DNA from: an uncultured Actinomycetes bacterium
GTDB taxonomy: Bacteria > Actinomycetota > Thermoleophilia > RBG-16-64-13
Assembly (NCBI GenBank): GCA_963814365.1
Contig: CAWFCL010000004.1
Span: forward strand, 1,311,432 to 1,375,431
Length of the DNA: 64,000 nt
Reading direction: 5' to 3'
Below, piece by piece: positions 1 through 64,000 of the stretch. Positions within the stretch are counted from its first letter, which is position 1. Each line of letters begins with the position of its first letter. The notes beneath the pieces were generated by a model. That model saw only the letters and a list, made by a program, of their open reading frames with translations, was not told where the DNA came from and did not search any database. Made by a program: the position numbers and the translations under genes.

Positions 1-341
1 AGCCAGAGTCCCGGTGCGACAGGCGCCCAGTTGCCCAGCCAGACGATCGACCCCGCATTCCCGCGGACAGAGCTTGCAGCGACGTAATTGCTCCCAGGCC
101 TGCCTGGCCCGAGCCGCCAGGTCGCCGGTGCGGTGCATCGCTAGATATGAAGGCCACTCAGATCCACGTGCAGGCAATGTGCCGGACCACCTCGACCATC
201 TCGTTGAGCGCATAACAAAAGGGACAGCCTCGCAGCCGTCCCCCCGGCTCTCCCCAAAAGAGCCTCAACGCACTACATCATAGACCACCCGACGCGCCAT
301 GCGAAGTGTGTCATTCTTGATATAGCCGTGGAGGTGACACC

Positions 342-1268
342 ATGCACGCGAGAACCCTCGCTGTCTACAGCCTGGCCTGCATCGCGACCGCCTGCATCTT
401 GGCGCTCGCCGTATCAGTCCCGTCAGCCTGCTCGTCCTCCGAACCCTCCGGCAGCTCCGCTGCGACCCAGGCCCTGGGCACCACCACCTCGACCACCGCC
501 TCGACCACAACACCGGCTGCCGCCGCCTCGACCACACAGACCTCACACCTACCCTCACCGATCACCTTCACGGATGTATACGACAATCAGAGCGTGCAGT
601 CCGGACTCAAGGCCGACTGGGGCTTCTCCTGCCTGGTGCAAGGCTACGAACAGACCGTGCTGTTCGACACGGGAGCTGGCGGACGCCTACTGCTGACCAA
701 CCTTGATGCCCTGGGCATCCAGGTGCAAGAGATAGATGTAGTGGTGCTGTCACATCAACACAGCGACCATACCGCGGGACTGGCCTCACTGCTGGATCTG
801 AACCCAGACATCACCGTGTACTGCCCCGCCTCTTTCTCTGCCTCCTTCACCAGAGCGGCCGAGCGCCTGGGAGCCACCGTGGTGCGCGTGGACCATCCTT
901 TCTCGATCTGCCCTGGGGTCACAATGGCGTCGCCTTTGCCCGGTGGATCAGTCAAGGAACTTGGACTCCTGCTGGAGACAGCGGGCGGTCCGGTGCTCAT
1001 CACCGGATGCGCTCATCCAGGCATCGTACAGATGGTCGAGTCAGCCACCACTCTGGCCGGACGACCCCTAGTGGCAGTGCTGGGCGGTTTTCACCTCTAT
1101 CAGAAGTCCGGTAGAAGCGTGGATGCCGTCATAGCGCAACTGAAAGAGCTAGGCGTACGACAGTGCGGTCCTTCGCACTGTACCGGCGCCGGTGCTGTCG
1201 CGCGCTTCGCTGAGGCCTTTGGGTCCGACTTCATACGGATGGGCGTCGGAGCCGTAGTCCAGTTCTAG
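342..1268 (+). CDS. MBL-fold metallo-hydrolase, secreted/lipoprotein-like
   Basis: HxHxDH motif (LSHQHSDHTAG) in the translated ORF. N-terminal hydrophobic signal with Cys, followed by a Ser/Thr-rich linker. Confidence 0.7.
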   Translation: MHARTLAVYSLACIATACILALAVSVPSACSSSEPSGSSAATQALGTTTSTTASTTTPAAAASTTQTSHLPSPITFTDVYDNQSVQSGLKADWGFSCLVQGYEQTVLFDTGAGGRLLLTNLDALGIQVQEIDVVVLSHQHSDHTAGLASLLDLNPDITVYCPASFSASFTRAAERLGATVVRVDHPFSICPGVTMASPLPGGSVKELGLLLETAGGPVLITGCAHPGIVQMVESATTLAGRPLVAVLGGFHLYQKSGRSVDAVIAQLKELGVRQCGPSHCTGAGAVARFAEAFGSDFIRMGVGAVVQF

Positions 1269-1284
1269 CGGGCACTTGTAATAC

Positions 1285-1298
1285 GAACATTTGTTCAT
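1285..1298 (+). promoter_or_regulatory. Cheo/LexA-type SOS box 1 (CGAACATTTGTTCA) upstream of dnaE2
   Basis: GAAC-N4-GTTC palindrome 45 bp upstream of the dnaE2 start codon. DnaE2 is a canonical LexA-regulated gene. Confidence 0.45.
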
Positions 1299-1317
1299 AT
1301 ATACTCGCCGCCCTAAC

Positions 1318-1331
1318 GAACATACGTTCAC
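1318..1331 (+). promoter_or_regulatory. Cheo/LexA-type SOS box 2 (CGAACATACGTTCA)
   Basis: Second GAAC-N4-GTTC palindrome 12 bp upstream of the dnaE2 ATG. Two boxes in tandem. Confidence 0.45.
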
Positions 1332-1342
1332 ATGGCGCTACA

Positions 1343-4300
1343 ATGACAAACGACTTCGTGCACCTGCACGTACACTCGAACTTCTCGTTCTTGGACGGCG
1401 GCAGCCGCATCGAGGAACTGGCGGCGCGGGCAGCCTCCCTGGGCCAGATAGCCCTGGCCCTCACCGACCACGACGGTCTATACGGTGCGGTGCGCTTCGC
1501 TAAAGCCTGCGCCAAGCACGGTATCAAGCCCATCTTCGGCGCCGAATTGCGGGTGGAGTCGTTGACCGACGACGCACGGGGCACCACGCCCCGCGCCGCG
1601 CCCCGCACCGCGCCCCGCGCCGCGCCTTGGGAGACGCCAGGCGTGGCACCGCCCGGCGATGAGCCGCACCACCTGGTGCTACTGGCCGAGACACGCGAGG
1701 GCTACACCAACCTGTGCCAGCTAATCTCGGCCGCGCACTTGGCCGACCCCGAGCGGGAGAGGCCGCCCCTGGTCACCCTGGAATCGTTGCGCGCCCACGT
1801 AGCAGGGCTCATCTGCCTCACCGGATGCAGGCACGGTGAGGTCGGCTATCTGATCGATGCCGGCCGCGACCAAGACGCTCAGATCGCTCTCCAGACCCTG
1901 CGCGAGATCTTCGGTCCCGATCACCTCTATGTGGAACTCCAGTACTTCGGCTACCAACCGCACCAAGAGGCCTACGCCGGACAACACGGCGCCACCGTCT
2001 ACCGCAAGGAGCCGGCGCCGGGCGGTCGCCTACGCCACCGCCCCGCCGCCGCTCACCAATATTCGACCGAAGCCCCACCTTCTTCGATCAGGAGCCTACC
2101 GGACCGACCAGAGGCTCCACCTCCCCCACCGTCTCCACCTGAGCACCTTAGCTGCGTTTCTGATGACCAGTCTGCCACATTGCATCCGACGCGCTCTGCA
2201 ACTTTGGTTGCATCTTGGCGTGGGGGGACGAGGACGGGCTCGGCAACCATCGGAGCGCCTCTGCCGGCACGCGGCCGCACGCGGAGCGTCGCCGAGCCGG
2301 AGCGTCGCGACCTGCCGGCCGGGGCGCCACATCGCCTCAACCCTGCTGACTACGACGTGGGGTTTCACAAGGATGGACGACCGTGGCGCCTGTCGTGCCT
2401 GACCTACTGCGAGCGCCTCGCGCGGTTGGCCGAAGCCTCCGCGCTACCCGTTGTACTGACCACAAACGCCCACTATGCGGGCCCCGAAGGACGCGACCTG
2501 CACCTGGTGCTACGCGCCGCGGGGCACGATCAGCCGCTATCCGGCTATCCCGAAACAGTGGCGGGGCATCGCTGTCTGAAGTCGGGAGACGAGTTGGCTA
2601 CTTTCTCCTCCCCACTCTTGGAGCTGATCGAGGACGTGGACCCCTGGGACCGCATGCTGGATGACTACGACGACTGGGCTCCCTCTGACTACGGTAGTGT
2701 GCATACCTGTGCGTTTGCAATGAATCTTGCATCAACGTGTGAGAGAGGCTCGCCGCTGGCCGCCGCGACCGAGATCGCCGCCCGCTGCAACGTGGACCTC
2801 GAGTTGGGGGTGTACCACTTCCCTCAGGTGGAGGTGCCGGCGGGCGAGACCGCCTACTCCCTGCTGGCGCAGCGCTGCTTCCAGGGGGTGGCACAACGGT
2901 ACAAGCCTGTGTCGATGGAGGCGATGGCTCTGTTGGAGAAGGAGCTCCGCGTGATCCAGGAGATGGGATTCGCCCATTATTTCTTGGTGGTGCACGACAT
3001 CGTCAGATGGGCTCGGTCGCAGGGCATCGCCTGCTCGGGGCGAGGGTCGGCCGGCAACTCCATCGTGTGCCACGCGCTGGACATCACCGCTTCGGACCCC
3101 ATCCGCCACCATCTGCTGTTCGAGCGCTTTCTCAACCCCAACCGCCGCGAGATGCCCGATATCGACGTGGACTTCTGCTCCGAGCGCCGGGACGAGGTGA
3201 TCGAATACATCTACAAGACTTTTGGAGAAGAGAACGTAGCCATAGTGGCCAACGTCAACACGGCCAGTCCGCGTTCGGCGGTGCGCATCGTGGCCGAGGC
3301 CCTGGGGTTCGCGCCGGCGGAGATCAACGCCCTGGCCAAGCACGTGCCCCGGCACGGGGACGCCGCGCGGCTCAGGGAGTATCTGGCCGGAGGGTGGCCC
3401 GAGCTCGCCGACTCGCCGCTGCAGGACTGCGCCCCCGCGGAGCCCGCGACGCCGGGTGGGGCGCCCGGGCGCCCGGCGGGCCGGTACGCCCGGCTGGTGG
3501 ATCTGGCCGAGCGGCTGGACGGCTTCCCGCTCCACCTGGGGACGCATCTGGGCGGGTTCGTCATCGCCGATAAGCCCATCACCCACTACGCCCCGCTGCA
3601 GTGGGCGGCGAAGCGCTTAGCGCAGCGCGACGCGCCGCCGGGGGGCGCGGCGCCGGGCGGCGCCCGCCACGCCGTGGTGCTGCAGTTCAACAAGGACGAC
3701 GTGGCCGCGCTGGGGCTGGTCAAGATGGACATCCTGGGGCTCCGCACCCACTCGGCCGTCTCGGAGTGCGTCCACCTGATCCGGCAGCGCACGGGGCGCC
3801 GCATAAGTCCGTACGAACTGCCGCCCGACGACCCCGCCGCTTACGAGATCATCAGCAACGGGGGCTCCATCGGGCTCTTTCAGTTGGAGTCGGCCGGGCA
3901 GCGCAACCTGGCCTCGCGCCTCAAGGAGCGGGACTTCGACGACGTCATCGCCGCCATCGCGCTGTATCGTCCGGGTCCGCTGGAGGCCGAGATGATCACC
4001 CCCTTCATCGATCGCCGCTGGGGGCTCGAGCCGGTGGACCTCCCCCACCCCTCCATGGCCGAGGCAGTGGCCGACACCTACGGGGTTATCCTCTACCAGG
4101 AGCAGGTGCTGCGCATCGCCCAGTCGGTGGCGGGGTTCGACCTGGCCGACGCCGACAGCCTCCGCCGAGCCATGACCCGCGACCGCAGCCGTGAAGACAT
4201 GGCCAAGATCGGCGAGACCTTCGTCAGCCGGGCCGTCGAGCGCGGAGTGCCGGAGGAGGCGGCCCGTGAGGTCTTCCGCCAGTTGCAGGGCTTCGCCGCC

Positions 4301-5758
4301 TATGGGTTCAACAAGAGCCACTCGGTGTGCTTCGCGGTTATCAGCTACGCCACGGCCTGGCTCAAGGCCCACTACCCGGCGGAGTTCCTCTGCGCCGTCC
4401 TGAACAACCAGCCCATGGGCTTCTACACCCCCCGCACGGTGCTGAACGACGCCCGCCGCTTCGGGCTGGAGGTGCGGCCGCTGGATGTGAACCTGTCGGG
4501 ACGAGGTTTTGTAGTGGAGGACCTTGTGGCACCGGACCCCTGGGGTGTGGGAGACCCCTCGGCTTGTCGTGCGCAGCACTCTGGGGCGACACACACCTGC
4601 GGGGCGGGGACGCCCTACGACCCCTTCGCCCAGGCCTGGACCGCCGAGCATGGATGGGGGCTGACTGAGGTCGACCTGACGGCGCTGGCCACCGAGCAGG
4701 TGGGGGCAAATCCTGGTGATGTTTTGACCGGACGCGCGGGACCGCCGGTCGCGAGTCTGACGCCTGCCGGTGAGCCACGCTTGGGCGGCGGACCTTACGG
4801 TCACACACCCCGGGCGGGGGGCGAAGCGCCCCCAGATGACGAGGCGCACCCCCTACCCCGTGCGCCGCGCGCTCGCGGCGGCGTCGCGCCTGACGCTTGC
4901 CTCGCCCCCAGTTGCGGCATAGCCCCCGACGCGGGCCGGGCACTGCGCGTGGGCTTCAGCTATCTCAAGCAGATGAGTGAGCGAGCGCTTGCCCGCATCG
5001 AAGAGGAGCGCCAGCACGGACCCTTCAGCAGCTTCGAGGACTTCTACCTGCGCACTCGCGTGGAGCAGCCCGTGGCCGAGAACCTCATAAGGGTGGGCGC
5101 CTTCGACTCGCTGGAGCCAGACCGCACCGAACTGTTGTGGAGGCTGCCCGTGCTGCACGATCGTCTGGAGGCGCTGGCCGGGTCTTCCGGACAGAGGCGC
5201 GGCCAACTTCGGGCCTTCTTCAGCCCGCCGAGCCGCGCGGGACTGGAGCGCGAGTGGACGCGCGAGGACAAGGTGCGGGCCGAGCTCGACCTGTTGGGGC
5301 TCAGCGTGAGCTGCCATCCCCTGCAGCTCTACGAGGCGGAGCTGCGCCGCATGGGTGTAGTGATGAGCTACGAGTTGCCCGAGCTGGGCGACGAGGTGCG
5401 AGTGATGGTGGCCGGCGTCTACGAGCGTGCCCAGAACCCCTGGATGCGCTCGGGCAAGCGCACCATGTTCCTCACCCTGGAGGATGCCTATGGCCTCTTC
5501 GAGTGCGTGTGCTTTGAGAGCAAGCTGGCCCAGATCGCCCCCGTCGTGGCAAGGGCTAGCTACTTCTTAGTGCGTGGCCGATTGCAGAACAACCACAGGC
5601 GCGGGCTGGCTATCGTGGCTGAGGAGGTGCGGGATCTGGAGGAGGTGATGGCGGCTCCCGAGAGACACTCCCGACAAGACCGCACGCCAGGGAGAAACGG
5701 GATAGGGTCTGCTACTAGCTTCCCAGCCTGCCTCGGATGTTCTCGATTTCCTCCTTGA
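1343..5758 (+). CDS. dnaE2: Error-prone DNA polymerase III alpha-like DnaE2 (ImuC), unusually long at 1471 aa
   Basis: N-terminal PHP domain (HLHVHSNFSFLDG ... LTDHDGLYGAVRF). Polymerase core motifs (GRGSAGNSIVCHAL ... MPDIDVDF) and a C-terminal OB region. Low-complexity Pro/Ala/Arg-rich insertions account for about 400 extra residues. Confidence 0.85.
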   Translation: MTNDFVHLHVHSNFSFLDGGSRIEELAARAASLGQIALALTDHDGLYGAVRFAKACAKHGIKPIFGAELRVESLTDDARGTTPRAAPRTAPRAAPWETPGVAPPGDEPHHLVLLAETREGYTNLCQLISAAHLADPERERPPLVTLESLRAHVAGLICLTGCRHGEVGYLIDAGRDQDAQIALQTLREIFGPDHLYVELQYFGYQPHQEAYAGQHGATVYRKEPAPGGRLRHRPAAAHQYSTEAPPSSIRSLPDRPEAPPPPPSPPEHLSCVSDDQSATLHPTRSATLVASWRGGTRTGSATIGAPLPARGRTRSVAEPERRDLPAGAPHRLNPADYDVGFHKDGRPWRLSCLTYCERLARLAEASALPVVLTTNAHYAGPEGRDLHLVLRAAGHDQPLSGYPETVAGHRCLKSGDELATFSSPLLELIEDVDPWDRMLDDYDDWAPSDYGSVHTCAFAMNLASTCERGSPLAAATEIAARCNVDLELGVYHFPQVEVPAGETAYSLLAQRCFQGVAQRYKPVSMEAMALLEKELRVIQEMGFAHYFLVVHDIVRWARSQGIACSGRGSAGNSIVCHALDITASDPIRHHLLFERFLNPNRREMPDIDVDFCSERRDEVIEYIYKTFGEENVAIVANVNTASPRSAVRIVAEALGFAPAEINALAKHVPRHGDAARLREYLAGGWPELADSPLQDCAPAEPATPGGAPGRPAGRYARLVDLAERLDGFPLHLGTHLGGFVIADKPITHYAPLQWAAKRLAQRDAPPGGAAPGGARHAVVLQFNKDDVAALGLVKMDILGLRTHSAVSECVHLIRQRTGRRISPYELPPDDPAAYEIISNGGSIGLFQLESAGQRNLASRLKERDFDDVIAAIALYRPGPLEAEMITPFIDRRWGLEPVDLPHPSMAEAVADTYGVILYQEQVLRIAQSVAGFDLADADSLRRAMTRDRSREDMAKIGETFVSRAVERGVPEEAAREVFRQLQGFAAYGFNKSHSVCFAVISYATAWLKAHYPAEFLCAVLNNQPMGFYTPRTVLNDARRFGLEVRPLDVNLSGRGFVVEDLVAPDPWGVGDPSACRAQHSGATHTCGAGTPYDPFAQAWTAEHGWGLTEVDLTALATEQVGANPGDVLTGRAGPPVASLTPAGEPRLGGGPYGHTPRAGGEAPPDDEAHPLPRAPRARGGVAPDACLAPSCGIAPDAGRALRVGFSYLKQMSERALARIEEERQHGPFSSFEDFYLRTRVEQPVAENLIRVGAFDSLEPDRTELLWRLPVLHDRLEALAGSSGQRRGQLRAFFSPPSRAGLEREWTREDKVRAELDLLGLSVSCHPLQLYEAELRRMGVVMSYELPELGDEVRVMVAGVYERAQNPWMRSGKRTMFLTLEDAYGLFECVCFESKLAQIAPVVARASYFLVRGRLQNNHRRGLAIVAEEVRDLEEVMAAPERHSRQDRTPGRNGIGSATSFPACLGCSRFPP

Positions 5759-8108
5759 GACCCTTCGATACAGCAGGCCAGTCAAAGATGTCAGGTTTCT
5801 GCGCACCTACGACCCATTGCTCATCCAAATACGCAACGAAGACTGATGCTCGCTTCAGCCGATCTCGGATGCTCTCCACATCTTCAATCTGGCTCCGATA
5901 CTGAGCGTCGAGAATGGGGGTGTTCACAACCATGGAGTCTACGTAGGTGAATTGCCTCACGAGCGGTCCGAAGTGATATGCCCCCACAGTCGTTACACGT
6001 ATCGCGGGTACATCGTATTCGAGACTAGCGATTCTGGGCTGCAACAGATTCTTCTCAATGGCACGATCGAGACAGGAGTTGATCTGATCCGACCGGAACC
6101 CTCGTCGCTGAAGAACGTCAGCAACAACTTCAATGGCGACAAATCCTCCATCTCCTGCACTTTCGCTTAGAGACACCATCGCGCCAAGAAGAATCGGGAG
6201 CAGGAAGTGTTCTTGAGCATCGACGAATACGAGGTCAAAGAGATTCGCCACCAGAGACCTGGATGGGTCATAGTGCTTCGCATCACCGTAGATAATCGCG
6301 CGTATGAACTGATGTATGGGAACCGTGTAGCTACCAGCTTTCTGCAGCCTGGCAATCTCAGGAGTATCAACGTGTCCACTTCCGAGGAAGCCCGCGACCA
6401 AGTCCAAACCCCTTCTCGCATTCCCTCCCGAGATATTGTCGATTGCCTCAACCAGCCTGGCATTCCGGTCCAAAGAAGACCGAAAAGCGTCCAAGACAGC
6501 CAACAAATCCTCCGAGCTGATGGTGACCGCGTTCGCCAGGGCGGGGATTCCAACTTCACCCCGTGCAATCTTGACTGCATAGTCAAGCCTTCGCTTGACT
6601 ACCAGGTCTATGCGAGGTGGTGCAATCGTGAAAGCCTTTGGGTGATAGCCGGAGAGCGATCCTCTTTGAGTCGAATCAAAGAAAGTCTGCGGTCGAAGGG
6701 CAACATAGACTAGAACATGCCAATTCACAGCCATCTCGTTGGCGATGAGGAAGGCTGCCTGTTGGTCATCGTATGATCGCTGGTCTGCGTTGTCCAGGAA
6801 ACAGATGACCTGCTGCTTGCGACCCCGAGCCAGGTGCTCCAGAGCAGCCTTGAGGTGAGCATCCGGCCTGGAGATAAGCTGCTCAAGGAACGCGAGCTCG
6901 CGCTTGGTGAATTCCTGGGGGTCTTCCTCCACAAGCCGGCCGTATATGCCAACCCTGAACGACTCGAGTTCTCTGTGGTAGATGCCTCTGACGATGTTGT
7001 CCGCGCGGATGTCAAAGCCATGGTTCTCCCGCAACTGCCTCTCAATGTCTTCGACCACGAATTGTTTGAGGTCGTCACCGAGAGTCGCGCGAGACCCAAG
7101 ATCTATGTAGATAGCAACAGCGTCCTCAAGAATCTCCTTCCCCTCGACCTTGATTAGATTTCGAATGAAGCTGGTCTTCCCCGCACCAACGTCCCCCATG
7201 AGTATGATGGGCCTCTTGGAAAGACCTTCCGCGAGCAAATCATCGCTTACCCCGCGCTTGTCTGCAGCTGGAACCATCGTTGGCTTCTCGACATTGGCGC
7301 CGAAGAGAGCAGCGTAGCGTGCCCTGAGAATGTTCTTACTGACCAGGGCATCCTGAGAGAGGGCGCCACTGGGCGCATAGCACTCTCTTAGGAACTCTTC
7401 CTCCTTCTCTTCCCCAAGTGGCAAATCTTGCAGAACCAATTCGCTCATTATTTGAAGACCGGTCTGAAACTTGTTCCGGTCCTTGTAGCCCGGGTAAGAC
7501 GGAATCTGCGAGCTAAGTCGGGGAGGCAGGACCTCTCCAAGCTCGTGCGTCAACTCTCTTACTACCCGTCCGGCGACAACGCCAGGTCTTGAGAGAAATC
7601 CCCAGAGATCCGAGAACCCCTCAACCATATCCCTCAGGGAGTCAAACACGAACGCGTCACCATCCAAGGGAGGTACGCCGTCGCCACGGACAGCCACAAA
7701 TGAGATTAGCTGCCACCCGTTGCAGACGCACGCAAGCTGCACTCCGCGCTTGTGACAGTATTCCGCTACCTGCGTCACCGCAGCGCCTATCTGGTGGTTA
7801 TCACGCGTAATCGAAACAAGGTTGACCCTTCGCTGAAGTCCTGGAGGCAATTCGAAGTACACCCCTTCTCGCTTCGCTTCCACGACGAGAGAGGGCCTCG
7901 ACACGCTTAGCAGGTAGTCCGCATATCCACCTCCTTCAGCGTGTTCACATGAAATGTCCGACGCTTCCCACCCGAGACAGTCTTTCAGCAACACGTCAAC
8001 GAGATGCAACCGCGTGGTAGCCTCGTTCCTAGCACCTTCCGCTGTCTCATTGGCTTCTTGAAGAGCCTTGAGAGCACTGAAACTTCGGGTGTAGATATCA
8101 GCAGTCAT
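5715..8108 (-). CDS. Fused PD-(D/E)xK nuclease (HsdR-N-like) and P-loop NTPase protein; candidate defence ATPase-nuclease
   Basis: N-terminus matches the HSDR_N-type nuclease pattern (ETAEGARNEATTRLHLVDVLL..LGW ... YADYLL ... LVVEAKRE). Central Walker A (LMGDVGAGKTSF) and Walker B-like (VICFLDNAD). ATG at 8108 is preceded by an AAGGGGG SD-like run. The ORF track extends to 8189 using an upstream start. Confidence 0.55.
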   Translation of the reverse strand: MTADIYTRSFSALKALQEANETAEGARNEATTRLHLVDVLLKDCLGWEASDISCEHAEGGGYADYLLSVSRPSLVVEAKREGVYFELPPGLQRRVNLVSITRDNHQIGAAVTQVAEYCHKRGVQLACVCNGWQLISFVAVRGDGVPPLDGDAFVFDSLRDMVEGFSDLWGFLSRPGVVAGRVVRELTHELGEVLPPRLSSQIPSYPGYKDRNKFQTGLQIMSELVLQDLPLGEEKEEEFLRECYAPSGALSQDALVSKNILRARYAALFGANVEKPTMVPAADKRGVSDDLLAEGLSKRPIILMGDVGAGKTSFIRNLIKVEGKEILEDAVAIYIDLGSRATLGDDLKQFVVEDIERQLRENHGFDIRADNIVRGIYHRELESFRVGIYGRLVEEDPQEFTKRELAFLEQLISRPDAHLKAALEHLARGRKQQVICFLDNADQRSYDDQQAAFLIANEMAVNWHVLVYVALRPQTFFDSTQRGSLSGYHPKAFTIAPPRIDLVVKRRLDYAVKIARGEVGIPALANAVTISSEDLLAVLDAFRSSLDRNARLVEAIDNISGGNARRGLDLVAGFLGSGHVDTPEIARLQKAGSYTVPIHQFIRAIIYGDAKHYDPSRSLVANLFDLVFVDAQEHFLLPILLGAMVSLSESAGDGGFVAIEVVADVLQRRGFRSDQINSCLDRAIEKNLLQPRIASLEYDVPAIRVTTVGAYHFGPLVRQFTYVDSMVVNTPILDAQYRSQIEDVESIRDRLKRASVFVAYLDEQWVVGAQKPDIFDWPAVSKGLKEEIENIRGRLGS

Positions 8109-8131
8109 CGCCCGTCTTTCCCCCCTTGATG

Positions 8132-9064
8132 TCAGCCTCGAAATACGGCATCCCAGTGCCACTCCAACAATTCCCGGTTGGGCCGCCAAAGCTCCGAATC
8201 CGGAACTGAGATCCTCTGGCGGTCCAGCCCGTAGTAGCTATGGCCATTCTTGAAGTCCTGGCGAAGGCTTTCGCCCACACGGAAGACGTAGTCCGGCGTG
8301 ACCGTCACGTACCCTCGTTCATACAAGCGGTGCACGTCGCTACGCAATAGCAGCCCGTTGTCGACGCGGTGTTCGCCGCCTTGACCGTAGGGTTGGATGT
8401 GGGCAGCCTCCAGAACGGGTAGCGAGTGTTCACCGGTTACCGCGCAGGCCCCGTGGTACGCATCGCGCACAGCCAAAGAGAACAGACCCTGCCCAAGACG
8501 CGGGTGCACCTCAACTGCGGCACCATAGCGAGCAACGTTCTCCGCCACTAGCGCCGGGTCTCCGTCGATGTTCCAGTAGTGCAGACCACCCGTGGCACGC
8601 TCCATGCACTCTCGCAACACGCGGTCGCCTTCGCCCGAGGTCATGTCATAGAGCTTCCCGACCTGTATACCTGTTGGAGCCCAGTCGCGTGGCGGATTCA
8701 CCCATTCGTCGGGCACGAAGAAGACAGGTGCGGCAATCATTATGCAGCCGATGGAAAACTCACCAGAGGCCGGAGTCCGCTCTCTGCGGAGTCGTGCTAG
8801 ACGATCAATCATTGCCTCGTAAGTCGGAGCTCCGTTCGCATCGCCAAAGCAGTCCCATGCATAGCGAGCAGACATGGATTCGTAGCGCTGGAAGAACCCG
8901 AAGCCTGCAACCTGTCTGGCAGGTGCTCGAAGCTTGAAGAAGAACGGCTCGCCCGGCGCCAATGCGCGGAACGCGCGGTCGCCATGAGGCTGCCAGAAGT
9001 TGACCTCGTCGAGCTGTGGGCGGCCCGACAGATACCGATACCAGTCTGGGTCAGTAAGCGCCAT
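8132..9064 (-). CDS. HNH_2-family endonuclease with N-terminal PUA-like (EVE/ASCH-like) domain; type IV-restriction-like
   Basis: C-terminal HNH_2 signature (CAVTGEHSLPVLEAAHIQPY ... NGLLLRSDVHRLYERGYVTV). N-terminal roughly 200 aa with an FWQP ... FFFKL ... VAGFGFF beta-rich pattern. Lies immediately downstream of, and co-oriented with, the NTPase-nuclease gene. Confidence 0.65.
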   Translation of the reverse strand: MALTDPDWYRYLSGRPQLDEVNFWQPHGDRAFRALAPGEPFFFKLRAPARQVAGFGFFQRYESMSARYAWDCFGDANGAPTYEAMIDRLARLRRERTPASGEFSIGCIMIAAPVFFVPDEWVNPPRDWAPTGIQVGKLYDMTSGEGDRVLRECMERATGGLHYWNIDGDPALVAENVARYGAAVEVHPRLGQGLFSLAVRDAYHGACAVTGEHSLPVLEAAHIQPYGQGGEHRVDNGLLLRSDVHRLYERGYVTVTPDYVFRVGESLRQDFKNGHSYYGLDRQRISVPDSELWRPNRELLEWHWDAVFRG

Positions 9065-9105
9065 GTAGCCGTTGGATGCCAACAAACCTCCCGCTCAAGG
9101 ACCAC

Positions 9106-9891
9106 CTAGTCCTTCAACAACACCAATCCCCGGGGTTCCAGCATTGGGAAGAACTCTGGGCCCTTGGTCTTGGGCAAGGCTGAAATCCCCACGGGCGGAC
9201 GAGCGAACTGCCCTGCAAACTTCGCGAGAGAGGCTCGGTCCAGAAATACGGCAATGATGTGTGCGCAAGTGAGAAGAGTGTTCTGGCCTCCGGTACCATC
9301 CTTGATGTTGTGCCCCAGTCCGTCGTACTTGACGCTCTCGTTCAGCGAAAGTGCGACTACCATGTGGAGCCAAACGTCTGCCGGTATTCCGTGGATGTCC
9401 GGGATGCGTTCCAGGATAGTCTCCATGACCCTCTCAGGCGGAGACCAACGTAGCGCCCCTCGCTCATTTCTCCGGTAATCCTGCATCAAGGCAGCTCTGA
9501 AGAACAGGCACCCGACGAGTTCGAGAGCGAGTTCGTCGGCACGGCCTGTGCCTTGGAGATCTTCGAAGACATCTTCGAAAGTCGCTAGGTAGGGATACGG
9601 GGAACCGTCTAGCATCACCCGAGGGGTCATGTCGTCAGGGTTGTTGGTGGGTGTTCCGTCTTTGTGGCGACAGCCCTTGTAGGTATAGGGCGACTCCTTA
9701 CCTGGCTTGCAGAGGGCCACGCTATAACTGCCCGACTCGTACACAACGTGGGGAATCTGCTGCTCTGGGGACTGACCTTTGGGCCATTCCCGTGCCTCCA
9801 CAACAGCCTGAACCCTGAGAACGTACGCATCGTTGGTCAACGAGCCTTGCGGCAGTGCCAACTCAGGAAACTCGACATCGTGATCGGTCAT
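9106..9891 (-). CDS. Hypothetical protein; positional candidate for the restriction endonuclease of the adjacent Dcm/Vsr module
   Basis: 261-aa ORF co-oriented with and directly downstream of vsr. No recognisable motifs beyond acidic patches. Confidence 0.35.
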   Translation of the reverse strand: MTDHDVEFPELALPQGSLTNDAYVLRVQAVVEAREWPKGQSPEQQIPHVVYESGSYSVALCKPGKESPYTYKGCRHKDGTPTNNPDDMTPRVMLDGSPYPYLATFEDVFEDLQGTGRADELALELVGCLFFRAALMQDYRRNERGALRWSPPERVMETILERIPDIHGIPADVWLHMVVALSLNESVKYDGLGHNIKDGTGGQNTLLTCAHIIAVFLDRASLAKFAGQFARPPVGISALPKTKGPEFFPMLEPRGLVLLKD

Positions 9892-9956
9892 TCGGCCCTC
9901 CCCTGTGCACAGACAACTGCTCCAGGATAGGACTTTCTGCGTATTGATGCGAGAGC

Positions 9957-10361
9957 CTAGTACCGCCTGGACGACTGAACTGGTCTTGCTCGAGCCAGCG
10001 CGTCCTCTATTTCACCGACCACAGCTTCAGGTTCTTCGGCCAGCCGGCACTCCCAAACAACCAGAACATGCCAACCGAGTTGCTCGAGAATCCGCACCTT
10101 CTTGGCATCACGTTCGACGTTCAGTTCGAACTTCTTCGCCCAGAAGTCTGAGTGACTCTTCGGGAGTGCCGGATGACAAGTCGGGCAACGATGCCAGAAA
10201 CACCCATGCACGAAAATCGCCAAACGCTTACCTACGTAGGCAATATCCGGATGCCCCGGCAGGTTTCTCGAATGCAGCCGATAGCCGGGGTGGCCGGCCT
10301 CTCTGAGCAGACGCCTCAGCTGCAGCTCGGGCCCCGTGTTCTTACCCCGGTTTCCCTTCAT
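9957..10361 (-). CDS. vsr: Very short patch repair endonuclease Vsr
   Basis: Hallmark motif (LAIFVHGCFWHRCPTCH ... FWAKKFELNVERD ... GWHVLVVWEC). ATG at 10361. The upstream 66 codons of the ORF-track model are low-complexity and probably not translated. Confidence 0.85.
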   Translation of the reverse strand: MKGNRGKNTGPELQLRRLLREAGHPGYRLHSRNLPGHPDIAYVGKRLAIFVHGCFWHRCPTCHPALPKSHSDFWAKKFELNVERDAKKVRILEQLGWHVLVVWECRLAEEPEAVVGEIEDALARARPVQSSRRY

Positions 10362-10402
10362 CGAGGCGGTCACAGCCTCCGAAGTGGGCGGGGGAGGCGG
10401 AC

Positions 10403-11726
10403 CTAGGCGGGAAGGCACTCTCTCGCCTTCTCCGGGAGGGATTCCTTGATGCGCGTCATCTCGACAGCTAGCTCTCGGCCTATCCTCTCGACTACACCCA
10501 CAACAAGAGCGTTGCCCATGCAGAACGCTCGCCGTGTGTCCGGCATCCCTTCGGTCCAATCGTCGGGGAAGCCGTCTATCCGCTCAAGCTCGACTGGGGT
10601 CAACCGCCGGTATCTGCCACTCGGGGTGAGAACAAGATGCTTGAATCTCGACGGGCTGGTCCCGCCCTCTCCCGTAAGAATCGTCCTCGCTGGCTGCTCC
10701 AGATGGTCAGGGAAGGGAATGGCCCCTTCTGAATACAAGTAGGGCTCTCCATTCCTGTGCCGGCGAGGCTCCTTCTTTGCGCCCTTCAGATAACGCCAGC
10801 TTTCCAGGGCCTCATCAGTAACGAAGAATTCCTCCGGAACCTCAGCCTCGGGCACCAGAACGTCCTTGAGTCTGTCCTTGGGTCCATGGTAGTTGGGGGT
10901 CAACTCGCGAGTCCACACAATACGATTCCACGCTATCCCAGCATTCTTGAACGGATTGCCAAAGTTTCCGGCATTGAAGCCAGTCGACACCTCAACCGCA
11001 TCTCCATAGATGCGAAAGTCCCCGAAACCCAAGCCCGGTTGGCTCGAAGGGTGAGCAGGCAAGGCCCTGGCCAAAGGTCCCTCGCTCTCGATGTACCTCA
11101 CGCCATCGAAAGACTCCGGCTCCGCACCAGCGTCCGACTCCCCAAGTAGTTCCCCCACGATAAACACGCGCCTGCGCTTCTGGGGAAAGCCGTAATCAGC
11201 CGCATTCACCACGCGCCACTCGACTCTGTAACCAAGGTCACACATGGTCGCCAAGATGATGGCGAAGTCCCGGCCGCGTTGTTTCGCGGGAGACTTCAAC
11301 AACCGGTCAACGTTCTCCAGCAATACAAGGGGGGGCCGGCGAGCCTCCAGCAGTCGATAAATTTGCCACCAAAGAACGCCCTTCTTGCCCTCGATGCCGT
11401 GGGCATGGCTGGCGGGTCTGGCGACAGAGTAGTCTTGGCACGGGAAGCCCCCAACCACCAAGTCAACCTGGTCGGGCACTTCAAACGTGTTGTCCCCAAC
11501 CTCGAGAGAGTCGAGAACAACGGTGATATCCTCGCAGACATGCGTGCCAGTTGAGAACCGTCGCTCGTAGCACCATGATGCGTGCTGAGTCTTGGTCCCA
11601 GGTTCCCATTGGTTGCTCCAGGTGACTTCCCACCCGGAACCTCTCAAGTCCGATTCTGAAGCCACCTACTCCTGCAAACAGCTCGATGACATTGCCGATT
11701 GGGGTCGGCCTCCGTGCGTTCTTCAC
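10403..11726 (-). pseudogene. dcm: DNA (cytosine-5)-methyltransferase (Dcm-like), frameshifted
   Basis: Motif I (LFAGVGGFRIG) lies in ORF 11481..11726. Motifs IV (GFPCQDYSVA), VI (ENV) and the rest of the enzyme lie in ORF 10403..11665 in a different frame. The frames overlap at 11481..11665, so a frameshift falls near 11560-11640. Confidence 0.7.
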
Positions 11727-11873
11727 TGACGTCCCTGCCTTTCATGGCTGCCCAAACAGGGCTAGCGGTGATTTTCGGCCTTGGGCTTTCTTCTTCATGC
11801 AGTAAATCATAGAGGGCCAGTCGGACGGAAGAGAAATGGGCCACCGGCCACACGAATTCCACACACCCCGGGG

Positions 11874-11954
11874 CCAGACTCACCCCCAGCGTGGCGTCGC
11901 CACCCAGTCCAACCAACACCAGAACTTGCCCCGAGAAACGGTCGACCTCAGACC
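11874..11954 (+). repeat. Intergenic ~85-bp repeat, copy A (family consensus ...AGACTCACCCCCGGCGTGGCG.CAC.GCCCGTCCAACCAACCCCAGGATTTGCCCCAACAGACGGTCAGACTCGCTCC)
   Basis: Aligns by eye to copies B-F. Lies between the dcm start and the mazG-like end. Confidence 0.65.
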
Positions 11955-11978
11955 ACGGGCCTGTTCATGAAGCCAGCC

Positions 11979-12339
11979 CTACGTAGCCGAACCCCGCCCC
12001 CGCTTGTTCGACCAAGCCCTCCCCTTGGCCTCCTCGACCGGGAAGCGCTCGGCATTCTCCTCGACCTTGGCCAAGGCCTCCGCAACCAGATCGACACCTA
12101 GGTCGTCGGCCAGCAGCACCAGGTAGATGAGCACGTCGGCCATCTCCCTCGCCACCTCGGCCCGGCCCTGGTCGCCCGGGGTCTCGCCGTCGCGGCGCCA
12201 CTGGAAGTGCTCACGTCAGCTCGGCCGCCTCCACCGCCACACTGGTGGCCAGGTTCCTGGGGGTGTGGAACTGCTCCCAGTCTCGGGCCTCGCGGAAGGC
12301 GATCAGCTCCTGCCGCAGCTTCTCCAGACCACTATCCAT
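11979..12339 (-). pseudogene. MazG-like nucleotide pyrophosphohydrolase (small NTP-PPase), 1-bp frameshift
   Basis: Reverse-strand translation gives MDSGLEKLRQELIAFREARDWEQFHTPRNLATSVAVEAAELT*, then in the -1 frame EHFQWRRDGETPGDQGRAEVAREMADVLIYLVLLADDLGVDL. This is a classic MazG/YpjD fold. An extra T sits at about 12205 (ACG-T-GAGCAC). Confidence 0.6.
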
Positions 12340-12354
12340 GGGCGTCGACCTCGC

Positions 12355-12732
12355 TCACTCCCATTCCAGGACCGCCTCTTCGGTACGGCTGCGGAAGAAG
12401 TCCTCCGTCTCCTTGTCCATGAAATAGACATAGCAGCCCTTCATGGCTCTGGAGAGGAGCGCCCTGCATGAGTTCTTGACCAGGTCCACGAACTTGTCGC
12501 CTGAGCGCTTGACCACCGTGTCGTATGAATGCTCCTTCTGCCCGACCCATCCAGTACCCGGGCGATAGACCAGGTCGGGGCCGAAGATCAGCCCCGCGTA
12601 GTCCAACTCGAAACCCTGAGCGGTGTAGATGCAGCCCACCTGGTCGATACCCCGCGGGTCGTAGGCCCAGAGGCTCTCCGTCCTCGCGCCAACGTGCGGC
12701 CAAGGGCGGAGTAGCGCCGGCCAAAGCTGCCG
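12355..12732 (-). pseudogene. C-terminal remnant of a DUF2075-family (AAA/helicase-like) protein
   Basis: Only the last ~125 aa are present (LWAYDPRGIDQVGCIYTAQGFELDYAGLIFGPDLVY ...), matching the conserved DUF2075 C-terminus. An in-frame stop lies upstream with no N-terminal body. Confidence 0.5.
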
Positions 12733-12819
12733 CTACGCTCTTGGTACGCCATCGACAACCTTCGGAAAGGAGTGGGTGTATGCTTGCCCCGGACACAGTC
12801 AGTCGCCTGGAGGCGCCAA

Positions 12820-13041
12820 GTGCAGTACCACTTCTCCGCGGTCGTCGGACACGATACGGATGGCTATTGGGCCAGGTGTCCCGAACTGCAAGGCTGCTAC
12901 ACCCAGGGCCGCAGTTACGAGGAAGCGCTCGCAAACCTGCGAGAGGCCGTGACGCTTCATATCGAAGACCGACTAGCCGCTGGCGAAGATGTCCCGCAGG
13001 TAGAGACCATCAGCCTGATCACGGTCGAAGTACCCGAATGA
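12820..13041 (+). CDS. hicB: HicB-like / UPF0150-family antitoxin
   Basis: VQYHFSAVVGHDTDGYWARCPELQGCYTQGRSYEEALANLREAVTLHIE. GTG start with a GGAGG SD 6 nt upstream. No hicA partner seen. Confidence 0.6.
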   Translation: MQYHFSAVVGHDTDGYWARCPELQGCYTQGRSYEEALANLREAVTLHIEDRLAAGEDVPQVETISLITVEVPE

Positions 13042-13099
13042 ACCCACGGCTCCCGTGCCTCACCGCGAGGGAGATGCAACGGCACCGCCCACCCCGCGG

Positions 13100-13195
13100 C
13101 TAGGGTCACCCCCGGCGTGGCGTCACTGCCCGTCCAAACACCGCCGGAATTTGCCCCAACAGATGCGAAGACCGCCCGAAAGCGGTCTCGCGGCC
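13100..13195 (+). repeat. Intergenic repeat, copy B
   Basis: GGTCACCCCCGGCGTGGCGTCACTGCCCGTCCAAACACCGCCGGAATTTGCCCCAACAGATG... in the same orientation as the other copies. Confidence 0.6.
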
Positions 13196-13289
13196 CGAGC
13201 GTGTAGCCTGGGGGTTGCGCTCACTATCCTGCATCTCTATCCAAAGTCTCATATGACGATCAGACAGCGTGTGCCACACTCGGTCCCAC

Positions 13290-14051
13290 ATGAAGATCCT
13301 GTATCTGGACGAATCCGGTGACCACAACCTGGTGCGCATCGACCCTCAGTACCCCATCTTCGTCCTTGGTGGAGTGCTGGTCGATTCCGATGATGTTCGA
13401 GAGATGCACGAGGAGCTTTGCGGCCTCAAGCGGCGATTCTTCGCGGACACCCATCTGATCCTGCGCACTTCAGACATATCCAGAAACCGGCTCGGCTTCG
13501 AGTGCCTCACCGACACCCCCACGCGCCAGCGGTTCTACCGGGAACTGAATGACTTGATGGAGCGCTTGGACTATTCAGTGGTGGCTTGTGCTGTGCGCAA
13601 GGACCGCTTTCGCCCGGCCTTCCCCGAGCCCGACCGTGACCTCTATCTCATCTGCCTGGAGATGCTCGCCGTACAGCTGTACCACCAGACCGCTGTTGCA
13701 GGAACGGACGCGATCATAGTGGCCGAGTCCAGGGGCCAGGTGCTCGACACACGCCTCAAGCGCTCTTGGCTGCGCCTGCTGGCCGAGGGTGCCGGCAGTC
13801 TTTCGGGAGAGACCATCCGGCGCAACGTCAGAGCACTCCTCTTGCGCTCGAAGAAGGTGAATCTCGCCGGTCTCCAACTGGCTGACTTGGTAGTCGGTCC
13901 CATCGGACGCTTCGTCCTAGGCCGGAGATCGAATGAGGACTTCCGCATAATCGCAGGCAAGCTGATCCGAGGTCCAGGGGCCGAATATCCCGATGGGGCT
14001 CTGGTGGTTCTGCCCAAAGAAGAAGGTCAGGACCCGCTACGCAGTTCCTAA
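13290..14051 (+). CDS. DUF3800 domain protein (defence-island associated)
   Basis: Starts MKILYLDESGDHN, the DUF3800 hallmark. Confidence 0.7.
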   Translation: MKILYLDESGDHNLVRIDPQYPIFVLGGVLVDSDDVREMHEELCGLKRRFFADTHLILRTSDISRNRLGFECLTDTPTRQRFYRELNDLMERLDYSVVACAVRKDRFRPAFPEPDRDLYLICLEMLAVQLYHQTAVAGTDAIIVAESRGQVLDTRLKRSWLRLLAEGAGSLSGETIRRNVRALLLRSKKVNLAGLQLADLVVGPIGRFVLGRRSNEDFRIIAGKLIRGPGAEYPDGALVVLPKEEGQDPLRSS

Positions 14052-14147
14052 CCTTGCATCCAGTTTACTACCGAATTCAGAAGTTGACCAGAAGAAGCTC
14101 TAGGTCTTTGGTCGCAGGTGGCACCACTGCAGGCCGCGTGCCCCGCG

Positions 14148-14240
14148 GAGAGAGTCGCTGCCGGCGTGGCGGCACTGCCCGTCCAAACGACATCAGAGCT
14201 TAGCCCGACAAATGCAGGCACCACCCGAACGCACGCGGCG
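14148..14240 (+). repeat. Intergenic repeat, copy C (more diverged)
   Basis: GAGAGTCGCTGCCGGCGTGGCGGCACTGCCCGTCCAAACGAC ... shares the core GGCGTGGCG..CAC.GCCCGTCCAA. Confidence 0.5.
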
Positions 14241-14418
14241 CGTGGCAGGCGCCAAGATACATCCATGGTCCCACACCTGCTGACGGCCGCTCGGGCAACA
14301 ATACGCCCCAGAGCAGGGCCCCAAGGACCAGCCTACTTGAGGACGGTCGGATGGAGGGTTATGGTTTTGGTCAATACAGCCTCTTTCCCGCCCCAAAATA
14401 CAGGGAAAGGGGCACTCT

Positions 14419-14847
14419 CTATCCCCGCAGCCGCTCCACCATCTCCGCCACCGTCACCACCTTGAGACCCGGCACTACAGCCTCAAGCAGTCGCCTGTCG
14501 CCAGTCACAATGGTGGTGGCGCCCGCCTGCAGTGCAGTCTCGACGATCGGGTCGTCGTTCGGGTCCGCAGTCCAGCGCTCGCACGCGACAAGAATGGGAG
14601 TTACCTCCATGAAGCCGGCGAGTTCCACAGCCAAGGTTTCACAGATGTCGGAAGCGAAACCGAACTTCACGCTGAGAAGAACGTCCTGAAACTCCCGGAG
14701 GATGTATAGAGAGGTGACTCCTCGGATCCGCCCGACACGTGTGGCCTCAACCGTCTCTGCCGGCTTGCCACCGAACAAGACGGCTGAGAGCAGCACGTTG
14801 GTGTCGAGGACTACCTTCTCAGGAACGCTGCCCACGCGACTCCGCAA
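14419..14847 (-). CDS. vapC: PIN-domain toxin VapC
   Basis: VVLDTNVLLSA ... DPNDDPIVETALQAGATTIVTGDRRLL. The start is probably GTG at 14835; TTG at 14847 is used in the ORF track. It overlaps the vapB stop. Confidence 0.75.
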   Translation of the reverse strand: MRSRVGSVPEKVVLDTNVLLSAVLFGGKPAETVEATRVGRIRGVTSLYILREFQDVLLSVKFGFASDICETLAVELAGFMEVTPILVACERWTADPNDDPIVETALQAGATTIVTGDRRLLEAVVPGLKVVTVAEMVERLRG

Positions 14848-15070
14848 GAGCCCGCTCGATGTCCGCTTCGCTCAGACCTCGCTCGGCCGCTTGTCGCCTG
14901 ACCTCGGCGAGCAACCTCTCCCACCGGGACACGGTCGGCTTCATGATGACCGTCTGGTCACGGACGGCGACGTCCACTTCCGTGTCGGCGCTCAGATCCA
15001 GATCCAAAGCGATCTCCTTGGGTATGGTCACGGTCAGACTGTTGCCGACTTGCCGTACCTTGACTCGCAT
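14819..15070 (-). CDS. vapB: AbrB/MazE/SpoVT-type antitoxin VapB
   Basis: MRVKVRQVGNSLTVTIPKEIALDLDL. ATG at 15070 with an AAGGAGG SD. Confidence 0.75.
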   Translation of the reverse strand: MRVKVRQVGNSLTVTIPKEIALDLDLSADTEVDVAVRDQTVIMKPTVSRWERLLAEVRRQAAERGLSEADIERALAESRGQRS

Positions 15071-15205
15071 ATCGCCTCCTTGATGTATACGCAGTATACA
15101 CCGCGATGCGCCCCAGTGGTTGAGTGCAAGGTCCGCCACGACGCTTCGCAACCCTATCGCGACTAAGCGGGTGCTGTCTCACAACTTGGTATGAGCCAGG
15201 AGAGT

Positions 15206-15300
15206 GCGACTCACTCCCGGCGTGGCCGCATCGCCGGGTCCAACCAACCCCAGAATTTGCCCCAACAAACGGTCAGACTCGCTCCAGAGCCCTCTCCATG
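15206..15300 (+). repeat. Intergenic repeat, copy D
   Basis: Near-full match to the consensus. Its 3' end (GCTCCAGAGCCCTCTCCATG) encodes MERALERV* on the minus strand, identical to the C-terminus of the aminotransferase at copy F. Confidence 0.7.
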
Positions 15301-15348
15301 TCGGGAAGGCTGGATAGCAGAAGCGATCGAACTCCCCGGTAGGCTCGC

Positions 15349-15663
15349 CTACGCCACCTGCAGCGGTCGAATCCGCTCGACCTGATCCCCGATCGACTGC
15401 TCTGCATCCCATAGATCTATGGCACGTTGAGCGTTCAGCCAGAACTCTGGGCTGTTTCCGAACAAACGAGCCAGACGTAATGCCATCTCAGGACTGAGAG
15501 CCCGACGCTCTCTTATCAGCTCGTTGACGGTCTGCCGAGTCACCCCCAAGGCCCCAGCTAGGCCGGCGACAGTCAGGGAGTAGTCGGGCATGAAGTCCTC
15601 TCTCAGCATCTCTCCCGGGTGCGTAGGACGGACCGTTCTGTTCATTGTGTTCGGTATGCTCAT
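15349..15663 (-). CDS. higA: HigA-like XRE-family antitoxin
   Basis: HPGEMLREDFMPDYSLTVAGLAGALGVTRQTVNELIRERRALSPEMALRLARLFGNSPEFWLNAQ. Confidence 0.75.
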   Translation of the reverse strand: MSIPNTMNRTVRPTHPGEMLREDFMPDYSLTVAGLAGALGVTRQTVNELIRERRALSPEMALRLARLFGNSPEFWLNAQRAIDLWDAEQSIGDQVERIRPLQVA

Positions 15664-15676
15664 GTCTCACCGCCCG

Positions 15677-15854
15677 TCAGTGGTAGTCGATGATCTCTAC
15701 GTCGAACGCATCAGTGCCCACGAAACGGAAGCAGATGCGCCACTTTTCGTTGATGGAGGCGCTTCGCACGACGTACGATGTCCGGAGGCAAACGACGCGA
15801 CCGACCAGTCTCGTAGAGACACCGCGTATGCTCGTCGGCGAGCGTCCTTATCAT
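15677..15854 (-). pseudogene. higB: HigB (RelE/ParE-fold killer) remnant with internal deletion and frameshift
   Basis: Minus-strand translation gives MIRTLADEHTRCLYETGRSRRLPPDIVRRAKRLHQ.., then in another frame WRICFRFVGTDAFDVEIIDYH*. The central ~35 residues of a normal ~92-aa HigB are missing. Confidence 0.6.
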
Positions 15855-15971
15855 ATCAAACTGTCACGTGTCATGTTACACCTACCAACTTGCCGCGTGG
15901 CCTCTTCGGGCTCAATGCTCACATCCGTGGTCGATGCGCGAATCAGACTTTGAGTGGAGCCTGCGGCACCC

Positions 15972-16055
15972 CGCGCCCAGACTCACCCCCGGCGTGGCGT
16001 CACGGCCTGTCCAACCAACCCCAGGATTTGCCCAACAGACGGTCAGACTCGCTCC
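15972..16055 (+). repeat. Intergenic repeat, copy E
   Basis: CGCGCCCAGACTCACCCCCGGCGTGGCGTCACGGCCTGTCCAACCAACCCCAGGATTTGCCCAACAGACGGTCAGACTCGCTCC. Confidence 0.7.
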
Positions 16056-16067
16056 GTCACTGGTCTC

Positions 16068-16375
16068 CTAGAACCTTCCGAATAGCCTGCGTACGAAATC
16101 GAGATCGCTGTCGCGTATGCGCTGGTAGATCTCGGCTCTACTGCCCACCTTGACCACTATCACCAGCAGTAGCTCATCCTTGACCGTGTATACGATACGG
16201 TGGACGCCGACCCTGGCCCGATACAGACTGTCGTATCCGCTCAGTTTCTCGCAGCCGTTGGGCGTGGATCGTCGGCCAGCGAATCTATCCTGGCGGCCAC
16301 TTGCACCAGAACGGCACGGTCGAGTCTCCTGAGTTGCCGCTGGGCGGCTGGACTGACCTCGATGCGGTGAGGCAT
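16068..16375 (-). pseudogene. relE: RelE/ParE-family toxin with a 1-bp frameshift
   Basis: N-terminus in one frame (MPHRIEVSPAAQRQLRRLDRAVLVQVAARIDSLADDPRP..). C-terminus in a second frame (..CEKLSGYDSLYRARVGVHRIVYTVKDELLLVIVVKVGSRAEIYQR). Confidence 0.65.
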
Positions 16376-16384
16376 CCCCTGCGA

Positions 16385-16640
16385 CTACAACCCCAGTTCG
16401 GCCTTGAGGTCGTGCCAAGACACAGAGCCACGCCCCTCCAACTCCTTCAGGGCATCGGCGGCATCAGCCAGATCCAGGCGGTCTTCGATGAGCGCGAGGA
16501 TACGCGCTTCGGTCATGGACACGAGAACAGGCAACGTCCTTGCCGTGCCGGGTCAAGCACACCCTCTCCTTGCCATAGGCGACGCGATTGACTATCTCTG
16601 CCAGATCATCGCGGGCTGCGGTCACGGGCATGCTGGTCAT
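16385..16640 (-). pseudogene. yefM: Phd/YefM-family antitoxin with a 1-bp frameshift
   Basis: MTSMPVTAARDDLAEIVNRVAYGKERVCLTRHGKDVA, then in a second frame VLVSMTEARILALIEDRLDLADAADALKELEGRGSVSWHDLKAELGL*. An extra T falls in GCC-T-GTTCTC. Confidence 0.65.
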
Positions 16641-16810
16641 GTGTCGGTTCCTCCGTCGAAGTTCGTGCGCCATCTGGAAGCTACGCAGTGGTTACGTACG
16701 TATTGTACTTCTCGTACGTTACGTACGACAAGGGACGGCACTACTCTCGCACTGGTTCAAGCGGGCCGCTATCCGACTTTGGGTGGTGCTTGGCGGTCTG
16801 GCGAGAGGCC

Positions 16811-16909
16811 CGCGCCTAGACTCACCCCCGGCGTGGCGGCACAGCCCGTCCAACCAACCCCAGGATTCGCCCCGGGAAACCGTCAGACTCGCTCCAGCGC
16901 CCTCTCCAT
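16811..16909 (+). repeat. Intergenic repeat, copy F, overlapping the aminotransferase stop
   Basis: CGCGCCTAGACTCACCCCCGGCGTGGCGGCACAGCCCGTCCAACCAACCCCAGGATTCGCCCCGGGAAACCGTCAGACTCGCTCCAGCGCCCTCTCCAT. Confidence 0.7.
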
Positions 16910-18130
16910 CCGCGTCAACGCCTCCACCAGCGTCACCCGCGGGCAGGCGAAGTTGAGGCGCACGAACCCCTCCCCGCCCTTGCCGAATATGGCGCCGTCG
17001 GCCAAGGCGACCTCTGCCTCTTTCAGGAAGAAGTCCGCGGCGTTCGTGGTGCCGGTGGCGCGTGCGGCCTGTGCGGTGCTCAGGAACTCGCGACAGTCGA
17101 GCCAGGCCAGGTAGGTGCCCTCCAGCGCGGTCATGCTCACGCCCGGCAGTCGGGTGCTGACGAAGTCGAACAGGTAGTCGCGATTGGCCTCCAGGTACGT
17201 GAGCACCGCATCCAGCCAGGGCTGTCCCTCCTGGTAGGCGGCAAGCATGGCCGTGAAGCCCATCACGTCAACGTGCGGCACCAGACCGCGGCCGGTCTTC
17301 TCGAACTGCGTCCGCAGCGCCTCGTCCTCGATGATCGCCACCGAAGCCTTGATACCGGCGATGTTGTAGGTCTTGCTGGGGGCCATGAAGGTGATGGTCC
17401 GCGCCGCGACCTCCGGGGACAGCGAGGCGATAGGCACGTGCTCGTGCCCCGAGAAGACCAGGTCGCAGTGGATCTCGTCGGAGCATATGACCACCCCGCG
17501 AGCGAGACAGATCTCGGCCATGCGGGTCAGCTCGTCCCTGTAGAAGACCCGCCCTGTGGGGTTCTGCGGGTTGCAGAGCAGAAAGATGCGCGTCCGCTCG
17601 GTGATGGCCGCCTCGAAGGCCTCGTAGTCGACCGTGTAGCGGCCGTCGGGGCGGCGCGTCAGCTCCACGGCTTCCATGGTGCAGCCGGAGTTCTCAGGCG
17701 CGTAGAGCATCGGATGGTAGACGGGGGTATGCAGCAGCACACCGTCACCGGGTGCGGTCACGGCGCGGACTGCCTGGTTGAAGCCGGTCACGATGCCTGG
17801 CAGGAAGAGAAACGCTTCGGGAGCGACAGTCCAGCCGTAGAGCCTTTGGAGGCGCTCGACCAGGAGGGGCCGCAGCTCGGGCGGCTCTTGGCCGTAGCCG
17901 AAGATGCCGTGCTCCACGCGGTCGCGCAGGGCGGCGACGACGGGTTCGGGAGCGCGGAAGTCCATGTCGGCGACCCAGAGGGGCAGGGCGTCATCGTAGA
18001 AGCTCCACTTGAGGCTGTCTGAGCCGCGGCGGTCGATGACGCGGTCGAGGTCTGCCGGCGCGGGGGCCTGCGGAGTTGGCGCGGTCGTCGGGCCCGTCGG
18101 GGCGGCCGGAGGCGCTGCCCGCTTGTTCAT
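16883..18130 (-). CDS. PLP-dependent C-S lyase / aminotransferase class I-II (PatB/MalY family)
   Basis: DRRGSDSLKWSFYD ... VADMDFRAPEPV ... SKTYNIAG (PLP lysine). ATG at 18130. The ORF-track upstream extension is low-complexity. Confidence 0.8.
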   Translation of the reverse strand: MNKRAAPPAAPTGPTTAPTPQAPAPADLDRVIDRRGSDSLKWSFYDDALPLWVADMDFRAPEPVVAALRDRVEHGIFGYGQEPPELRPLLVERLQRLYGWTVAPEAFLFLPGIVTGFNQAVRAVTAPGDGVLLHTPVYHPMLYAPENSGCTMEAVELTRRPDGRYTVDYEAFEAAITERTRIFLLCNPQNPTGRVFYRDELTRMAEICLARGVVICSDEIHCDLVFSGHEHVPIASLSPEVAARTITFMAPSKTYNIAGIKASVAIIEDEALRTQFEKTGRGLVPHVDVMGFTAMLAAYQEGQPWLDAVLTYLEANRDYLFDFVSTRLPGVSMTALEGTYLAWLDCREFLSTAQAARATGTTNAADFFLKEAEVALADGAIFGKGGEGFVRLNFACPRVTLVEALTRMERALERV

Positions 18131-18333
18131 CCCGCGTCCACAGTCGTCTGGGTGCTCAAGTGTGTACCTCAAGTCAGATCGGGGCCGTGTCTGCCTACTA
18201 TACGGCACATGACCTGTCGCCGGTCTCAAGCTCGTGGCCGAGTGAGATGCGGGATCTGGAGGAGGTGGTGTGAGCCAGTGGTGTACCCTACTAGCTGACC
18301 GTTTGGCGCGCCGCCCGCAGGCGCGCTCAGGAC

Positions 18334-21300
18334 TTGCTCTCGCGTGAGCAGGGTACCTCTTACCCAAGCGAAGTAAGTTCGAGTACTTGTCACCACAAGG
18401 GGGCCCACATAAAATCGCGATGGTCGATCTCCAACGGACCACGGCAGCAGCCGCAAACCGAAGCTGTCACCGGAGTGACGCTGTCTGAACTCCTGAGTTC
18501 AGACCAGCTGAAGCACCACGCGGCGAAGCTGGCCACGTACCACCCGGTCGATCGAAATGCGGGCGAAGACCGGCTGCTCCCCCGGCTGGCCCAAAACGAG
18601 TCCATCATCGTCCAGGCCTACAGCGTGGTCACACGCGCGGCCTCCGCCGGACAAGCGATCACGCCCGCCGAGACCTGGCTGCTAGACAACTTCTACCTTA
18701 TAGAGCAACAGATAGCTCTGGCCCGCCGCCATCTGCCTCGCGACTACAGCCGCCAATTGCCCCGCCTGAGCGAAGGCCCCTTGGCCGGATATCCCCGCAT
18801 CCACGACCTGGCACTCGACCTGATCGCCCACCAAGACGGCCGCATAGACCGCGATAACACCGGATCGTTCATCGCCTCTTACCAGTCGGTAGAACCCTTA
18901 GAGCTTGGTGAACTGTGGGCCTTCCCCATCATGTTAAGACTGGGTCTGCTCGAGAACATCGGCCGGGTAGCGACCAGGATCGCCCGACGACGCGCAGAGC
19001 GTGATCTCGCGGTCAAGTGGGCGGACCGCCTGCTTGTGACTGCCGAGGAACAACCTAAGCGCCTGATCCACTTGCTGGCCGAGCTAGCTGAGGCTCCTGT
19101 GTCGCTCACCGCCACGTTCGTCGAGGATTTCTATGCCCGCCTCCAAGACCACGGACCTGTGATAGGCGTAGTGCAGGCCTGGCTGGAACATCAGCTTTCG
19201 CAAGAAGGCGTCAGCACCTCAGGGCTTCTGGACATGGCCAGTCGTGCGGCTGCCTCTGATCAGATCTCCATCGCCAATAGCATAGGCAGTCTCCGCTTCA
19301 TCTCAGCCCTCGATTGGGGACAGTTCGTAGAGGATCTTAGTCCGGTGGAGCAACTCCTATCCACCGATCCGGCCGGCGTCTACTCCGCCCAGGACTTCGC
19401 GACCCGCGACCGATACCGGCACGTCGTCGAAGCGGTAGCGCGAGGGACCCAGCAGAACGAGTCAGAAGTGGTCCGCGCTGCCCTTGCTCTCGCCCAGGCT
19501 GCGGCGGACCGGTCGGGTGTCCAAGACCGCACTGCCCACGTGGGCTACTACCTGGTAAGCCGAGGCAGACGCTCCCTCGAGCAGGCAGTCGGCAGCCGGG
19601 TACCACTGCTGACCAGACTGGCTCGAGTGCCCCGCCCTCTGCGTCTCTTCTCGTACGTTGCCCCCATCGTCATCCTTAGTGCCATAGCCGTCGCCCTACC
19701 GATCGCCTACGCAACCGCGCTAGATCGTGCCTATGTCGAGCTCATCTTCTTCACGCTGGTGGGGTTCCTGGCCGCCTCGGCACTGGTAGTGCCCGTAGTC
19801 AACCAGCTTGTCACCGTCATGCTGCCCCCGCGGGTACTACCGCGACTAGACTTCCACGACGGCATCCCCAAGGCTCATCGGACGCTGGTCGTCATCCCCA
19901 CGCTCGTGGGGTCTCCTGATCAGGTGACAGCGCTGCTAGAGGCTCTGGAGGTGCGCTATCTGGGGAACCGCGACCCCAATCTGTTCTTTGCTCTGCTCAC
20001 CGATTTCAATGACGCCTCCGAGCAGAGGCGGCCCGGCGACGACGAGTTACGCGCTCATCTGCGGACCGGCGTCGAGACTCTCAACGAGACCTATGCCGAA
20101 GATGGCCAAGACGTCTTCTACCTGTTCCACAGGCAGCGAGTCTGGAATCCGCGCGACCGCGTGTGGATGGGATACGAGCGAAAGCGCGGCAAGCTCGAGC
20201 AGTTGAACGCTCTGCTGCTCGCCGCCCGTGCGGACGACGAGCGGCCGCAGCCAGAAACCGAGCAGTCTCGGACCAAGGCGGCTCGAGGCGTTCTGTGACA
20301 TCGTCGGCGACCAGTCGCTCCTGGGCTCTATCCGCTATGTCATCACCCTGGACACCGACACCCAGCTGCCCCGCGACACCGCCCGTCTGCTTGGTGGGCA
20401 ACATGGCCCATCCGCTCAATCGACCCGTGTACGACTCCGCACATGGACGGGTCGTGAGGGCTACGCCATCCTGCAGCCCCGAACGTCCATCAGCCTCACC
20501 AGCACCAGCAGTTCCCGCTTCACGCGCCTCTTTGCGGGCGAGGCCGGCATCGACCCGTATACGCGTGAGATATCGGACGTCTACCAGGATCTCTTCGGCG
20601 AAGGCTCGTTCGTGGGCAAGGGCATCTACGACGTGCGAGGCATTCTCCAGGGCTGTCGCCGGGCGCTTTCCCGAGAACCTGATACTCAGCCACGACCTGC
20701 TCGAGGGCTGCTACGCGCGCTCGGCTCTGGTGACCGATGTCGACCTGATCGAAGAGCATCCCATCAGCTACACCATGGACGCCAGCCGCAGACACCGCTG
20801 GACCAGGGGCGACTGGCAACTGGCCGGCTGGCTGCTGCCGCGCGTGCCCGGTCCCGCACGGAAAGCGACAACGCAATCCACTCTCGCTTGCTCTCGATCT
20901 GGAAGCTGTTCGACAATCTGCGCCGCAGCCTGCTGCCGGCCGCGCTTCTTGCGCTGTGGCTGGGAGGATGGTTCTGGCAGCACGGCTACTTCTGGCTGTG
21001 GCCGCTGTCTGGTGGCCGGCGCGTTCTTCGGCCCGGTGATCGATCGCGGGACTGATCGACCTGGTGCGAAAGCCGGCTGAGCGCAGGTGGCTGCTGCACT
21101 TCGAACCTGACGGCCAAGTCCTTGGCTCGACCACTGTCTGCGCGCCTTGCTCGGGCTGGTCTTCTTGCCTTACGACGCACTGATCTATCTGGGCGCCATC
21201 TTCCGCGCGATGACGAGCCTGCTCATCACGCGGCGAGGGCTGCTGCTGTGGCAGTTGCCCTCGTACAAGCGGCGAAACTCCCGCAGCACCCCGCTGGAGG

Positions 21301-24300
21301 TTCTACGCTGGAGATGTGGGTGGCCCCCTTCTTGGCGCTCGCGCTTGGCGTCGCGCTCGTCTTCTGGCCTCGCCTCCCGTTGGCCGAGTGGCCCTTCGTC
21401 GCCCCCTTCGTCTTGCTCTGGCTCGCCAGCCCCCTGGTCGGCTGGTGGATAAGCAGGCCTCTGCGGGCACCATCCGCCGAGCTGGGCGAGACACCAGCGA
21501 GTGTTCCTGCGGGCGATGGCCCGACGCACCTGGAGGTTCTTCACCGATTTCGTCGGTCCGGCCGACAACTGGTTGCCTCCCGACAACTACCAGGAATATC
21601 CGGCCGCGGTGGTCGCCCATCGCACCTCGCCCACCAACATGGGCATGGCCTTGCTCGCGAACCTGGCGGCACACGACTTCGGCTACATCTGCACAGGCGA
21701 ACTGCTGCGTCGCACCGAGCGCGCTCTACGTACCATGGAGAAGCTTGAGCGTTTCCACGGGCACTTTCTCAACTGGTACGACACCCAGACCCTGGCGCTC
21801 TGCACCCTGAGTACATCTCGGCAGTAGATAGCGGCAATCTCGCCGCAAGCCTTCTGGCACTCAGGGCGGGTCTGCTGGAACTGAAGCAGCAGCCGCTGCT
21901 CCGCCGCAGGCCTTCCAGGGCATCGAGGACACCTTGCTGCAGCTGGCCGCGCACGACACCGCCTCCCCGACCCCGGACCTCCAGAGTCACATCGCCGCGT
22001 CTGCGGGAGCCACTGCGCTCTGCACGATGGCCACCCCGAGCACGCCGACGGTGCGGCGCTGCGAGTATCGCAAGCGGCGCAGTCGCTACTGCAGAAGCTC
22101 TGCATGGACAGCAGGGACCTTCTGGACGCGCTCCCGCCCGATGCCGACCAGGAGCTCAAGTACTGGGCCAGAGCGCTCAACCGACAGTGCCGCAGGTACT
22201 GTGACGATCTGCGCTCGGTGTTGCCCGAGCCAGAACGGTTCCTCACCATGCCCACCCTGGAGCAAGTGGCTCACCCGGAGCGCATGCAGGACCATCGACT
22301 GCCCTGGCCGCCCGCTGCCAAGATCTGGCGACATGGACTTCGCCTCGTCTACGATCACGTCGCGGCAACTGCTCAACATCGGCTATGACCTGGGTGAGCG
22401 CCGTCGCGATCCTTCTTGGTACGACATGCTGGCTTCTGAGGCCCGCCTTACCAGCTACCTGCTCATCGCGCAGGGCCAGGTGCCCCAGAAGCACTGGTTC
22501 GCCCTGGGCCGTCTGCTGACCAGCCGCGGAGGCGACCTCAGCCTGATGTCGTGGAGCGGCTCCATGTTCGAGTACCTCATGCCGCTGCTCTTCTTGCCAA
22601 GCTACGAGAACACCCTGCTGGACCAGGCCTGCCGGGCCGCCATCGCGCGCCAGATCGACTACGCACACCAACGCCACGTGCCCTGGGGGATCTCCGAGTC
22701 GTGCTACAACGCGGTGGACATGAACCAGGTCTACCAGTACCGGGCCTTCGGCGTGCCCGGGTTGGGCTTCAAGACCGGCCTGGCGGACGATCTGGTCATC
22801 GCCCCCTACGCGAGCGCCTTGGCCCTGACCGTCGTCCCCCGCGAGGCCTGCCGCAACCTGCAGGCCCTCAGCAACGCTGGACTCTCGGGGCGACTACGGC
22901 ATGTACGAAGCCGTCGACTACACACCGTCCCGGCTGCTTCCGGACTCCGACCACGCTGTGGTTCGCAACTTCATGGCGCACCACCAAGGCATGAGCTTCT
23001 TGGCGATCGCCCACGCACTGCTCGGACCGGCCCACCCAGCGCCGGTTCACCTCCGACCCGCAGGTGCAGACGGCCGACATGCTGCTGCAGGAGCGCATAC
23101 CCAAGCAGACCGTCACCATCCTGCCACGCACCTCCCAGATGGAAGCGGGGCGGCCCTCGGCCGACCGAGGCGGCCGCCGTACAAAGGGTGATGACCGACC
23201 CCGACACGCCGCTCCCCGAGGTGCATCTGCTGTCCAACGGCAACTACCACGTCATGGCCACCCAGGCCGGAGGCGGTTACAGCCGCTGGCGCGACCTGGC
23301 CGTCACTCGCTGGCGCGAAGACGCCACCTGCGACAACTACGGTACCTTCATCTACCTGCGCGATCCTGGACACAGGGCAGTACTGGTCCACCGCCTACCA
23401 GCCGACGCGCAAGCAAGCCCGACCGCTACGAGGCGGTCTTTGTCCAGGCACGCGCCGAGTACCGCAGACGCGACCACAAGATCGATTCACACACCGAGGT
23501 CTGCGTCTCTCCCGAGGACGACGTCGAGATCCGCCGCGTCACCCTCACCAACCATCTCCGACAGTGACGCGCGAGATAGAGGTCACCAGCTATGCCGAAG
23601 TGGTCATGGCACCCTTGGATGCCGACCTTGCCCATCGTGCGTTCAGCAACCTCTTCGTATCCACCGAGATACTGCCCGAGCACAAGGCCATACTCTGCCG
23701 ACCGGCGTCCTCGCTCACCGGGCGAAGAGACCCCCTGGATGCTGCACATGCTGTCGGTGTCCTGACTCGCTGGAGCACCCGACCTCGTACGAGACCGACC
23801 GTGCGCGAGTTCTTGGGCCGAGGCAGAACGGCCGCGGATCCGGTCGCGATGGAGACAGACCTGTCCAACACCGCAGGGTCCGGTGCTCGACCCGATAGTG
23901 GCCATACGCACCAGACTCGACGCTGGCACCGGACGAATCGCAGTCGGTGCGTACTGATCCGGGCATGGCCGAGACCCGCGAGGCCGCCTTGGCCATGATC
24001 GCCAAGTACCACGACCGCCACTTCATCGAGCGCGCCTTCGAGATGGCCTGGTTCGAGAGTCAGGAACTGCTTCGCCTGCTCGGTATCACCGAAGCGGACG
24101 CCCAGACCTACGGCCACATGGCCACGTCGGTCATTCATGCGAGCGCTCTGCGTCGCTCTTCCCCCGGCGTCATCGCCCGCAACCAGCTCGGCCAACCCGG
24201 GCTCTGGCGCTTCGGCATCTCGGGCGACCTGCCCATCGTGCTGGTCAAGATATGGCGACTCCAGCCGCATCGACCTCGTGAGACAAGCGCTAAGGGCACA

Positions 24301-27108
24301 CGCTTACTGGCGCAAGAAGGGGCTGGCGACCGACCTGCTCATCTTGAACGAGGACTACTCCGGATACCGCGCGGCCCTTCAGGACGAGATCATGGGTCTG
24401 ATAGGAGCGGGACCCGAAGCCTCCCCTGCTCGACAGGCCAGGTGGCGTCTTCGTCCGACGCTCGGAGGAACTCTCCGAAGAGGACCGGGTGCTGTTTCAG
24501 ACCGTCGCCCGTGTCGTGCTCACCGGCTCAACAGAGAATCGCTGGCCGAACCTGCGCAGCGCCGCTCGACGTCCGACCGCGCGCCCGCCTCTGCTGCAAC
24601 CTTCGCGTCGCCCGCGAGAGAGGAAGATCGAGCCCCTGCCGACACGCGAGAGCATCTTCCCCAGCGGTCTGGGCGGCTTCACTCCCGACGGCCGCGAGTA
24701 CGTCATCAGCATGGAGCCCGGTCAGAGCACTCCCGCGCCGTGGACCAACGTCATAGCCAGGCGAGCACATCGGTACCGTGGTCAGCGAGAAGGGCAGCGC
24801 GTATACCTGGGTGGAGAACGCCCACGAGTTCCGTCTGACGACTTTCCAGAACGACCCGGTGAGCGACAGCGGCGGCGAAGCCGTATACCTGCGGGACGAC
24901 GAGACAGGCGCCTACTGGTCACCCACCCCCCTGCCCTGTCCGGGTGAGTCCGGATATGTATGCCGGCACGGGTTCGGATACAGCGTGTTCGAGCACTACG
25001 AAGCGGGCATCTTCTCCGAGCTCACCACCTACGTAGCCGATGGACGCACCCGTGAAGTTCGTCACCGTCAAGTTGTCCAACCGCTCGGGTCGCACCCGCC
25101 GCCTTTCGCTGGCGGCCTACTGGGAGTTGGTGCTCGGCGAATGGCGGCACACCAACTTGATGCACATCGTGACCGAGAAGGACCCGGAGACCGGCGCGCT
25201 GTTCGCCCGCAACGCCTACTCCCGCAGGACCCCGGGCAGGGTCGTGTTCGCCCAGGTCAGTGAGCCCAAACGCAGCGTCACCGGCAGCCGCATGGAATTC
25301 ATCGGGACGCAACGGCTCGCCGTCCGACCCGGCCGCGATGCGTCTCGCGCATCTCTCGGGCAAGACGGGCGCGGGCACTCGATCCCTGCGCCGCCATACA
25401 GACCCCGATCGAGCTGAGCGACGGAGAGGAACGTGAGGTCGTCCTGATCTTGGGGGCCGCCGACAACGCCGACGAGGCCCGCCGCCTTTGCATGAGACTT
25501 TGGAGGTCCGCTCGGCGCACGGCGAGCTCTGGAAGAGGTGTGGCTACACTGGAACCGTCTGCTGGGCACCGTGTACGTCGAGACCCCGGACCGCGGACTC
25601 GATGTGCTCGCCAACGGCTGGCTGGTCTACCAGACACTCTCGTCCCGCTTCTGGGGACGCAGCGGCTACTACCAGTCGGGCGGCGCCTACGGTTTCCGCG
25701 ATCAACTGCAGGACAGCGTCGCCCTGCTCTTCACGACCCCGCAACTCACACGCCAGCACCTGCTACGGTGCGCCGAGCGCCAGTTCCGCGAGGGTGACGT
25801 ACAGCACTGGTGGCACCCCCCGACGGGGCACGGTGTGCGCTCGCACTCCTCCGACGACTATCTCTGGCTGCCGTACGCCACCTGTCACTACGTGAACGCC
25901 ACCGGGGACACCGGCGTACTGGACGAGATGGTGCCCGTTCGTCGAGGGCCGAGAGGTCGCTGAGCAAGAAGAGGCCTACTACGACCAACCTCAGCGCTCG
26001 AGCCGAGGTCGCGACCCTCTATGACCACTGCGTGCTGGCCATCAAACACGGCCTGCGTTTCGGCCGCCACGGTCTGCCGCTCATGGGCTCCGGGGACTGG
26101 AACGATGGCATGAACCTGGTCGGCGCCGGGGGCAAGGGTGAGAGTGTGTGGCTGGCCTGGTTCTTGCTGGAGAACCTGCGCCTCTTCGCGAAGCTGGCCA
26201 AGAGCCACGGAGACGACGACTTCGCCCAGGTCTGCGCGAGCCACGCCGAGGAGCTGCGTGCCAACACCGAAGCGCACGCTTGGGACGGCGAGTGGTATCG
26301 CCGCGCCTACTTCGACGACGACACACCCCTGGGCTCGTCGACCAACGACGAATGCCGCATCGACTCCATCAGCCAGAGTTGGGCGATCCTATCCGGGGCA
26401 GGCGACCCGAAGCATGCCCGCGCCGCCATGAAGGCGGTGGACGAGCTGCTGGTAGATCGGACCGCGGGGCTGGTCAAGCTCCTGGATCCACCCTTTGACA
26501 AGTCGGACATGGAGCCCGGCTACATCAAGGGCTACCTTCCCGGGGTGCGCGAGAACGGCGGTCAATACACGCACGCCGCAGTGTGGGCGGCCATGGCCTT
26601 CGCTCTGGTGGGCGAGACGGAGAAGGCCTGGGAGCTGTTCCGGATGCTGAGCCCCATGAGCCACGCCGGCGACCCGGCGGCTGCCGACGTCTACAAGGTC
26701 GAGCCGTACGTGATGGCCGCCGACATCTACAGCACGGCGCCGCACACGGGTCGTGGAGGCTGGACCTGGTACACAGGCGCCGCCGGTTGGATGTACCGGC
26801 TGGCGGTGGAGACGCTGCTGGGACTGCATCTGGAGGTGGACAGGCTACGTCTGGAGCCCCGAGTGCCCAAGACCTGGGACTCGTACAAGGTCTACTACCG
26901 ATATCGCGAGACCCACTACGCGATAGCGTTCAGGCGGACCGGCGCAGGGACCGCCCCAGGGGCCGCCGGCCGCAACGCTGCCGGTGCCGAACCCATCACC
27001 CGAGTCGTCGTGGACGGCGTCGCTGTGCAGGTGAGCCCCAAGAACGAGGGTATAGTCCCCTTGGTCGACGACCGCCGTGACCACCGAGTAGAAGTCGATT
27101 TCGGCTGA
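18334..27108 (+). pseudogene. ndvB: Cyclic beta-1,2-glucan synthase (NdvB/ChvB-like, GT84 + GH94), heavily frameshifted
   Basis: Homology can be followed through at least 15 ORF fragments that alternate among all three + frames. These include ERKRGKLEQLNALLL, VITLDTDTQLPRD, MAHPLNRPVYDSAHGRVVRGYAILQPR, HDLLEGCYARSALVTDVDLIEEHP, SYLLIAQGQVPQKHWFALGRLLTSRGGDLSLMSWSGSMFEYLMP and the GH94 C-terminus GSGDWNDGMN..WLAWFLLENL ... WTWYTGAAGWMYR. Confidence 0.7.
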
Positions 27109-27124
27109 CGCTGCCGATGCCCGT

Positions 27125-27152
27125 CGCGGGGCTCCAGAAGGAGCCCCGGCGT
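27125..27152. terminator. Bidirectional hairpin terminator between convergent genes
   Basis: Perfect inverted repeat CGGGGCTCC-AGAA-GGAGCCCCG between the ndvB stop (27108) and the aldo-keto reductase stop (27154). Confidence 0.4.
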
Positions 27153-27153
27153 C

Positions 27154-28083
27154 CTACCCCGCCGGCACCGCCTCCATCTCCTCCGCTGACAGCTGCCAGG
27201 CACCTCCGGCCTGCGCGTTAGCGAGTATCTGCTCGGGAGTCGTGGCCCCGGCGATGACCGAGGCCACGCCTTCCTGCGAGAGCAACCAGCCGAATGCCAG
27301 CTCCAGCAGGCTGTGCCCCGCCTCCTGGGCAAACGCGGCCAACTCGCGTACGCGGGCGAGCTTATCCGCGGTGGCTAGGTTGCTGAATTGCGGCAGCGTG
27401 GCCAGCCGGGAGCCCTGGGGCAATTCCGCGCCGTGCCGGTACTTGCCCGTCAGCAGACCAGATTCCAGCGGAAAATAGGGCACGATGCCCAGTCCGTGCT
27501 TGCGGAGCTCGGGGACCATCTCAGCCTCCACCTCGCGAAAGAGGAGGTTCCAATGGATCTGGTCGGCCACGAACCCAGAGAAGTCAAGCCTACCGGCGAC
27601 CGTCACCGCCTGCTCGACGAGCGCCGTGTCGTAGTTGGAGCACGCGATGTGGATCACCTTGCCCGACGCCTGCAGCTCTAAGAGCGTCTCCAGGGCCTCC
27701 TCCACAGGGGCCTCCGGGTCCGGATGATGCTGGTAGTAGAGGTCGATGCGATCGGTGCCCAGCCTGCCCAGGCTGATGTCACACCCCTCCAGTATGCGCT
27801 TGCGCAGTACGCCCGGCCGATACGCCTCGCCCTGAGGCCGGTCTTGGAACTTGGTGGCCACCACCACCGACTCCCGCCTACTGCCCAGGGCCTTACCCAA
27901 GAACACCTCCGACTGCCCGCCTCCGTACATCTCGGCGGTGTCAAAGTGGGTGATGCCGGCATCGAGGGCAGCGTGAACCACCTCAGTGGTCTGACGCTGG
28001 TCCAACTTCCAGCCGAAGTTATTGCACCCCAGTCCGACTACGGATACCTGCGGTCCGGCACTGCCTAGTCTGCGCATCTGCAT
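27154..28083 (-). CDS. Aldo/keto reductase
   Basis: MQMRRLGSAGPQVSVVGLGCNNFG ... HFDTAEMYGGGQSE. Confidence 0.85.
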   Translation of the reverse strand: MQMRRLGSAGPQVSVVGLGCNNFGWKLDQRQTTEVVHAALDAGITHFDTAEMYGGGQSEVFLGKALGSRRESVVVATKFQDRPQGEAYRPGVLRKRILEGCDISLGRLGTDRIDLYYQHHPDPEAPVEEALETLLELQASGKVIHIACSNYDTALVEQAVTVAGRLDFSGFVADQIHWNLLFREVEAEMVPELRKHGLGIVPYFPLESGLLTGKYRHGAELPQGSRLATLPQFSNLATADKLARVRELAAFAQEAGHSLLELAFGWLLSQEGVASVIAGATTPEQILANAQAGGAWQLSAEEMEAVPAG

Positions 28084-29363
28084 GGTGACCTCCGTGGCCG
28101 GTGGGTTGCTTGTCACGCGATAGATACCGCGAGGTCGAGCGGGCTAACCGGCCACCGGGTCGACGGACTCGAGACAGCCCCATGGTCAGCCATAGAGTAA
28201 GACCAAAGGCCGCAAAACCTATCATCAGGACACCTACGAACTCCACCCGCTCCCACACGTCGAGAGAGACCACGGCGGCAGCGACACCACCAAGGATCAT
28301 GCTCGTCGCAAGTATGATCCCCGATACCGAGCCCGCGTCGGCGTCGTGCTGACCCAGCATCAGATAGGTCGATGGGGGTCTCATGCAGGCCAAGCTCACC
28401 GCTGCAGGCAGAAAGGTGAGTATGAACGGCCACGGACCCCGTCTGCCCACAAAGAGCACCAACACGCCGCTCACCAGGATCGAAGCCAAGCAGCCCGTTA
28501 GAATACTGGTGCGCTGGAATCGACGCGACAACAGCATAAAGGTGGGAGCACCGACCGCGATACCGGCGCCGAACAGGGCGAAGAAATAGCTGTAGGTCTG
28601 GCTGCTCAGCCCGAAAGTGACCTCGTAGATGTACGAAGAGGACGCTATGAAGGCCATGCCTGCCATGCCCACCACCGAGAAGATAGTGATCAGAAGGACG
28701 AAATCTCTGTTCTTAATAACCACACCCAACCGCTTCAGCGAGGCCAAGGGATTGCCTGTCAGTCGCTGCGTCAGGGTCTCGGTGTAGAGCAGCGAGCCGA
28801 CGAGGATCGACCGAACCCCATATCCCCTGCGCTACGAAAGCGCCTCGCCACGAAGTGAACCTGAGTATCAGTCCGCCCAGGATAGGAGCCAGTAGCGGGG
28901 CGAGCACGGTCATCGACTGCACCAACGCCAGAGTGGTCTCACGTTTTCGCCCTTCGTAGGAATCCTTGACCACCGCCGTCGCCACAGTGCCGGCCGCTGC
29001 CGCCCCTATCGCCTGCAGCGCCCTAAAGGCCATAAGCTGGAAGACGTTCTGCGACACGGCACACAGGGCACCTGCCAGCGCATAGCACGCCATACCTACG
29101 AGCAGCACGGGCTTGCGGCCAAACCTATCGCTGAACGGACCCCAGAACAGCAAAGCGACTGCGTAGAAGACGAAGAAGAGAGTCAGGGTCAGGTTGGTCT
29201 GGTAGGCCGGGACCCCGAAGTAGGCAGTCATCTTGGGTAAAGCGGGAAGATACAGATCGGTGGAAAAGGCAGGAAAGGCGCTCAGCGCGGCCAACAGAAA
29301 CACCAGCCCAGCTCGTCCCAGATGCTTCTGTTGTACTGTCGTCCCGTCTGTCATCTGACTCAC
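28019..29363 (-). pseudogene. MFS transporter (Bcr/CflA-like), frameshifted paralog of 33926..35137
   Basis: N-terminal half (ORF 28713..29363) and C-terminal half (ORF 28019..28747) each align to the intact paralog at 33926..35137. They lie in different frames, and the break is near 28750-28800. Confidence 0.6.
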
Positions 29364-29515
29364 AAGTTAGCACGCCGCGAACTCATGCTTCGTCGACCCG
29401 CGCCCAGACCCACCCCCAGCAAGTCCCCGGGGCCCCGCCGGGAGTTACTTCACGACTCGCAACATCAATCTGCCATGGTAAGTGAGAACACGCACGACAA
29501 GAGGAGGGTGACCCG

Positions 29516-30982
29516 GTGAAGGCTCATCTTCGACAACTGTGCTGGGCGCTCTGCGTCCTGGCGGTACTGGTGGAAGTGCTCTCTCCCGCCGCGTGCGGAG
29601 GCCCCGCCGGCCCAGACCCTCTGGCCTTCCCAGTGCACGACTATACCGTGGTGTCGAAGAACATGAAGACGCCTACAGGTGAAGTTCCGGTGACCTTTCA
29701 TCTCTACGAAGGCGTCACCTACGTCACTGACCCCGTGGATCCGCTCTACCAGAATCTGAACGTGTGCGTTCCGGTGGAAGTGGACGGAGTCGAAGTCGAC
29801 GCCACCGAGGCTCCCATCCTTATGGTGATCGGAGTAGCCGGCTATTGGTCCAGCAAAGTCGAGGGCACCGGCGGCGTGCTGGACATCAACGCAAGCACGG
29901 CTTTGACGAAGGGTTTCGTGGTGGTCTCAGCGGCCTGCCGCGGCACCGACAACATAGCCGCAGACGGCACGTACTACGGCAAGGCCCCGGCCGCCATAGT
30001 CGATCTCAAGTCCGCGGTCAAATACCTGCACCACAATGACAAGGTGATGCCCGGCAAGGCCGACTGGATAGTCTCGGTCGGCGGCAGTGCGGGCGGCGCC
30101 CTATCGGCGCTTCTGGGCGCTTCAGGTAACAGCGACCTCTACGATTCGTACTTCCAAGAGCTCGGCGTCGCCGAGGCCAGCGACGCCATCTTTGCCAGTG
30201 GGTGTTTCTGCCCCATCATCGATTTAGAGCATGCCGACATGGCCTACGAGTGGATGTTCGGCGCCATGCCTCAGAAGACCGGGGTGGTGATAGACCAGGC
30301 ACTCTCAGCCGGACTCAAGGACGACTTTGCCGTCTATCAGGCGTCACTTGACCTTAAGGGCAAAGATGGCTTCGGCGTCCTGACCGCGGACAACTACGAC
30401 GAATACCTCGTTCAGGCCTACCTCACTCCGGCCGCCTCCAAGTATCTGGCCGATCTGCCGGACGAAGAGCGGGATGAATACCTGGCGGACAACCCGTGGA
30501 TCACGTGGGCCGGCGGCGCGGCTTCGTTCACGTGGGACGACTTTCTGGACTACTTTGAAGCGGTGCAGGGCAGGAAGGATCCACTTCCGGCCTTCGACAG
30601 CTTCAACATGGATTCTCTGGCAAATCTGCTCTTCGGAGACGAGGCCAACGACGGCAGGTACTTCACCGACTACACTCTGCGGAAAGTCACCGGAGACCCG
30701 AACGCTCAGATCGACAGCGAACTCAAGACCATAGTGGAACTCATGAACCCCATGTACTTCGTCGGTAGGGACGACGCCGACTGCGCCGACAACTGGTGGA
30801 TCCGCCACGGTACCATCGACAACTTCACTTCGCTCACCGTGATAACGAATCTGGCTGTGAGCCTCGAGAATCGCGGCAAGAACGTGGACGCGAAGATGTA
30901 CTGGGGCGCCAAACACGGCGCCAACCTGGACCCGGCCGCCTTCATCGACTGGATCGGAGATCTGACCGGCTACAGCATCTAA
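29516..30982 (+). CDS. Secreted alpha/beta-hydrolase, tannase/feruloyl-esterase-like
   Basis: Signal peptide, GGSAGG nucleophile elbow, 488 aa. The family call rests on overall pattern only. Confidence 0.5.
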   Translation: MKAHLRQLCWALCVLAVLVEVLSPAACGGPAGPDPLAFPVHDYTVVSKNMKTPTGEVPVTFHLYEGVTYVTDPVDPLYQNLNVCVPVEVDGVEVDATEAPILMVIGVAGYWSSKVEGTGGVLDINASTALTKGFVVVSAACRGTDNIAADGTYYGKAPAAIVDLKSAVKYLHHNDKVMPGKADWIVSVGGSAGGALSALLGASGNSDLYDSYFQELGVAEASDAIFASGCFCPIIDLEHADMAYEWMFGAMPQKTGVVIDQALSAGLKDDFAVYQASLDLKGKDGFGVLTADNYDEYLVQAYLTPAASKYLADLPDEERDEYLADNPWITWAGGAASFTWDDFLDYFEAVQGRKDPLPAFDSFNMDSLANLLFGDEANDGRYFTDYTLRKVTGDPNAQIDSELKTIVELMNPMYFVGRDDADCADNWWIRHGTIDNFTSLTVITNLAVSLENRGKNVDAKMYWGAKHGANLDPAAFIDWIGDLTGYSI

Positions 30983-31083
30983 GGGTCGGCCAGGGCCCAG
31001 CCGTGTCGGGCGCGGGCGTGATCAGGGGCGGGTCGAGGCTGTAGAGGCATAGGGTCACTCGGCCCAACCCCTATACTCCCCCA

Positions 31084-33118
31084 GTGATGGCACAGATATG
31101 GATCAACAACGTCTCGGTAAGTCTCGGCTCGCCGCTGCTGCTCGATGGGGCGTCGCTCGCCATCGAGGCGGGTGAGCGCATCGGGCTACTAGGCCGCAAC
31201 GGGGCCGGCAAGTCCACTCTGCTCAGGATGCTGCAGTGGCCACATCCGTCCGGATTCGGGCGAGATAGTCATGGGCGCCGGAGTCCGCGTCGGCCTGCTG
31301 CCGCAGGAGGTCCCCGAAGCTCTGCCGGGCACGGTGTACGACATAGTCGCCTCCGGCGGCCAGGGACACCTCGACCTGCTGCAGCGCTACCACCAACTGA
31401 CGTGCGCATGGGCCAGGGGCACGAGCCCGGCCTGATGAAGAAGCTGGAGCAGGTGCAACATCAGCTGGAGACGTCCGGGGCCTGGCACTTCCACCAGCGG
31501 GTGGAACAGGTTGATCGCGTGGGCTGGTCTGGACGAGGATGCTGAGTTCGGGCTGCTCTCCGCGGGCCTGAAGCGCCGGGTGCTCTTGGCCAAGGCCCTG
31601 GCCGACGAGCCCGATGTGCTCTTGCTGGACGAACCGACCAACCACCTGGATATCGACGCCATCCTCTGGCTGGAGGACTTCCTGCTGAGGTTCGCCGGCA
31701 CGCTGGTGTTCGTCACCCACGACCGCGCCTTTCTGCAGCGCATCGCCACCCGGATCGTGGAGATCGACCGCGGACACCTGCTCGCCTTCGACTGCGGCTA
31801 TGCCACCTACCTGGAGCGCCGGCAGCAGATGCTGGACTCGGAGGAGAAGGCCTGGCACGACTTCGACAAGAAGCTGGCTCAGGAGGAGGTCTGGATAAGG
31901 CAGGGCATCAAGGCTCGGCGCACCCGCAACGAGGGCAGAGTGCGGGCCCTGGAGCAGCTGCGGGTGGAGCGCGCCCTGAGACGGGAGCGCATGGGTAACG
32001 CGCAGATAGCGATAGTGGAGGCCAGCCGCAGCGGACGGCTGGTGGCCGAAGCCAAAGATGTCTCGTTCACCTACGACGCAGGGCCCGCTGACAGACCCGA
32101 CGGCGGCCGTGAGGCCGCGCGCGAGCCGGCGCAGCCCGGCGCGGCGTCCCCGACGCCCGCTAAGCCCATCGTGGACGACTTCAGCACGGCGATCATCCGC
32201 GGCGACAGGGTGGGCATCCTGGGCCCCAACGGCTCGGGCAAGACCACTCTGCTCAAGCTCCTGTTGGGAGAGTTGGAGCCCCAGAAGGGCCGGGTGCGCC
32301 TGGGGGCCAATCTGCGGATAGCCTACTTCGACCAACTGCGCGCCCAGCTGGACGACGACCGCACCCTGCGCGAGAGCGTGGGCGGTGGAGGCGACAGCGT
32401 CACGGTGCAGGGCAAGTCGCGACACGTGGTGGGATATCTGCAGGACTGGCTGTTCTCCCCCGACCAGATCAAGGCCCCCGTGCGCCTGCTCTCCGGTGGC
32501 GAGCGTAACCGCCTACTGCTGGCCAAGCTCTTCGCGGTGCCGTCGAACGTCCTGGTACTGGACGAACCCACCAACGACCTAGACAGCGAGACCCTCGCGC
32601 TCCTGGAGGAGCGCCTGCTGACCTACACTGGCACCATCCTTCTGGTAAGTCACGACCGGGCTTTCTTGAACAACGTGGTCACGTCGACGCTGGTCTTCGA
32701 GAGCGACGGCCGCCTGCGCGAATACGTAGGCGGATACGACGACTGGCTGCGCCAGCGCAAAGCGCGCGTGGCGGCGTCCGGGGCGCGCGGAGCGCGTGGT
32801 GGGGCGGCCGACACAGGCGCAAGACCGGCGGCGGCGCAAGCGACGCCGCTCGCAGAGGGGGCGCCGACCGCCGGCCTCCCGCGCGCCAAACGCAAGCTCT
32901 CATACAAAGAGACCAAAGAGCTGGAGACGCTGCCCCAGAGGATCGAGGCGCTGGAGCGCGAGCGGGACGAGTTGGGCGCCACGCTGAGCTCGTCGGAGTT
33001 CTATGCCGGCAACGACTCAGGCCAGGTGGCGACTACCAACGCGCGGTTGGCGGCGGTGGAGGCAGAGTTGGGCGCTGCATTCGCGCGCTGGGAGGAGCTG
33101 GAGGGGTTGGGCGGCTAG
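31084..33118 (+). pseudogene. uup: ABC-F ATPase Uup-like, with three frameshifts in the first ~450 bp
   Basis: First Walker A (GRNGAGKST) at the N-terminus. Homology then hops frames at about 31245, 31400 and 31515 (..DSGEIVMGAGVRVGLLPQEVPEALPGTVYDIV.. and ..KKLEQVQHQLETSGAWHF.. lie in different frames). From 31511 a clean 535-aa ORF carries the second ABC cassette and a coiled-coil tail. Confidence 0.7.
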
Positions 33119-33134
33119 CGGCGCGGTCGCAAGA

Positions 33135-33824
33135 CTACCAGGCGGTGGCCTGGCCGTCTTTGTAGTAAGTGATGCCTCCGCCCATCCGTTCCACGCGCAC
33201 ACCGATCTCTGTACCCGAGGCCGACCAGGTGCCGAGCTCGTAGCTCATCGCGCCGGTGCTGACCCACGCGACAACGTTCTGCTTCTGGTTGGCCCCTGTG
33301 GGAGGGGACGAACACAGGCCGGCGCTCGCCTGCATCCACGTGATCCCTGACGCCATAGTCTGCAGGGTCGCCTGACTGATGCCCTCAAAGCTACCCGACT
33401 CGACAGCTACCGCATCGAACGCCGTCATCGCGTTGCGAATCAGTGATTCGGCTGCCAGATCGGAGGCCTTGTCCGGAGCGGACGCCACCGCTGCCTCCTC
33501 TTCAACGATCGCCGCCCCGCCGGTCGTGAGCACGACGGCCACGACGATGCCGACCACTATCAGCGCGGCGGCCACGATGAAGGTCGCCAGACGGCCTCGG
33601 CCCTTGTTCTGACCCGGGGCCCGCCCAGGTTTGGCCGCAGAGGACGAAGTGGCCGCGAATCCACCCGGGTCGATCGCCTGGTGCCAGGACTGGGGCGCGT
33701 CCGGCCTTGTGCCTTGTCGGTCGGCCGTGGCGGCGACTCCGCACGACGGACAGCGGTGCCCTAACGCGCGCGGTCTCCCGCACTCTGGACAAGGGACGAT
33801 ATCGACCATGCTCCTGCCCTCCAA
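33135..33824 (-). CDS. Zinc-ribbon membrane protein
   Basis: CPECG ... CPSCG zinc ribbon, one TM helix, and an extracytoplasmic domain. Confidence 0.4.
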   Translation of the reverse strand: MEGRSMVDIVPCPECGRPRALGHRCPSCGVAATADRQGTRPDAPQSWHQAIDPGGFAATSSSAAKPGRAPGQNKGRGRLATFIVAAALIVVGIVVAVVLTTGGAAIVEEEAAVASAPDKASDLAAESLIRNAMTAFDAVAVESGSFEGISQATLQTMASGITWMQASAGLCSSPPTGANQKQNVVAWVSTGAMSYELGTWSASGTEIGVRVERMGGGITYYKDGQATAW

Positions 33825-33925
33825 CCAGCGAGCGCGCGGCTCGCTCGTTCACGACCGTTTCTCAAGCTATTTCGGCATCTTGTGATGATGCGCTTAGCGG
33901 ACGAAGCGTGCCTCGTAGTCAGAGC

Positions 33926-35137
33926 TCAAGCCCGCGCGGCCTGGGACCGCGCCAGCGGCAGACCCAGGGCCAGCCACAGACCCAGAGCCACCAGGGACAG
34001 ACCGGCGGTGAGTGCTCCGAGCAACTCCACCCTGTTCCATATGTTCAAAGATACGATCACAGTCGCGACGCTACCCATGGTCATGTGAGCCGCGAGGATG
34101 ATGCCCGACACCGACCCTGCGTCCGTATCGTGCTGCCCGAGCATGAGGTATGTGGCAGCAGGCCTCAGGCAGGAACGACTGATCGCCATGGGCACGTAAG
34201 CCAGTATCAAAGCCCACGGACCCAGGCTGCCCACGACCAGTATCAGCACACCGCAGACCAGGCAGAGCCCCAGACACCAGGTCAGGATGGTGGTGCGTTC
34301 GAGCCAGCGCGACAGCAGAAGAAAGATAGGTGGACCTATCGCGACGCCCGCTCCGGCCATCGCGAAGAAGAAGCTGTATGTCTGTTCGCTAACTCCGAAG
34401 GTGAACTGGTAGATGTACGAGGACGCGGCGATGAAGGCCATCGAGGTCATACTCACCAAGGTGAAGATGGATAGCAGCAGCACGAAGTCCCGGTTCTTTA
34501 GCACCACGCCCAAGCGCTTGAGCGAGGCCAGGGGGTTGCCCTCCAGCCTGTCGTGCAAGGTCTCTTGAAAAACCAGAGCCCCGGCCAAGATCAGCAGACC
34601 CCAGGCACCTTGTACGATAAACACACCCCGCCACGGAGTGAGTCTAAGGATCTGTCCACCAAGGATGGGCGCGACCAGGGGGGTCAGCACCGTGATCGAC
34701 TGCACCACAGCCAGCGTGACCTCGCGCTTGCGCCCACTGTAGGCGTCCTTGACGATAGCGGTGGCCGCCGTACTAGCAGCAGCAGCCCCGATCGCCTGCA
34801 GTACGCGGAACGCCATCAGCTGGTAGATGCTCTGCGAGAAGGCACAGAGGAAGCCTGCGGCCATATACATAGACATCCCCACCAAGATGACAGGGCGTCT
34901 GCCGAAGCGGTCGCTCAAGGGACCCCAGATAAGAAGCGCTACGGCATAGAAGACGAAGAATAAGATGAGCGTCAGATTGATCTGATACTCCGGAACCCCG
35001 AACTGAGCGGTCATGTTCGGAAGCGCCGGCAGGTAGAGGTCGGTCGAGAGGGCGGGGAACGCACTGAGCCCGGCCAAGAAGACCACGAGTCCTGCCTTGC
35101 CGAGGTACTTCTGCGGAGTGGTCGTTCCTTCTTCCAT
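33926..35137 (-). CDS. MFS transporter (Bcr/CflA drug-efflux family)
   Basis: 12-TM pattern and the LSDRFGRRP motif. Confidence 0.8.
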   Translation of the reverse strand: MEEGTTTPQKYLGKAGLVVFLAGLSAFPALSTDLYLPALPNMTAQFGVPEYQINLTLILFFVFYAVALLIWGPLSDRFGRRPVILVGMSMYMAAGFLCAFSQSIYQLMAFRVLQAIGAAAASTAATAIVKDAYSGRKREVTLAVVQSITVLTPLVAPILGGQILRLTPWRGVFIVQGAWGLLILAGALVFQETLHDRLEGNPLASLKRLGVVLKNRDFVLLLSIFTLVSMTSMAFIAASSYIYQFTFGVSEQTYSFFFAMAGAGVAIGPPIFLLLSRWLERTTILTWCLGLCLVCGVLILVVGSLGPWALILAYVPMAISRSCLRPAATYLMLGQHDTDAGSVSGIILAAHMTMGSVATVIVSLNIWNRVELLGALTAGLSLVALGLWLALGLPLARSQAARA

Positions 35138-35182
35138 ACTTGTAGCACGGTAGCATGAAGCAGGCCTCCGGCCCCGTCTACC

Positions 35183-35767
35183 CTAAGTCCTGGGCACCTC
35201 CCGCGACTCACCGTGACAATGTCCCCAAAAGAAACAGTCGTACGGCGTCGTGCAGTGCTCGCCCACCTCTATGCCGGGGCACTCCACTACCAGCATCGCT
35301 TTCATCTCGGCGAGAAGAGCCGGGATAGACGGAAGATACTCCTGCACCTGCTCGGTGATGTCCTCGGTGACGAACAGCTCATCCAGGTCGCATGGGCCGT
35401 CCGGCACCGCGCAGCCCGACGCCACGTGTAGCAGTCGCACCTCGCGCACGGGCAGGCCGGCGCCGCGAGCCACGTAGGTCTGGATAGCCGCGTCAGTGAT
35501 GTGCTCGGGCTTGAGTTGGGTGCTGGACTTGGCCTCGATCAGCTGCCAGGAGTCCTCGTCCGTCTTGCGCACGATGTCGACGCGGACCAGCACGCCATCA
35601 TGCATGAGCGCTGCCTCGTAGAGACACGAGATACCCTCGGCTATCAGGCGGGTCGTGGTCGCCACAGCAGCGTCACCGTGGCGGAAGTCCTCGGTCACCA
35701 GCACCCCACCGGCGTAGTACTCGCGCGCCAGCTGGCCGAAGCGATGTCCGGCGTCAAAGAGGGCCAA
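35183..35767 (-). CDS. Cas4/DUF83-like PD-(D/E)xK nuclease with C-terminal Cys cluster, standalone
   Basis: VDIV ... LIEAKSS nuclease motifs and a C-terminal CPGIEVGEHCTTPYDCFFWGHC cluster. No cas genes nearby. Confidence 0.5.
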   Translation of the reverse strand: MALFDAGHRFGQLAREYYAGGVLVTEDFRHGDAAVATTTRLIAEGISCLYEAALMHDGVLVRVDIVRKTDEDSWQLIEAKSSTQLKPEHITDAAIQTYVARGAGLPVREVRLLHVASGCAVPDGPCDLDELFVTEDITEQVQEYLPSIPALLAEMKAMLVVECPGIEVGEHCTTPYDCFFWGHCHGESREVPRT

Positions 35768-36149
35768 CCTCTCCGGACTTAGGGGATCGAGCCAGATCGC
35801 GACGGTAACACTCCAGCCACAGCCGCTTATGGCACTGAAGCCCCGCCTGAAAACGAGACTTAGATAGCTTGGGAACTTGAGTCATATGCCGCTCCTATTA
35901 GTGCTGCGCGTCGCGCCGCCACATTCTACATTCCTACCGTACAACCACTATGCCCATCAAGTAAGCCGTCTCCGGGTCTGTTGGGTCGGCAACCTTCGCC
36001 GGGCAACAGGGCGACTGCCCGCCCAGCAAGGTCTATCACCCTACCCCAGCAGATCATGCACAGCATTGACCAGGACGATCTCCCCTTATAGAGTGGTTTG
36101 CAGACGTTGGGCGGCCCAAGTTCGAGACACGACCAGAAGGGACCCACAC

Positions 36150-36497
36150 ATGCCAGAGATACAGGTGGATACTAGCTTGGTCGCCCGTTGCGGACTGTAC
36201 TGTGGAGCCTGCCGCTCCTACCTCAAGGGCAAGTGCAAGGGCTGCAGCCAGAACGTCAAGGCGACCTGGTGCACCGTCCGGACCTGTTGCGCAGACCGGC
36301 AGATAGCCACCTGCGCGGAGTGCGCCGACTTCCCCGATCCCCGCGACTGCAAGAAGTTCGACAACTTCATGTCCAAGCTGTTCGGGCTGGTGATGAGGTC
36401 CGACCGCGCGGCCTGTATCGCCCAGATACGTGAGCTCGGTCTGCAAGGCCACGCGAAGACCATGGCTCAGGCGGGAAGGCAGTCGATCAGGCGCTAG
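36150..36497 (+). CDS. DUF3795 Cys-rich protein
   Basis: CGLYCGACRSYLKGKCKGC ... CAEC. Confidence 0.55.
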   Translation: MPEIQVDTSLVARCGLYCGACRSYLKGKCKGCSQNVKATWCTVRTCCADRQIATCAECADFPDPRDCKKFDNFMSKLFGLVMRSDRAACIAQIRELGLQGHAKTMAQAGRQSIRR

Positions 36498-36530
36498 CCC
36501 GACGCCGTCGCGCCGACGGATCGCCCAGGG

Positions 36531-37937
36531 TCACCCGTGCTGCGCGGTAGGGACACGTAGGAACCTATCCCCCAGCGCATGCTTGAATTGCGCGTAGGCT
36601 CCGGCCAGAAGCTGCGAGTTGCGACGCGAAGAGACATTCGTCACCAGATTGATGATGGGGGTCTGGCCTCGGGGTAGGCTCCTGGCTAGTCGACCCGCGA
36701 TGCGCGGCCAGGAGTAGAACCTGCGGTTGCACCCGGTCATCTCGTCGATAACGTCGTCTAGCGACAGGCCTGCATACTGCGCTGCCGGATAGGTGAGCGT
36801 GTAGTACTTCCAATCCTCGGGAAACCGGTCCAGGGGTATGCGTCCGGCTTCTTTCATCTGCGACCAGAGCCGAGTGCCCGGCAAGGGGGTCAAGAAAGAG
36901 ACGTTCAGATTGTCCACCCCGTAGCGACTCGCAGCGTCCGCGACCCGACGTCCGATACCCTTGCGGTCCACGTCTAGGCCGATCATGAACGACCCCACCA
37001 CCATGATGTTGTGCCGCCGGATACGCCGGATGCAAGCCGTGAGATCCCTGGACTTGGAGAGATTGAAACGCTTTCCGATCTCCAGCAGCCCTTCCGGCGA
37101 AGGTGACTCGAAGCCGATGAATACACCGGCACATCCGGCCTTGGCAGCGAGTTCCATCAGTTCCTCGTCATCGGCGAAGTTCACCGTGGTCTGCGAGAAC
37201 CACTGCTTGCCCAGGTCGGCCTCCGCCAAAGAACGAAACAGTTCTTTCGCGCGCTCCATCTGAGCCGCACTCGTGCCGATGAGATTGTCGTCCACCACAA
37301 AGACGCGCTTCTCGGATATCGACCGGAATTCGCTGACGATATCGTCTATAGGCCGCTGCCGGTAACGCGCGCCGTTGAAAGCCGTGACACTGCAGAAGTT
37401 GCAGCCCAGAGGACAGCCCCGGGTGGTCTGGATGGCGCCTAGAGCGTAGCGGTCCGGTAGAAGATCGTGCCGCGCCGAACGCAACTTGCTGGGGTCGGCC
37501 AGGCCACCTTCGTAGAGAGGCCTTAGTCGGCCGTTGGCGGCGTCACTCAGAACTTGGGCCCAGACTTCCTCTGCCTCTCCGGTGACCAGTGAGTCCACGT
37601 GCTCCCCAGCCTCGTCTCTGCACATGGTGGCATGGATGCCGCCCATGACGACGGGTACGCCGAGGGCGCGGAAGTGGGCCGCGATATCGTAAGCCCGGCT
37701 GGCCTGTGACGTGAACGCGGTGACACCCACGAGGTCCGGCCGAGGCAAACCCTCGTAGTCGGGGTCGCCCAGGTTCTCGTCAACGATCGTGGTCTGCCAG
37801 TCGTCAGGCGTCAGACCGGCCAAGACCATCAGACCGAGTGGCTGCCAAAGACGGTAGCGACGACTCCAACGACTCTGGCTGGTCCTGGCCATATTGACCA
37901 GGGAGTTAGACGGGTTGACCAACAATAGTCGAGGCAC
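36531..37937 (-). CDS. B12-binding domain radical SAM protein
   Basis: N-terminal cobalamin-binding fold. CPLGCNFC radical-SAM cysteine triad. Confidence 0.8.
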   Translation of the reverse strand: MPRLLLVNPSNSLVNMARTSQSRWSRRYRLWQPLGLMVLAGLTPDDWQTTIVDENLGDPDYEGLPRPDLVGVTAFTSQASRAYDIAAHFRALGVPVVMGGIHATMCRDEAGEHVDSLVTGEAEEVWAQVLSDAANGRLRPLYEGGLADPSKLRSARHDLLPDRYALGAIQTTRGCPLGCNFCSVTAFNGARYRQRPIDDIVSEFRSISEKRVFVVDDNLIGTSAAQMERAKELFRSLAEADLGKQWFSQTTVNFADDEELMELAAKAGCAGVFIGFESPSPEGLLEIGKRFNLSKSRDLTACIRRIRRHNIMVVGSFMIGLDVDRKGIGRRVADAASRYGVDNLNVSFLTPLPGTRLWSQMKEAGRIPLDRFPEDWKYYTLTYPAAQYAGLSLDDVIDEMTGCNRRFYSWPRIAGRLARSLPRGQTPIINLVTNVSSRRNSQLLAGAYAQFKHALGDRFLRVPTAQHG

Positions 37938-38217
37938 GTTAGCCCCCTACCGGCGTCCGAACCTGTGAACCGCCCCCCAGCTCTCGCCTAGGCGTGATTG
38001 CTCTTTCTTCGCCTGGATATTTGCTTCTTTCTCGGTGGGGCTGAAGCCCTGGGACATGCGGCCGTTGCACCAAATTCGCCAAAGCCATAGGGGCTTCTTG
38101 GGCGTAGAGGTCCCTGCCTCGCGGATCTCGATTCTCATGACAGGCGTCCTCTCGTGTCTGCGGTTGGAGAAGCTAGAGAAGGCAATAGGAGGGGTGAAAC
38201 CAGCTTCAGTCTACCAC

Positions 38218-38484
38218 CTACCGCACCCCCAGACGCTCGACCACTATCAGCCTGGCCTCCTGTATCAGCCTCTCAGGCACCCTCAACTGGACATCGATCA
38301 TCTTCCCCGAGAAGAGACCGGAGCGACGCGGCTTAGATCCGAGTACCGGTACACCGCCCGCCCTCAAGGCCTCAATGAGATCCCAGACTTCGATGATTGA
38401 CACTCTCTTGAGGGACTCCAGCTCTACCCAAGGCTCCTCTGGGTCGGTCGGCGGCTGAGGGATAGTTGAACATCCGTCATCCAT
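38218..38484 (-). CDS. Small hypothetical protein (DUF2007-like?)
   Basis: Weak call. It overlaps the end of the Tag-like ORF in another frame. Confidence 0.2.
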   Translation of the reverse strand: MDDGCSTIPQPPTDPEEPWVELESLKRVSIIEVWDLIEALRAGGVPVLGSKPRRSGLFSGKMIDVQLRVPERLIQEARLIVVERLGVR

Positions 38485-38947
38485 GCCGACCATTCCCCCC
38501 TCCGTACTTGGCGATCTGTTCGTCGATATAGCTCTGCGGGATATGCTCCCCCACCATGGCCAAGAACAGAGGCGCTGAACTGGCACCTAAGAACCGGAAG
38601 TGCTCGGACATGGCAGCGCGTTGCGCGTCGAAGTCTCCCAACGAAGCAAGATAGCCCGCAAAACCACCAGGAGTCTTGTCCAGTTCGAGTAGCATCGCGG
38701 CATTGTCGGCGATGGCTTCGATCTTCTTGCGGTTGCGGATCAGACGCGGGTCGGCGGTCAGACGATCGATGTCGTCCATGGTCAGCCGGGCGATCTTGTG
38801 AGGGTCGAAGCCCCCGAAGGCCTCCTTGGTGCCCGGCCACTTGCTCTCGACCACCTTCCAGTTCATGCCCGACTGGAAGATGACCTTGCTCATGCGCTCC
38901 AGATAGCCGGAGAGGTCTTCTGGTCTGCTGTCTCGTGGATCGTGCAT
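38477..38947 (-). CDS. DNA-3-methyladenine glycosylase I (Tag)-like, N-terminally short
   Basis: FQSGMNWKVVESKW ... FDPHKIA ... RLIRNRKKIEAIADNA pattern of the Adenine_glyco family. Confidence 0.45.
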   Translation of the reverse strand: MHDPRDSRPEDLSGYLERMSKVIFQSGMNWKVVESKWPGTKEAFGGFDPHKIARLTMDDIDRLTADPRLIRNRKKIEAIADNAAMLLELDKTPGGFAGYLASLGDFDAQRAAMSEHFRFLGASSAPLFLAMVGEHIPQSYIDEQIAKYGGGNGRHG

Positions 38948-39098
38948 TGTGATGGTTTATGTCCCCCGCACGGCCGCGAGCCAATCCCGCCGTCGGACGC
39001 TCCCGCGGCAAGTGCTTGGACGTGGCAGTCCGTCAGGTCATGTCATATAGTTAGAGTCTGTGGAGACCGGAGCCAAGACCCCACTGTGAGGTGAAGCC

Positions 39099-39779
39099 AT
39101 GTCTCGAGACAAGCGCGATGTCGTGCTGCACAAGTGGCATACGGCAGTCCCACTGATACTGGTACTGTGCGGACTTGCCCTCCTCGCCTCGGCCTGTCAG
39201 GAACTGGGATCCGATCCGGACACAGACACTGCCGGCACCACCACGGTCACATCAGTCCAGTCGCCAGGACTCGACTCTCTGTATGGCACCTGGGACGGCA
39301 CCTACACCCCAGACGCGGCTTGGAGCGAAGATGGCCCCATCGATGATCCGCCTTTCGACCTGGGCGTCCCACTGGACATGCACATGGAACTCCACCCCTG
39401 GTCGGCGGCTGCGGGACAATACGGCACCATCACCGTCGGCGGGCTCTCCCCGGCGCGGGTGACTTCTCTAACACTGGACGGTGATCAGGTCACCATGATC
39501 GTGGTCACCGAGGTCGCAGGCCTGAACGACCTGCTGGGAGCCTTCACACTCACCCTGGACGGGGACACCCTTTCCGGCACAGACGACCGCGAGCCGGAGG
39601 TCCCTACGGGTTGGATATCCAGCTCAGGCGCCGTCTATCTGACGCGTACCGCACCTTGGGATGCTGCCGCGGCGGCCTCCACGGCTTCGGCTGATCCTCC
39701 GCGTCGTCCGACAGCGCCGCCGATGGCACAGGCGGCGATGCTGCGGACGGTGGCGCGGACGAAGACGGCGACCCGTTGA
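39099..39779 (+). CDS. Lipoprotein, hypothetical
   Basis: Signal with an LLASAC lipobox and a Thr-rich linker. Confidence 0.4.
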   Translation: MSRDKRDVVLHKWHTAVPLILVLCGLALLASACQELGSDPDTDTAGTTTVTSVQSPGLDSLYGTWDGTYTPDAAWSEDGPIDDPPFDLGVPLDMHMELHPWSAAAGQYGTITVGGLSPARVTSLTLDGDQVTMIVVTEVAGLNDLLGAFTLTLDGDTLSGTDDREPEVPTGWISSSGAVYLTRTAPWDAAAAASTASADPPRRPTAPPMAQAAMLRTVARTKTATR

Positions 39780-40147
39780 CGGTACTCTCCTTGTTCACCC
39801 CGATGTCCGCGCTCACGACCACGACCGAACCACCCACCCGGTGGACGTTCGACAACGACGATGACGGAAGACACGTGACGGTGGGAGTGAATGACCGCAT
39901 TCTTGTCAGGCTGGACTTCGCAGTGGCCGACGCGGTCACCCAGATCACGTTCGGCAGCACCTCCCCCTCGATTCTGCAACTCCGTCTGGGCTACTCAGAT
40001 CAAGACGCGGCGACCATGATCTACCGCTGGGCCAGTGGCGAAGGAACAGCGCATGCACCTGGCAACGTGGGAATCACGATCCTGTGTCGTCATGCTGATG
40101 GCACCTTGCATGACATGTGGCAGCTTTACGTGGTCGTGGAGGAGTGA
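39776..40147 (+). CDS. Hypothetical small protein
   Basis: ORF only; its start overlaps the upstream stop. Confidence 0.3.
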   Translation: MTVLSLFTPMSALTTTTEPPTRWTFDNDDDGRHVTVGVNDRILVRLDFAVADAVTQITFGSTSPSILQLRLGYSDQDAATMIYRWASGEGTAHAPGNVGITILCRHADGTLHDMWQLYVVVEE

Positions 40148-41352
40148 TCACCCAAACGCCGCCCCAGCAACACCCAGCCCAGTAGTCCCGCCGACATGTA
40201 GATAGCGGCGGCGGCCACGATCAGACACCTGATACCAAGCGTGTCCGCCAGGGAGCCGCCCAGACCGGCGCCCACGAACATGAGCACGGTACTCACCGTG
40301 TGATACGCGCCGAACACTCTGCCGCGGAAACGGTCCTCGGTACCCTTCTGCAATGTGGTCTGCACGCAGATGAGCCACGCCATGATGATAGGTCCGGCCA
40401 CCACCGTAAGACTCATGATCACGGACAGTCTGGGGAACAAGACCATCAACAGCACCACTATCCCCGTGCCGAGCAATCCTCCGTTCAGCATCAGACTACG
40501 CGGTAGTCTGGGTCCGACTCTGGCTATCAGCAGGCCCCCGAACAGGCCGCCGACCCCACGGGCAGCCAGCATCCACCCGTATTGAGTGGCGGAGAAACCG
40601 GCCACGTCCTGTACGAACGGCGCCATCAACGCACTCAGGATAGCGTCGCCCAACAGACCGACGCCCACCACGATAAACACTCCACGCAGCAGCCTGCTGT
40701 GAGCCACCAGGCGCAGCCCGTCGAGCCATTCGTCCCTCACCTGCCGCCAGCGCGTCTGCGCGGCCTCAGCCACCCGGGCGGCAGCCGGGGTCACAGCCAT
40801 CAAGCCGATGAGTACTGCCGCCACGGCATAAGAAGCGGCGTCGATTATGATCACATTCCGAAAGCCCACGGTCCCCAGGAGCACCCCGCCCAAGGCGGCG
40901 CCGATGATCCGTGCCAAGTTGTCGTTCAGAGCGTTGAGCGAGTTGGCCGACACCAGCTCCCTCTCACCCACCAGCGTGGGCAGTAGAGCGTTCTCGGCAG
41001 GCATGAGGAACTGGATAGCGCTGGACTCAAGCACCACCACCACGTATATCACCCAGACGGCGCCCAGAGCGTCGGTGAGGATCATCCAGGGTATGAGCGC
41101 TGCCGCGATCAGATTACCTATCACCAGCACCCGCCGACGGTCCCACCGGTCGACCAATACCCCGGCGAACGAGCTCAGCAAAGCACCTGGGGCCATGTGC
41201 GCCATGAACAGTCCACCCGATGCCAGCGCCGACCCCGTGACCTGGTAGAGATAGAAGGGCAGCGCAGCCAACAGCATCCAAGTGCCCATCATGGAGACGA
41301 GCCCCCCGGTCCACAGCAGCATGAAGTTGCGGTTGCGTAGCAGGTTGCGCAT
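40126..41352 (-). CDS. MFS transporter
   Basis: 12 predicted TM helices. Confidence 0.75.
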   Translation of the reverse strand: MRNLLRNRNFMLLWTGGLVSMMGTWMLLAALPFYLYQVTGSALASGGLFMAHMAPGALLSSFAGVLVDRWDRRRVLVIGNLIAAALIPWMILTDALGAVWVIYVVVVLESSAIQFLMPAENALLPTLVGERELVSANSLNALNDNLARIIGAALGGVLLGTVGFRNVIIIDAASYAVAAVLIGLMAVTPAAARVAEAAQTRWRQVRDEWLDGLRLVAHSRLLRGVFIVVGVGLLGDAILSALMAPFVQDVAGFSATQYGWMLAARGVGGLFGGLLIARVGPRLPRSLMLNGGLLGTGIVVLLMVLFPRLSVIMSLTVVAGPIIMAWLICVQTTLQKGTEDRFRGRVFGAYHTVSTVLMFVGAGLGGSLADTLGIRCLIVAAAAIYMSAGLLGWVLLGRRLGDHSSTTT

Positions 41353-41411
41353 GTCTATCCGCCCTCGTGCCCCTGGTCGCGCCCCATCGGTGGCGCCACC
41401 TCTGTCGGCCC

Positions 41412-42557
41412 CTACCTGATGGTCTTGAGCACGTACTGGCGGGTACCCAGTCCCCGCTGCTCGGCATACTCCAGGGTCCGCAGGCCATCGACGCCTGTGA
41501 TCTTGGCGAACTTGTCCTCACCCGGCGCCATGCCCTCTCCCCTGCCGCCCACCGCGCCTGGGGCAGCCAGCACCAAGTCGAAGGCTGCCTGGTCTATCGC
41601 CACCGGGTCCAGCGAAGCCAACACGCCGATATCGCCCACTATGGGTGCGTCGGAGAAATCCCAGCAGTCGCAGTCGGGAGTGATGTTGGTCACCCAGGTC
41701 AGATACAGGACCTTGTTCTTCTTGGCGTCGAGCACGGCAGAGGCGTGGTCGACGATCTTCTCCTGAGCGACCTGGGAGTCGGTCTTCCACTGGATGTCGA
41801 TGGCGCCATAGGCGCAGCGCGCCACGCACTCGCCACAGCCGATGCACACCTCCAGGTCTACGACGGCCGAGTCGCGCTCCAGCTTCATGGCCGCCACCGA
41901 GCAGCCCTCGACGCAGCGTCCGCAACGCGTGCACTTGTCGACGATGATCTCGGGCCTGAAGTCGGCGTGCATACGTTGCTTGGCGCTCCGGCACCCCAGC
42001 CCCATGCCTACGTTCTTGAACACTCCGCCGAAGCCAGTGAGTTCGTGCCCTTTGAAATGTGTCATCACCACTAGGGCGTCCGCGTGCATAACGGCGGTGC
42101 CGATGCGCACCGACTCGAAGTGGCGAGACCCCTCGATGGGTACCTCGGTAGATTCCCTGCCGTCGAGTCCGTCGGCGATGACGATGGGGGCCTCCACCGT
42201 CGCGAACGAGAACCCGTTGTGTAGAGCGCAGGCGATGTGGTCCACCGCATTGGCGCGCTGCCCGGAGTACAGAGTGTTGGCGTCGGTGAGGAACGGCCTG
42301 CCGCCGGCCTCCTTGACTCGGCGCACCATCTCACGGGAGAAGACCGGCGAGACGAACCCTGTGTTGCCCTGCTCGCCGAAGTGCACCTTGATGGCGACAA
42401 GATCGTCCTTGGCAATGACGTCGCGCAACCCCGCCTTCTCCGCCAGCTTGCCACAGCGAGCGACCAGGGACTCCTTGGCTGATGTGTGCACGGGGACGAA
42501 CCAGACGGTGGCAAGACCGCTGGAGATTGCGGTCGACGATGCGCGCACGCGGCTCAT
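41412..42557 (-). CDS. DUF362 Fe-S protein with 2x[4Fe-4S] ferredoxin insert
   Basis: CTRCGRCVEGC and CIGCGECVARC motifs. DUF362-like flanks (..DCDCWD..). Confidence 0.7.
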   Translation of the reverse strand: MSRVRASSTAISSGLATVWFVPVHTSAKESLVARCGKLAEKAGLRDVIAKDDLVAIKVHFGEQGNTGFVSPVFSREMVRRVKEAGGRPFLTDANTLYSGQRANAVDHIACALHNGFSFATVEAPIVIADGLDGRESTEVPIEGSRHFESVRIGTAVMHADALVVMTHFKGHELTGFGGVFKNVGMGLGCRSAKQRMHADFRPEIIVDKCTRCGRCVEGCSVAAMKLERDSAVVDLEVCIGCGECVARCAYGAIDIQWKTDSQVAQEKIVDHASAVLDAKKNKVLYLTWVTNITPDCDCWDFSDAPIVGDIGVLASLDPVAIDQAAFDLVLAAPGAVGGRGEGMAPGEDKFAKITGVDGLRTLEYAEQRGLGTRQYVLKTIR

Positions 42558-42593
42558 CCCCTCAGTCCTCCTCTGCAGTAGTCTTCAAGGTGG

Positions 42594-43142
42594 TCACCCT
42601 CCCAAGTAGTCAGGACCCCAGCCCGATATCAGGCTTGTGACGCTGCCGCCCGACACAGTTATGTCCCAGTATCCCCACTCCGTCCAGTCAAGGTTCACAT
42701 CCCCACCACCATGCACATCCATCGCGAAGCCCGAGAAGTCGGGACCCCAGCCCACCATGGCGTCATCAGGGACCACGAACGTGCGCAACTTCGAGTTCGT
42801 GTTGGTGATCTTAGGTTCGTAGGCGCCCGTGGGCCACTTGACCTGTATGTAGTCCACCACCACGTAATTCTTGCCGTTGCGGGTGTAGGCGTCCACTATC
42901 AGGCAGGGAGACTGACCGCTTTCATTGGTCACCTTCACCGGCGGTTCCAAGAGCGTGCCAGAGGTTATTGTGGTTTCCTCCACCAGGAGAGAGGTCGACG
43001 TGGACGCGTCACTCGCAGCCAGCGTAGCGCCTGTGGTCGACGTAGCAGTGAGGTCTTGGCACGCCACCAAGCCGAAAACCATCCCCGCCACCAGTAGCGC
43101 GGTTGCACCTCTGGCCACGTCCGCAGTCTTGCGCGTCTTCAT
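42594..43142 (-). CDS. Lipoprotein paralog 1 of a tandem triplet (unknown family)
   Basis: Signal and LVAC lipobox. Conserved core SPCLIVDAYTRNGKNYVVVDYIQVKW ... KITNTNSKLRTFVVPDDA. Confidence 0.5.
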   Translation of the reverse strand: MKTRKTADVARGATALLVAGMVFGLVACQDLTATSTTGATLAASDASTSTSLLVEETTITSGTLLEPPVKVTNESGQSPCLIVDAYTRNGKNYVVVDYIQVKWPTGAYEPKITNTNSKLRTFVVPDDAMVGWGPDFSGFAMDVHGGGDVNLDWTEWGYWDITVSGGSVTSLISGWGPDYLGG

Positions 43143-43172
43143 CGCACCCTTCCCTCGTTCGCTGACGGCAGA

Positions 43173-43730
43173 TCACTCATACGACCACCCCTCCAGACTC
43201 ACGACCTGGCCGTCCACAACCTCGATCCCCCAGAAACCCCAATCGGTGTAGAAGCCGGGCTCGTTGGTGTAATCGCTGATGTCCAGCCGGCCAAAGGAGT
43301 ACGGACCGATGTACTCCTCTTCCTCGTGGTCCTCACCTATCCACCAATGTAGCCAAGCATCATCAGGCACGACAAAGGTGCGGAGCTTGGTGTTGGTGTT
43401 CGAGATCTTGGGCGTACGCCCACCATACTCGTTAGTCGTCCACTTCACCTGGACATAGTCGACCACGATGTAATTCTTGCCGTTACGCGTGAACGCGTCC
43501 TTGAGCAGGCAGGGCGATTCGCTGGTCTCCATGGTCACATCGACCGGCTCCATAGTCGTCGACGTGGTCGTCGGTGCCTCGGTGGTCGTGGGAGCCTCAG
43601 TCGTGGTCGAGGCCAAAGTGGTCGCGCTGGACCCCAATGACTCACAGCCCCCGACCGCCAAGACCGACCCCAGAAGCAGGATCGCCGATAGGCCGACGGC
43701 CAAGGTGACCGGACTGGACTTTCTCATCAC
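43173..43730 (-). CDS. Lipoprotein paralog 2
   Basis: Core SPCLLKDAFTRNGKNYIVVDYVQVKW ... KISNTNTKLRTFVVPDDA. Confidence 0.5.
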   Translation of the reverse strand: MMRKSSPVTLAVGLSAILLLGSVLAVGGCESLGSSATTLASTTTEAPTTTEAPTTTSTTMEPVDVTMETSESPCLLKDAFTRNGKNYIVVDYVQVKWTTNEYGGRTPKISNTNTKLRTFVVPDDAWLHWWIGEDHEEEEYIGPYSFGRLDISDYTNEPGFYTDWGFWGIEVVDGQVVSLEGWSYE

Positions 43731-43770
43731 ATCCCCTCTCGTAGTTGTACGACGTGACCTCGATGCGGGT

Positions 43771-44292
43771 TCACCAGACGTACCATGGCCCCGAACCGCT
43801 CTCCAGACTAGTCACATAGCCGTTCGCGACTCTAATATCCCAGAATCCCCACTTCGTGTGCTCTCCCACGGTGTTCACGTCACCGCACTCGACTGCGTAT
43901 GCGAGCGCCTCGAAGTCCAGCCGAAGCATGGCGCTTGCAGGGACCACAAAGGTACGGAGTTTGGGATTGCCGTTGCTGATCCGCGGCGCTTCTCCTGAGT
44001 AGACGTCAGGAGGAAGCCACTCGACTTCGATGTAGTCGACCACCACGTAGTCCGTGCCATCCTGAGTGAAAGCCTCCCTTATCAGGCAGGGAGACTGACT
44101 GGTCTCATCGGTCACAGCAACAGGTGCCAAAGTGGTCGAAGTGGTAGTCGGCGCCTCGGTGGTGGTGAGCAACGCGGTCGTGACGGACCGGCCCTCGCCC
44201 AACGAGGTGCACGAAACGGTGCCCAGGAGCGCACACAGGGTGAGTATCACCAACGCACAGCGCATCACGTTGCATACGCTCTTCGCACGCAC
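43771..44292 (-). CDS. Lipoprotein paralog 3
   Basis: Core SPCLIREAFTQDGTDYVVVDYIEVEW ... RISNGNPKLRTFVVPASA. Confidence 0.5.
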   Translation of the reverse strand: MRAKSVCNVMRCALVILTLCALLGTVSCTSLGEGRSVTTALLTTTEAPTTTSTTLAPVAVTDETSQSPCLIREAFTQDGTDYVVVDYIEVEWLPPDVYSGEAPRISNGNPKLRTFVVPASAMLRLDFEALAYAVECGDVNTVGEHTKWGFWDIRVANGYVTSLESGSGPWYVW

Positions 44293-44436
44293 TATCTACC
44301 CCTCCTACGTTCCGCATCCCCCATACTCATCCATCGAATCATACCAACCGTGCCGTCGACGAGGCCAACGACCTTTCGGTCGCGCGCCGGCAGACGATGT
44401 CCTATAGTTGACGCAGATCTACCTGGAGGTGACCGA

Positions 44437-45213
44437 ATGACTCAGCGAAAAGCAGAGCACCGCCGGCGCCTGTCACTGCTGCCTCCCTTCGTCGCTCTAG
44501 TACTGGCCGTGCTGTTGTTGGCCACGCTCTTGCTGGCCACCGCCTGCGACGGGGGATCGGGGCTTCTGTCTTCTATCCGCGGCTCCGGCGATCTGGAGAC
44601 GCGGGACTATGATCTCGCCGGCTTCAATGGGCTCGACATAAGCAGCGCCTTCGTCGTCACCGTGACCCAGTCCGACACCTACAGCGTCAGCGTCACGGCG
44701 GACGACAACATCCTCGGCCTGATCCAAGTCGAAAAGGCCGACCGCACCCTGAAGATCGGCCTCGGCAACACCAGGGTGACCAACGTCACCCTACGCGCCA
44801 CCATCACCATGCCCACATTGAGCGCACTGTACGTGTCCGGCGCCACGCAGGCCACGGTCTCGGGTTTCAGCTCCAAGGACCCGCTCGCACTGGAAGCGTC
44901 GGGGGCCAGCGCCATCACCGGTGACATCACCGCGGGAGTCGCGGGCTTCAACGTCAGCGGAGCCTCTAGAGTAGAGCTGCAGGGAACGGCCGCCGAACTC
45001 GTTGCCGAAGTCTCCGGCGCCAGCCACCTGCTGCTTCGGGACTTTGCCGTCACCCACGCCGACGTCGATGTATCAGGAGCCAGCGAAGCGACCGTGAACC
45101 TCAGTGGACGCCTTGACGCCGAGGTGAGTGGCGCGTCGAAGCTCCGCTACCTGGGCAAGCCGACCATGGGCAGTATCAACACCAGCGGAGCCTCGAGCAT
45201 CAGCGCAGACTGA
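44437..45213 (+). CDS. DUF2807/DUF4097 (adhesin head GIN-like) lipoprotein
   Basis: ATG with a GGAGG SD. Repetitive VSGAS beta-solenoid-like segments. Confidence 0.6.
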   Translation: MTQRKAEHRRRLSLLPPFVALVLAVLLLATLLLATACDGGSGLLSSIRGSGDLETRDYDLAGFNGLDISSAFVVTVTQSDTYSVSVTADDNILGLIQVEKADRTLKIGLGNTRVTNVTLRATITMPTLSALYVSGATQATVSGFSSKDPLALEASGASAITGDITAGVAGFNVSGASRVELQGTAAELVAEVSGASHLLLRDFAVTHADVDVSGASEATVNLSGRLDAEVSGASKLRYLGKPTMGSINTSGASSISAD

Positions 45214-46616
45214 GTGCCAGTATCTTGGTGCCGTCGGCCACGAACAGCCGGCCGTTCGCCGCGGACAGCGTGGCGAACTGGGTCGGTGCCTGCGTGATCT
45301 GCAGCGTGTAGGCCACCGTGCCATCCACAGGATCCACCGCCTTGATCAGTCCTTCGCGGCCCAGCGTCCACACGTGTCCGGCAGCGATGATGGGTGAGCC
45401 GGTGCGCCCGGGCACACTCCAGGCGACCCTCATCTGGTCGCCTGCCGTATCGACGGCCACCAAGCCTTCAGTGCAGGGCACGAAGACTCGGGAGCCCCAG
45501 GCGATAGCCGTGCCGAAACCTGCGGAACCTACGTTCACCGAGGCGATGCCTTCACTTATCTCGCCTAGGTTCGCGGCGTCCAACAGATAGGCCTTGCTGT
45601 TCTTGCCGACAATCACCACCCTGCCCCCTTCGAGCAGCACCGGAGCGGTGGTGTTGATGTCAAGGTCCTTCTGGTTGAGAGACACCCAGTTGGTAGGCGC
45701 GAAGTAGTCGAGCCACTTGAGGTCCGGTGACATCCTTAGCACCGCATTGCCGTAGTCGAAAGTAGTCTGCGAGGCAGTGTTGCCGGTGGCCACCCAGAGG
45801 TCGCCCGCCTCGTCGATAGGCACACCTGTGGGGTTCCAGATACCGCCCATGCGGGTGGTGGGCACTATGTAGCTGATGGCCTCGCCCGTCCCGTCAGCGG
45901 ACACGCCCACCACAGCGCCCTTGTACTCACCGCAGTCCCCAGCCATTCCACCGTAGGGCACATAGACCATACCGGCGGATAGACTCAGAGCGCCCCGCTG
46001 CTGCTCCACCTTGGCAGACAGCTCAGGTGGATCGATGGCGCGGTCCCATCCGATGGTGCCGTCAGCCAGATCCAGGGCGTACAGCTGGTGATGCGGACCG
46101 TCGCTCAAGAACGCGACCACATAGATGATGCCCAGCTCGGTGTCTATCACGGGAGTGCCGGTGATACCCGAGGGGTCGATGTTGCCACAGGGCAGGGTCC
46201 CGCCATCGACGGGAGTGCCCAGGTCGGTCTGCCACACTATGGCCCCCGTAGCCGCGTCGCAGCGAGATGACCGAGTTGCCTTCAGTGGCCACGATCACAC
46301 GGTCACCGACCACTAGGGGCTGCGCGTACATGTAGCCGCCCAGGTCCTCCGAGGTCCATTCCTTCTGCACCTCACCCAGAGGCTCATGATCGTCGGAAAC
46401 GCCGCTGCGGGCCATGTCGTGATGGTAGGCAGGCCAGTCGCCCGTACCGGGTAGTGTGGTCGTGGTCGAGGCCAGAGTGGTCGTGGGTCCAAGCGTGGTA
46501 GTGACCTCAGCTTCGCCGCACGCACCCACCATGACCCCAGTCCCTAGCAGACCGAGTACCGCAAGTACCACGAACGAACGGACGAACCGCAGCCTCTGCA
46601 TCACGACTCCCTCCAC
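45200..46616 (-). pseudogene. PQQ-like beta-propeller (BamB-like) secreted protein, 1-bp frameshift
   Basis: N-terminal ORF 46062..46616 and C-terminal ORF 45200..46237 lie in different frames. The junction reads ..GNSVISL[R/D]AATGAIVWQTDLG.., with an extra G near 46255. Confidence 0.65.
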
Positions 46617-46789
46617 CTTCCCCCGGATTGGACGCCTCTACTGCCCTTTACCCGCAAGAGCGCGTGTTCACTCTAGGCCGTTCTAAGTTGTGTATACCCG
46701 CCTGTAGGTATACGCTTCTACGATGCCCTTTCGCAACGAGCCACGCAGATGGTCCGCTCGCCAAGGCAGTCCGCGCGAGTCCTGCGCCC

Positions 46790-47868
46790 CAGCCATTGGC
46801 ATGGTGGCGCCATGAACGTCGAGGCAAGACCTACGGAACCACCGGCGGTGGCGACAAGGTCGACGAGTACACGCTGACCACGGGCCACGGCATCGTCGCC
46901 AAGATGATCTCCTACGGCGCCACTCTCACCTGGCTCGAGACTCCCGACCGCCACGGAGACACGCGCCAACCTAGTCCTGGCTCACGCGAACCTCAAGGAC
47001 TACGAGAGACAGCGCGCACTTCTTTGGCGCGACCGTGGGCAGGTATGCCAACCGCATCGCCGGGCGCGTCTTCACGCTAGACGGAGCACACCTACACACT
47101 CGCCCGCAACGAAGCGACCGAACCACCTGCACGGCGGAGTACTAGGCTTCGACAAGACGCGTCTGGCGGGCGGCAGCCTTCGAGACCGGTGACTCGGCCG
47201 GCGTGACCTTCGCTTACACCAGCCTCGACGGAGAAGAGGGCTATCCCGGCACACTGGAGGCCGAGGTCACTTACCGCCTGACGGTGGACGGACGATTGCA
47301 TGTCACGTACTCAGCCGTCACGGACGTGGCCACCCACGTGAACCTGACCAATCACTCGTACTTCAATCTTGCAGGACACTCTTCGGGCGACGTGCTTGCG
47401 CAAGAACTGGAGCTGGACTGCGACGGCTTCTTGCCCGTGGACGACAGCCTGATCCCCACCGGCGAGATGGCCTCCGTCGACGGCACGCCCATGGACTTCC
47501 GCCACTCCAAGCCGATAGGCCGGGACATCGCCGGCCGCGAGAGCGGGTACGGCGAACTCTACGACGTTTGTCTGGTGGTCTGTCCGACAGGCTCCGACCC
47601 TTAGACCGATAGCCCGGGCGTTCGATCCGTGCCTCTGGACGACACCTGGAGATACTCGGTACTCAGCCCGGCATACAGCTCTATACAGGCAACCATTTCC
47701 ATGACGTGTCCGGGCATCGACGGCGCCGTGTACCAGAAGCACCAAGGCTTCGCCCTAGAGACCCAGCACTTCCCAGACTCTCCCAACCAGCCCGCTTTTC
47801 CGTCCACCCTCCTCCGACCCGGCGAGCACTACTTCGAAGAGACCGTGTACGAGTTCTGGGCGCGCTGA
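46790..47868 (+). pseudogene. galM: Aldose 1-epimerase (GalM), multiply frameshifted
   Basis: GalM-like segments in three frames: GGDKVDEYTLTTGHGIVAKMISYGATLTWLETPD; TFAYTSLDGEEGYPGTLEAEVTYRL ... NLTNHSYFNLAG ... IPTGEMASVDGTPMDFR; YQKHQGFALETQHFPDSPNQPAFPSTLLRPGEHY. Confidence 0.6.
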
Positions 47869-47947
47869 ACACCTCCGCCACGCATCCAAGGAGTGACCCC
47901 CATGGCGATCACCGACAGACCCGAATCTGACAGAAGCCGAGAGGCGG

Positions 47948-48757
47948 ATGTCGATAGCCAAGTACTACGACCTGCCCCTGTACCCGCCTGGTCCGCGCGA
48001 GACGCAGTTGATGCGTCATATGCCCTTGAACCCTAAGGACGCGCTCCCTCCACAGAAGCTGGTCGACCTCCTGCAGCCCACCGGTTACAGCGCCGCAGAG
48101 TACGGCTACTGCAAGATGCCGGACGGCTCCAGCTACATGGCCATGTACTTCGTCTACCCCTACTGCAAGCCAGAGATGATGGGTTGGTGGTTCCGCTGGC
48201 TGAACGTCCTGCCCAAGGACCAGCCAGAAGGCACCGGCAACCTGAAGTACAAGATCTGGTGTCCACCAGACCATGTCACCCACGCCTACAACAACGGCAG
48301 GGACATGTCCGAGGGCCAGTGGGCGATCGAGTCCATCGACCTGGGTGAGGGTGACGAGAAAGTCCTCTACCGCCGAGACCATCTTGACGCCAAGGAGTAC
48401 GGGCTCAGCGCTGCGAAAGAGAGGGAACTCCTGGAGGCAGGGTGCTGGGTCGACCTCTCCAACGTGACATTCCACTCGCCCGAAGACCCCACCGTCCGCT
48501 ACCCGGGCAACTGGCTCTGGTTGACCCTCTCCCGGCCCTGCGCCCAAGGCGGCGTGGAGTTGCGTACCCGGCTTTGGATAGGCTGCGGCGCTCGGGAGGG
48601 CAAGATCTACTATGACCACACCACGCCGGCGGCTGCGCTCAGCGAAGAGACCATGCGCAAGTTTCTGATTCACACCACGGTGGAACACCAGCACCTCGCC
48701 AAGCTACTGCCCAGGCTGTACGAGGAGTACAGCGACCGACCGGCCGACGAGGTGTAG
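47948..48757 (+). CDS. Hypothetical protein (possibly a PhlG-like hydrolase family)
   Basis: Clean 269-aa ORF. The family guess is weak. Confidence 0.35.
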   Translation: MSIAKYYDLPLYPPGPRETQLMRHMPLNPKDALPPQKLVDLLQPTGYSAAEYGYCKMPDGSSYMAMYFVYPYCKPEMMGWWFRWLNVLPKDQPEGTGNLKYKIWCPPDHVTHAYNNGRDMSEGQWAIESIDLGEGDEKVLYRRDHLDAKEYGLSAAKERELLEAGCWVDLSNVTFHSPEDPTVRYPGNWLWLTLSRPCAQGGVELRTRLWIGCGAREGKIYYDHTTPAAALSEETMRKFLIHTTVEHQHLAKLLPRLYEEYSDRPADEV

Positions 48758-48814
48758 CGGGGGCGTACGCCTGCCCCTACAATAGTCCAATCCCCGGGCC
48801 GAATCATTGGCCGT

Positions 48815-49423
48815 TTGGATACACCATTTTCAATTGACTCCTGCTATGGTCTGCGCTCCGAAGAGCGAAAGGAGTCTCCGATCCCGGTCACGGCCTTTGT
48901 CTGTGTAAACTGTGCGCGTCCTGGCCAGAAGCCTGATTCCGGCGGACGGCCTCGGCCATTGCTGCCTCGATTCTCGTGGCCCTTTCCAGTGCGTGAGGTA
49001 CTCGTGCCCTGCACCGGCCGTATCCAGCCAGAGCACCTCCTCAAGGCCTTCGAATCGGGCTCGGACCTGGTCTGCGCCATCGCCTGCGCCGAAGACAACT
49101 GCCACTACGTAGAGGGCAGCAAGCGCTGCGCCCGGCGCATCGACCATCTGCGCGGCATCCTGGACGAAGTCGGCCTGGGCCGAGAGCGTCTCCTGTTGTT
49201 CAACCTCCCCGGCACCGCGGCCCAGGACACGGCGCTGGGCGCCGACGATGACAAAGGCTGCACCGTGGGGCCCCCGGATGAGCAGATCGAGGCTATCCGC
49301 GACCAGGTGTCACGAGTACTGGAAGGACTGTCCCCCAACCCCCTGCAAACCGGGCCCGAGGTCGAACTGGCCGAAGACCCTTATCTACAAGCGGAAATGG
49401 ATGATGACGACTTCCCAGAGTAA
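48815..49423 (+). CDS. mvhD: MvhD/FlpD-like hydrogenase iron-sulfur subunit (copy 1)
   Basis: AFVCVNCAR ... VPCTGRIQPEHLLKAFESGSDLVCAIACAEDNCHY ... GLGRERLLLF. Confidence 0.7.
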   Translation: MDTPFSIDSCYGLRSEERKESPIPVTAFVCVNCARPGQKPDSGGRPRPLLPRFSWPFPVREVLVPCTGRIQPEHLLKAFESGSDLVCAIACAEDNCHYVEGSKRCARRIDHLRGILDEVGLGRERLLLFNLPGTAAQDTALGADDDKGCTVGPPDEQIEAIRDQVSRVLEGLSPNPLQTGPEVELAEDPYLQAEMDDDDFPE

Positions 49424-50270
49424 GTTCGCCCAGGCACTGGAATCCGACCGCCTCGTGCTAACGGCCGACTGCTACGCACCGCACAGCGGCGACGCGGGCG
49501 ACGTCAAGGCGCTCGCTGCAGCGCTGCCCTCCGAGTCTGGACGCGGTGGTGGTGGCCGAGAATCCCGACGGCATCTACGGCTCGGCTTTGGCTTGTGCCG
49601 CTCTGCTGGTTGGTGAAGGCCGCCAGGCGGTGGTCACCATGTCCACCCGCGACCGCAACCGCATCGCGTTGGAGAGCGACGCCTTGGGCGCCTCGGCCCT
49701 GGGTGTGGGCGCTGTGCTCTGCCTCAGTGGCAACCATCAGTCTCTGGGCGCCTGCCCGCAGGCGGGGTCGGCCTATGACATCGACTCTACTCAGCTCCTG
49801 CGCATCGTCAGCAGACTGGAGCTCCCCAGCATGCTTCTGGGAGCCATAGCGCACCCCCACCAGACCCCGGTGGAGCTCAACCTCATCAAGCTCAAGAAGA
49901 AGATCTCGGCCGGCGCCGGATTCGTACTCACACAGCCGGTGTTCGACCTCGACGTGTTCGAGGGTTGGATGAAGGCCGTGCGGGCGCTCAAGCTGCAGCA
50001 GCAGGCTCCCATCATCGCGAGCGTCCTACCCATCGCCACCGTCGAGCAGGCCGAGACCCTGCAAGGACAACAACACTACGGTCCGCTGGGCGACACCGTG
50101 GTGGCCCGCATCTCGGGCGCGTCGGATGTCGCCGCCAGGAGGGTGTGGCCCTGGCGGCCGAGATGGCCTCCAAGCTCAAGACTATTGAGGGTGTACGTGG
50201 CGTCAACATCCTGTGCGGGGGCGATGCGACGCTGGCCGGCGAGGTGATCAAGGCAGCAGGCCTGGCTTAG
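49401..50270 (+). pseudogene. metF: Methylenetetrahydrofolate reductase MetF (Hdr-associated type) with +1 then -1 frameshifts
   Basis: N-terminal segment in frame 0 (MMTTSQSKFAQALESDRLVLTADCYAPHSGD..AALPS). Middle segment in frame 1 (LDAVVVAENPDGIYGSALACAALLVGEGRQAVVTMSTRDRNRIALESDALGASALGVGAVLCLSGNHQ ...). C-terminal segment back in frame 0 (GVALAAEMASKLKTIEGVRGVNILCGGDATLAGEVIKAAGLA*). Confidence 0.65.
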
Positions 50271-50290
50271 GACGAGAGGACTAGAAGCGC

Positions 50291-51733
50291 ATGCCCGACC
50301 GCTACCATATCCACGCCGTGCCCCTGGCGCCGCACTTCCGCCGCGTCGGCAAGTTCGGCAACGTCGACTGGCGCGAAGACTGCTCGCGTTGCACCAACTG
50401 CGTCAAGTTGCGCTGCATCTACGACGTCTACAAGTACGAGGCCGACTACAACCGTGATCCCCAGACCGCGCTCGAGACGCACGACCAGTGCAAAGCTTGT
50501 CTCTCCTGCGTGATGGGCTGCACCAAGGGTCTCCTAAACATAGCGGTCAACCCTGAGTATCTGGCTATGGGCGATGAGTACTGGAAGCCCGACATCATCG
50601 CGACGACCTGGAACCAGGCGGACACCGGCAAAGTGCCGGTCTCGGGCGCCGGATACCGGGGTCGCTTCTACGGACCCGGCTTCGATTCCATCTGGACCGA
50701 CATGTCCGAGATCGTGCGCCCCACTCGCGACGGCATCCACGGGCGCGAGTTCATCAGCACCTCGGTGGACATCGGCGTCAAACCCATGCGCCTGCGCTTC
50801 GCGGCGGACGGCAACATGATCGACGAACCCAGTCGTTTGGTCGAACTGCAGATCCCGGCCATATTGGACGGACCTTCCTGGCCGGTACTCAGCCCCAATC
50901 TGACCCAGGCCAGGGTCCAAGCCGCCAAGGCATTGGCGTCGCTCGCTGTGGTGCCGGTGGCCGAGGCGGCAGAGCTGCCTGCCGAACTCCTGCCCTGGGT
51001 CGTCCCGCTGCTGGGCCAAGACGCCGGGGTAGGCGGCGAGGTAGACAAGTATCGCGACCTACTGAGCGCGGTGCGCATGGTACAGACGACCGACGGGCTG
51101 AAAGTGAACGAACTGGCCCAGGCGTTACAGGCTGCTCACCCACGACTGGTGATCTGCGTCCGTATGGACCTGGCGCCTACTGCCGCCGACCGCGTCGTCG
51201 AGCTCAGTCTCACTGCCGGACTCAAAGTGTTCCAGCTCTGCGCCGACCATCACGGACGCGAACGCCGGGCAGACGGCGGGCCGGGTAGGCACATCAAAGA
51301 CACCATGCGCGAATTGCACGGGCGCCTGGTCACCGCCGGCGTGCGCGACGAGATCACCCTGATAGTATCCGGCGGTATCGCGCTGGCAGAGCACATGGCC
51401 AAGACCATCATCTGCGGAGCCGATCTGGTGGCTGTGGGGACCCCGCTCCTGGTGTCCCTGGGTTGCCGCCTCTGCGACGACAGAGAACGCTGCGTGACCG
51501 AGGGCCGTTGCCCCGCCCGCTTGGACGATGCGCAACTCGACTACGCTACTCAGCGCCTGGTAAACATGTTCGGATCATGGCACAGCCAACTACTGGAGTT
51601 GTTGGGAGCCATGGGCATCCGCGAAGTCCGCCGTCTGCGCGGAGAAGTCGGACGGGCGATGTTCCTAGAAGATATCGAGGCCGACGCCTTTGGCGACCTG
51701 GACCACATCGCGCCGACCGAGGTGTGCTCATGA
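50291..51733 (+). CDS. Glutamate synthase-related protein, divergent GltB FMN/Fe-S-domain-like, with N-terminal ferredoxin-like Cys motifs
   Basis: CxxCxxC(x)nC at the N-terminus. C-terminal IVSGGIALAEHMAKTIICGADLVAVGT..LGCRLC....C.. pattern of the GltB FMN barrel. No canonical YGGGMSFGS block. Confidence 0.5.
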   Translation: MPDRYHIHAVPLAPHFRRVGKFGNVDWREDCSRCTNCVKLRCIYDVYKYEADYNRDPQTALETHDQCKACLSCVMGCTKGLLNIAVNPEYLAMGDEYWKPDIIATTWNQADTGKVPVSGAGYRGRFYGPGFDSIWTDMSEIVRPTRDGIHGREFISTSVDIGVKPMRLRFAADGNMIDEPSRLVELQIPAILDGPSWPVLSPNLTQARVQAAKALASLAVVPVAEAAELPAELLPWVVPLLGQDAGVGGEVDKYRDLLSAVRMVQTTDGLKVNELAQALQAAHPRLVICVRMDLAPTAADRVVELSLTAGLKVFQLCADHHGRERRADGGPGRHIKDTMRELHGRLVTAGVRDEITLIVSGGIALAEHMAKTIICGADLVAVGTPLLVSLGCRLCDDRERCVTEGRCPARLDDAQLDYATQRLVNMFGSWHSQLLELLGAMGIREVRRLRGEVGRAMFLEDIEADAFGDLDHIAPTEVCS

Positions 51734-53346
51734 CCACCGACTGGCCCCAGGGACACATCGACCGCGAAGTTCGGCCTGCCCCCGAACGGTACCGGAACGT
51801 CCTTGGCAAGTACAAGGTCAACCGTTCGGCCGATTGCATAGCCTGCGGCAGGTGCGCCCAGGTGTGCGAGCACGGCGTTCATGTGAGACCCGAGGGCTAC
51901 ACCTTCATGCTCCGGCCACAGGACTTCCGCTGCGTCGGCCCTGAGTGCTCCGAATGCGACACCTCCTGCGTAGCCCAATGTCCGCAGAAGGCACTGACCG
52001 TGACGCGCAACTCCTCCGCAGACGCCCTGGGCGATCCGCGCTGGTCCAGCGACCTGATCCTTTCTACCTGGCACCAGGCAGCTACGGGCCATGCAGCCCC
52101 CAAGCACCTGGAGCAGCGCACCGGCGCCTCGGGTGGCGGCTTCGATCGGTTGCGCTTCAAGTTCGAGGTGCCCGACAAGTTCACTCCTCAGCAAAGCGGC
52201 ACGGCTGCGGGCGCGGGCACCGCTGCGGACCCGTCCGGCGAGTCCGCCGTCAGACCCGAGGACGTCGATGTGAGTCTTGACCTCAACCAACGAGGCGACA
52301 ATCGCCCGCAAGTGCACATCGATATACCTGTGTACGGCGGAGGCATGAGCTTTGGCTCGGTGAGCATCCACACCATACTGGGCAAAGCGCGCGCCGCCAC
52401 AGCGTGGAACACCTTCAGTTGCACCGGAGAGGGTGGCTATCACGACCGACTGCGCCCCTACGACGACCACATGATCACCCAGGTGGCCACGGGACTGTTC
52501 GGCGTGCGCGACGAGACCATCCAGCGCGTGCGCATAGTGGAGTTCAAGTACGCCCAGGGGGCCAAGCCCGGTCTGGGAGGTCACCTACTCGGCGACAAGA
52601 ACACACCGCCTGTGGCGCGCATGCGCGAGGCGGTGGCCGGAAACGCTCTGTTCTCGCCGTTCCCCTTCCACAGCGTCTACTCGGTCGAAGACCACAAGAA
52701 GCATCTGGACTGGATCAAAGAGGTCAACTCCGACGCGCTGGTCAGCGTCAAGGTATCCACCCCCACCGACGTGGACATGGTGGCGGTAGGTAGCTACTAC
52801 GCAGGTGCGCACATCGTGCACCTGGACGGCAGCTACGGTGGTACCGGCGCCGCTCCCGACATCGCCAAGAAGAACATCGCCATGCCTATCGAGTACGCCA
52901 TCCCCAAGGTACACAAGTTCCTGGTGGCTGAGGGGATTCGCGATGAGATCACCCTGATCGCTTCAGGCGGCATCCGCACCGCCTTCGACGCCCTGAAAGC
53001 CATTGCTCTCGGTGCCGACGGTGTGGTGGTCGGTACGGTGGAGATGGTGGCCCTGGGCTGCGTACGCTGCGCCTGCTGCGAGAGCGGGCGGGGCTGTCCG
53101 CGCGGCATCGCGACCACCGACCCCGAGCTCATGCAGCAGATGACCCTGGAGTGGTCTACGCAGAGGATCATCAACCTCTACAACGCCTGGCAGGAGCAGA
53201 TGGTCGAGACGCTCGCCGGCCTGGGCATGAGGTCCATCCGCGAGCTGCGCGGCCGCAGCGACCTGCTCTGCTACGTCACCGACGAGAGCGTAAGCGGCGC
53301 GGGCACCGAGACGCGTGAGCCGGAGATGGCGGAGGTGGCCGAATGA
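51730..53346 (+). CDS. Glutamate synthase large-subunit FMN-binding domain protein (GltB central domain) with N-terminal ferredoxin
   Basis: IPVYGGGMSFGSVS ... KYAQGAKPGLGGHLLG ... HSVYSVEDHKKHLDWIKE ... LIASGGIRTAFDALKAIALGADGVVVGT ... GCVRCACCESGRGCPRGIAT. The start overlaps the upstream stop (ATGA). Confidence 0.75.
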   Translation: MTTDWPQGHIDREVRPAPERYRNVLGKYKVNRSADCIACGRCAQVCEHGVHVRPEGYTFMLRPQDFRCVGPECSECDTSCVAQCPQKALTVTRNSSADALGDPRWSSDLILSTWHQAATGHAAPKHLEQRTGASGGGFDRLRFKFEVPDKFTPQQSGTAAGAGTAADPSGESAVRPEDVDVSLDLNQRGDNRPQVHIDIPVYGGGMSFGSVSIHTILGKARAATAWNTFSCTGEGGYHDRLRPYDDHMITQVATGLFGVRDETIQRVRIVEFKYAQGAKPGLGGHLLGDKNTPPVARMREAVAGNALFSPFPFHSVYSVEDHKKHLDWIKEVNSDALVSVKVSTPTDVDMVAVGSYYAGAHIVHLDGSYGGTGAAPDIAKKNIAMPIEYAIPKVHKFLVAEGIRDEITLIASGGIRTAFDALKAIALGADGVVVGTVEMVALGCVRCACCESGRGCPRGIATTDPELMQQMTLEWSTQRIINLYNAWQEQMVETLAGLGMRSIRELRGRSDLLCYVTDESVSGAGTETREPEMAEVAE

Positions 53347-55985
53347 CCGACTTCGCCGAACGCCTGCTGCGCAGCCGCTCCCAGGTCTACACCGGACCAG
53401 ACATGCCTGCCGCCGACCCAGTCGAAGAGGGCGGCTGCGGCGTCACCGGGTTCACCTGCACCGTCCCCGTCAAGGGCCGGTTCATCTACGAGCCCAGCAA
53501 GCAGATGCAGAACCGCGGCAACGGCAAGGGCGGCGGCATCGCCTGCGCCGGGCTGGTGCCCGAGCAGTTGGGCATCTCCGGGAGGCGCTCGAGAGCCACT
53601 ACCTGCTGCAGATCGCCCTACTGGATCCGGAGTGCCACGCGGAGCTGGAGAAGGAGTTCGTCGCTCCCCCACTTCGACATCGCCCACTCCGAGCGTCAAG
53701 ACCATGTCGACGACCACACCGCTGTCGGCTTGGAGGTGCGCCCCCCGGATGTGCACCGCTACGTAGTGCGGGTCAAGCCCGACGTCCTTGAGGCTTTCGC
53801 AACAGAGGCGGGCTTGCAGGGCTTGTCTCCGCGCGAGCTCGAAGACGAGTTCGTCTGGCGTAACAGCTACAAGCTCAACGACACTTACTATGCCTCGCTG
53901 GGCGAGAAGCGCGCCTTCGTGCTCAGCCACGCCCGCAACCTGCTGATCTTCAAGTGCGTGGGCTACGCCGAGCAGAACGTGGAGTACTACAAGCTGCACG
54001 ACTTCCAGGCACATACCTGGATCGCCCACCAGCGCTATCCGACCAAAGGCCGAGTATGGCACCCAGGCGGCGCCCATCCGTTCATCGGCATGAACGAGGC
54101 CCTGGTACACAACGGCGACTTCGCCAACTACCACTCGGTCAGCGAGTATCTGCGGCAGCGCAACATTCGCCAGCAGTTCCTCACCGACACCGAGGTGGCG
54201 GCGCAGTTGTTCGACCTGTGGGACCGCGTGTACAAGTACCCGCTGGAGTACATCATCGAGGCGTTCGCTCCCACCACCGAGCTGGACTTCGACCAGTTGC
54301 CGCCCGAGAAGCAGACCATTTACAGGCAGATCCAGGCGACGCACGTACACGCGTCGCCCGACGGTCCCTGGTTCTTCATCATCGCCCGCAGCCAGGGAGA
54401 CAGGTTCCAACTCATGGGCATCACCGACACGGCCATGCTCAGGCCGCAGGTGTTCGCGCTCAGTGACAGTGGCGACGTGCAGATAGGCCTTATCTGCAGT
54501 GAGAAGCAGGCCATCGACGCCACGCTGCGCAGCCTGGCCGAGGAAGACCCGCGCTTCTGCCCCGTGGCCGACAAGTACTGGAACGCGCGCGGTGGCTCGT
54601 CCACCGACGGCGGTGCCTTCATCTTCAGCGTCGCGCCCGACGACACCGGCCGCATGCGCCTGACCTGTACCGACAAGTTCGGTCGCGAGGTCAAGAACGC
54701 CTGCGGAGCGGTGCGCTGCGACCTGCCGGTCGAAGAGCTGACCGACGGTGTGCAGGCCACCTGCACGCCCGAGCCGGTCAGTGCCGAAGAGGTGCAAGAG
54801 GAGCTACGCAGGGGCAACACCGACGCCCTGTTCCAGAAGGCCACTGATCCCGCTGCCGGCCTGGGCTCTTGGCCGGCGGACCACCTCCGTCGCTTCTGTG
54901 GCTACTTGCTGGCGGTAGCGGGCGACCCGGCCGCCGCTCCGAGAGTCCGCGCCGCCGGAGTTGAACTACTCACCAAGTTGCACGACCGGCACTACGCCAC
55001 GCACGACAAGCGTCGGGCCACCATCATCCGCGTACTCGAGGACGAGTTGGACCGTCTCTTCGACACCGCCCCGCTGTTCGGCGAGACCGCCAACCGTGGC
55101 TGGCGTCGCGTCACCTGGACGACGCGCGACCGCGTCGCCGCCCCACAGTCGGGTGAAGACACCTTGGTCATCGATGCCGATGGCTTCCCCCCCGAGGGCG
55201 ACGACTGTGACGCAGTGCTCCTGCGCGCGGCCTACCGCAAGGGCTGGAAGAAGTTCATCGTCTACCGTCTGCGTGGCCAACGCTTCCACGGCGCCGGACT
55301 GGGCGCAGCCACTGATGGCGTGCGCATCGACCTCTACGGCTCCAATGGTGACTACGCGGCCAGCGGCATGGACGGGCTGGAGATGCACATCCACGGCAAT
55401 GCTCAGGACCAGGTGGCGCAGATAGCCAAGCGCGGCAAACTGGTCATCTACGGGGATGTCGGGCAGACCTTCATGTACGGCGCCAAGGGCGGCGAGGTGT
55501 TCGTCCTGGGCAACGGCGCCGGGCGCCCACTCATCAACGCCGTGGGCCGGCCCCGCGTGGTCATCAACGGCACCTGCTTGGACTTCCTGGCCGAATCCTT
55601 CATGGCCGGCAACCCGCTCAACGGCGGCGGTTTCGTGATCCTGAACGGCATCGAGTTCGACGAGAACGGACGAATGGTGCCACAGGCCAGCCCCTACCCT
55701 GGCAGCAACCTGTTCTCGCTGGCCAGTGGAGGCGCTATCTACATACGCGACCCCGAGCGCAAGGTGGTCGATGGCCAGCTAAACGGCGGTGTGCTCTCTC
55801 CGCTCGACGATAAGTCTTGGCGACTGGTCCGCAGCTACCTGGACGAGAACGAGCGCTTGTTCGGCATCAAGGTGCAAGACCTGCTCACCGTCGATGGTGT
55901 GGTCCGCTCCCCCCAAGACGTGTACCGCAAAGTCACCGCCGTCTCGCTGGCAGTCTTGGCCGCCGGCGCCAAGGAGAAGAAGTGA
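53343..55985 (+). CDS. Glutamate synthase large-subunit-like: class-II amidotransferase domain plus C-terminal GXGXG domain
   Basis: GGCGVTGF ... NRGNGKGGGIA ... IAHQRYPTKG Ntn-amidotransferase pattern. C-terminal YGSNGDYAASGMDGLEMHIHGNAQDQVAQIAKRGKLVIYGDVGQTFMYGAKGGEVFVLGNGAGRPLINAVGRP (GXGXG). A roughly 30-aa extension precedes the nucleophile Cys. Confidence 0.75.
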   Translation: MTDFAERLLRSRSQVYTGPDMPAADPVEEGGCGVTGFTCTVPVKGRFIYEPSKQMQNRGNGKGGGIACAGLVPEQLGISGRRSRATTCCRSPYWIRSATRSWRRSSSLPHFDIAHSERQDHVDDHTAVGLEVRPPDVHRYVVRVKPDVLEAFATEAGLQGLSPRELEDEFVWRNSYKLNDTYYASLGEKRAFVLSHARNLLIFKCVGYAEQNVEYYKLHDFQAHTWIAHQRYPTKGRVWHPGGAHPFIGMNEALVHNGDFANYHSVSEYLRQRNIRQQFLTDTEVAAQLFDLWDRVYKYPLEYIIEAFAPTTELDFDQLPPEKQTIYRQIQATHVHASPDGPWFFIIARSQGDRFQLMGITDTAMLRPQVFALSDSGDVQIGLICSEKQAIDATLRSLAEEDPRFCPVADKYWNARGGSSTDGGAFIFSVAPDDTGRMRLTCTDKFGREVKNACGAVRCDLPVEELTDGVQATCTPEPVSAEEVQEELRRGNTDALFQKATDPAAGLGSWPADHLRRFCGYLLAVAGDPAAAPRVRAAGVELLTKLHDRHYATHDKRRATIIRVLEDELDRLFDTAPLFGETANRGWRRVTWTTRDRVAAPQSGEDTLVIDADGFPPEGDDCDAVLLRAAYRKGWKKFIVYRLRGQRFHGAGLGAATDGVRIDLYGSNGDYAASGMDGLEMHIHGNAQDQVAQIAKRGKLVIYGDVGQTFMYGAKGGEVFVLGNGAGRPLINAVGRPRVVINGTCLDFLAESFMAGNPLNGGGFVILNGIEFDENGRMVPQASPYPGSNLFSLASGGAIYIRDPERKVVDGQLNGGVLSPLDDKSWRLVRSYLDENERLFGIKVQDLLTVDGVVRSPQDVYRKVTAVSLAVLAAGAKEKK

Positions 55986-56569
55986 CAGCGCAATCCACCA
56001 TAGAACTCATCGAGGTGCAAGAGATAGGGTCAACACTGGCCCGCGAAATCGAGCAGCTCTGCGGCTCTTCGCCCCTGGCCTGTCTGCAGTGCGCCAAGTG
56101 CTCCAACGGCTGCCCGGTAGCCGCCCGGACGGGACTCACTCCGCACCAGTTGGTCCGACTACTGCAGACCGGTCAGCGCAAAGCGGCACTCAGCAGCCGC
56201 TTCATCTGGGAGTGTACCTCCTGCCACACCTGCATCACCCGCTGCCCGCAGCAGGTGGACATCTGTGCCATGAACGACGCCTTGCGCGCCCTTAGTCTCC
56301 GCGAAGGGTCAGCGACCGGCAAGTCAGCCGTGCCCACCTTCAACAAGGCCTTCTTGGACTCGGTACGCAAGCGCGGCCGCGTGCATGAGCTGGGTCTGAT
56401 GGCCGTGTTCAAGCTGCGTACCGGACGCTTGCTCGAAGACATGGGCAAAGCCCCCATGATGCTGACCAAAGGCAAGCTGCCGTTGTTCGGGCACCGCATG
56501 AGCGGCCGCCCCGAACGCGAGGGACTGTTCTCCCGTGCGGCCCGTGGACGTCGGGGGACCCGCTCATGA
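55982..56569 (+). CDS. hdrC: Heterodisulfide reductase subunit C-like (HdrC)
   Basis: Two CxxCxxCxxxCP motifs (CLQCAKCSNGCP, CTSCHTCITRCP). GTG start overlaps the upstream stop. Confidence 0.75.
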   Translation: MTAQSTIELIEVQEIGSTLAREIEQLCGSSPLACLQCAKCSNGCPVAARTGLTPHQLVRLLQTGQRKAALSSRFIWECTSCHTCITRCPQQVDICAMNDALRALSLREGSATGKSAVPTFNKAFLDSVRKRGRVHELGLMAVFKLRTGRLLEDMGKAPMMLTKGKLPLFGHRMSGRPEREGLFSRAARGRRGTRS

Positions 56570-57448
56570 AGTACACCTTCTACCCCGGCTGCTCATTGGG
56601 CGCCACAGCCAAAGACTTCTACACCTCCACTCTGTCCATGGCCGACAGGCTGGGCATCGAGCTCACAGAGCTCGAGGATTGGATCTGTTGCGGCTCCACC
56701 GCCGCTCACAACAGCGACCCGATGCTGGCGGACGCGCTGCCTGCTCAGAACCTGCTGGCGGCCAAAGGCGACACCGTGGCCGTGGCCTGCGCCAGCTGCT
56801 ACAGCCGGCTCAAGATGGCCAATCACCACATCGCCAAAGACGCTGAGGTCAGAGCCCAAGTCGCCGAGGTCGTGGGCGCCGACTACGACGGGCACACCCC
56901 CGTGCGACACCTGCTGGAGATCGTCACCGAAGATCTGACGCCTTCAGAGATCGCTACCAAGATCGACCCGTCCCCTTAAGGGACTCAAGGTGGCCTGCTA
57001 CTACGGCTGTCTGCTCTCGCGCCCGCCGGAGATAATGCAGTTCGACGATGCCGAGAACCCCACCATCATGGACCGCCTGCTGGAGACTGCCGGCGCCACC
57101 GTGTTGGACTGGCCGCACAAGACCGAATGCTGCGGCGCCAGCTTCAGCATCACCGACGTCGGCCTGGTGGTGGAGCTCACCGACAAGATCCTGGCCATGG
57201 CCGAGGCCGCCGGCGTGGACTGCATCGCCACCGCCTGCCCTCTCTGCCAGCTCAACCTGGACATGCGGCAGAAGGACGTGCAGGCCAAGCTGGGTCATAA
57301 ATACGATCTGCCCGTCTTCTACTTCACTCAGCTGATGGGCTTGGCCATGGGCTGCTCCCCCAAAGAAGTGGGATTGGAGCGCCTGGTCATAGACCCACGG
57401 CCACTACTAGAAGCCAAAGGACTGCTGAAGGACGAGGCCAGCCGATGA
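56566..57448 (+). CDS. hdrB: Heterodisulfide reductase subunit B-like (HdrB, two CCG domains), interrupted by a stop or +1 frameshift at about 56972
   Basis: MKYTFYPGC ... WICCGS (CCG1), ends ..IDPSP* at 56979. CCG2 (ACYYGCLL ... TECCGAS ... ACPLCQLN) continues in the +1 frame from 56990. Deleting one C from the CCCC run restores ..IDPSLKGLKVACYYGC... Confidence 0.7.
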
Positions 57449-59412
57449 GCGACAACGGCAAGAACATGAGCGACACCGCACGGGTCGACCAGGCCGCCGC
57501 GGCGGCCGCCCAGCCGGGCGCGACCCCCGCCGGCGCGGCCAAAGAGCCCGTGGGCGCCGTCATGGTGTGCGGTGCCGGCATCACCGGCATCCAGGCCTCT
57601 CTGGATCTGGCCGAGAGCGGGTTCAAGGTCTACTTGGTCGATTCTTCGCCGGCCATAGGTGGCCGCATGGCCCAGCTCGACAAGACCTTCCCCACCGGCG
57701 ACTGCGCCATGTGCATCCTGTCGCCCAAGCTGGTGGAGTGCGCACGCAACAAGAACATCGAGATCATCACCATGGCCGATGTCGAGGGCATCTCGGGTGA
57801 GCCGGGCGAGTTCAAGGTCAAAGTCCGACAGAACCCGCGCTTCGTCGACCTGATCAAGTGCAATGCCTGCGGCGACTGCGTCGAGGCCTGTCCCGTCGAC
57901 CTGCCCAATGAGTTCGACCGCAGGCTCGGCACCCGTAAGGCCATCTACCGGGCTTATCCGCAGGCTATCCCCAATGTATTCGCCATCTCCAAGGCCCCGG
58001 GTCGCGCGCCATGCCGCACCGCCTGCCCGGCAGGCATCAACGTGCAGGGCTACGTCGCCCTCATCAGTGCGGGCAAGTTCAAAGAAGCGCACGACCTCAT
58101 CCTGCAGGAGTGCCCGCTGCCGGCAACCTGCGGCCGGGTCTGCCCCGCCCCGTGCGAGACCGCTTGCACCCGGGCACAAGTGGATGAGCCTATCGCCATC
58201 GCCGGCCTCAAATGGTTCGCGTACGAGAAGGGCCGGCCCACCGAACTGCCCGAGAAGCTGCCCGTCCAACACAACGAGAAGGTGGCTATCGTGGGCGGCG
58301 GTCCCGCGGGTCTGAGTTGCGCCCGCGACCTGGCCCAGTACGGCTACGCCACCACCGTCTTTGAGGCTCTGCCCGTGGCGGGCGGCATGCTGCGTGTGGG
58401 CATCCCTGACTATCGCATGCCTCCTGAGGTGCTGCAGCAAGAGATCGACAACATCTGCGCGCTGGGCGTGGACCTGCGCGTGAACCAGCGTTGTGGCACC
58501 GACTTCACTGTCGACGGCCTTCTGGACGACGGGTACAAGGTCGTGTTCCTAGCTCCCGGTCTGCATGCCAGCCTACCGGCTCCCGCCAAGGGCGACGACC
58601 TCGACGGCTGCCTGAAGGCGATCGAGTTCCTGCGTGCCGCCAACCTGGGTGATCCGCTGCCGGTCGGCGACCGAGTCGTGGTCATCGGCGGTGGCGACGT
58701 GGCTTTCGACGCCGCCCGTACGGCCGCACGCCTTACTTCGGGCAGCGGCAAAGCCCCCTCGGTCACCGTGGCCTACCGCCGAACTCGTGGCGAGATGCCT
58801 GCCACCACCGACGAGATCGAAGAAGGTCTCGCCGAAGGCCTCACTATCGAGTACCTGGCCTCTCCCGTGGAGGTGCTGGGCGATGGAGGCAAGGTGCGCG
58901 CCATGAAGTTCCAGCGCTGCCAGCTTGGCGCGCCGGACGAAGGTGGCCGCTGCAAAGCCGAGCCTATCGAGGGCGACTTCTTCGAGATCCCCTGCGACAA
59001 CGTCATCTTTGCCATCGGTCAGGCCATGGTGGACGACTTCATCGCCACCGCCGACGGCGCCACCGTCGACGGTGTGGCTGTCGAGCGCAACGCCATCAAG
59101 GTGGACGCCGGCACCATGATAACCGGCCGACCCGGCGTCTTTGCGGGCGGTGACGCCGCCCCTCAAGGCCCCCTGACCGCCATCCAAGCCATCGCGGCCG
59201 GGCGCAAGGCCGCCGCGAGCATCCACAACTACCTGCGCGGCAAGCAGATCGTCCCGCTGGAACAGGATCGCTGCCCGACGCCGCCCGGCCGACTCCGACC
59301 TGGCCAAGGTCGACTAAAGAGCCCCGCGAGCACCTGTCGGAGCAGCCGGGCGACGAACGCCGGCGCAACTGGGACGAGGTCCGCACCGTGTTCACCGAGG
59401 AGCAGGCCGTAG
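57445..59412 (+). CDS. hdrA: HdrA-like N-terminal FAD/ferredoxin module fused to a GltD/NfnB-like NAD(P)H-FAD oxidoreductase domain (HdrL-like); 3' end out of frame
   Basis: VMVCGAGITGIQASLDLAESGF ... DCAMCILSPKL ... CNACGDCVEACP (HdrA). Then PLPATCGRVCPAPCETAC ... VAIVGGGPAGLSCARDL ... VVIGGGDVAFDAA ... VFAGGDAAPQGPLTAIQAIAAGRKAA (GltD-like). The last ~45 codons are low-complexity. Confidence 0.7.
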   Translation: MSDNGKNMSDTARVDQAAAAAAQPGATPAGAAKEPVGAVMVCGAGITGIQASLDLAESGFKVYLVDSSPAIGGRMAQLDKTFPTGDCAMCILSPKLVECARNKNIEIITMADVEGISGEPGEFKVKVRQNPRFVDLIKCNACGDCVEACPVDLPNEFDRRLGTRKAIYRAYPQAIPNVFAISKAPGRAPCRTACPAGINVQGYVALISAGKFKEAHDLILQECPLPATCGRVCPAPCETACTRAQVDEPIAIAGLKWFAYEKGRPTELPEKLPVQHNEKVAIVGGGPAGLSCARDLAQYGYATTVFEALPVAGGMLRVGIPDYRMPPEVLQQEIDNICALGVDLRVNQRCGTDFTVDGLLDDGYKVVFLAPGLHASLPAPAKGDDLDGCLKAIEFLRAANLGDPLPVGDRVVVIGGGDVAFDAARTAARLTSGSGKAPSVTVAYRRTRGEMPATTDEIEEGLAEGLTIEYLASPVEVLGDGGKVRAMKFQRCQLGAPDEGGRCKAEPIEGDFFEIPCDNVIFAIGQAMVDDFIATADGATVDGVAVERNAIKVDAGTMITGRPGVFAGGDAAPQGPLTAIQAIAAGRKAAASIHNYLRGKQIVPLEQDRCPTPPGRLRPGQGRLKSPASTCRSSRATNAGATGTRSAPCSPRSRP

Positions 59413-62018
59413 CCGAAGCCACACGTTGTCTGGACTGCGGCCTCTGCAGCGAGTGCATGCAGTGCGTCCAGGCCTGCTCGGCCGGAGCTATCTTGCACGA
59501 GCAACAGGCGGAGATACTGGAGATTGAAGCGGGCAGCGTGATCCTTACGCCCGGCTTCGAGGAGTTCCAGGCCACCCGTAGAGGTGAGTTCGGTCTTGGT
59601 CGCTACGCCAACGTCCTCTCGAGCGTACAATTCGAACGCATGCTCTCCGCCGCCGGCCCCACCGCTGGCGAGGTGATGCGCCCCTCTGACGGCGGCGAAG
59701 TCAAGCGCATCGCTTTCGTGCAGTGCGTGGGCAGCCGCGACTCGGCCAAGGGCAATGGCTACTGCTCGTCCATCTGCTGCATGAGTGCCACCAAGGAAGC
59801 TATGGTGGCCTTGGAACACGCTCACGGACACGACTTAGACGTCTCCATCTTCTGTATGGACGTGCGCGCTTTTGGCAAGGAGTTCGACAACTACGTCGAC
59901 AGAGCCCGTGACGAACACGGGGTCAAGTACATCCGGGCCATCCCTTCGCGCCTGGTCGAGGTACCGGGCAGCAAAGACCTGCGCATCCGCTACTTCGCAG
60001 ACGACGGAGCGCAGACCGAGGCCGACTTCGACTTGGTGATCCTGAGTGTGGGCATGCAGGTGCCCGATAGTGTCCGCAAGACCGCGGCGAATCTGGGTAT
60101 GGACTTGAACGAGTTCGGCTTCGCTCAGACCGACCGCTTGACCCCCATGGCCACCTCCAAGCCGGGTCTGTATGTGGCCGGTGCCTTCCAGGAGCCCAAA
60201 GATATCCCCGAGTCGGTGGCTCAGGCTTCCGCGGCGGCCGGCTGCGTCATGGACCAGTTGGCTCCGGCGCGCGGCAATCTCATCAAACAACACGAGTACC
60301 CGTGGGAGCGCGACACCACAGACGAAGAGCCGCGTGTAGGCGTCTTCGTGTGTCACTGCGGCCACAACATCGCTTCGGTCATAGATGTGGAGCACGTCGC
60401 CGAAGAAGCGGCCACTATGTCCAACGTGTGCCACGCCGAGACCAGCATCTACACCTGCTCGGACACGAATCAGCAACACATCCTAGATATGATCAAGGAG
60501 CACCGCCTCAATCGCTTGGTGGTCGCCAGTTGCTCGCCGCGCACACACGAGGCTCTCTTCCAAGAGACCCTGCGCGAGAGCGGCCTGAACCAGTACCTGT
60601 TCGCGATGGCCAACATCCGCGACCAGGGCTCCTGGGTGCACAAGGACGACCCACAGAAGGCGACCGAGAAGGCTGTGGACCTCATGTCCATGGCGGTCGC
60701 CCGCGCGCGGCACCTTAAGGCCCTGCAGACCGGACGTCTGCCGGTGGTCTCGTCAGCCCTGATACTTGGCGGTGGCTTGGCCGGCATGACCGCCGCGCTG
60801 GGCCTGGCCGAGCAGGGCTTCCAGGTCCACTTGGTCGAGAAAAGCGCTGAGCTCGGCGGCCTGCTCCGCAGTGTGCGCACCACTCTAGAAGGCGCCGATG
60901 TGCAGGCATATCTGCGCGATCTGGTGGCCAAAGTGAAGGCCCAGCCCGCCATCAAGGTCTACCTCAACACCACCGCCAAGACCCTTGAAGGTCACGTGGG
61001 CGACTTCCACAGCGTCCTAGGCGTGGCCGGCGAAGAAGTACCGGTAAGACACGGCGTGATCATCCTTGCGACCGGTGGCCAGGAGCGCTCCACCGAACTC
61101 TACTTGCACGGTCGGAATCCGCACGTCATCACTCAGAGCAAGCTCGAAGCGGCGCTGGCCGGCGACAACCTGCCCGAGGAGCTGCGGGGCAAAGAGAGCC
61201 CGACCGTGGTCATGATCCAGTGCGTCGAGAGCCGCAACGCCGAGCACGGTTACTGCAGCCGCGTGTGTTGCTCCGAGGCCATCAAGAACGCTCTGGAGAT
61301 CAAGCGCCGGCTGCCTGATGCCAATGTAGCCATCCTGGGCCGGGATATCCGCACCTACGGATTCCGTGAGCTCGCCTACCGACAGGCCCGCGAGAAAGGC
61401 GTCATGTTCGTCCGCCACGGCGACGGCGCTGAGCCCACCGTCACCGACCAGAACGGCGCACTGCGCGTGCAGGTGCACGACACCACCGGCGGCCAAGACC
61501 TGCTACTGAGTCCGGACCTGTTGGTGCTCAGCGCCGGCATCGCGCCCGCCGAGACCAACCCGGTACTCTCCGGGCAGTTGCGCAGCGCCCTCACCGCCGA
61601 TGGATTCTTCTTAGAGGCACATCCCAAGCTCCGCCCAGTCGACTTAGCCAATGAGGGCGAGTTCGTCATCGGACTCTCTCACTCGCCGCGGTTCATGGAC
61701 GAGACCATCGCCCATGCAATGGCCGCCGTAGGCCGGGCCGCCACCATCCTCTCCAAGCAGTATCTGGAGATTCCCGGTCAGGTCTCGGTGGTCGACCCCA
61801 CCCACTGCGTAGCCTGTGCCACCTGTGTGAAGGTCTGCCCCTACGGCGCACCGCACATCAACGAGGTGGGTAAGGCCCAGATCGAAGGTGCCATGTGCAT
61901 GGGTTGCGGTAGCTGTGTGGCCTCGTGTCCGGCGCGAGCCATCACCCTGCGCAACCAAGAAGACCAGGCGCTCGTCGCCATGCTGGATGAACTCCTAGTG
62001 GAAGGGGTGTCACTGTGA
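59388..62018 (+). CDS. hdrA: HdrA (remainder of the first unit plus a second complete HdrA unit)
   Basis: RCLDCGLC ... CVGSRD ... YCSSICC ... GVFAAGAFQEPKDI (end of unit 1). Then FVCHCGHNI ... CSPRTHE ... ANIRDQGSWVH (HdrA N-domain), ALILGGGLAGMTAALGLAE (FAD), YCSRVCC, CVACATCVKVCP ... CMGCGSCVASCP. Confidence 0.8.
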   Translation: MFTEEQAVAEATRCLDCGLCSECMQCVQACSAGAILHEQQAEILEIEAGSVILTPGFEEFQATRRGEFGLGRYANVLSSVQFERMLSAAGPTAGEVMRPSDGGEVKRIAFVQCVGSRDSAKGNGYCSSICCMSATKEAMVALEHAHGHDLDVSIFCMDVRAFGKEFDNYVDRARDEHGVKYIRAIPSRLVEVPGSKDLRIRYFADDGAQTEADFDLVILSVGMQVPDSVRKTAANLGMDLNEFGFAQTDRLTPMATSKPGLYVAGAFQEPKDIPESVAQASAAAGCVMDQLAPARGNLIKQHEYPWERDTTDEEPRVGVFVCHCGHNIASVIDVEHVAEEAATMSNVCHAETSIYTCSDTNQQHILDMIKEHRLNRLVVASCSPRTHEALFQETLRESGLNQYLFAMANIRDQGSWVHKDDPQKATEKAVDLMSMAVARARHLKALQTGRLPVVSSALILGGGLAGMTAALGLAEQGFQVHLVEKSAELGGLLRSVRTTLEGADVQAYLRDLVAKVKAQPAIKVYLNTTAKTLEGHVGDFHSVLGVAGEEVPVRHGVIILATGGQERSTELYLHGRNPHVITQSKLEAALAGDNLPEELRGKESPTVVMIQCVESRNAEHGYCSRVCCSEAIKNALEIKRRLPDANVAILGRDIRTYGFRELAYRQAREKGVMFVRHGDGAEPTVTDQNGALRVQVHDTTGGQDLLLSPDLLVLSAGIAPAETNPVLSGQLRSALTADGFFLEAHPKLRPVDLANEGEFVIGLSHSPRFMDETIAHAMAAVGRAATILSKQYLEIPGQVSVVDPTHCVACATCVKVCPYGAPHINEVGKAQIEGAMCMGCGSCVASCPARAITLRNQEDQALVAMLDELLVEGVSL

Positions 62019-62545
62019 CGTCGCAGCCGACCCCAGCCCAGGCCGACGCGCCCACCAACGTGCCGCCCTCCGTGGCGCCCGATTGGGAGCCGGAGATGAT
62101 TGCCTTCGCCTGCAACTACTGCGCTTACGCCGCCGCCGACTTGGCCGGTTCCCGTCGCATGCAGTACCCGACCAACGTGCGCATCATCCACGTGCCCTGC
62201 ACCGGCAAGATAGAGATGGAGCACATCCTGGACGCCTTCCTCAAGGGCATAGACGGCATCCTGGTGGCCGGCTGCTTGGAAGGAGGCTGCCACTTCTTGG
62301 AGGGCAATCTACGGGCCCGCAAGCGCACCGACCATATCCGCGAGATGTTGGGCGAGATAGGCGTGGGTCAGGATCGCCTAAGGATGGTCAACCTATCCGC
62401 GGCGGAGGCTCCCACCTTTGTCAGGAGCGTGAAAGAGATGGTCGATACAGTCAAAGCTCTGGGCCCCAGCCCGCTGAAGGGCAGTGCATCGCCGACGGAG
62501 CGCAGTCTGCAGCCCCAGCCATCGGAAAGTGAAGGACAGCAATGA
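62015..62545 (+). CDS. mvhD: MvhD/FlpD-like subunit (copy 2)
   Basis: IAFACNYCAYAAAD ... IIHVPCTGKIEMEHILDAFLKGIDGILVAGCLEGGCHFLEGN. Confidence 0.7.
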   Translation: MTSQPTPAQADAPTNVPPSVAPDWEPEMIAFACNYCAYAAADLAGSRRMQYPTNVRIIHVPCTGKIEMEHILDAFLKGIDGILVAGCLEGGCHFLEGNLRARKRTDHIREMLGEIGVGQDRLRMVNLSAAEAPTFVRSVKEMVDTVKALGPSPLKGSASPTERSLQPQPSESEGQQ

Positions 62546-63210
62546 TAGTCGCCTCCCCCAAGACCGTCACCGAACTCAAGGACCTCATCACGAGCCACAA
62601 GAAAGTCCTCTTCGTGGGCTGCGGCACGTGCGTCACTGTGTGTCTGGCCGGTGGCGAGCGCGAGGTGGGTCTGGCCGGCTATGCCGTCCGCATGGCGCGC
62701 AAGCTGGCGAACCAGCCCGTCGAGATATCCCAGATCACCATAGAGCGCCAATGCGAGAACGAGTTCATCCAAGACTTGGCGGAACCCGCTGTGGAGGTCG
62801 AGGCTATCCTCTCCTTTGGATGTGGAGTGGGTGTGCAGGCCATCGCCGAGAGATTCCCTAACAAGCCGGTCTACGCCGCCCTCAACACTCAGTTTATGGG
62901 TACTCTGGAGGAGCAGGCCGTCTGGACCGAGAAGTGCATGGGCTGTGGCGACTGTGTGCTCGCTGACTTCGGCGGCATCTGCCCGGTCACCCGTTGCGCC
63001 AAGCGCTTGTTGAACGGCCCTTGCGGCGGTTCCACCGAAGACCACTGCGAAGTAGACCCCGACAGGCCCTGCGCGTGGCAACTAATCTATAAGAGGCTCC
63101 GGGGCATAGGTCAGCTAGCCCGCCTTGAAGAAGAGGTGCCACCCAAGGACTGGAGCCCTTCGTGGCACTCCGGAGCCCGCAAGATCGTGCGCAAGGAGCA
63201 CAGGGTCTAG
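62542..63210 (+). CDS. metV: MetV-like Fe-S/zinc-ribbon protein (MTHFR_C family)
   Basis: FVGCGTCVTVC ... CMGCGDCVLADFGGICPVTRCAKRLLNGPCGGS. Confidence 0.6.
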   Translation: MIVASPKTVTELKDLITSHKKVLFVGCGTCVTVCLAGGEREVGLAGYAVRMARKLANQPVEISQITIERQCENEFIQDLAEPAVEVEAILSFGCGVGVQAIAERFPNKPVYAALNTQFMGTLEEQAVWTEKCMGCGDCVLADFGGICPVTRCAKRLLNGPCGGSTEDHCEVDPDRPCAWQLIYKRLRGIGQLARLEEEVPPKDWSPSWHSGARKIVRKEHRV

Positions 63211-63268
63211 TCCTCACACTAGAACGAGATGCAGCCTGCCGGCACCGGTGCTCCCCCAGAGAAGCCCG

Positions 63269-63889
63269 CTACCGGCGCTCGTCTGGAGCGTCCGGCCTAA
63301 GGAGTCTTGCCAACAGTGCGACCCCCTTGTCCACAGCCGCGCTCGTCGGCATACCTGGCTTGTGCAGATCTTGAGCCAAGATGAGGGGCTCCACCTCCAC
63401 GATGATGCGAGTGAACAACGAAGGCCACCAACGCTTCAGAGGTAGTGCCTTGCTTGCGCCCAGAACCCGCATGGGCAAGATGGGCGCTCCCCCTTTGATA
63501 GCCATGAACACGGCCCCGCCCGAAATACCGTCCCGAGCGATCCCCCCTTGGGGGAACAGTGCGACCGTGCCACCCTTCTGCAGTATCCGCACCGACTCAC
63601 GGAGAGCTGTGACCTCCTTGCCCTCGCCATAGGCAGGGATGGTGCCCACCCGGCGCGCGAAGCTACCCGCGATGGGCTTGTCATATATCCACGGAGCGGC
63701 CAAGAAGCTGGCGGGCGGTCGCTTCATGAGCGCTACACCCACCGCGAAGGGGTCCAAGAAGCTCTCGTGATTCGCCACCGCCACCAGTGGTCCGTCCAAC
63801 GGGATGTTCTCCCTGCCGGTGACGCGGAAACGGAAGAAGGCCTTGAGTAACAGCCACGCAAGTCTGCGCATAGTCTTGTAGAAGAGCAT
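63269..63889 (-). CDS. plsC: 1-acyl-sn-glycerol-3-phosphate acyltransferase (PlsC family)
   Basis: VANHESFLDPF (HX4D) and a PQGG-like block. ATG at 63889. Confidence 0.75.
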   Translation of the reverse strand: MLFYKTMRRLAWLLLKAFFRFRVTGRENIPLDGPLVAVANHESFLDPFAVGVALMKRPPASFLAAPWIYDKPIAGSFARRVGTIPAYGEGKEVTALRESVRILQKGGTVALFPQGGIARDGISGGAVFMAIKGGAPILPMRVLGASKALPLKRWWPSLFTRIIVEVEPLILAQDLHKPGMPTSAAVDKGVALLARLLRPDAPDERR

Positions 63890-64000
63890 CGATCCCCGAT
63901 CCCTGGTGGTCACGCCCGCGGAGCCCACAGCACCATACGTGGCTTGGTCATCTGCTTCACCAGGTCCTCGACCCGGCCATACTTCATACAAGCTGACAAG

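What the first reader, a model, noticed from the sequence alone, without database searches (positions are those of the whole stretch)
11874..16909. Cassette-like array: small TA/defence modules each delimited by a same-orientation ~85-bp repeat
Six copies (A-F) of one repeat family (core GGCGTGGCG.CAC.GCCCGTCCAACCAACCCCAGGATTTGCCCCAACAGACGGTCAGACTCGCTCC) sit at every boundary between small gene modules: mazG-like/DUF2075-remnant/hicB, DUF3800, vapBC, higBA, relE-yefM. Spacing is 0.8-1.2 kb. All copies are co-oriented although the flanking genes point both ways. Unit size, TA-rich cargo, degraded cassettes and co-oriented boundary repeats are the signature of a sedentary integron-like cassette array. 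However, the repeats lack RYYYAAC/GTTRRRY cores and hairpin symmetry, and no integrase lies in the window. This may therefore be a different, undescribed cassette-accretion or recombination mechanism, or a regulatory RNA family.
Basis: seen in the sequence. Interest (0 to 1): 0.8.

Follow-up and report, generated by a model that had tools for sequence, protein, structure and literature searches.

The report
Repeat-bounded toxin-antitoxin module array
Six same-direction copies of a ~100-base sequence separate five small toxin-antitoxin/defence gene modules next to a housekeeping gene in an uncultivated bacterium; the array looks like serial insertion at one recombination site, it is not an integron, and the enzyme responsible is unknown.

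Summary
Six co-oriented copies of a 100-115 nt unit (74-89% pairwise identity) lie at 11856-16909, one at each boundary between five 0.76-1.23 kb TA/defence modules. The only other copy in the 64 kb is diverged and sits inside dnaE.

It is not an integron. There are no R''/R' box pairs and no hairpin, and no recombinase domain appears in any scanned ORF of at least 180 aa.

Copy F contains the stop codon of a PatB/MalY aminotransferase. Copies D and E carry dead copies of that gene's last 9 and about 5 codons, so these units are duplicates of an insertion target.

The family was recovered in five related metagenomic contigs. There the units mark points where gene content switches: the dcm-vsr flank is conserved and the neighbour differs. 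An intact hicA in one relative is cut exactly at unit B in the window.

Best reading (about 0.45): tandem accretion of recombinase-less modules at an att-like site, like CIME or ssrA-island arrays but at cassette scale.

Main rival (about 0.22): a self-spreading interspersed repeat, suggested by the in-frame dnaE copy and one inverted copy.

No structured RNA is supported. Genome-wide distribution, excision and the enzyme remain untested.

The parts
11856..11969 (+). Unit A, the distal copy, between the dcm start and the MazG-like pseudogene
   Evidence: nhmmer E 8.6e-24. Orthologous units lie next to dcm in L092 and L093.
13084..13189 (+). Unit B. A hicA stub ends about 5 nt before its left edge. 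Its right part holds a terminator-like hairpin (about 13165-13190).
   Evidence: The B-type right flank is conserved in L098 9049-9111.
14133..14236 (+). Unit C, the most diverged copy. Its right end is B-like.
15204..15301 (+). Unit D. It carries a dead copy of the last nine aminotransferase codons plus the stop (MERALERV*), read on the - strand.
   Evidence: Sequence read. Shuffle test score 24-26 against 6.7 +/- 1.3.
15966..16064 (+). Unit E. It carries a 13-16 nt copy of the aminotransferase 3' end. The relE stop lies 3-12 nt to its right, depending on where the unit edge is drawn.
16797..16909 (+). Unit F, the proximal copy. The aminotransferase stop codon (16883-16885) lies inside it.
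16883..18130 (-). PatB/MalY-type aminotransferase, the conserved gene whose 3' end is the presumed insertion target
   Evidence: Pfam PF00155. The C-terminal RM..AL motif is native to the family.
11979..12339 (-). MazG-like gene with a frameshift, 4 nt downstream of a solo unit fragment
12341..12354 (-). Solo 'Block III'-like fragment (GCGAGGTCGACGCC) between the helicase remnant's stop and the mazG start. Suggestive only.
   Evidence: The 9-mer occurs 6 times in the window against 1 expected.
12355..12690 (-). 3' remnant of a SLFN-g3 helicase (PF09848)
   Evidence: Pfam profile positions 272-354 of 354 only.
12772..13041 (+). hicB antitoxin
   Evidence: Pfam PF15919. 84% nt identity to L090.
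13038..13078 (+). hicA stub (13 codons), cut about 5 nt before unit B. hicA continues past this point in L090.
13290..14051 (+). DUF3800 protein
   Evidence: Pfam PF12686. The exact protein is a singleton cluster on the 1.6 Mb source contig.
14419..15071 (-). vapBC-like pair: PIN_3 toxin (14419-14847) and a MazE/AbrB-type antitoxin
15349..15854 (-). higA (15349-15663, intact) and higB (15677-15854, internally deleted)
16068..16640 (-). relE/parE-like gene (16068-16375) and phd/yefM (16385-16640), each with one frameshift. A palindromic operator and a promoter-like site lie at 16695-16732.
4651..4777 (-). Diverged unit-like segment in frame inside dnaE (…GANPGDVLTGRAGPPVASL…)
   Evidence: nhmmer 24 bits, E 1.4e-6, with the six-copy model. 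No hit in 1.3 Mb of other loci. The segment is patchy among DnaE relatives.
9957..11665 (-). dcm (10403-11665) and vsr. This is the conserved flank on the distal side of unit A.
   Evidence: Pfam. Syntenic in L092, L093 and L098.

Best explanation
The array is a product of tandem accretion. Small TA/defence modules that carry no recombinase were inserted one after another into a single ~95-125 bp recombination site. That site overlaps the 3' end of the PatB/MalY aminotransferase gene.

Each insertion regenerated the site next to the gene and left an older copy on the far side of the new module. This gives co-oriented units at every boundary. The youngest copies (F, E, D) lie nearest the gene and the older, more diverged copies (C, B, A) lie farther away.

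The units are double-strand, sequence-defined sites. Conserved blocks are AGACTCAC…, GTCCAAMCAACNCCAGRATTTGCCC and GGTC(A/G)(G/A)(A/C)CTC. They are not hairpins.

Shown here:
- The units exist and are co-oriented.
- F contains the gene's stop codon.
- D and E contain dead copies of the gene's terminal codons.
- Related contigs switch gene content at the units.
- The units are internal mosaics.

Inferred, not shown:
- The modules entered as circles carrying a matching site.
- A recombinase encoded elsewhere acts in trans. I favour a site-specific tyrosine or serine enzyme over RecA, because the units share only 74-89% identity and their longest identical runs are about 20 nt.
For: 1. There are six co-oriented units, one per module boundary, within 5 kb. 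No other intergenic copy occurs in the remaining 59 kb.
2. The aminotransferase stop codon lies inside F. D repeats the last nine codons plus the stop, 25 of 27 nt identical. E repeats 13-16 nt. The shuffle test scores 24-26 and 14 against 6.7 +/- 1.3. These codons are native to the aminotransferase family. The repeats are therefore duplicated target sequence.
3. D, E and F are the most similar copies (86-89%) and share ~35 nt of extra left-hand sequence. Copies farther from the gene are more diverged.
4. Relatives show switches in gene content at the units:
- L092 aligns with window 9194-11776, and again at unit A. It then carries a DUF429 gene instead of mazG.
- L093 has helicase-unit-dcm.
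- L090 has hicB followed by a hicA that continues past the point where the window's hicA stops, about 5 nt before unit B.
- L081 has an aminotransferase 89% identical in protein sequence. It keeps only about 20 nt resembling the unit's first block, followed by a different HicA-containing pair.
5. Block-wise identities are incongruent. The 'mid' block is 88-94% identical among B, C, E and F, although their right ends are only 30-55% identical. This indicates exchange among units.
6. In L097, a relative by DnaE (72% identity), a complete-looking dnaE that runs off the locus start is followed by two displaced dnaE 3' halves with unknown genes between them. An extra 315-nt copy of the dnaE 3' end is also present. 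This is the same growth mode, insertion with duplication of a gene's 3' end.
7. Named precedents exist: CIME/ICE accretion (PMC5704250) and tandem ssrA islands with repeats of the ssrA 3' end in Dehalococcoides (PMC3146451).
Against: - No recombinase or transposase domain was found in any scanned ORF of at least 180 aa in the 64 kb, nor in the genes called around units in L093, L097 and L098.
- There is no direct evidence of excision, circles or empty sites.
- The units show no inverted-repeat core of the kind usual for tyrosine-recombinase sites.
- The copy of aminotransferase codons is significant only in D and E. It is marginal in A (p 0.03) and absent in B, C and the units of other contigs.
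- A cargo-less, in-frame copy sits in dnaE, and one inverted copy flanks dcm-vsr in L093. Simple accretion at one site does not predict either.
- Junctions on the gene-proximal side of the units fall at variable positions.
- TA-rich stretches in L093 and L094 have no such units.
Confidence: 0.45

Rival explanations
1. The unit is a lineage-specific interspersed repeat (MITE/REP/RPE-like, non-autonomous) that copies itself into gene-end or intergenic positions. It piles up in a flexible TA/defence island because insertions are tolerated there. On this view, module boundaries coincide with units only because those are the available intergenic gaps.
For: - A cargo-less copy lies in frame inside dnaE. 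It is present in some DnaE relatives and absent from others.
- Copies occur in several related contigs, next to unrelated genes and in both orientations (L093a/b, L097, L098).
- The unit often supplies or abuts the stop codon of the upstream gene. Rickettsia RPEs and mycobacterial MIRUs behave in comparable ways (my own knowledge).
Against: - There are no terminal inverted repeats, no hairpin and no target-site duplication.
- D and E include variable lengths of the neighbouring gene's 3' end, which a self-contained element would not carry.
- All six intergenic copies in the window fall in one 5 kb stretch and point the same way. None lies in the other 59 kb.
- No orthologous pair was found with the same flanks with and without a unit, apart from the dnaE loop.
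Confidence: 0.22
2. The same accretion pattern arises without a dedicated recombinase. Circularised modules that carry a copy of the unit, or of a gene's 3' end, integrate by RecA-dependent single crossover (Campbell type). Gene conversion then keeps the units alike.
For: - In L097 the duplicated target segments are long and of variable length (315 nt and 1.9 kb, 82-96% identity). This suits homology-driven insertion.
- The mosaic units and the homogenised 'mid' block suggest gene conversion.
- No recombinase gene lies nearby.
Against: - The window units are short (about 100 nt) and only 74-89% identical. Their longest identical runs are about 20 nt, which is poor substrate for RecA.
- hicA is cut at the unit's edge rather than within shared homology.
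Confidence: 0.13
3. The unit is a functional 3'-flank element of the upstream gene. It could be a protein-binding insulator, an unconventional terminator, or an mRNA 3'-UTR or small-RNA module. It would be retained by selection and copied along with genes.
For: - In 8 of 11 intergenic copies, a gene on the unit's sense strand ends within about 0-190 nt of the same end of the unit.
- The unit is conserved where the surrounding intergenic DNA is unalignable, as in window versus L092.
- The sense strand is G-rich and the antisense strand C-rich.
Against: - No Rfam family matches.
- Fold z-scores range from -1.5 to +1.8 on both strands.
- RNAalifold on 6 and on 11 copies gives weak energies and essentially no covariation.
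- Apart from B, no hairpin with a T-run coincides with a unit.
- This reading does not explain the copied aminotransferase codons or the truncated hicA.
Confidence: 0.1
4. The array is a canonical integron cassette array without an integrase (a CALIN), with divergent attC sites.
For: Co-oriented sites at 0.8-1.2 kb spacing, TA-rich cargo and degraded cassettes resemble sedentary chromosomal integrons.
Against: - No RYYYAAC…GTTRRRY pair lies 50-160 nt apart on either strand.
- No inverted repeat coincides with the units.
- Single-strand DNA folds are no better than shuffled sequence.
- No integrase was found in 64 kb.
- The units are conserved in sequence, not in structure.
Confidence: 0.02

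Closest known systems
Tandem accretion of integrative elements and cis-mobilizable elements (CIMEs), e.g. ICESt1-related elements of Streptococcus thermophilus (reviewed in PMC5704250)
   Same: Elements that have lost or lack integration genes remain flanked by att sites. [quoted passage not shown] The result is arrays of co-oriented att repeats.
   Different: CIMEs are several kilobases long and derive from ICEs or IMEs whose integrase is identifiable in related elements. Here the modules are 0.4-1.2 kb, no cognate integrase is known, and the repeats are about 100 nt at only 74-89% identity.
Tandem ssrA-specific genomic islands of Dehalococcoides (PMC3146451)
   Same: Multiple islands lie in tandem downstream of one conserved gene. 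Each is bounded by a co-oriented direct repeat of that gene's 3' end. Some islands lack integration genes and were proposed to be cis-mobilizable.
   Different: That repeat is a 20-bp copy of ssrA, the islands are much larger, and many carry a serine recombinase (DsiB) next to attL. None of this was seen here.
Sedentary chromosomal integron cassette arrays / CALINs (PMC4889954)
   Same: The scale is the same: about 1 kb units, one site per cassette, co-orientation, TA cassettes with their own promoters, and decayed cassettes.
   Different: attC sites are structure-defined imperfect palindromes with R/L boxes, recombined as folded single strands by IntI. These units have no such symmetry or boxes and are conserved in sequence.
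SCC composite islands at the 3' end of rlmH (orfX) in staphylococci (from my own knowledge, not checked here)
   Same: Serial insertion occurs at the 3' end of a housekeeping gene. Direct repeats contain the integration site. Pseudo-SCC elements without ccr genes sit in the same arrays and depend on recombinases supplied in trans.
   Different: SCC elements are much larger than these ~1 kb modules and their flanking repeats are much shorter than these ~100 nt units. The CcrAB/C serine recombinases are known.
In-frame interspersed repeats such as Rickettsia palindromic elements and mycobacterial MIRUs (from my own knowledge)
   Same: A short repeat can sit in frame inside an essential gene (here dnaE), or overlap the stop codon of the upstream gene.
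   Different: RPEs are palindromic and MIRUs are tandem minisatellites. These units are neither, and six of them delimit gene modules.

Membership tests
Integron cassette array (attC sites / CALIN) | attC with complementary R'' (RYYYAAC) and R' (GTTRRRY) boxes 50-160 nt apart | tested here: not met
   A regex scan of 11700-17100 on both strands found 0 pairs. GTCCAAC occurs in four units, but without a partner.
Integron cassette array (attC sites / CALIN) | An imperfect palindrome that folds into a stable single-strand hairpin | tested here: not met
   DNA folds of both strands of all six units give z-scores from -1.5 to +1.8 against shuffles. No inverted repeat coincides with the units.
Integron cassette array (attC sites / CALIN) | An IntI-type tyrosine recombinase with attI at one end of the array. 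This defines a complete integron and is absent by definition from a CALIN. | tested here: not met
   No Phage_integrase or other recombinase domain was found in about 66 ORFs scanned across the 64 kb.
Integron cassette array (attC sites / CALIN) | A score above threshold with the IntegronFinder attC covariance model | not testable with these tools
   The model is not in Rfam. Rfam scans found nothing.
Tandem accretion of att-flanked, integrase-less elements (CIME-like) | Direct repeats that include the 3' end of the target gene | tested here: met
   F overlaps the aminotransferase stop codon. D repeats 27 nt and E repeats 13-16 nt of the gene's end. The copy is marginal in A and not significant in B or C.
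Tandem accretion of att-flanked, integrase-less elements (CIME-like) | Co-oriented repeats at every element boundary, with content polymorphism at the repeats in relatives | tested here: met
   All six units are co-oriented. L092 and L093 differ from the window at unit A, and L090 differs at unit B. The relatives are at species or genus distance, not strain level.
Tandem accretion of att-flanked, integrase-less elements (CIME-like) | A cognate integrase somewhere in the genome or in sister elements, and demonstrable excision | not testable with these tools
   The source contig (1.6 Mb) could not be fetched. No recombinase lies near units in L093, L097 or L098.
MITE / REP-type interspersed repeat | Terminal inverted repeats or a palindromic hairpin, plus a target-site duplication | tested here: not met
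   The longest flank matches are 4-6 nt at inconsistent positions. Unit edges are fuzzy, so the target-site-duplication test is weak.
MITE / REP-type interspersed repeat | Many dispersed copies in both orientations across the genome | tested here: inconclusive
   The window holds only one copy outside the array, in dnaE. Relatives show copies in both orientations. No whole-genome scan was possible. There were 0 strict-pattern hits in 185,579 species genomes and in the JGI metagenomes, and 2 real hits with a second pattern.
Structured non-coding RNA family | A conserved secondary structure with compensatory changes, or an Rfam match | tested here: not met
   no credible Rfam hit; the covariation term is about 0.

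The most novel reading that the evidence does not exclude
This is a non-integron gene-cassette system. An unlinked recombinase recognises a ~100-bp double-strand, sequence-defined site with no hairpin. It uses that site to capture and shuffle 0.4-1.2 kb TA/defence cassettes at the 3' end of a housekeeping gene. The site's central block would differ between species because it co-evolves with the enzyme.
Probability: 0.2. Interest if true: 0.85.

Novelty: new variant of a known kind. Interest (0 to 1): 0.55.

Why it matters
If modules of about 1 kb really are captured at a sequence-defined site by an enzyme acting in trans, cassette-scale gene capture would extend beyond integrons. It would also extend into a poorly sampled, uncultivated high-GC lineage, and would supply a new recombination site/enzyme pair to look for.

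Even on the conservative reading, the locus is a compact, datable record of how TA/defence islands grow by repeated insertion at a gene's 3' end. The in-frame copy in dnaE and the tandem dnaE 3' halves in a relative suggest this growth mode is common in the clade.

If the unit turns out to be a generic interspersed repeat, the finding is ordinary.

Tried and rejected
- **Canonical attC / integron.** Rejected: no box pairs, no hairpin and no integrase.
- **tRNA or tmRNA fragments as att sites.** None were found.
- **Rfam families.** None at gathering threshold. Three weak matches in the E-value scan (E 0.16-1.4) are all far below their gathering scores.
- **Structured RNA.** RNAalifold on 6 and on 11 copies gave nothing.
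- **Protein coding by the unit.** Indels shift the frame between copies, and substitutions between B and F show no third-codon-position bias (my reading of the sequences). Rejected.
- **Strict repeat pattern.** 0 hits in genome contigs, in metagenome contigs and, in a slightly shortened form, in viral contigs. blastn of unit F against plasmids and phages found no match. Two looser patterns in viral contigs also gave 0 hits.
- **Fetching the source contig.** This failed. Exact-protein look-ups were not on record, although the proteins are in the collection on a 1,617,670-nt contig.
- **Synteny around 87 aminotransferase homologues.** No units and no dnaE linkage were found.
- **L093 as an exact 'empty site' for the mazG module.** Rejected. 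Its helicase is not orthologous to the window's helicase remnant.
- **All units, including those in other contigs and in dnaE, carrying aminotransferase codons.** This looked plausible by eye, but the shuffle test supports it only for D and E, with A marginal.
- **dif/Xer-type site.** Inspection by eye found no dif-like inner palindrome, and the cumulative GC skew does not switch. No formal test was run.
- **DDE-type composite transposon.** Rejected for lack of TIRs. The inverted pair flanking dcm-vsr in L093 remains unexplained.

Full report
**1. The observation**

The repeat finder, MAFFT and a profile search all recover six direct, co-oriented copies of one sequence. Their coordinates are 11856-11969 (A), 13084-13189 (B), 14133-14236 (C), 15204-15301 (D), 15966-16064 (E) and 16797-16909 (F).
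- A degenerate pattern derived from the copies matches exactly these six places, against none in 100 shuffles.
- Pairwise identity is 74-89%.
- Start-to-start spacing is 762-1228 nt.
- Pfam confirms the cargo: a MazG-like gene, a 3' remnant of a SLFN-g3 helicase (PF09848), hicB, a DUF3800 gene, PIN plus a MazE/AbrB-type antitoxin, higA, and relE/parE plus phd/yefM.

Reading all frames adds detail.
- higB carries an internal deletion.
- The helicase is only a C-terminal stub.
- mazG, phd and relE each have one frameshift.

Several ordinary genes in the window are also split: the glucan phosphorylase at 18334-27108, an MFS gene, and glutamate synthase. Single frameshifts may therefore be assembly errors rather than decay.

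**2. What the units are not**

They are not attC sites.
- No RYYYAAC…GTTRRRY pair lies at attC spacing on either strand.
- No inverted repeat coincides with the units.
- Single-strand DNA folds of both strands are no more stable than shuffles, with z from -1.5 to +1.8.

They are not a known or evidently structured RNA.
- Rfam gives nothing credible.
- RNAalifold on six, and later eleven, copies finds weak structures with essentially no covariation.

They are not tRNA or tmRNA fragments. They are not coding, because indels break the frame between copies.

No recombinase or transposase domain occurs in any scanned ORF of at least 180 aa in the 64 kb.

The array lies at the end of a lower-GC island. 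That island also holds dcm, vsr, a 261-aa unknown gene, an HNH_2 nuclease and an AAA protein. It sits between dnaE (1343-5758, +) and a PatB/MalY aminotransferase (16883-18130, -).

**3. The key anatomical fact**

The aminotransferase stop codon (16883-16885) lies inside unit F.
- Read on the gene's strand, F encodes …RMERALERV*.
- Unit D, 1.6 kb away and next to higA, carries ATGGAGAGGGCTCTGGAGCGAGTCTGA. This is the same nine codons plus the stop, with 25 of 27 nt identical.
- Unit E carries the last 13-16 nt.
- A shuffle test gives local scores of 24-26 for D and 14 for E, against 6.7 +/- 1.3 expected. A is marginal (p 0.03). B, C and units from other contigs are not significant.
- The RM..AL C-terminus is native to this aminotransferase family.

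D and E are therefore dead copies of the target gene's end plus its downstream flank. D, E and F are also the most alike (86-89%) and share ~35 nt of extra left-hand sequence.

Duplication of a gene's 3' end at element boundaries is the classic footprint of insertion by recombination at that site.

**4. Relatives**

The strict pattern has no match in 185,579 species genomes, in the JGI metagenomes or in viral contigs. The source genome is a 1.6 Mb NCBI/ENA contig that could not be fetched.

The closest aminotransferase relatives lack the unit.
- L081 (89% protein identity) has a different HicA-containing pair directly after the gene. It follows about 20 nt that resemble the unit's first block.
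- L088 (84%) has no unit.

A second pattern recovered two real homologues. Anchoring on dcm and on dnaE found three more contigs.

| Contig | What it shows |
|---|---|
| L092 | Aligns with the window through the 261-aa gene, vsr and dcm (70% nt), is unalignable in the dcm upstream region, and aligns again at unit A. It then carries a DUF429 gene where the window has mazG. |
| L093 | Has helicase-unit-dcm-vsr, plus a second, inverted unit on the other side of the dcm-vsr module. |
| L090 | Has hicB (84% nt) followed by a hicA that continues past the point where the window's hicA stops after 13 codons, about 5 nt before unit B. L090's own unit appears to truncate a metallophosphoesterase gene. 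|
| L098 | Has dnaE followed by a convergent vsr/REase/dcm island. Beyond it lie a partial B-type unit in front of an NYN gene and a full unit abutting the 3' end of another gene. |

Units therefore mark places where gene content switches between relatives. It was done at species or genus distance, not strain level.

**5. Mosaicism**

Block-wise identities are incongruent.
- The central block is 88-94% identical among B, C, E and F, although their right ends are only 30-55% identical.
- That central block differs in every other genome.
- The flanking blocks (AGACTCAC…; GTCCAAMCAACNCCAGRATTTGCCC) are conserved across genomes.

This pattern points to exchange among units within a genome. It may also reflect a genome-specific recognition element.

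**6. Complications**

A diverged unit lies inverted and in frame inside dnaE at 4651-4777, encoding …GANPGDVLTGRAGPPVASL….
- It scores 24 bits, E 1.4e-6, with the six-copy model. No comparable hit occurs in 1.3 Mb of other loci.
- The DnaE alignment shows the same peptide in some relatives (P0244, P0246, P0254) and not in others (P0245, P0253, P0255-57).
- The unit can therefore exist without cargo. Its relation to dnaE, whether ancient insertion or origin, is unresolved.

L093b is inverted. TA-rich stretches in L093 and L094 have no units. No target-site duplications or terminal inverted repeats are seen.

These points keep a self-spreading interspersed repeat alive as a rival.

**7. A related observation in the clade**

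L097 is a relative by DnaE (72% identity).
- A dnaE that runs off the start of the locus, and looks complete, is followed by two displaced dnaE 3' halves. These are 1.9 kb long and 96% and 82-93% identical to the first copy.
- Unknown genes lie between them.
- There is also an extra 315-nt copy of the dnaE 3' end.

This is again insertion with duplication of a gene's 3' end. The same growth mode therefore operates elsewhere in these genomes.

**8. Mechanism**

The best-supported account is tandem accretion. Small modules without a recombinase inserted repeatedly at an att-like site overlapping the aminotransferase's 3' end. Each event left a co-oriented copy of the site.

The closest described processes are:
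- CIME/ICE accretion (PMC5704250);
- the tandem ssrA islands of Dehalococcoides (PMC3146451);
- SCC composite islands (from my own knowledge).

The differences here are scale (0.4-1.2 kb modules), the ~100-nt non-palindromic site, and the absence of any identified recombinase.

Whether the enzyme is a site-specific recombinase acting in trans (favoured) or RecA acting on short homology cannot be decided. Excision has not been shown.

**9. Verdict**

The integron-like reading is partly supported as an analogy, but integron membership is rejected. The RNA reading is not supported.

Confidence by explanation:

| Explanation | Confidence |
|---|---|
| Accretion at an att-like site | about 0.45 |
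| Interspersed self-spreading repeat | about 0.22 |
| Homology-driven accretion (RecA) | about 0.13 |
| Functional 3'-flank element | about 0.10 |
| Integron (CALIN) | about 0.02 |

Novelty: a new variant of a known kind. Interest: 0.55.

The organism's phylum is unsettled. The nearest named DnaE relatives are MAGs labelled Thermoleophilia or Actinomycetota. The nearest aminotransferase relatives are Chloroflexota MAGs.

Noticed in passing
window 4651-4777 (inside dnaE 1343-5758): A diverged, inverted copy of the unit lies in frame in a low-complexity loop of DnaE, between the finger and HHH_6 domains. The same peptide (GA[NK]PG.V.TG…SL.P) is present in some DnaE relatives and absent from others.
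   Followed up: partly
L097 1-11800 (ENA ERZ25039527 contig_35438): A dnaE that runs off the locus start is followed by two displaced dnaE 3' halves (1.9 kb; 96% and 82-93% identity). Two and three genes of unknown function lie between them. An extra 315-nt copy of the dnaE 3' end is also present. This looks like serial insertion into dnaE. A long-read assembly artefact is not excluded.
   Followed up: partly
window 18334-27108, 28019-29363, 50291-53346: A large GH94/glucan phosphorylase-type gene, an MFS transporter and a glutamate-synthase gene are each split over several overlapping ORFs. This suggests indel errors in the assembly or widespread pseudogenes. It bears on how much 'cassette decay' is real.
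   Followed up: no
window 1343-5758: DnaE is 1471 aa long, with large Pro/Ala/Gly-rich insertions (roughly aa 75-100, 205-345, 690-715 and 1040-1190) relative to the Pfam domain layout.
   Followed up: no
window 42594-44167: Three tandem, mutually similar segments (70-78% identity over 100-190 nt) cover two adjacent small genes without Pfam hits (182 and 185 aa) and a third partial copy. This appears to be a local paralogue family.
   Followed up: no
window 5715-11665; L092, L093 7541-9327, L098 3038-7773: A dcm + vsr module recurs in four related contigs with varying partners: a 261-aa unknown gene, HNH_2 and an AAA protein here, and a RE_SacI_N protein in L098. In the window and in L098 it lies convergent to dnaE. 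In L093 it is flanked by inverted units.
   Followed up: partly
window 13155-13218 and L098 9049-9111: The right end of unit B plus ~35 nt beyond it is 81% identical to a segment in front of an unrelated NYN gene in L098. The segment includes a hairpin (GACCGCCCGAAAGCGGTC) that reads as a terminator-like stem on the - strand.
   Followed up: partly
window 16695-16732: Nested palindromes (CGTACGTA…TACGTACG) overlap a promoter-like site upstream of phd/relE. This is probably the autoregulatory operator of that TA pair.
   Followed up: no
whole window; Taxonomic signals conflict. The best aminotransferase relatives are Chloroflexota/Anaerolineae MAGs (65% or lower in genome representatives). DnaE and Dcm relatives are labelled Thermoleophilia or Actinomycetota.
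   Followed up: no

What the first reader, a model, noticed from the sequence alone, without database searches (positions are those of the whole stretch)
18334..27108. Full-length but shattered ~8.8-kb NdvB-like cyclic glucan synthase gene
Homology to cyclic beta-1,2-glucan synthase runs continuously across 8.8 kb but switches frame at least 15 times. No segment is deleted. Flanking genes (aminotransferase, AKR) are intact. That many frameshifts without any large deletion is odd for an old pseudogene. It suggests either very recent relaxed selection with a high indel rate, or a locally poor consensus.
Basis: seen in the sequence. Interest (0 to 1): 0.55.

Follow-up and report, generated by a model that had tools for sequence, protein, structure and literature searches.

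The report
Glucan synthase gene shattered by consensus errors
A complete 8.8-kb cyclic beta-1,2-glucan synthase gene looks broken by about 43 single-base insertions, but the evidence says these are errors of a long-read metagenome consensus and not biological decay, so the gene is most likely intact in the organism.

Summary
Window 18334-27108 (+) encodes a full-length Cgs/NdvB-type cyclic beta-1,2-glucan synthase. Its frame changes 41-43 times, not about 15. All changes lie in one 5.7-kb patch (about 20283-26001), and 34-37 of them are single extra bases outside homopolymers.

After frame correction there are no in-frame stops. The protein aligns in one stretch to Agrobacterium Cgs (8RF9/8RF0). 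It keeps 599 of 601 columns invariant in 51 intact orthologs. dN/dS is 0.13, the same as the intact ends, and there is no lineage-specific acceleration. That rules out an old pseudogene and ordinary relaxed selection.

The same +1-dominated, stop-free shattering of this gene occurs in four other Flye-named ENA metagenome contigs, one of them gammaproteobacterial. Illumina MAGs and most Nanopore MAGs of the clade carry an intact gene.

Inserted bases are often the allele that relatives carry at the adjacent site (25/39 against 13 expected; replicated in L083). This points to a consensus built from mixed reads that keeps both alleles of a SNP.

Smaller patches of +1 shifts hit three other genes in the window.

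Verdict: assembly or polishing artefact, low interest. Read mapping would settle it.

The parts
18334..27108 (+). Complete Cgs/NdvB-type cyclic beta-1,2-glucan synthase coding region (2907 codons after frame correction).
   Evidence: The frame-corrected translation matches A. tumefaciens Cgs 8RF9/8RF0 in one stretch (query 82-2851, 1964 bits). It also matches the Cgs cyclization domain 8WY1 and GH94 phosphorylases. Identity to intact L001 is 84.6%.
18334..20283 (+). N-terminal part with no frame change (inside ORF 18334-20298, 654 aa, identical to public protein P0001).
   Evidence: All 156 invariant columns are kept. dN/dS is 0.138.
20283..26001 (+). Shattered patch with 41-43 frame changes.

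Positions of the '+1' events (L001 reference): 20290, 20390, 20636, 20859, 20887, 21008, 21042, 21103, 21137, 21491, 22000, 22028, 22290, 22300, 22331, 22356, 22888, 23024, 23163, 23365, 23414, 23553, 23566, 23702, 23757, 23809, 23873, 23919, 24253, 24425, 24593, 24759, 25039, 25304, 25374, 25495, 25934, 26001.

Positions of the '+2' (-1) events: 20455, 21295, 21796, 21903, 24535.
   Evidence: plus the reference-free path. There are 0 in-frame stops. 599 of 601 invariant columns are kept. dN/dS is 0.129. 30 of 39 clean insertions are not part of any homopolymer run.
26002..27108 (+). C-terminal GH94 part with no frame change (inside ORF 25810-27108).
   Evidence: Pfam Glyco_hydro_94, E = 6e-87. 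No frame change. 117 of 120 invariant columns are kept.
16883..18442 (-). Intact class I/II aminotransferase gene (upstream neighbour).
   Evidence: Pfam Aminotran_1_2 covers profile positions 11-359 of 361.
27154..28116 (-). Intact aldo-keto reductase gene (downstream neighbour).
   Evidence: Pfam Aldo_ket_red covers profile positions 2-286 of 291.
28019..29363 (-). MFS transporter split into two ORFs by one extra base near 28810.
   Evidence: MFS_1 profile positions 5-160 and 196-345 fall in different ORFs. The window spans 544 nt where intact L004:6720-7923 spans 543 nt. flags position 28808.
31087..33118 (+). ABC-F ATPase with 3-4 frame changes in its first 440 nt (at about 31234-31237, 31403-31434 and 31513-31522), intact after that.
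   Evidence: Three-frame translation and peptide coordinates. Pfam.
46850..47868 (+). Aldose 1-epimerase whose frame advances by +1 eight times between 46963 and 47716.

Best explanation
The gene is a normal, functional-looking cyclic beta-1,2-glucan synthase. Its deposited sequence carries a 5.7-kb stretch of consensus errors.

The contig most likely comes from a long-read-only (Nanopore, metaFlye plus Medaka style) metagenome assembly.

In the conserved central part of this long gene, the reads used for the consensus were probably not from one genome. They were a mixture of co-occurring strains, or of homologous genes from related, unassembled community members. At some polymorphic sites the consensus kept both alleles as two successive bases. 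Each such case adds one base and shifts the frame by +1.

Shown here: the lesions are almost purely single-base insertions; the coding information is intact; the pattern recurs in other contigs of the same kind.

Inferred: the sequencing platform of this contig, and the mixed-read mechanism.
For: (1) Indel-only damage. There are 41-43 frame changes, 34-37 of them +1, and no in-frame stop in 2907 codons.

(2) No decay.
- dN/dS is 0.129 in the patch, against 0.138 and 0.175 in the intact ends.
- 599 of 601 columns invariant in 51 intact orthologs are retained.
- Relative-rate tests show 48-66 window-private against 81-97 L001-private amino-acid changes in the patch. The same holds at third codon positions, with a ratio of 0.73-0.91 in the patch against 1.2-1.7 in the N-terminal flank.
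- The corrected protein aligns continuously to solved Cgs structures.

(3) Not gene-specific decay. Further patches of successive +1 shifts occur in ABC-F, aldose epimerase and MFS genes of the same window.

(4) Tied to a pipeline, not a lineage.
- Four other ENA contigs with Flye-style names, from analyses ERZ25039477, ERZ25039527, ERZ25039489 and ERZ25039549, have the same gene shattered: 23, 28, 67 and 17 frame changes, 70-90% of them +1, with 0-1 stops.
- One of them is 88% identical to a gammaproteobacterial ortholog.
- Short-read MAGs and most Nanopore MAGs of the same clade carry one intact ORF of about 2900 aa; 51 of 80 loci are intact.
- The nearest relatives come from the Microflora Danica long-read project, which used Flye --meta --nano-hq and one round of Medaka, with no short-read polishing.

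(5) Stacked-allele signature.
- In 25 of 39 clean insertions, the inserted base is an allele that relatives carry at the immediately adjacent site. Random positions give 13.1 +/- 2.9 (P < 0.001). Fixed positions with permuted bases give 19.4 +/- 2.6 (P = 0.02). Shifted positions give 12-19.
- The result is replicated in L083 (44 of 65 against 31.9 +/- 4.0, P = 0.001), with the same direction in L084.
- The polymorphic neighbours are mostly third codon positions (15, 6 and 5 for positions 3, 1 and 2).

(6) The insertions avoid homopolymers: 30 of 39 are in runs of length 1.

(7) Frame-change sites coincide between independent contigs more than chance. Window against L083 gives 12 within +/-1 codon, against 2.9 expected. 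This is expected if the same variable codon positions are error-prone.
Against: - No reads or coverage data are available, so the artefact is inferred and not observed.
- The source record of the window could not be retrieved, so its platform and pipeline are inferred from relatives.
- The stacked-allele enrichment is moderate (z about 3-4). It explains about two thirds of events at most. The codon phase of the insertions is uniform (14/12/13), which does not by itself favour third-position stacking.
- The C-terminal 1.1 kb is as conserved at the nucleotide level as the patch, yet is clean. Conservation alone therefore does not set the patch boundary.
- The published error mode of Nanopore consensus is homopolymer indels (PMC9262707), not non-homopolymer insertions. 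The specific mechanism is my inference.
- DnaE (1343-5758), also a conserved gene, is intact.
Confidence: 0.9

Rival explanations
1. Artefact, but from locally very low read depth. A stretch of the draft was supported by only one to three reads and stayed essentially unpolished. No mixed haplotypes are involved.
For: The patch length (5.7 kb) is on the scale of a single read. Contigs L081 and L082 have split genes all along them (P-type ATPase, RNase II, RecQ-like), as expected for contigs of low depth overall. Near-finished Nanopore consensus needs about 40-fold coverage (PMC9262707). The codon phase of the insertions is uniform.
Against: Random read noise would not make inserted bases match neighbouring alleles. 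It would not give coincident sites between independent contigs. It would not confine damage to this gene in three contigs with clean flanks. Raw-read noise should also add substitutions and deletions, yet only 2 of 601 invariant residues differ and deletions are about one sixth of insertions.
Confidence: 0.25
2. A real and very recent pseudogene. The gene was inactivated and then picked up dozens of true insertion mutations under relaxed selection.
For: The frames are broken in the deposited sequence. Immediate neighbours are intact. Cyclic glucan synthesis is dispensable in many lifestyles (general knowledge).
Against: 43 indels come with no nonsense codon, no rise in dN/dS and no excess of private substitutions. 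Known spontaneous mutation spectra are dominated by substitutions, and indels concentrate in homopolymers, whereas these insertions avoid homopolymers. Bacterial pseudogenes are biased towards deletion (general knowledge), but here insertions outnumber deletions about 6 to 1. The same pattern occurs in unrelated genes of the window and in contigs from another phylum within one assembly series.
Confidence: 0.04
3. Real insertions that are bypassed during expression by programmed recoding or deletional RNA editing, so that a functional enzyme is still made.
For: Perfect preservation of the coding information despite 43 frame breaks. Recurrence in several contigs with partial site coincidence.
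Against: There is no conserved motif or slippery sequence around the sites; only a weak preference for inserted G (18 of 39). Most sites differ between contigs. Close relatives from the same project and short-read MAGs have uninterrupted genes. No such system is known in bacteria (general knowledge). The phenomenon follows the assembly series across phyla.
Confidence: 0.01

Closest known systems
Cyclic beta-1,2-glucan synthase Cgs / NdvB / ChvB (A. tumefaciens, PDB 8RF0, 8RF9; Brucella Cgs)
   Same: The frame-corrected product (2907 aa) aligns over residues 82-2851 to chain residues 41-2786 of 8RF9 in a single stretch (1964 bits). It also contains the cyclization (8WY1-like) and C-terminal GH94 phosphorylase regions. 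Its length matches the 2896-2975-aa orthologs.
   Different: The host is an uncultured actinobacterial lineage (closest: MAGs labelled Actinomycetes, Gaiellales, Thermoleophilia), not a proteobacterium. As deposited, the reading frame is interrupted 41-43 times. No NCBIfam model matches.
Frameshift (indel) errors of long-read-only assemblies and MAGs (IDEEL-type gene truncation; tools such as proovframe)
   Same: Broken ORFs with preserved homology, absence of nonsense substitutions, occurrence in Flye/Medaka-type contigs, and correction by reference-guided frame repair (PMC9262707; PMC12313526).
   Different: The classical error is a deletion or insertion in long homopolymers spread over the genome. 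Here the errors are non-homopolymer single-base insertions at about 1 per 133 nt, clustered in sharply bounded patches inside conserved genes, with a stacked-allele signature.
Collapsed-strain consensus in strain-oblivious metagenome assembly (as described for Flye in the Strainberry paper, PMC8302730)
   Same: Similar haplotypes are merged into one consensus that matches none of them exactly. The window's patch shows a shortened private branch and inserted bases equal to neighbouring alleles.
   Different: That paper does not describe +1 insertions at SNP sites. The link to this mechanism is my inference from sequence patterns.
Genuine decaying pseudogenes of reduced genomes (for example Mycobacterium leprae)
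   Same: Multiple frame disruptions in a recognisable gene.
   Different: True pseudogenes accumulate substitutions, stop codons and deletions, and dN/dS approaches 1 (general knowledge). None of this is seen here.

Membership tests
Cgs/NdvB cyclic beta-1,2-glucan synthase | Full multi-domain architecture in one polypeptide of about 2800-3000 aa: N-terminal membrane region with glycosyltransferase, central cyclization domain, C-terminal GH94 phosphorylase. | tested here: met
   The frame-corrected translation aligns end to end with 8RF9/8RF0. It also hits 8WY1 and GH94 cellobiose phosphorylases. Pfam finds GH94 supersandwich, GH94 catalytic and Glycoamylase domains.
Cgs/NdvB cyclic beta-1,2-glucan synthase | Conservation of family-invariant residues (a proxy for catalytic and structural residues). 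| tested here: met
   872 of 877 columns invariant across 51 intact orthologs are kept: 156/156, 599/601 and 117/120 by region. Individual catalytic residues were not mapped by number.
Cgs/NdvB cyclic beta-1,2-glucan synthase | One uninterrupted reading frame in the genome. | tested here: not met
   The deposited sequence has 41-43 frame changes. I attribute this to sequence error, which cannot be verified without reads.
Cgs/NdvB cyclic beta-1,2-glucan synthase | Synthesis of cyclic beta-1,2-glucan. | not testable with these tools
   Needs biochemistry on a corrected or re-sequenced gene.
True (biological) pseudogene | Relaxed selection: dN/dS rising towards 1, and excess lineage-specific substitutions. 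| tested here: not met
   dN/dS is 0.129 in the patch against 0.138 and 0.175 in the intact ends. Private changes are fewer than in the intact sister.
True (biological) pseudogene | Nonsense mutations and deletions alongside frameshifts. | tested here: not met
   There are 0 in-frame stops. 2889 of 2908 residues are aligned. Insertions outnumber deletions by about 6 to 1.
True (biological) pseudogene | Lesions present in the DNA of the organism (read-level support). | not testable with these tools
   No reads are available, and the source record could not be retrieved.
Long-read consensus artefact | The same lesion type in unrelated genes and unrelated taxa of the same assembly type, and absent from short-read assemblies of relatives. 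| tested here: met
   ABC-F, aldose epimerase and MFS genes in the window. Contigs L081-L084, including a gammaproteobacterial one. Intact genes in short-read MAGs such as L002 and L007.
Long-read consensus artefact | Errors track read heterogeneity: inserted base equals the alternative allele of the adjacent site. | tested here: met
   25 of 39 against 13.1 expected. Controls. Replicated in L083, 44 of 65 against 31.9. The effect size is moderate.
Long-read consensus artefact | Abnormal depth or mixed haplotypes in the read pile over the patch. | not testable with these tools
   Requires the raw reads of the source sample.

The most novel reading that the evidence does not exclude
The extra bases are truly in the DNA. 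The gene still makes a functional synthase because transcripts or ribosomes skip them. That would be a bacterial recoding or deletional editing system acting at dozens of sites in one gene. A weaker version is a real, insertion-specific mutational burst targeted to certain genes.
Probability: 0.015. Interest if true: 0.95.

Novelty: not a real feature. Interest (0 to 1): 0.1.

Why it matters
Biologically it hardly matters. The organism most likely has an ordinary, intact cyclic beta-1,2-glucan synthase.

Practically it is a caution. In long-read-only soil MAGs, long conserved genes can carry bounded patches with about 1 false insertion per 130 nt while neighbouring genes look perfect. Annotation pipelines will then report pseudogenes or many gene fragments. 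The public protein collection already holds such fragments, for example P0001 and P0124. Gene-loss or genome-decay inferences from these MAGs would be wrong.

The pattern offers a read-free way to recognise this error class: +1 bias, no stops, normal dN/dS, and inserted base equal to a neighbouring allele.

Tried and rejected
- Shared frameshifts as evidence of ancestry or recoding. Protein P0125 resembled the window ORF even across out-of-frame junk. Nucleotide-level mapping showed the two contigs shift at nearby but different bases (L001 coordinates 4524 against 4541, and 4802 against 4815). Most events are not shared with L081, L082 or L084. Only L083 shows clear excess coincidence, at variable codon positions and often with different offsets.
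- Homopolymer slippage. Rejected, because 30 of 39 insertions are in runs of length 1.
- Methylation-motif errors. A Dcm-type methylase with Vsr lies at 9957-11665, but no common motif surrounds the sites.
- Codon-phase test for third-position stacking. Uninformative (14/12/13).
- Whole-window poor quality. Rejected. DnaE (1471 aa) and ORFs of 880, 876 and 655 aa are intact.
- The short-ORF region at 11.6-17 kb looked like another shattered patch in the GC3 plot. It holds genuine small genes instead (PIN, ParE, DUF3800).
- Retrieving the source contig via P0001 and P0124 failed.
- NCBIfam gave no hit for the corrected protein.
- Synteny with L001 is only loose, with L001's neighbours lying at 33.1-38.9 kb in the window. 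It gave no evidence for or against a chimeric join.


Full report
**What is there**

The + strand between 18334 and 27108 holds a string of overlapping ORF fragments: 654, 305, 208, 654, 269... 432 aa. Several of them carry pieces of the domains of a cyclic beta-1,2-glucan synthase (GH94 supersandwich, GH94 catalytic, Glycoamylase). The N-terminal fragment's relatives are annotated as cyclic beta-1,2-glucan synthetase. The closest genomes are uncultured Actinomycetes, Gaiellales and Thermoleophilia MAGs. The nearest is L001 (MFD04716.bin.1.302). It carries one uninterrupted 2908-aa ORF, as do 51 of the 80 loci fetched.

**Checking the observation**

I aligned the L001 protein to window 18200-27200 with a dynamic programme that allows codon matches, codon gaps and 1- or 2-nt frame slips.
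- The alignment runs from 18337 to 27105. It covers 2889 of 2908 residues at 84.6% identity and contains no in-frame stop.
- It needs 43 frame changes: 37 of +1 nt and 6 of +2 nt (which equals -1).
- Two other references, L002 (a SPAdes short-read MAG) and L008, give 41 changes at the same places.
- A reference-free Viterbi path on codon usage also rotates frame about 27 times here and rarely elsewhere.
- All changes lie between about 20283 and 26001. The first 1.95 kb and the last 1.1 kb of the gene have none.
- A nucleotide alignment to the L001 gene shows that most events are clean single-base insertions in otherwise conserved sequence, for example GTGATC[G]ATCGCG and CGCAAG[C]AAGCCC.
- 30 of 39 are outside any homopolymer.
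- The broken frames are in the public record. ORFs 18334-20298 and 21934-23898 are identical to proteins P0001 and P0124, both on a 1,617,670-bp contig held by NCBI and ENA. The record itself could not be fetched.

**Is it a decaying gene?**

No sign of decay was found.
- dN/dS against L001 is 0.129 in the shattered part, 0.138 in the intact N-terminal part and 0.175 in the intact C-terminal part.
- Amino-acid identity is higher in the shattered part (86%) than in the ends (81-82%).
- With five outgroups, the window lineage has 48-66 private amino-acid changes in the patch against 81-97 for the intact L001. Third codon positions behave the same way.
- Of 601 alignment columns in the patch that are invariant in 51 intact orthologs, the corrected translation keeps 599. 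One of the two exceptions sits at a frame junction.
- The corrected protein aligns in a single stretch (residues 82-2851) to the cryo-EM structures of Agrobacterium Cgs (8RF9, 8RF0). It also matches the Cgs cyclization domain (8WY1) and GH94 phosphorylases.
- Forty-odd indels with no nonsense codon and no excess substitution do not fit the spontaneous mutation spectra I know of (general knowledge). Such spectra are substitution-rich, with indels concentrated in homopolymers and pseudogenes biased towards deletion.

**Is it specific to this gene?**

Only locally. The two immediate neighbours are intact (aminotransferase 16883-18442, aldo-keto reductase 27154-28116). Long genes elsewhere are also intact (DnaE, 1471 aa). 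Three other genes show the same lesion type:
- An MFS transporter has one extra base near 28810.
- An ABC-F ATPase changes frame three to four times between 31234 and 31522.
- An aldose 1-epimerase advances by +1 eight times in a row between 46963 and 47716.

The contig therefore carries several bounded patches of +1 insertions. The glucan synthase gene holds the largest.

**Elsewhere**

Fragments similar to the window's ORFs led to four ENA metagenome contigs with Flye-style names (analyses ERZ25039477, ERZ25039527, ERZ25039489 and ERZ25039549).

| Contig | Frame changes in the same gene |
|---|---|
| L081 | 23 |
| L082 | 28 |
| L083 | 67 (60 are +1) |
| L084 | 17 (13 are +1) |

- At most one in-frame stop occurs in any of them.
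- In L083 and L084 the flanking genes look whole. In L081 and L082 other genes are split too.
- L084 is 88% identical to a gammaproteobacterial ortholog. The phenomenon therefore follows the assembly series and not a lineage.
- The fragment-based search selects for broken copies, so their frequency is not informative.
- The nearest relatives belong to the Microflora Danica long-read project. It used Guppy super-accurate basecalling, Flye --meta --nano-hq and one round of Medaka, with no short-read polishing (PMC12313526).
- Frameshift errors are a known weakness of Nanopore-only MAGs below about 40-fold coverage (PMC9262707).
- That the window itself comes from such a pipeline is an inference.

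**Mechanism**

An apparent shared frameshift with P0125 turned out to be two nearby but distinct events. Most sites are not shared with L081, L082 or L084. Window and L083 do coincide more than chance: 12 events within one codon against 2.9 expected. These coincidences sit at variable codon positions.

I then tested whether the inserted base is the allele that relatives carry at the adjacent site.
- This holds for 25 of 39 insertions.
- Random positions give 13.1 +/- 2.9. Fixed positions with permuted bases give 19.4 +/- 2.6. Shifted positions give 12-19.
- The polymorphic neighbours are mainly third codon positions.
- The test replicates in L083 (44 of 65 against 31.9 +/- 4.0) and points the same way in L084.

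This is what one expects if the consensus was computed from a heterogeneous read pile and sometimes kept both alleles of a SNP as two bases. The pile could come from collapsed strains, which Flye is known to merge (PMC8302730). It could also come from reads of homologous genes of unassembled relatives that map onto the conserved part of this long gene.

This mechanism accounts for:
- the +1 bias;
- the confinement of patches to conserved genes;
- the preserved coding signal;
- the slightly shortened private branch in the patch;
- the hot-spot coincidences.

It is an inference with limits:
- The enrichment is moderate.
- The codon phase of the insertions is uniform.
- The equally conserved C-terminal 1.1 kb is clean.
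- A plain local drop in depth remains a possible contributor. By itself it does not explain the allele matching.

**Comparison with known things**

The gene is a member of the Cgs/NdvB family by architecture and conserved residues. It fails only the 'one open frame' criterion, which I attribute to sequence error. The lesion pattern belongs to long-read consensus artefacts. It differs from the textbook homopolymer indels in being non-homopolymer, insertion-biased and patchy. It does not meet the criteria of a biological pseudogene (dN/dS, stops, deletions).

**Verdict**

The 'poor consensus' alternative is supported at about 0.9 confidence, and the 'relaxed selection' alternative is not. The most novel reading not excluded is real insertions bypassed by recoding or editing, at about 1-2%. 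Read mapping over 15-30 kb would settle the matter. Interest is low, apart from a practical warning for pseudogene and gene-loss inference from long-read soil MAGs.

Noticed in passing
window 46850-47868 (+): The aldose 1-epimerase gene advances its reading frame by +1 eight times in succession between 46963 and 47716. This is the same lesion type and density as in the glucan synthase patch.
   Followed up: partly
window 31087-31600 (+): The N-terminus of the ABC-F ATPase changes frame at about 31234-31237, 31403-31434 and 31513-31522. The rest of the gene (31511-33118) is intact.
   Followed up: partly
window 28019-29363 (-): An MFS transporter is split by one extra base near 28810. An intact paralog lies at 33926-35137 (-), and an intact ortholog at L004:6720-7923.
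   Followed up: partly
window 5715-11665 (-): A lower-GC island (54-60% against about 64%) carries a Dcm-type C5 cytosine methylase (10403-11665), a Vsr mismatch endonuclease (9957-10559), an HNH protein (8132-9085) and an 824-aa AAA ATPase protein (5715-8189). It looks like a mobile restriction-modification or defence island.
   Followed up: no
window 13269-16418: A cluster of small genes: DUF3800 (13269-14051), PIN toxin (14419-14847, -) and ParE-like toxin (16068-16418, -). In the GC3 plot this region first looked like another shattered patch but is not. L001:898-1950 has homologs of window 15341-16658.
   Followed up: partly
window 33072-38951 versus L001: The genes flanking the synthase in L001 (L001:8992-9657 upstream; 18714-20144 and 20857-21316 downstream) lie in the window at 33072-33737, 36510-37940 and 38492-38951. 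That is 6-11 kb downstream of the synthase, so the neighbourhood is rearranged between the two relatives.
   Followed up: no
window 26320-26413 (+): Three residues that are invariant in 51 orthologs are substituted within about 100 nt of the otherwise clean GH94 part (FDDG to FDDD, VIS to ILS, RAR to HAR). They may be real lineage changes or substitution errors.
   Followed up: partly
window 1343-5758 (+): The DnaE-type DNA polymerase III alpha is 1471 aa. About 230 residues lie between the finger domain (ends at residue 968) and the HHH_6 domain (starts at residue 1198) without a Pfam match. This may be an insertion.
   Followed up: no
L081 7248-9955 and 10233-11522; L082 15212-17470; L083 17663-19431: Related Flye-named contigs have other genes split in two: P-type ATPase, RNase II, a RecQ-like helicase and a PLD-type enzyme. 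Frameshift errors are therefore common in that assembly series.
   Followed up: no
protein search outputs: Every hit listed was 1145 aa or shorter, although intact orthologs are about 2900 aa (one 2995-aa cluster member appeared only). The search listing therefore favours fragments, which biases any estimate of how often this gene is broken.
   Followed up: no

What the first reader, a model, noticed from the sequence alone, without database searches (positions are those of the whole stretch)
48815..63210. Hdr/Mvh/MetFV flavin-based electron-bifurcation cluster with an embedded split glutamate-synthase-like module
Eleven co-directional, tightly overlapping genes: mvhD - metF - GltB-FMN-like x2 - GltB amidotransferase+GXGXG - hdrC - hdrB - hdrA(GltD fusion) - hdrA - mvhD - metV. 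HdrABC-MvhD-MetFV alone is the acetogen-type methylene-THF reductase complex. Here metF and metV are split to opposite ends, and three GltB-domain genes sit between them. The amidotransferase, FMN barrel and GXGXG domains lie on separate polypeptides. One HdrA also carries a GltD-like NAD(P)H domain. Translational coupling (ATGA/GTGA overlaps) implies one complex. This suggests an undescribed Hdr-coupled, possibly electron-bifurcating, glutamate-synthase-like or reductive amination/reduction system.
Basis: partly seen in the sequence, partly recalled or inferred. Interest (0 to 1): 0.85.

Follow-up and report, generated by a model that had tools for sequence, protein, structure and literature searches.

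The report
Glutamate synthase wired to Hdr/MetFV module
A ten-gene operon joins a split, archaeal-type glutamate synthase to the heterodisulfide-reductase/MvhD/MetV electron-transfer machinery known from acetogen methylene-tetrahydrofolate reductase. The same combination recurs in hundreds of uncultured anaerobes from at least six phyla, and I found no description of it.

Summary
The genes are real and the domain calls are right, but the inventory needs correcting. There are ten genes, not eleven. The two "hdrA" ORFs are one roughly 1,520-aa HdrA of the Moorella thermoacetica type, with a GltD/NfnB-like NAD(P)H domain inserted. It is split by a frameshift. metF (two frameshifts) and hdrB (one) are also broken, most likely by long-read indel errors.

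The same order recurs in 38 of 51 related loci with full flanks, from Actinomycetota, Acidobacteriota, Myxococcota, Planctomycetota and others. Shorter forms lack Hdr, and a few lack MetFV as well. The invariant core is the GltB-like trio.

The trio's catalytic motifs are invariant across 68-81 loci. In contrast, the MetF catalytic Asp120 position is variable in Hdr-containing forms (Asn here). The recurrent neighbours are amt, glnK (PII), glnA, glnE and a conventional split GOGAT. They are not Wood-Ljungdahl genes.

Best reading: a glutamate synthase whose electrons come through an Hdr/MvhD/MetV(F) iron-sulfur flavoprotein module, possibly by electron bifurcation. Ten literature searches found no description. 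The mechanism is inferred, not shown.

The parts
48815..49423 (+). mvhD1: MvhD/FlpD-type [2Fe-2S] electron-transfer protein. The true start codon is uncertain.
   Evidence: Pfam FlpD 2.2e-22. The CxxC...PCTG...C...CH Cys pattern is read from the translation. It sits at the head of the cluster in long-form relatives.
49398..50270 (+). metF-like MTHFR-family flavoprotein. It is interrupted by two frameshifts (about 49529 and about 50134). The catalytic Asp120 equivalent is Asn and the Glu28 equivalent is Asp.
   Evidence: Pfam MTHFR 3e-15. Three-frame translation. tblastn of intact orthologs places the junctions. Motif table.
50291..51733 (+). Subunit A: paralog of the GltB FMN subunit. It has N-terminal Cys-rich ferredoxin-like motifs and a C-terminal Cys cluster but lacks the AQGAKPG motif. 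It is probably a non-catalytic Fe-S/scaffold subunit.
   Evidence: Pfam Glu_synthase 8e-13 over the last ~100 aa. BLASTP to subunit B: 25% identity, 6e-33.
51730..53346 (+). Subunit B: archaeal-type GltB core, a 2x[4Fe-4S] ferredoxin domain plus the FMN/Fe-S glutamate-synthase barrel.
   Evidence: Pfam Glu_synthase 5e-91 plus Fer4. 4e-55 to A. brasilense GltB residues 857-1172. YAQGAKPGLGGHLLGDK and C-x2-C-x2-C-x6-C-P are invariant in 68 sequences.
53343..55985 (+). Subunit C: class-II (Ntn) glutamine amidotransferase domain, an unassigned ~340-aa middle region, and a GXGXG beta-helix domain.
   Evidence: Pfam GATase_6 1.4e-7 and GXGXG 1e-11. GlmS-like alignment. CGV, HQRYPT, VHNGDFAN and TDTEV motifs are conserved in 80-81 sequences. 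GXGXG matches FwdC and Fd-GltS about equally.
55982..56569 (+). hdrC: 2x[4Fe-4S] subunit.
   Evidence: Pfam Fer4_8/Fer4_17. NCBIfam CoB-CoM heterodisulfide reductase C 3e-17, below the curated cutoff.
56566..57448 (+). hdrB: two CCG domains, with one frameshift at about 56950-56964.
   Evidence: Two Pfam CCG hits on the two ORF halves. Intact 290-296-aa orthologs. Junction located.
57445..62018 (+). hdrA, Moorella/'HdrL' type, about 1,520 aa. It contains TrxR module 1 interrupted by an NfnB/GltD-like NAD(P)H-FAD-2x[4Fe-4S] domain, then a complete second HdrA (MvhD-like N-domain, TrxR module 2, C-terminal ferredoxin domain). One frameshift lies at about 59255-59280.
   Evidence: Pfam and NCBIfam hits. 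Single ORF in relatives. PDB hits to HdrA 5odc and to NfnB/StnC/GltD. E/K residues kept in both modules. GGGDVA NADPH-type motif.
62015..62545 (+). mvhD2: MvhD/FlpD [2Fe-2S] protein.
   Evidence: Pfam FlpD 4.3e-48.
62542..63210 (+). metV: Fe-S subunit of MetFV-type methylene-THF reductases.
   Evidence: Pfam DUF5981 (MTHFR C-terminal) 2.6e-37.

Best explanation
The cluster encodes one multi-subunit iron-sulfur flavoprotein complex whose conserved catalytic activity is glutamate synthesis (glutamine + 2-oxoglutarate + 2 e- -> 2 glutamate).

Catalytic part (domains and motifs shown; the reaction steps are inferred by analogy with characterised glutamate synthase): subunit C hydrolyses glutamine at its N-terminal-nucleophile Cys. 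Ammonia passes to the FMN barrel of subunit B, where 2-iminoglutarate is reduced. Subunit A is a degenerate paralog of B that keeps Fe-S motifs and probably acts as scaffold and wire.

Electron supply (inferred): instead of a free GltD subunit or ferredoxin alone, electrons arrive through a Moorella-type HdrCBA-MvhD-MetV(F) module. NAD(P)H (GGGDVA motif, NADPH-type) is oxidised at the NfnB/GltD-like domain inserted in HdrA. The electrons pass the HdrA flavins and reach subunit B through the MvhD, MetV and A/B ferredoxin-like clusters.

Possible bifurcation (inferred): both HdrA flavin sites keep the Glu/Lys pair associated with bifurcating HdrA. The GOGAT couple lies about 200-270 mV above NAD(P)H by my estimate from textbook potentials. 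The complex may therefore bifurcate, with one electron going downhill to GOGAT and one uphill to ferredoxin.

MetF: in this organism the MetF-like subunit has lost the canonical catalytic Asp. It probably serves as a flavin relay or structural subunit rather than as an efficient methylene-THF reductase.
For: 1. Domain identities.
2. GATase and FMN-domain catalytic or cofactor motifs are invariant in 68-81 orthologs from at least six phyla. The MetF Asp120 position is D/N/Y/A/L/M/H/S/R/T in Hdr-containing forms.
3. Seven 4-bp overlaps. The Glt genes are interleaved between metF and metV. The order is conserved in 38 of 51 full loci.
4. The system is modular: A-B-C alone (L074); MvhD-A-B-C next to glnA-amt-glnK (L073); plus MetVF (8 loci); plus HdrA; plus HdrCB.
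5. Of 60 loci with more than 3 kb upstream, 15 carry Amt, PII and/or a GlnA-type gene co-directionally upstream of the cluster, directly adjacent in most. These come from Actinomycetota, Acidobacteriota and Desulfobacterota-like lineages. GlnE is nearby in L081/L082. In Desulfobacula toluolica a conventional split GOGAT with GltD and a GAF-ANTAR regulator lie immediately upstream.
6. The HdrA architecture equals that described for M. thermoacetica (PMC9430772), and the E/K residues are retained.
Against: - No biochemical data exist, and complex formation is inferred from gene arrangement only.
- The window itself has no amt/glnK/glnA within 64 kb.
- The role of HdrBC (both CCG motifs intact) is unexplained.
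- Short-form MetF proteins keep all canonical catalytic residues, so methyl-/methylene-THF may be a true substrate in at least some forms.
- The amidotransferase domain resembles GlmS/PurF more than GltB at sequence level.
- The AF2 model of subunit C was poor and gave no significant fold match.
- Four frameshifts leave open that this particular copy is decaying.
Confidence: 0.55

Rival explanations
1. A coupled MTHFR-GOGAT oxidoreductase. MetF is a real catalytic site, and methyl-THF oxidation (E0' about -200 mV) donates electrons to glutamate synthesis. In the Hdr form, methyl-THF electrons would be bifurcated between NAD(P)+ and GOGAT. Alternatively, methylene-THF and 2-oxoglutarate/glutamine are two acceptors of one electron-input module.
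For: - 49 of 51 full loci keep MetF and MetV next to the trio.
- Short-form MetF proteins keep the Glu28, VTDNQ, Asp120 and Gln183 equivalents.
- The short form has no NAD(P)H-binding domain, so MetF's flavin is the only other substrate-type site.
- glnA lies directly upstream in several short-form loci.
- By my estimate the thermodynamics allow methyl-THF -> GOGAT (about +150 mV).
Against: - Catalytic residues of MetF are lost in several long-form lineages, including this window (N at Asp120; Myxococcota also lose Glu28; Planctomycetota have Y).
- A-B-C occurs without MetFV (L073, L074).
- Stoichiometric coupling of a catabolic C1 step to nitrogen assimilation is physiologically awkward.
- No Wood-Ljungdahl genes were found in the flanks examined.
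Confidence: 0.2
2. Two independent enzymes that are merely co-transcribed: an ordinary Moorella-type HdrCBA-MvhD-MetVF methylene-THF reductase and a separate ferredoxin-dependent split glutamate synthase.
For: - Both modules exist on their own elsewhere: the Moorella operon (PMC9430772) and A-B-C alone in L074.
- Operons can combine unrelated functions.
Against: - metF and metV lie at opposite ends with the Glt and Hdr genes between them.
- An extra mvhD accompanies metF.
- Seven translational overlaps.
- The association persists across at least six phyla despite rearrangements such as MvhD-MetV-MetF-A-B-C and MvhD-A-B-C-Hdr-MvhD-MetV-MetF.
- MetF catalytic residues decay while the gene is retained. 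This fits a structural role in a larger complex better than a free-standing enzyme.
Confidence: 0.12
3. The GltB-like trio is not a glutamate synthase. It would be an N-methylglutamate-synthase-like or other amine-transfer enzyme, linked through MetF to C1-folate metabolism.
For: - NMGS (MgsABC) is also built from separate GltB1, GltB3 and GltB2-type proteins and works with a GlnA-like GmaS (PMC6237917).
- Amt can carry methylammonium (my knowledge).
- A folate enzyme is present in the cluster.
Against: - B and A carry N-terminal ferredoxin domains and a conserved four-Cys cluster, which indicates net electron input.
- The neighbours are glnK, glnE, a high-scoring GlnA (both Pfam domains, 1e-129) and a GltD-type GOGAT, not mgdABCD.
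- GATase and GXGXG are fused in an 880-aa protein, unlike the 300-aa MgsA and 225-aa MgsB.
- The carriers are anaerobes.
Confidence: 0.05
4. This particular copy is a decaying pseudogene cluster, and the four frameshifts are real.
For: Four frameshifts in 14.4 kb, in metF (two), hdrB and hdrA.
Against: - Apart from the shifts, every piece stays 55-90% identical to intact orthologs over its whole length, with no in-frame stops.
- The junctions lie next to short C/G runs.
- The nearest relative, also a long-read MAG (L010), is broken at different positions.
- GH94 and ABC-F genes elsewhere in the window also look interrupted.
- The two metF shifts compensate each other.
Confidence: 0.06

Closest known systems
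HdrCBA-MvhD-MetVF methylene-tetrahydrofolate reductase of Moorella thermoacetica (Mock et al. 2014, as described in PMC9430772; also Sporomusa ovata)
   Same: - HdrC, HdrB with two CCG domains, MvhD and MetV are all present.
- HdrA is a ~1,500-aa protein with a TrxR module interrupted by a GltD-type NAD(P)H domain, followed by a second HdrA lacking the inserted ferredoxin domain.
- The E/K pair is kept in both flavin modules.
   Different: - metF is moved to the far end, behind a second mvhD.
- Three GltB-domain genes are inserted between metF and hdrC.
- MetF lacks the canonical Asp (Asn) here.
- The context in relatives is nitrogen assimilation, not the Wood-Ljungdahl pathway.
Archaeal-type split glutamate synthase (separate GltB domain 1, 2 and 3 proteins; domain 2 with an N-terminal ferredoxin domain) and bacterial NADPH-GOGAT GltBD
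   Same: - A class-II amidotransferase, a Fer4 + Glu_synthase FMN barrel and a GXGXG domain are all present.
- The FMN barrel is 4e-55 to A. brasilense GltB.
- A GltD-type domain is also encoded in the cluster.
   Different: - GATase and GXGXG are fused with a ~340-aa unassigned linker.
- There is an extra degenerate FMN-barrel paralog (A).
- The cluster motif has four Cys (C-x2-C-x2-C-x6-C) rather than the three of the [3Fe-4S] site.
- The GltD-type domain is buried inside HdrA and is closer to NfnB/StnC (1e-76 to 1e-109) than to GltD (9e-50).
- The electron-input partners are MvhD/MetV/MetF/Hdr.
HdrL of Desulfobacterium autotrophicum (PMC2702500) and type III HdrA of archaea (PMC12054007)
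   Same: HdrA carries an inserted glutamate-synthase-small-subunit-like NAD(P)H domain and is followed by mvhD.
   Different: Those papers do not link HdrL or type III HdrA to GltB-domain genes or to MetFV. The protein here combines the GltD insertion with a second complete HdrA.
N-methylglutamate synthase MgsABC (PMC6237917)
   Same: It is built from GltB1-, GltB3- and GltB2-type modules on separate polypeptides and works downstream of a glutamine-synthetase-like enzyme.
   Different: - The MgsA, MgsB and MgsC best hits listed in the paper are about 300, 225 and 442 aa.
- Its genes sit with gmaS and mgdABCD.
- Here B and A carry ferredoxin-like domains, which as far as I know MgsC lacks, and there is an extensive redox partner set.
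- The neighbours here are amt/glnK/glnA/glnE.

Membership tests
Glutamate synthase (GOGAT, GltS) | Class-II (Ntn) glutamine amidotransferase domain with an N-terminal nucleophile Cys, an oxyanion Asn-Gly and substrate-binding Arg/Asp. | tested here: met
   GGCGVTGF (Cys32), IAHQRYPTKG, LVHNGDFAN and LTDTEV are present, and the core of each motif is conserved in 79-81 of 81 sequences. The alignment to GlmS shows the equivalent residues. The HMM match is to generic GATase_6/7, not GATase_2.
Glutamate synthase (GOGAT, GltS) | FMN-binding Glu_synthase barrel (PF01645) with the 2-oxoglutarate-binding Lys/Arg and the Fe-S cluster cysteines. | tested here: met
   PF01645 5e-91. 4e-55 to A. brasilense GltB 857-1172, with AQGAKPG Lys, the R-x-R Arg and three aligned Cys plus an extra one. 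The motifs are invariant in 68 sequences. The assignment of these residues to 2-OG binding rests on my recollection of the GltS structures.
Glutamate synthase (GOGAT, GltS) | C-terminal GXGXG beta-helix domain. | tested here: met
   PF01493 1e-11. The profile matches Fd-GltS residues 1293-1397 (0.0039) and FwdC (0.0028) about equally.
Glutamate synthase (GOGAT, GltS) | Central domain linking the amidotransferase and synthase sites (ammonia tunnel). | tested here: inconclusive
   Residues ~300-640 of subunit C have no sequence match in PDB. The AF2 model has pLDDT 60.8, and Foldseek gave only non-significant GltS hits (E 0.07-0.5).
Glutamate synthase (GOGAT, GltS) | Glutamine- and 2-oxoglutarate-dependent glutamate formation, and a role in nitrogen assimilation. 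| not testable with these tools
   Only context is available. Amt, PII, GlnA, GlnE, a sigma-54/GAF activator, GAF-ANTAR and a second GltD-type GOGAT lie next to orthologous clusters. None lies within this window.
Moorella-type HdrCBA-MvhD-MetVF methylene-THF reductase | HdrC (2x[4Fe-4S]), HdrB (two CCG motifs), MvhD and MetV are present. | tested here: met
   Pfam hits. Both CX31-39CCX32-36CXXC patterns are read in the HdrB halves.
Moorella-type HdrCBA-MvhD-MetVF methylene-THF reductase | Large HdrA with a GltD-interrupted TrxR module plus a second HdrA lacking the inserted ferredoxin domain, with Glu/Lys at both flavins. | tested here: met
   Searches give the domain order. PMC9430772 section 5 describes the Moorella protein. 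E83/K136 and E587/K633 of ORF 59388-62018 align to the HdrA E/K positions.
Moorella-type HdrCBA-MvhD-MetVF methylene-THF reductase | MetF with the canonical MTHFR catalytic residues (E. coli Glu28, Asp120, Gln183 equivalents). | tested here: not met
   The window has TADC (Glu->Asp) and CLSGNHQ (Asp->Asn); Gln is kept. The position is variable across long-form loci (31 D, 16 N, 10 Y, 5 A and others).
Moorella-type HdrCBA-MvhD-MetVF methylene-THF reductase | Contiguous hdrCBA-mvhD-metV-metF operon in a Wood-Ljungdahl organism or context. | tested here: not met
   metF is separated from metV by eight genes. No CODH/ACS, fhs or folD was seen in the window or in the flanks examined. Whole genomes could not be searched.
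N-methylglutamate synthase (MgsABC) | Three separate proteins of about 300, 225 and 442 aa (sizes of the best hits given in PMC6237917), in an operon with gmaS and next to mgdABCD. | tested here: not met
   Sizes and neighbours come from PMC6237917. The absence of ferredoxin domains in MgsC is my recollection, not stated in that paper. Here GATase and GXGXG are fused (880 aa), B and A have Fer4-type N-termini, and no sarcosine-oxidase-like mgd genes were seen in the flanks.

The most novel reading that the evidence does not exclude
This is a previously unrecognised class of flavin-based electron-bifurcating enzyme, a bifurcating glutamate synthase. It would use the strongly exergonic glutamine/2-oxoglutarate reduction as the high-potential branch to drive ferredoxin reduction from NAD(P)H. 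In the short form it would instead use methyl-THF as donor. It is widespread in anaerobic soil, peat and sediment bacteria. It would also point to what Moorella-type HdrCBA-MvhD-MetVF modules couple to.
Probability: 0.25. Interest if true: 0.9.

Novelty: new variant of a known kind. Interest (0 to 1): 0.72.

Why it matters
Glutamate synthase is the main entry point of nitrogen into biomass. Its known electron donors are NAD(P)H via GltD, ferredoxin, and putatively F420.

A version hard-wired to Hdr/MvhD/MetV machinery would be a new electron-input solution. If it bifurcates, energy-limited anaerobes could recover low-potential electrons from an otherwise wasteful anabolic step.

The subunit C family is large: more than 7,600 protein clusters at 90% identity and 263 species-level genomes. 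It is common in peat, fen and sediment MAGs of Acidobacteriota, Actinomycetota, Planctomycetota, Myxococcota and Desulfobacterota. Annotation pipelines currently label its parts 'glutamate synthase', 'heterodisulfide reductase' and 'methylenetetrahydrofolate reductase' separately. That can mislead metabolic reconstructions. For example, MetF, MetV or Hdr genes here could be scored as evidence for a Wood-Ljungdahl pathway.

The cluster also bears on the still unknown co-substrate of the Moorella-type MTHFR complex. It can be tested directly in cultured carriers such as Desulfobacula toluolica Tol2.

Tried and rejected
- AlphaFold2 of the 880-aa subunit C, with a 34-sequence alignment (all 72% identical or more), gave pLDDT 60.8. 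Foldseek against PDB found nothing significant. The identity of the middle domain therefore stays open.
- The look-up of encoding contigs on the window's own MetV and on P0001 returned no record, so the sequence beyond the window could not be read.
- I looked for Wood-Ljungdahl genes in the window and in the flanks of eight related loci and found none. The idea that this is simply the WL methylene-THF reductase of the organism was dropped as the primary reading.
- I considered selenocysteine read-through for the interrupted genes. It was rejected because the continuing reading frames differ.
- I considered an assembly chimera. It was rejected on synteny.
- One Pfam call failed because I gave coordinates that were not an ORF.
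- Ten full-text searches found no paper on this gene combination. Relevant subscription-journal literature (e.g. reviews of HdrA modules, the Desulfobacula toluolica proteome paper) could not be searched.
- NCBIfam gave no hit above any curated cutoff for any subunit.

Full report
**What is in the sequence**

Between 48815 and 63210 on the + strand lies an uninterrupted run of co-directional coding sequence in a 64% G+C window.

Pfam assigns the following:
- an MvhD/FlpD protein at 48815-49423
- an MTHFR-family protein
- a protein whose last ~100 residues match Glu_synthase (50291-51733)
- a ferredoxin-domain + Glu_synthase protein (5e-91; 51730-53346)
- an 880-aa protein with a class-II amidotransferase domain and a GXGXG domain (53343-55985)
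- an HdrC-type di-cluster protein
- two CCG domains (HdrB)
- HdrA-type and GltD-type domains
- a second MvhD (4e-48)
- MetV (DUF5981, 3e-37)

Seven gene junctions are 4-base start/stop overlaps, five ATGA and two GTGA.

**Corrections to the inventory**

Three-frame translation and tblastn with intact orthologs show four frameshifts:
- two in metF, at about 49529 and about 50134, which compensate each other
- one in hdrB, at about 56950-56964, beside a CCCC run

Relatives assembled from short reads have one MetF ORF of 297-321 aa, one HdrB of about 293 aa, and one HdrA of 1,491-1,612 aa. JGI gene calls on two further contigs give the same ten genes with 4-bp overlaps.

The closest relatives are long-read MAGs. 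The nearest one (L010) is broken at other positions. GH94 and ABC-F genes elsewhere in the window also look interrupted. I take the frameshifts to be indel errors, but this needs read-level confirmation.

The cluster therefore has ten genes. The amidotransferase and GXGXG domains share one polypeptide. The first 'GltB-FMN-like' protein (A) is a 25%-identical paralog of the second (B). A lacks the AQGAKPG motif but keeps Cys motifs.

**The Hdr part is a known type**

The reconstructed HdrA has four parts:
- a first thioredoxin-reductase-like module
- a Fer4_20/Pyr_redox_2 domain interrupting that module
- the rest of that module with a ferredoxin domain
- a complete second HdrA

The inserted domain matches NfnB and StnC-like chains (1e-76 to 1e-109) better than GltD (9e-50).

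This is the architecture that Kremp et al. describe for the 162.8-kDa HdrA of the M. thermoacetica HdrCBA-MvhD-MetVF complex (PMC9430772 section 5). It resembles HdrL of D. autotrophicum (PMC2702500) and archaeal type III HdrA (PMC12054007).

The Glu/Lys pair used in that literature to flag potentially bifurcating flavins is kept in both modules. The nucleotide motif is GGGDVA, the GXGXXA form that PMC12054007 contrasts with its NAD-type GXGXXG and that I read as NADPH-type. The GltD-carrying HdrA is therefore not a new feature of this cluster.

**The combination is conserved and modular**

A scan of one genome per species found 263 relatives of the 880-aa protein, and 80 loci were fetched. 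Mapping all window proteins onto them and classifying the 51 loci with full flanks gave:
- 38 with the full order mvhD-metF-A-B-C-hdrC-hdrB-hdrA-mvhD-metV (Actinomycetota, Bryobacteraceae and other Acidobacteriota, Myxococcota, Sedimentisphaerales and other Planctomycetota, FCPU426)
- 3 with hdrA but no hdrCB
- 8 with only mvhD, metV and metF plus A-B-C (Desulfobacterales, Dehalococcoidia, Syntrophorhabdales and some Acidobacteriota)
- 2 without MetFV

A and B accompany C in 67 of 68 loci with enough upstream sequence. In L074 the trio stands alone among menaquinone-biosynthesis genes. In L073 it follows glnA-amt-glnK-mvhD. Other orders occur, such as mvhD-A-B-C-hdrCBA-mvhD-metV-metF in L072 and L077.

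The invariant unit is the trio. MvhD/MetVF, HdrA and HdrCB look like successive add-on modules. The protein family exceeds 7,600 clusters at 90% identity, and sources name it only 'glutamate synthase (domain-containing protein 1/3)' or 'GXGXG domain-containing protein'.

**Which active sites are under constraint**

In subunit C, the Ntn nucleophile motif GGCGV(T/V/I)GF is kept in 79 of 81 sequences, the exceptions being one garbled and one gapped sequence. VHNGDFAN is kept in all 81. The cores of HQR(Y/F)PT and TDTEV are kept in nearly all.

In subunit B, YAQGAKPGLGGHLLG(D/E)K is kept in all 68 sequences. The C-x2-C-x2-C-x6-C spacing recurs in all the commonest variants, and the Arg of the M-R pair in the commonest ones. 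B aligns to A. brasilense GltB 857-1172 at 4e-55. The aligned positions include the Lys and Arg that I recall as 2-oxoglutarate ligands and the three [3Fe-4S] cysteines.

MetF behaves differently. Short-form loci keep the canonical motifs (TAECGPP, VNVTDNQ, SGD, TQ). In Hdr-containing loci the Asp120-equivalent is variable:
- D in Bryobacteraceae
- N in Actinomycetota, including this window
- Y in Planctomycetota
- A, L or M in Myxococcota, which mostly also replace Glu28

The window additionally has Glu->Asp. Retention of the gene alongside decay of catalytic residues suggests a structural or electron-relay role in the long form.

**Genomic context points to nitrogen assimilation**

Clustering all flanking ORFs and annotating the recurrent families showed that 15 of 60 loci with more than 3 kb upstream carry Amt, PII and/or a GlnA-type gene co-directionally upstream of the cluster, directly adjacent in most. 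They fall in three unrelated lineages. One of the 15, L018, has only a distant (35%) GlnA-like gene upstream, and its Amt hit lies far downstream on the opposite strand.

Other recurrent contexts:
- Seven loci, Acidobacteriota and Sedimentisphaerales, have a sigma-54/GAF activator.
- Bryobacteraceae have a divergent LysR regulator.
- L081 and L082 have glnE nearby.
- In the cultured Desulfobacula toluolica Tol2, the short form is preceded by a conventional split GOGAT (Fer4-Glu_synthase plus a GXGXG-GltD fusion) and a GAF-ANTAR regulator.

No Wood-Ljungdahl genes were seen in any flank examined. The window itself has none of these nitrogen genes. Its neighbours are a DAPG-hydrolase-like gene upstream and an acyltransferase downstream.

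**Interpretation**

Shown:
- domain identities
- conservation patterns
- synteny
- gene context

Inferred:
- The products form one complex.
- The complex makes glutamate from glutamine and 2-oxoglutarate.
- Electrons enter from NAD(P)H through the HdrA insert and travel by Fe-S clusters of HdrA, MvhD, MetV and A/B to the FMN of B.

The GOGAT couple is roughly 200-270 mV more positive than NAD(P)H. This is my estimate from the glutamate dehydrogenase equilibrium plus amide hydrolysis. That gap is comparable to the acceptors used by known bifurcating enzymes, so bifurcation to ferredoxin is thermodynamically plausible. It is untested.

Several points remain open:
- the role of HdrBC
- whether methyl-/methylene-THF is a substrate, which is likely in short forms and doubtful here
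- the identity of the ~340-aa middle region of C; AF2 and Foldseek were uninformative

**Rivals**

I weighed four alternatives:
- a truly coupled MTHFR-GOGAT oxidoreductase with methyl-THF as donor
- two independent enzymes in one operon
- an N-methylglutamate-synthase-like enzyme; that known split trio is built from separate GltB1, GltB3 and GltB2-type proteins and sits with gmaS/mgd genes (PMC6237917)
- a decaying pseudogene cluster

**Novelty and verdict**

All parts belong to known families, and the Hdr-MvhD-MetV module is of the Moorella type. The new element is their conserved fusion into one operon with a split glutamate synthase, in a nitrogen-assimilation context, across many phyla.

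Ten full-text searches found no description, but subscription literature was not searchable. I rate it a new variant of a known kind and of high interest. It defines a testable candidate for a new electron-input, possibly bifurcating, form of a central enzyme. It also warns against reading these MetF, MetV and Hdr genes as Wood-Ljungdahl markers.

Noticed in passing
window 18334-27108 (+): Several consecutive + strand ORFs (18334-20298, 21934-23898, 25810-27108 and others) carry pieces of one very large GH94-type glycosyl hydrolase/phosphorylase: Glycoamylase, the GH94 supersandwich, and a GH94 catalytic domain that starts at profile position 156. The gene appears broken by frameshifts, consistent with indel errors across the window.
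   Followed up: partly
window 31511-33118 (+): This ABC-F type ATPase ORF lacks most of its first ABC domain. Only the tail of that domain matches at residues 14-71. This suggests another frameshift or a mis-set start upstream.
   Followed up: no
window 5715-14051: A lower-G+C stretch (0.55-0.59 versus about 0.64) lies just after dnaE. It holds an HNH endonuclease (8132-9085, -), a C-5 cytosine DNA methylase (10403-11665, -), a DUF3800 protein (13269-14051, +) and two large ORFs with no Pfam hit (5715-8189, 9106-9891). It looks like a restriction-modification or defence island, possibly horizontally acquired.
   Followed up: no
L083 (Desulfobacula toluolica Tol2, FO203503.1 3782665-3805265), 1-4261: Immediately upstream of the short-form cluster lie a second split glutamate synthase (a 544-aa Fer4 + Glu_synthase protein and a 776-aa GXGXG-GltD fusion) and a GAF-ANTAR regulator. 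Two GOGAT-like systems with different electron-input modules therefore sit side by side in a cultured organism.
   Followed up: partly
L074 (Ca. Desulfofervidaceae MAG) 3390-14685: Here the A-B-C trio occurs without MvhD, MetFV or Hdr. It is embedded among UbiD/UbiX/UbiA-type and other menaquinone-related genes.
   Followed up: partly
L054, L065, L070, L080 (about 3960-4940); also L053, L077 downstream: In L054, L065, L070 and L080 a ~230-280-aa class-I glutamine amidotransferase (PF00117) sits between glnA and mvhD in short-form clusters. In L053 and L077 a copy lies downstream of the cluster. Its role is unknown.
   Followed up: no
window 36531-37937 (-) and 47948-48757 (+): A B12-binding radical SAM enzyme lies at 36531-37937. 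A DAPG-hydrolase (PhlG)-like protein lies directly upstream of the cluster. No link to the cluster was seen in relatives.
   Followed up: no
L012, L014, L017, L022, L023, L025, L026, L045 (Bryobacteraceae), about 100-170 bp upstream of mvhD1: A divergently transcribed LysR-family regulator is conserved directly upstream of the long-form cluster in Bryobacteraceae. In Actinomycetota and Desulfobacterota-like lineages the same position holds amt/glnK.
   Followed up: partly
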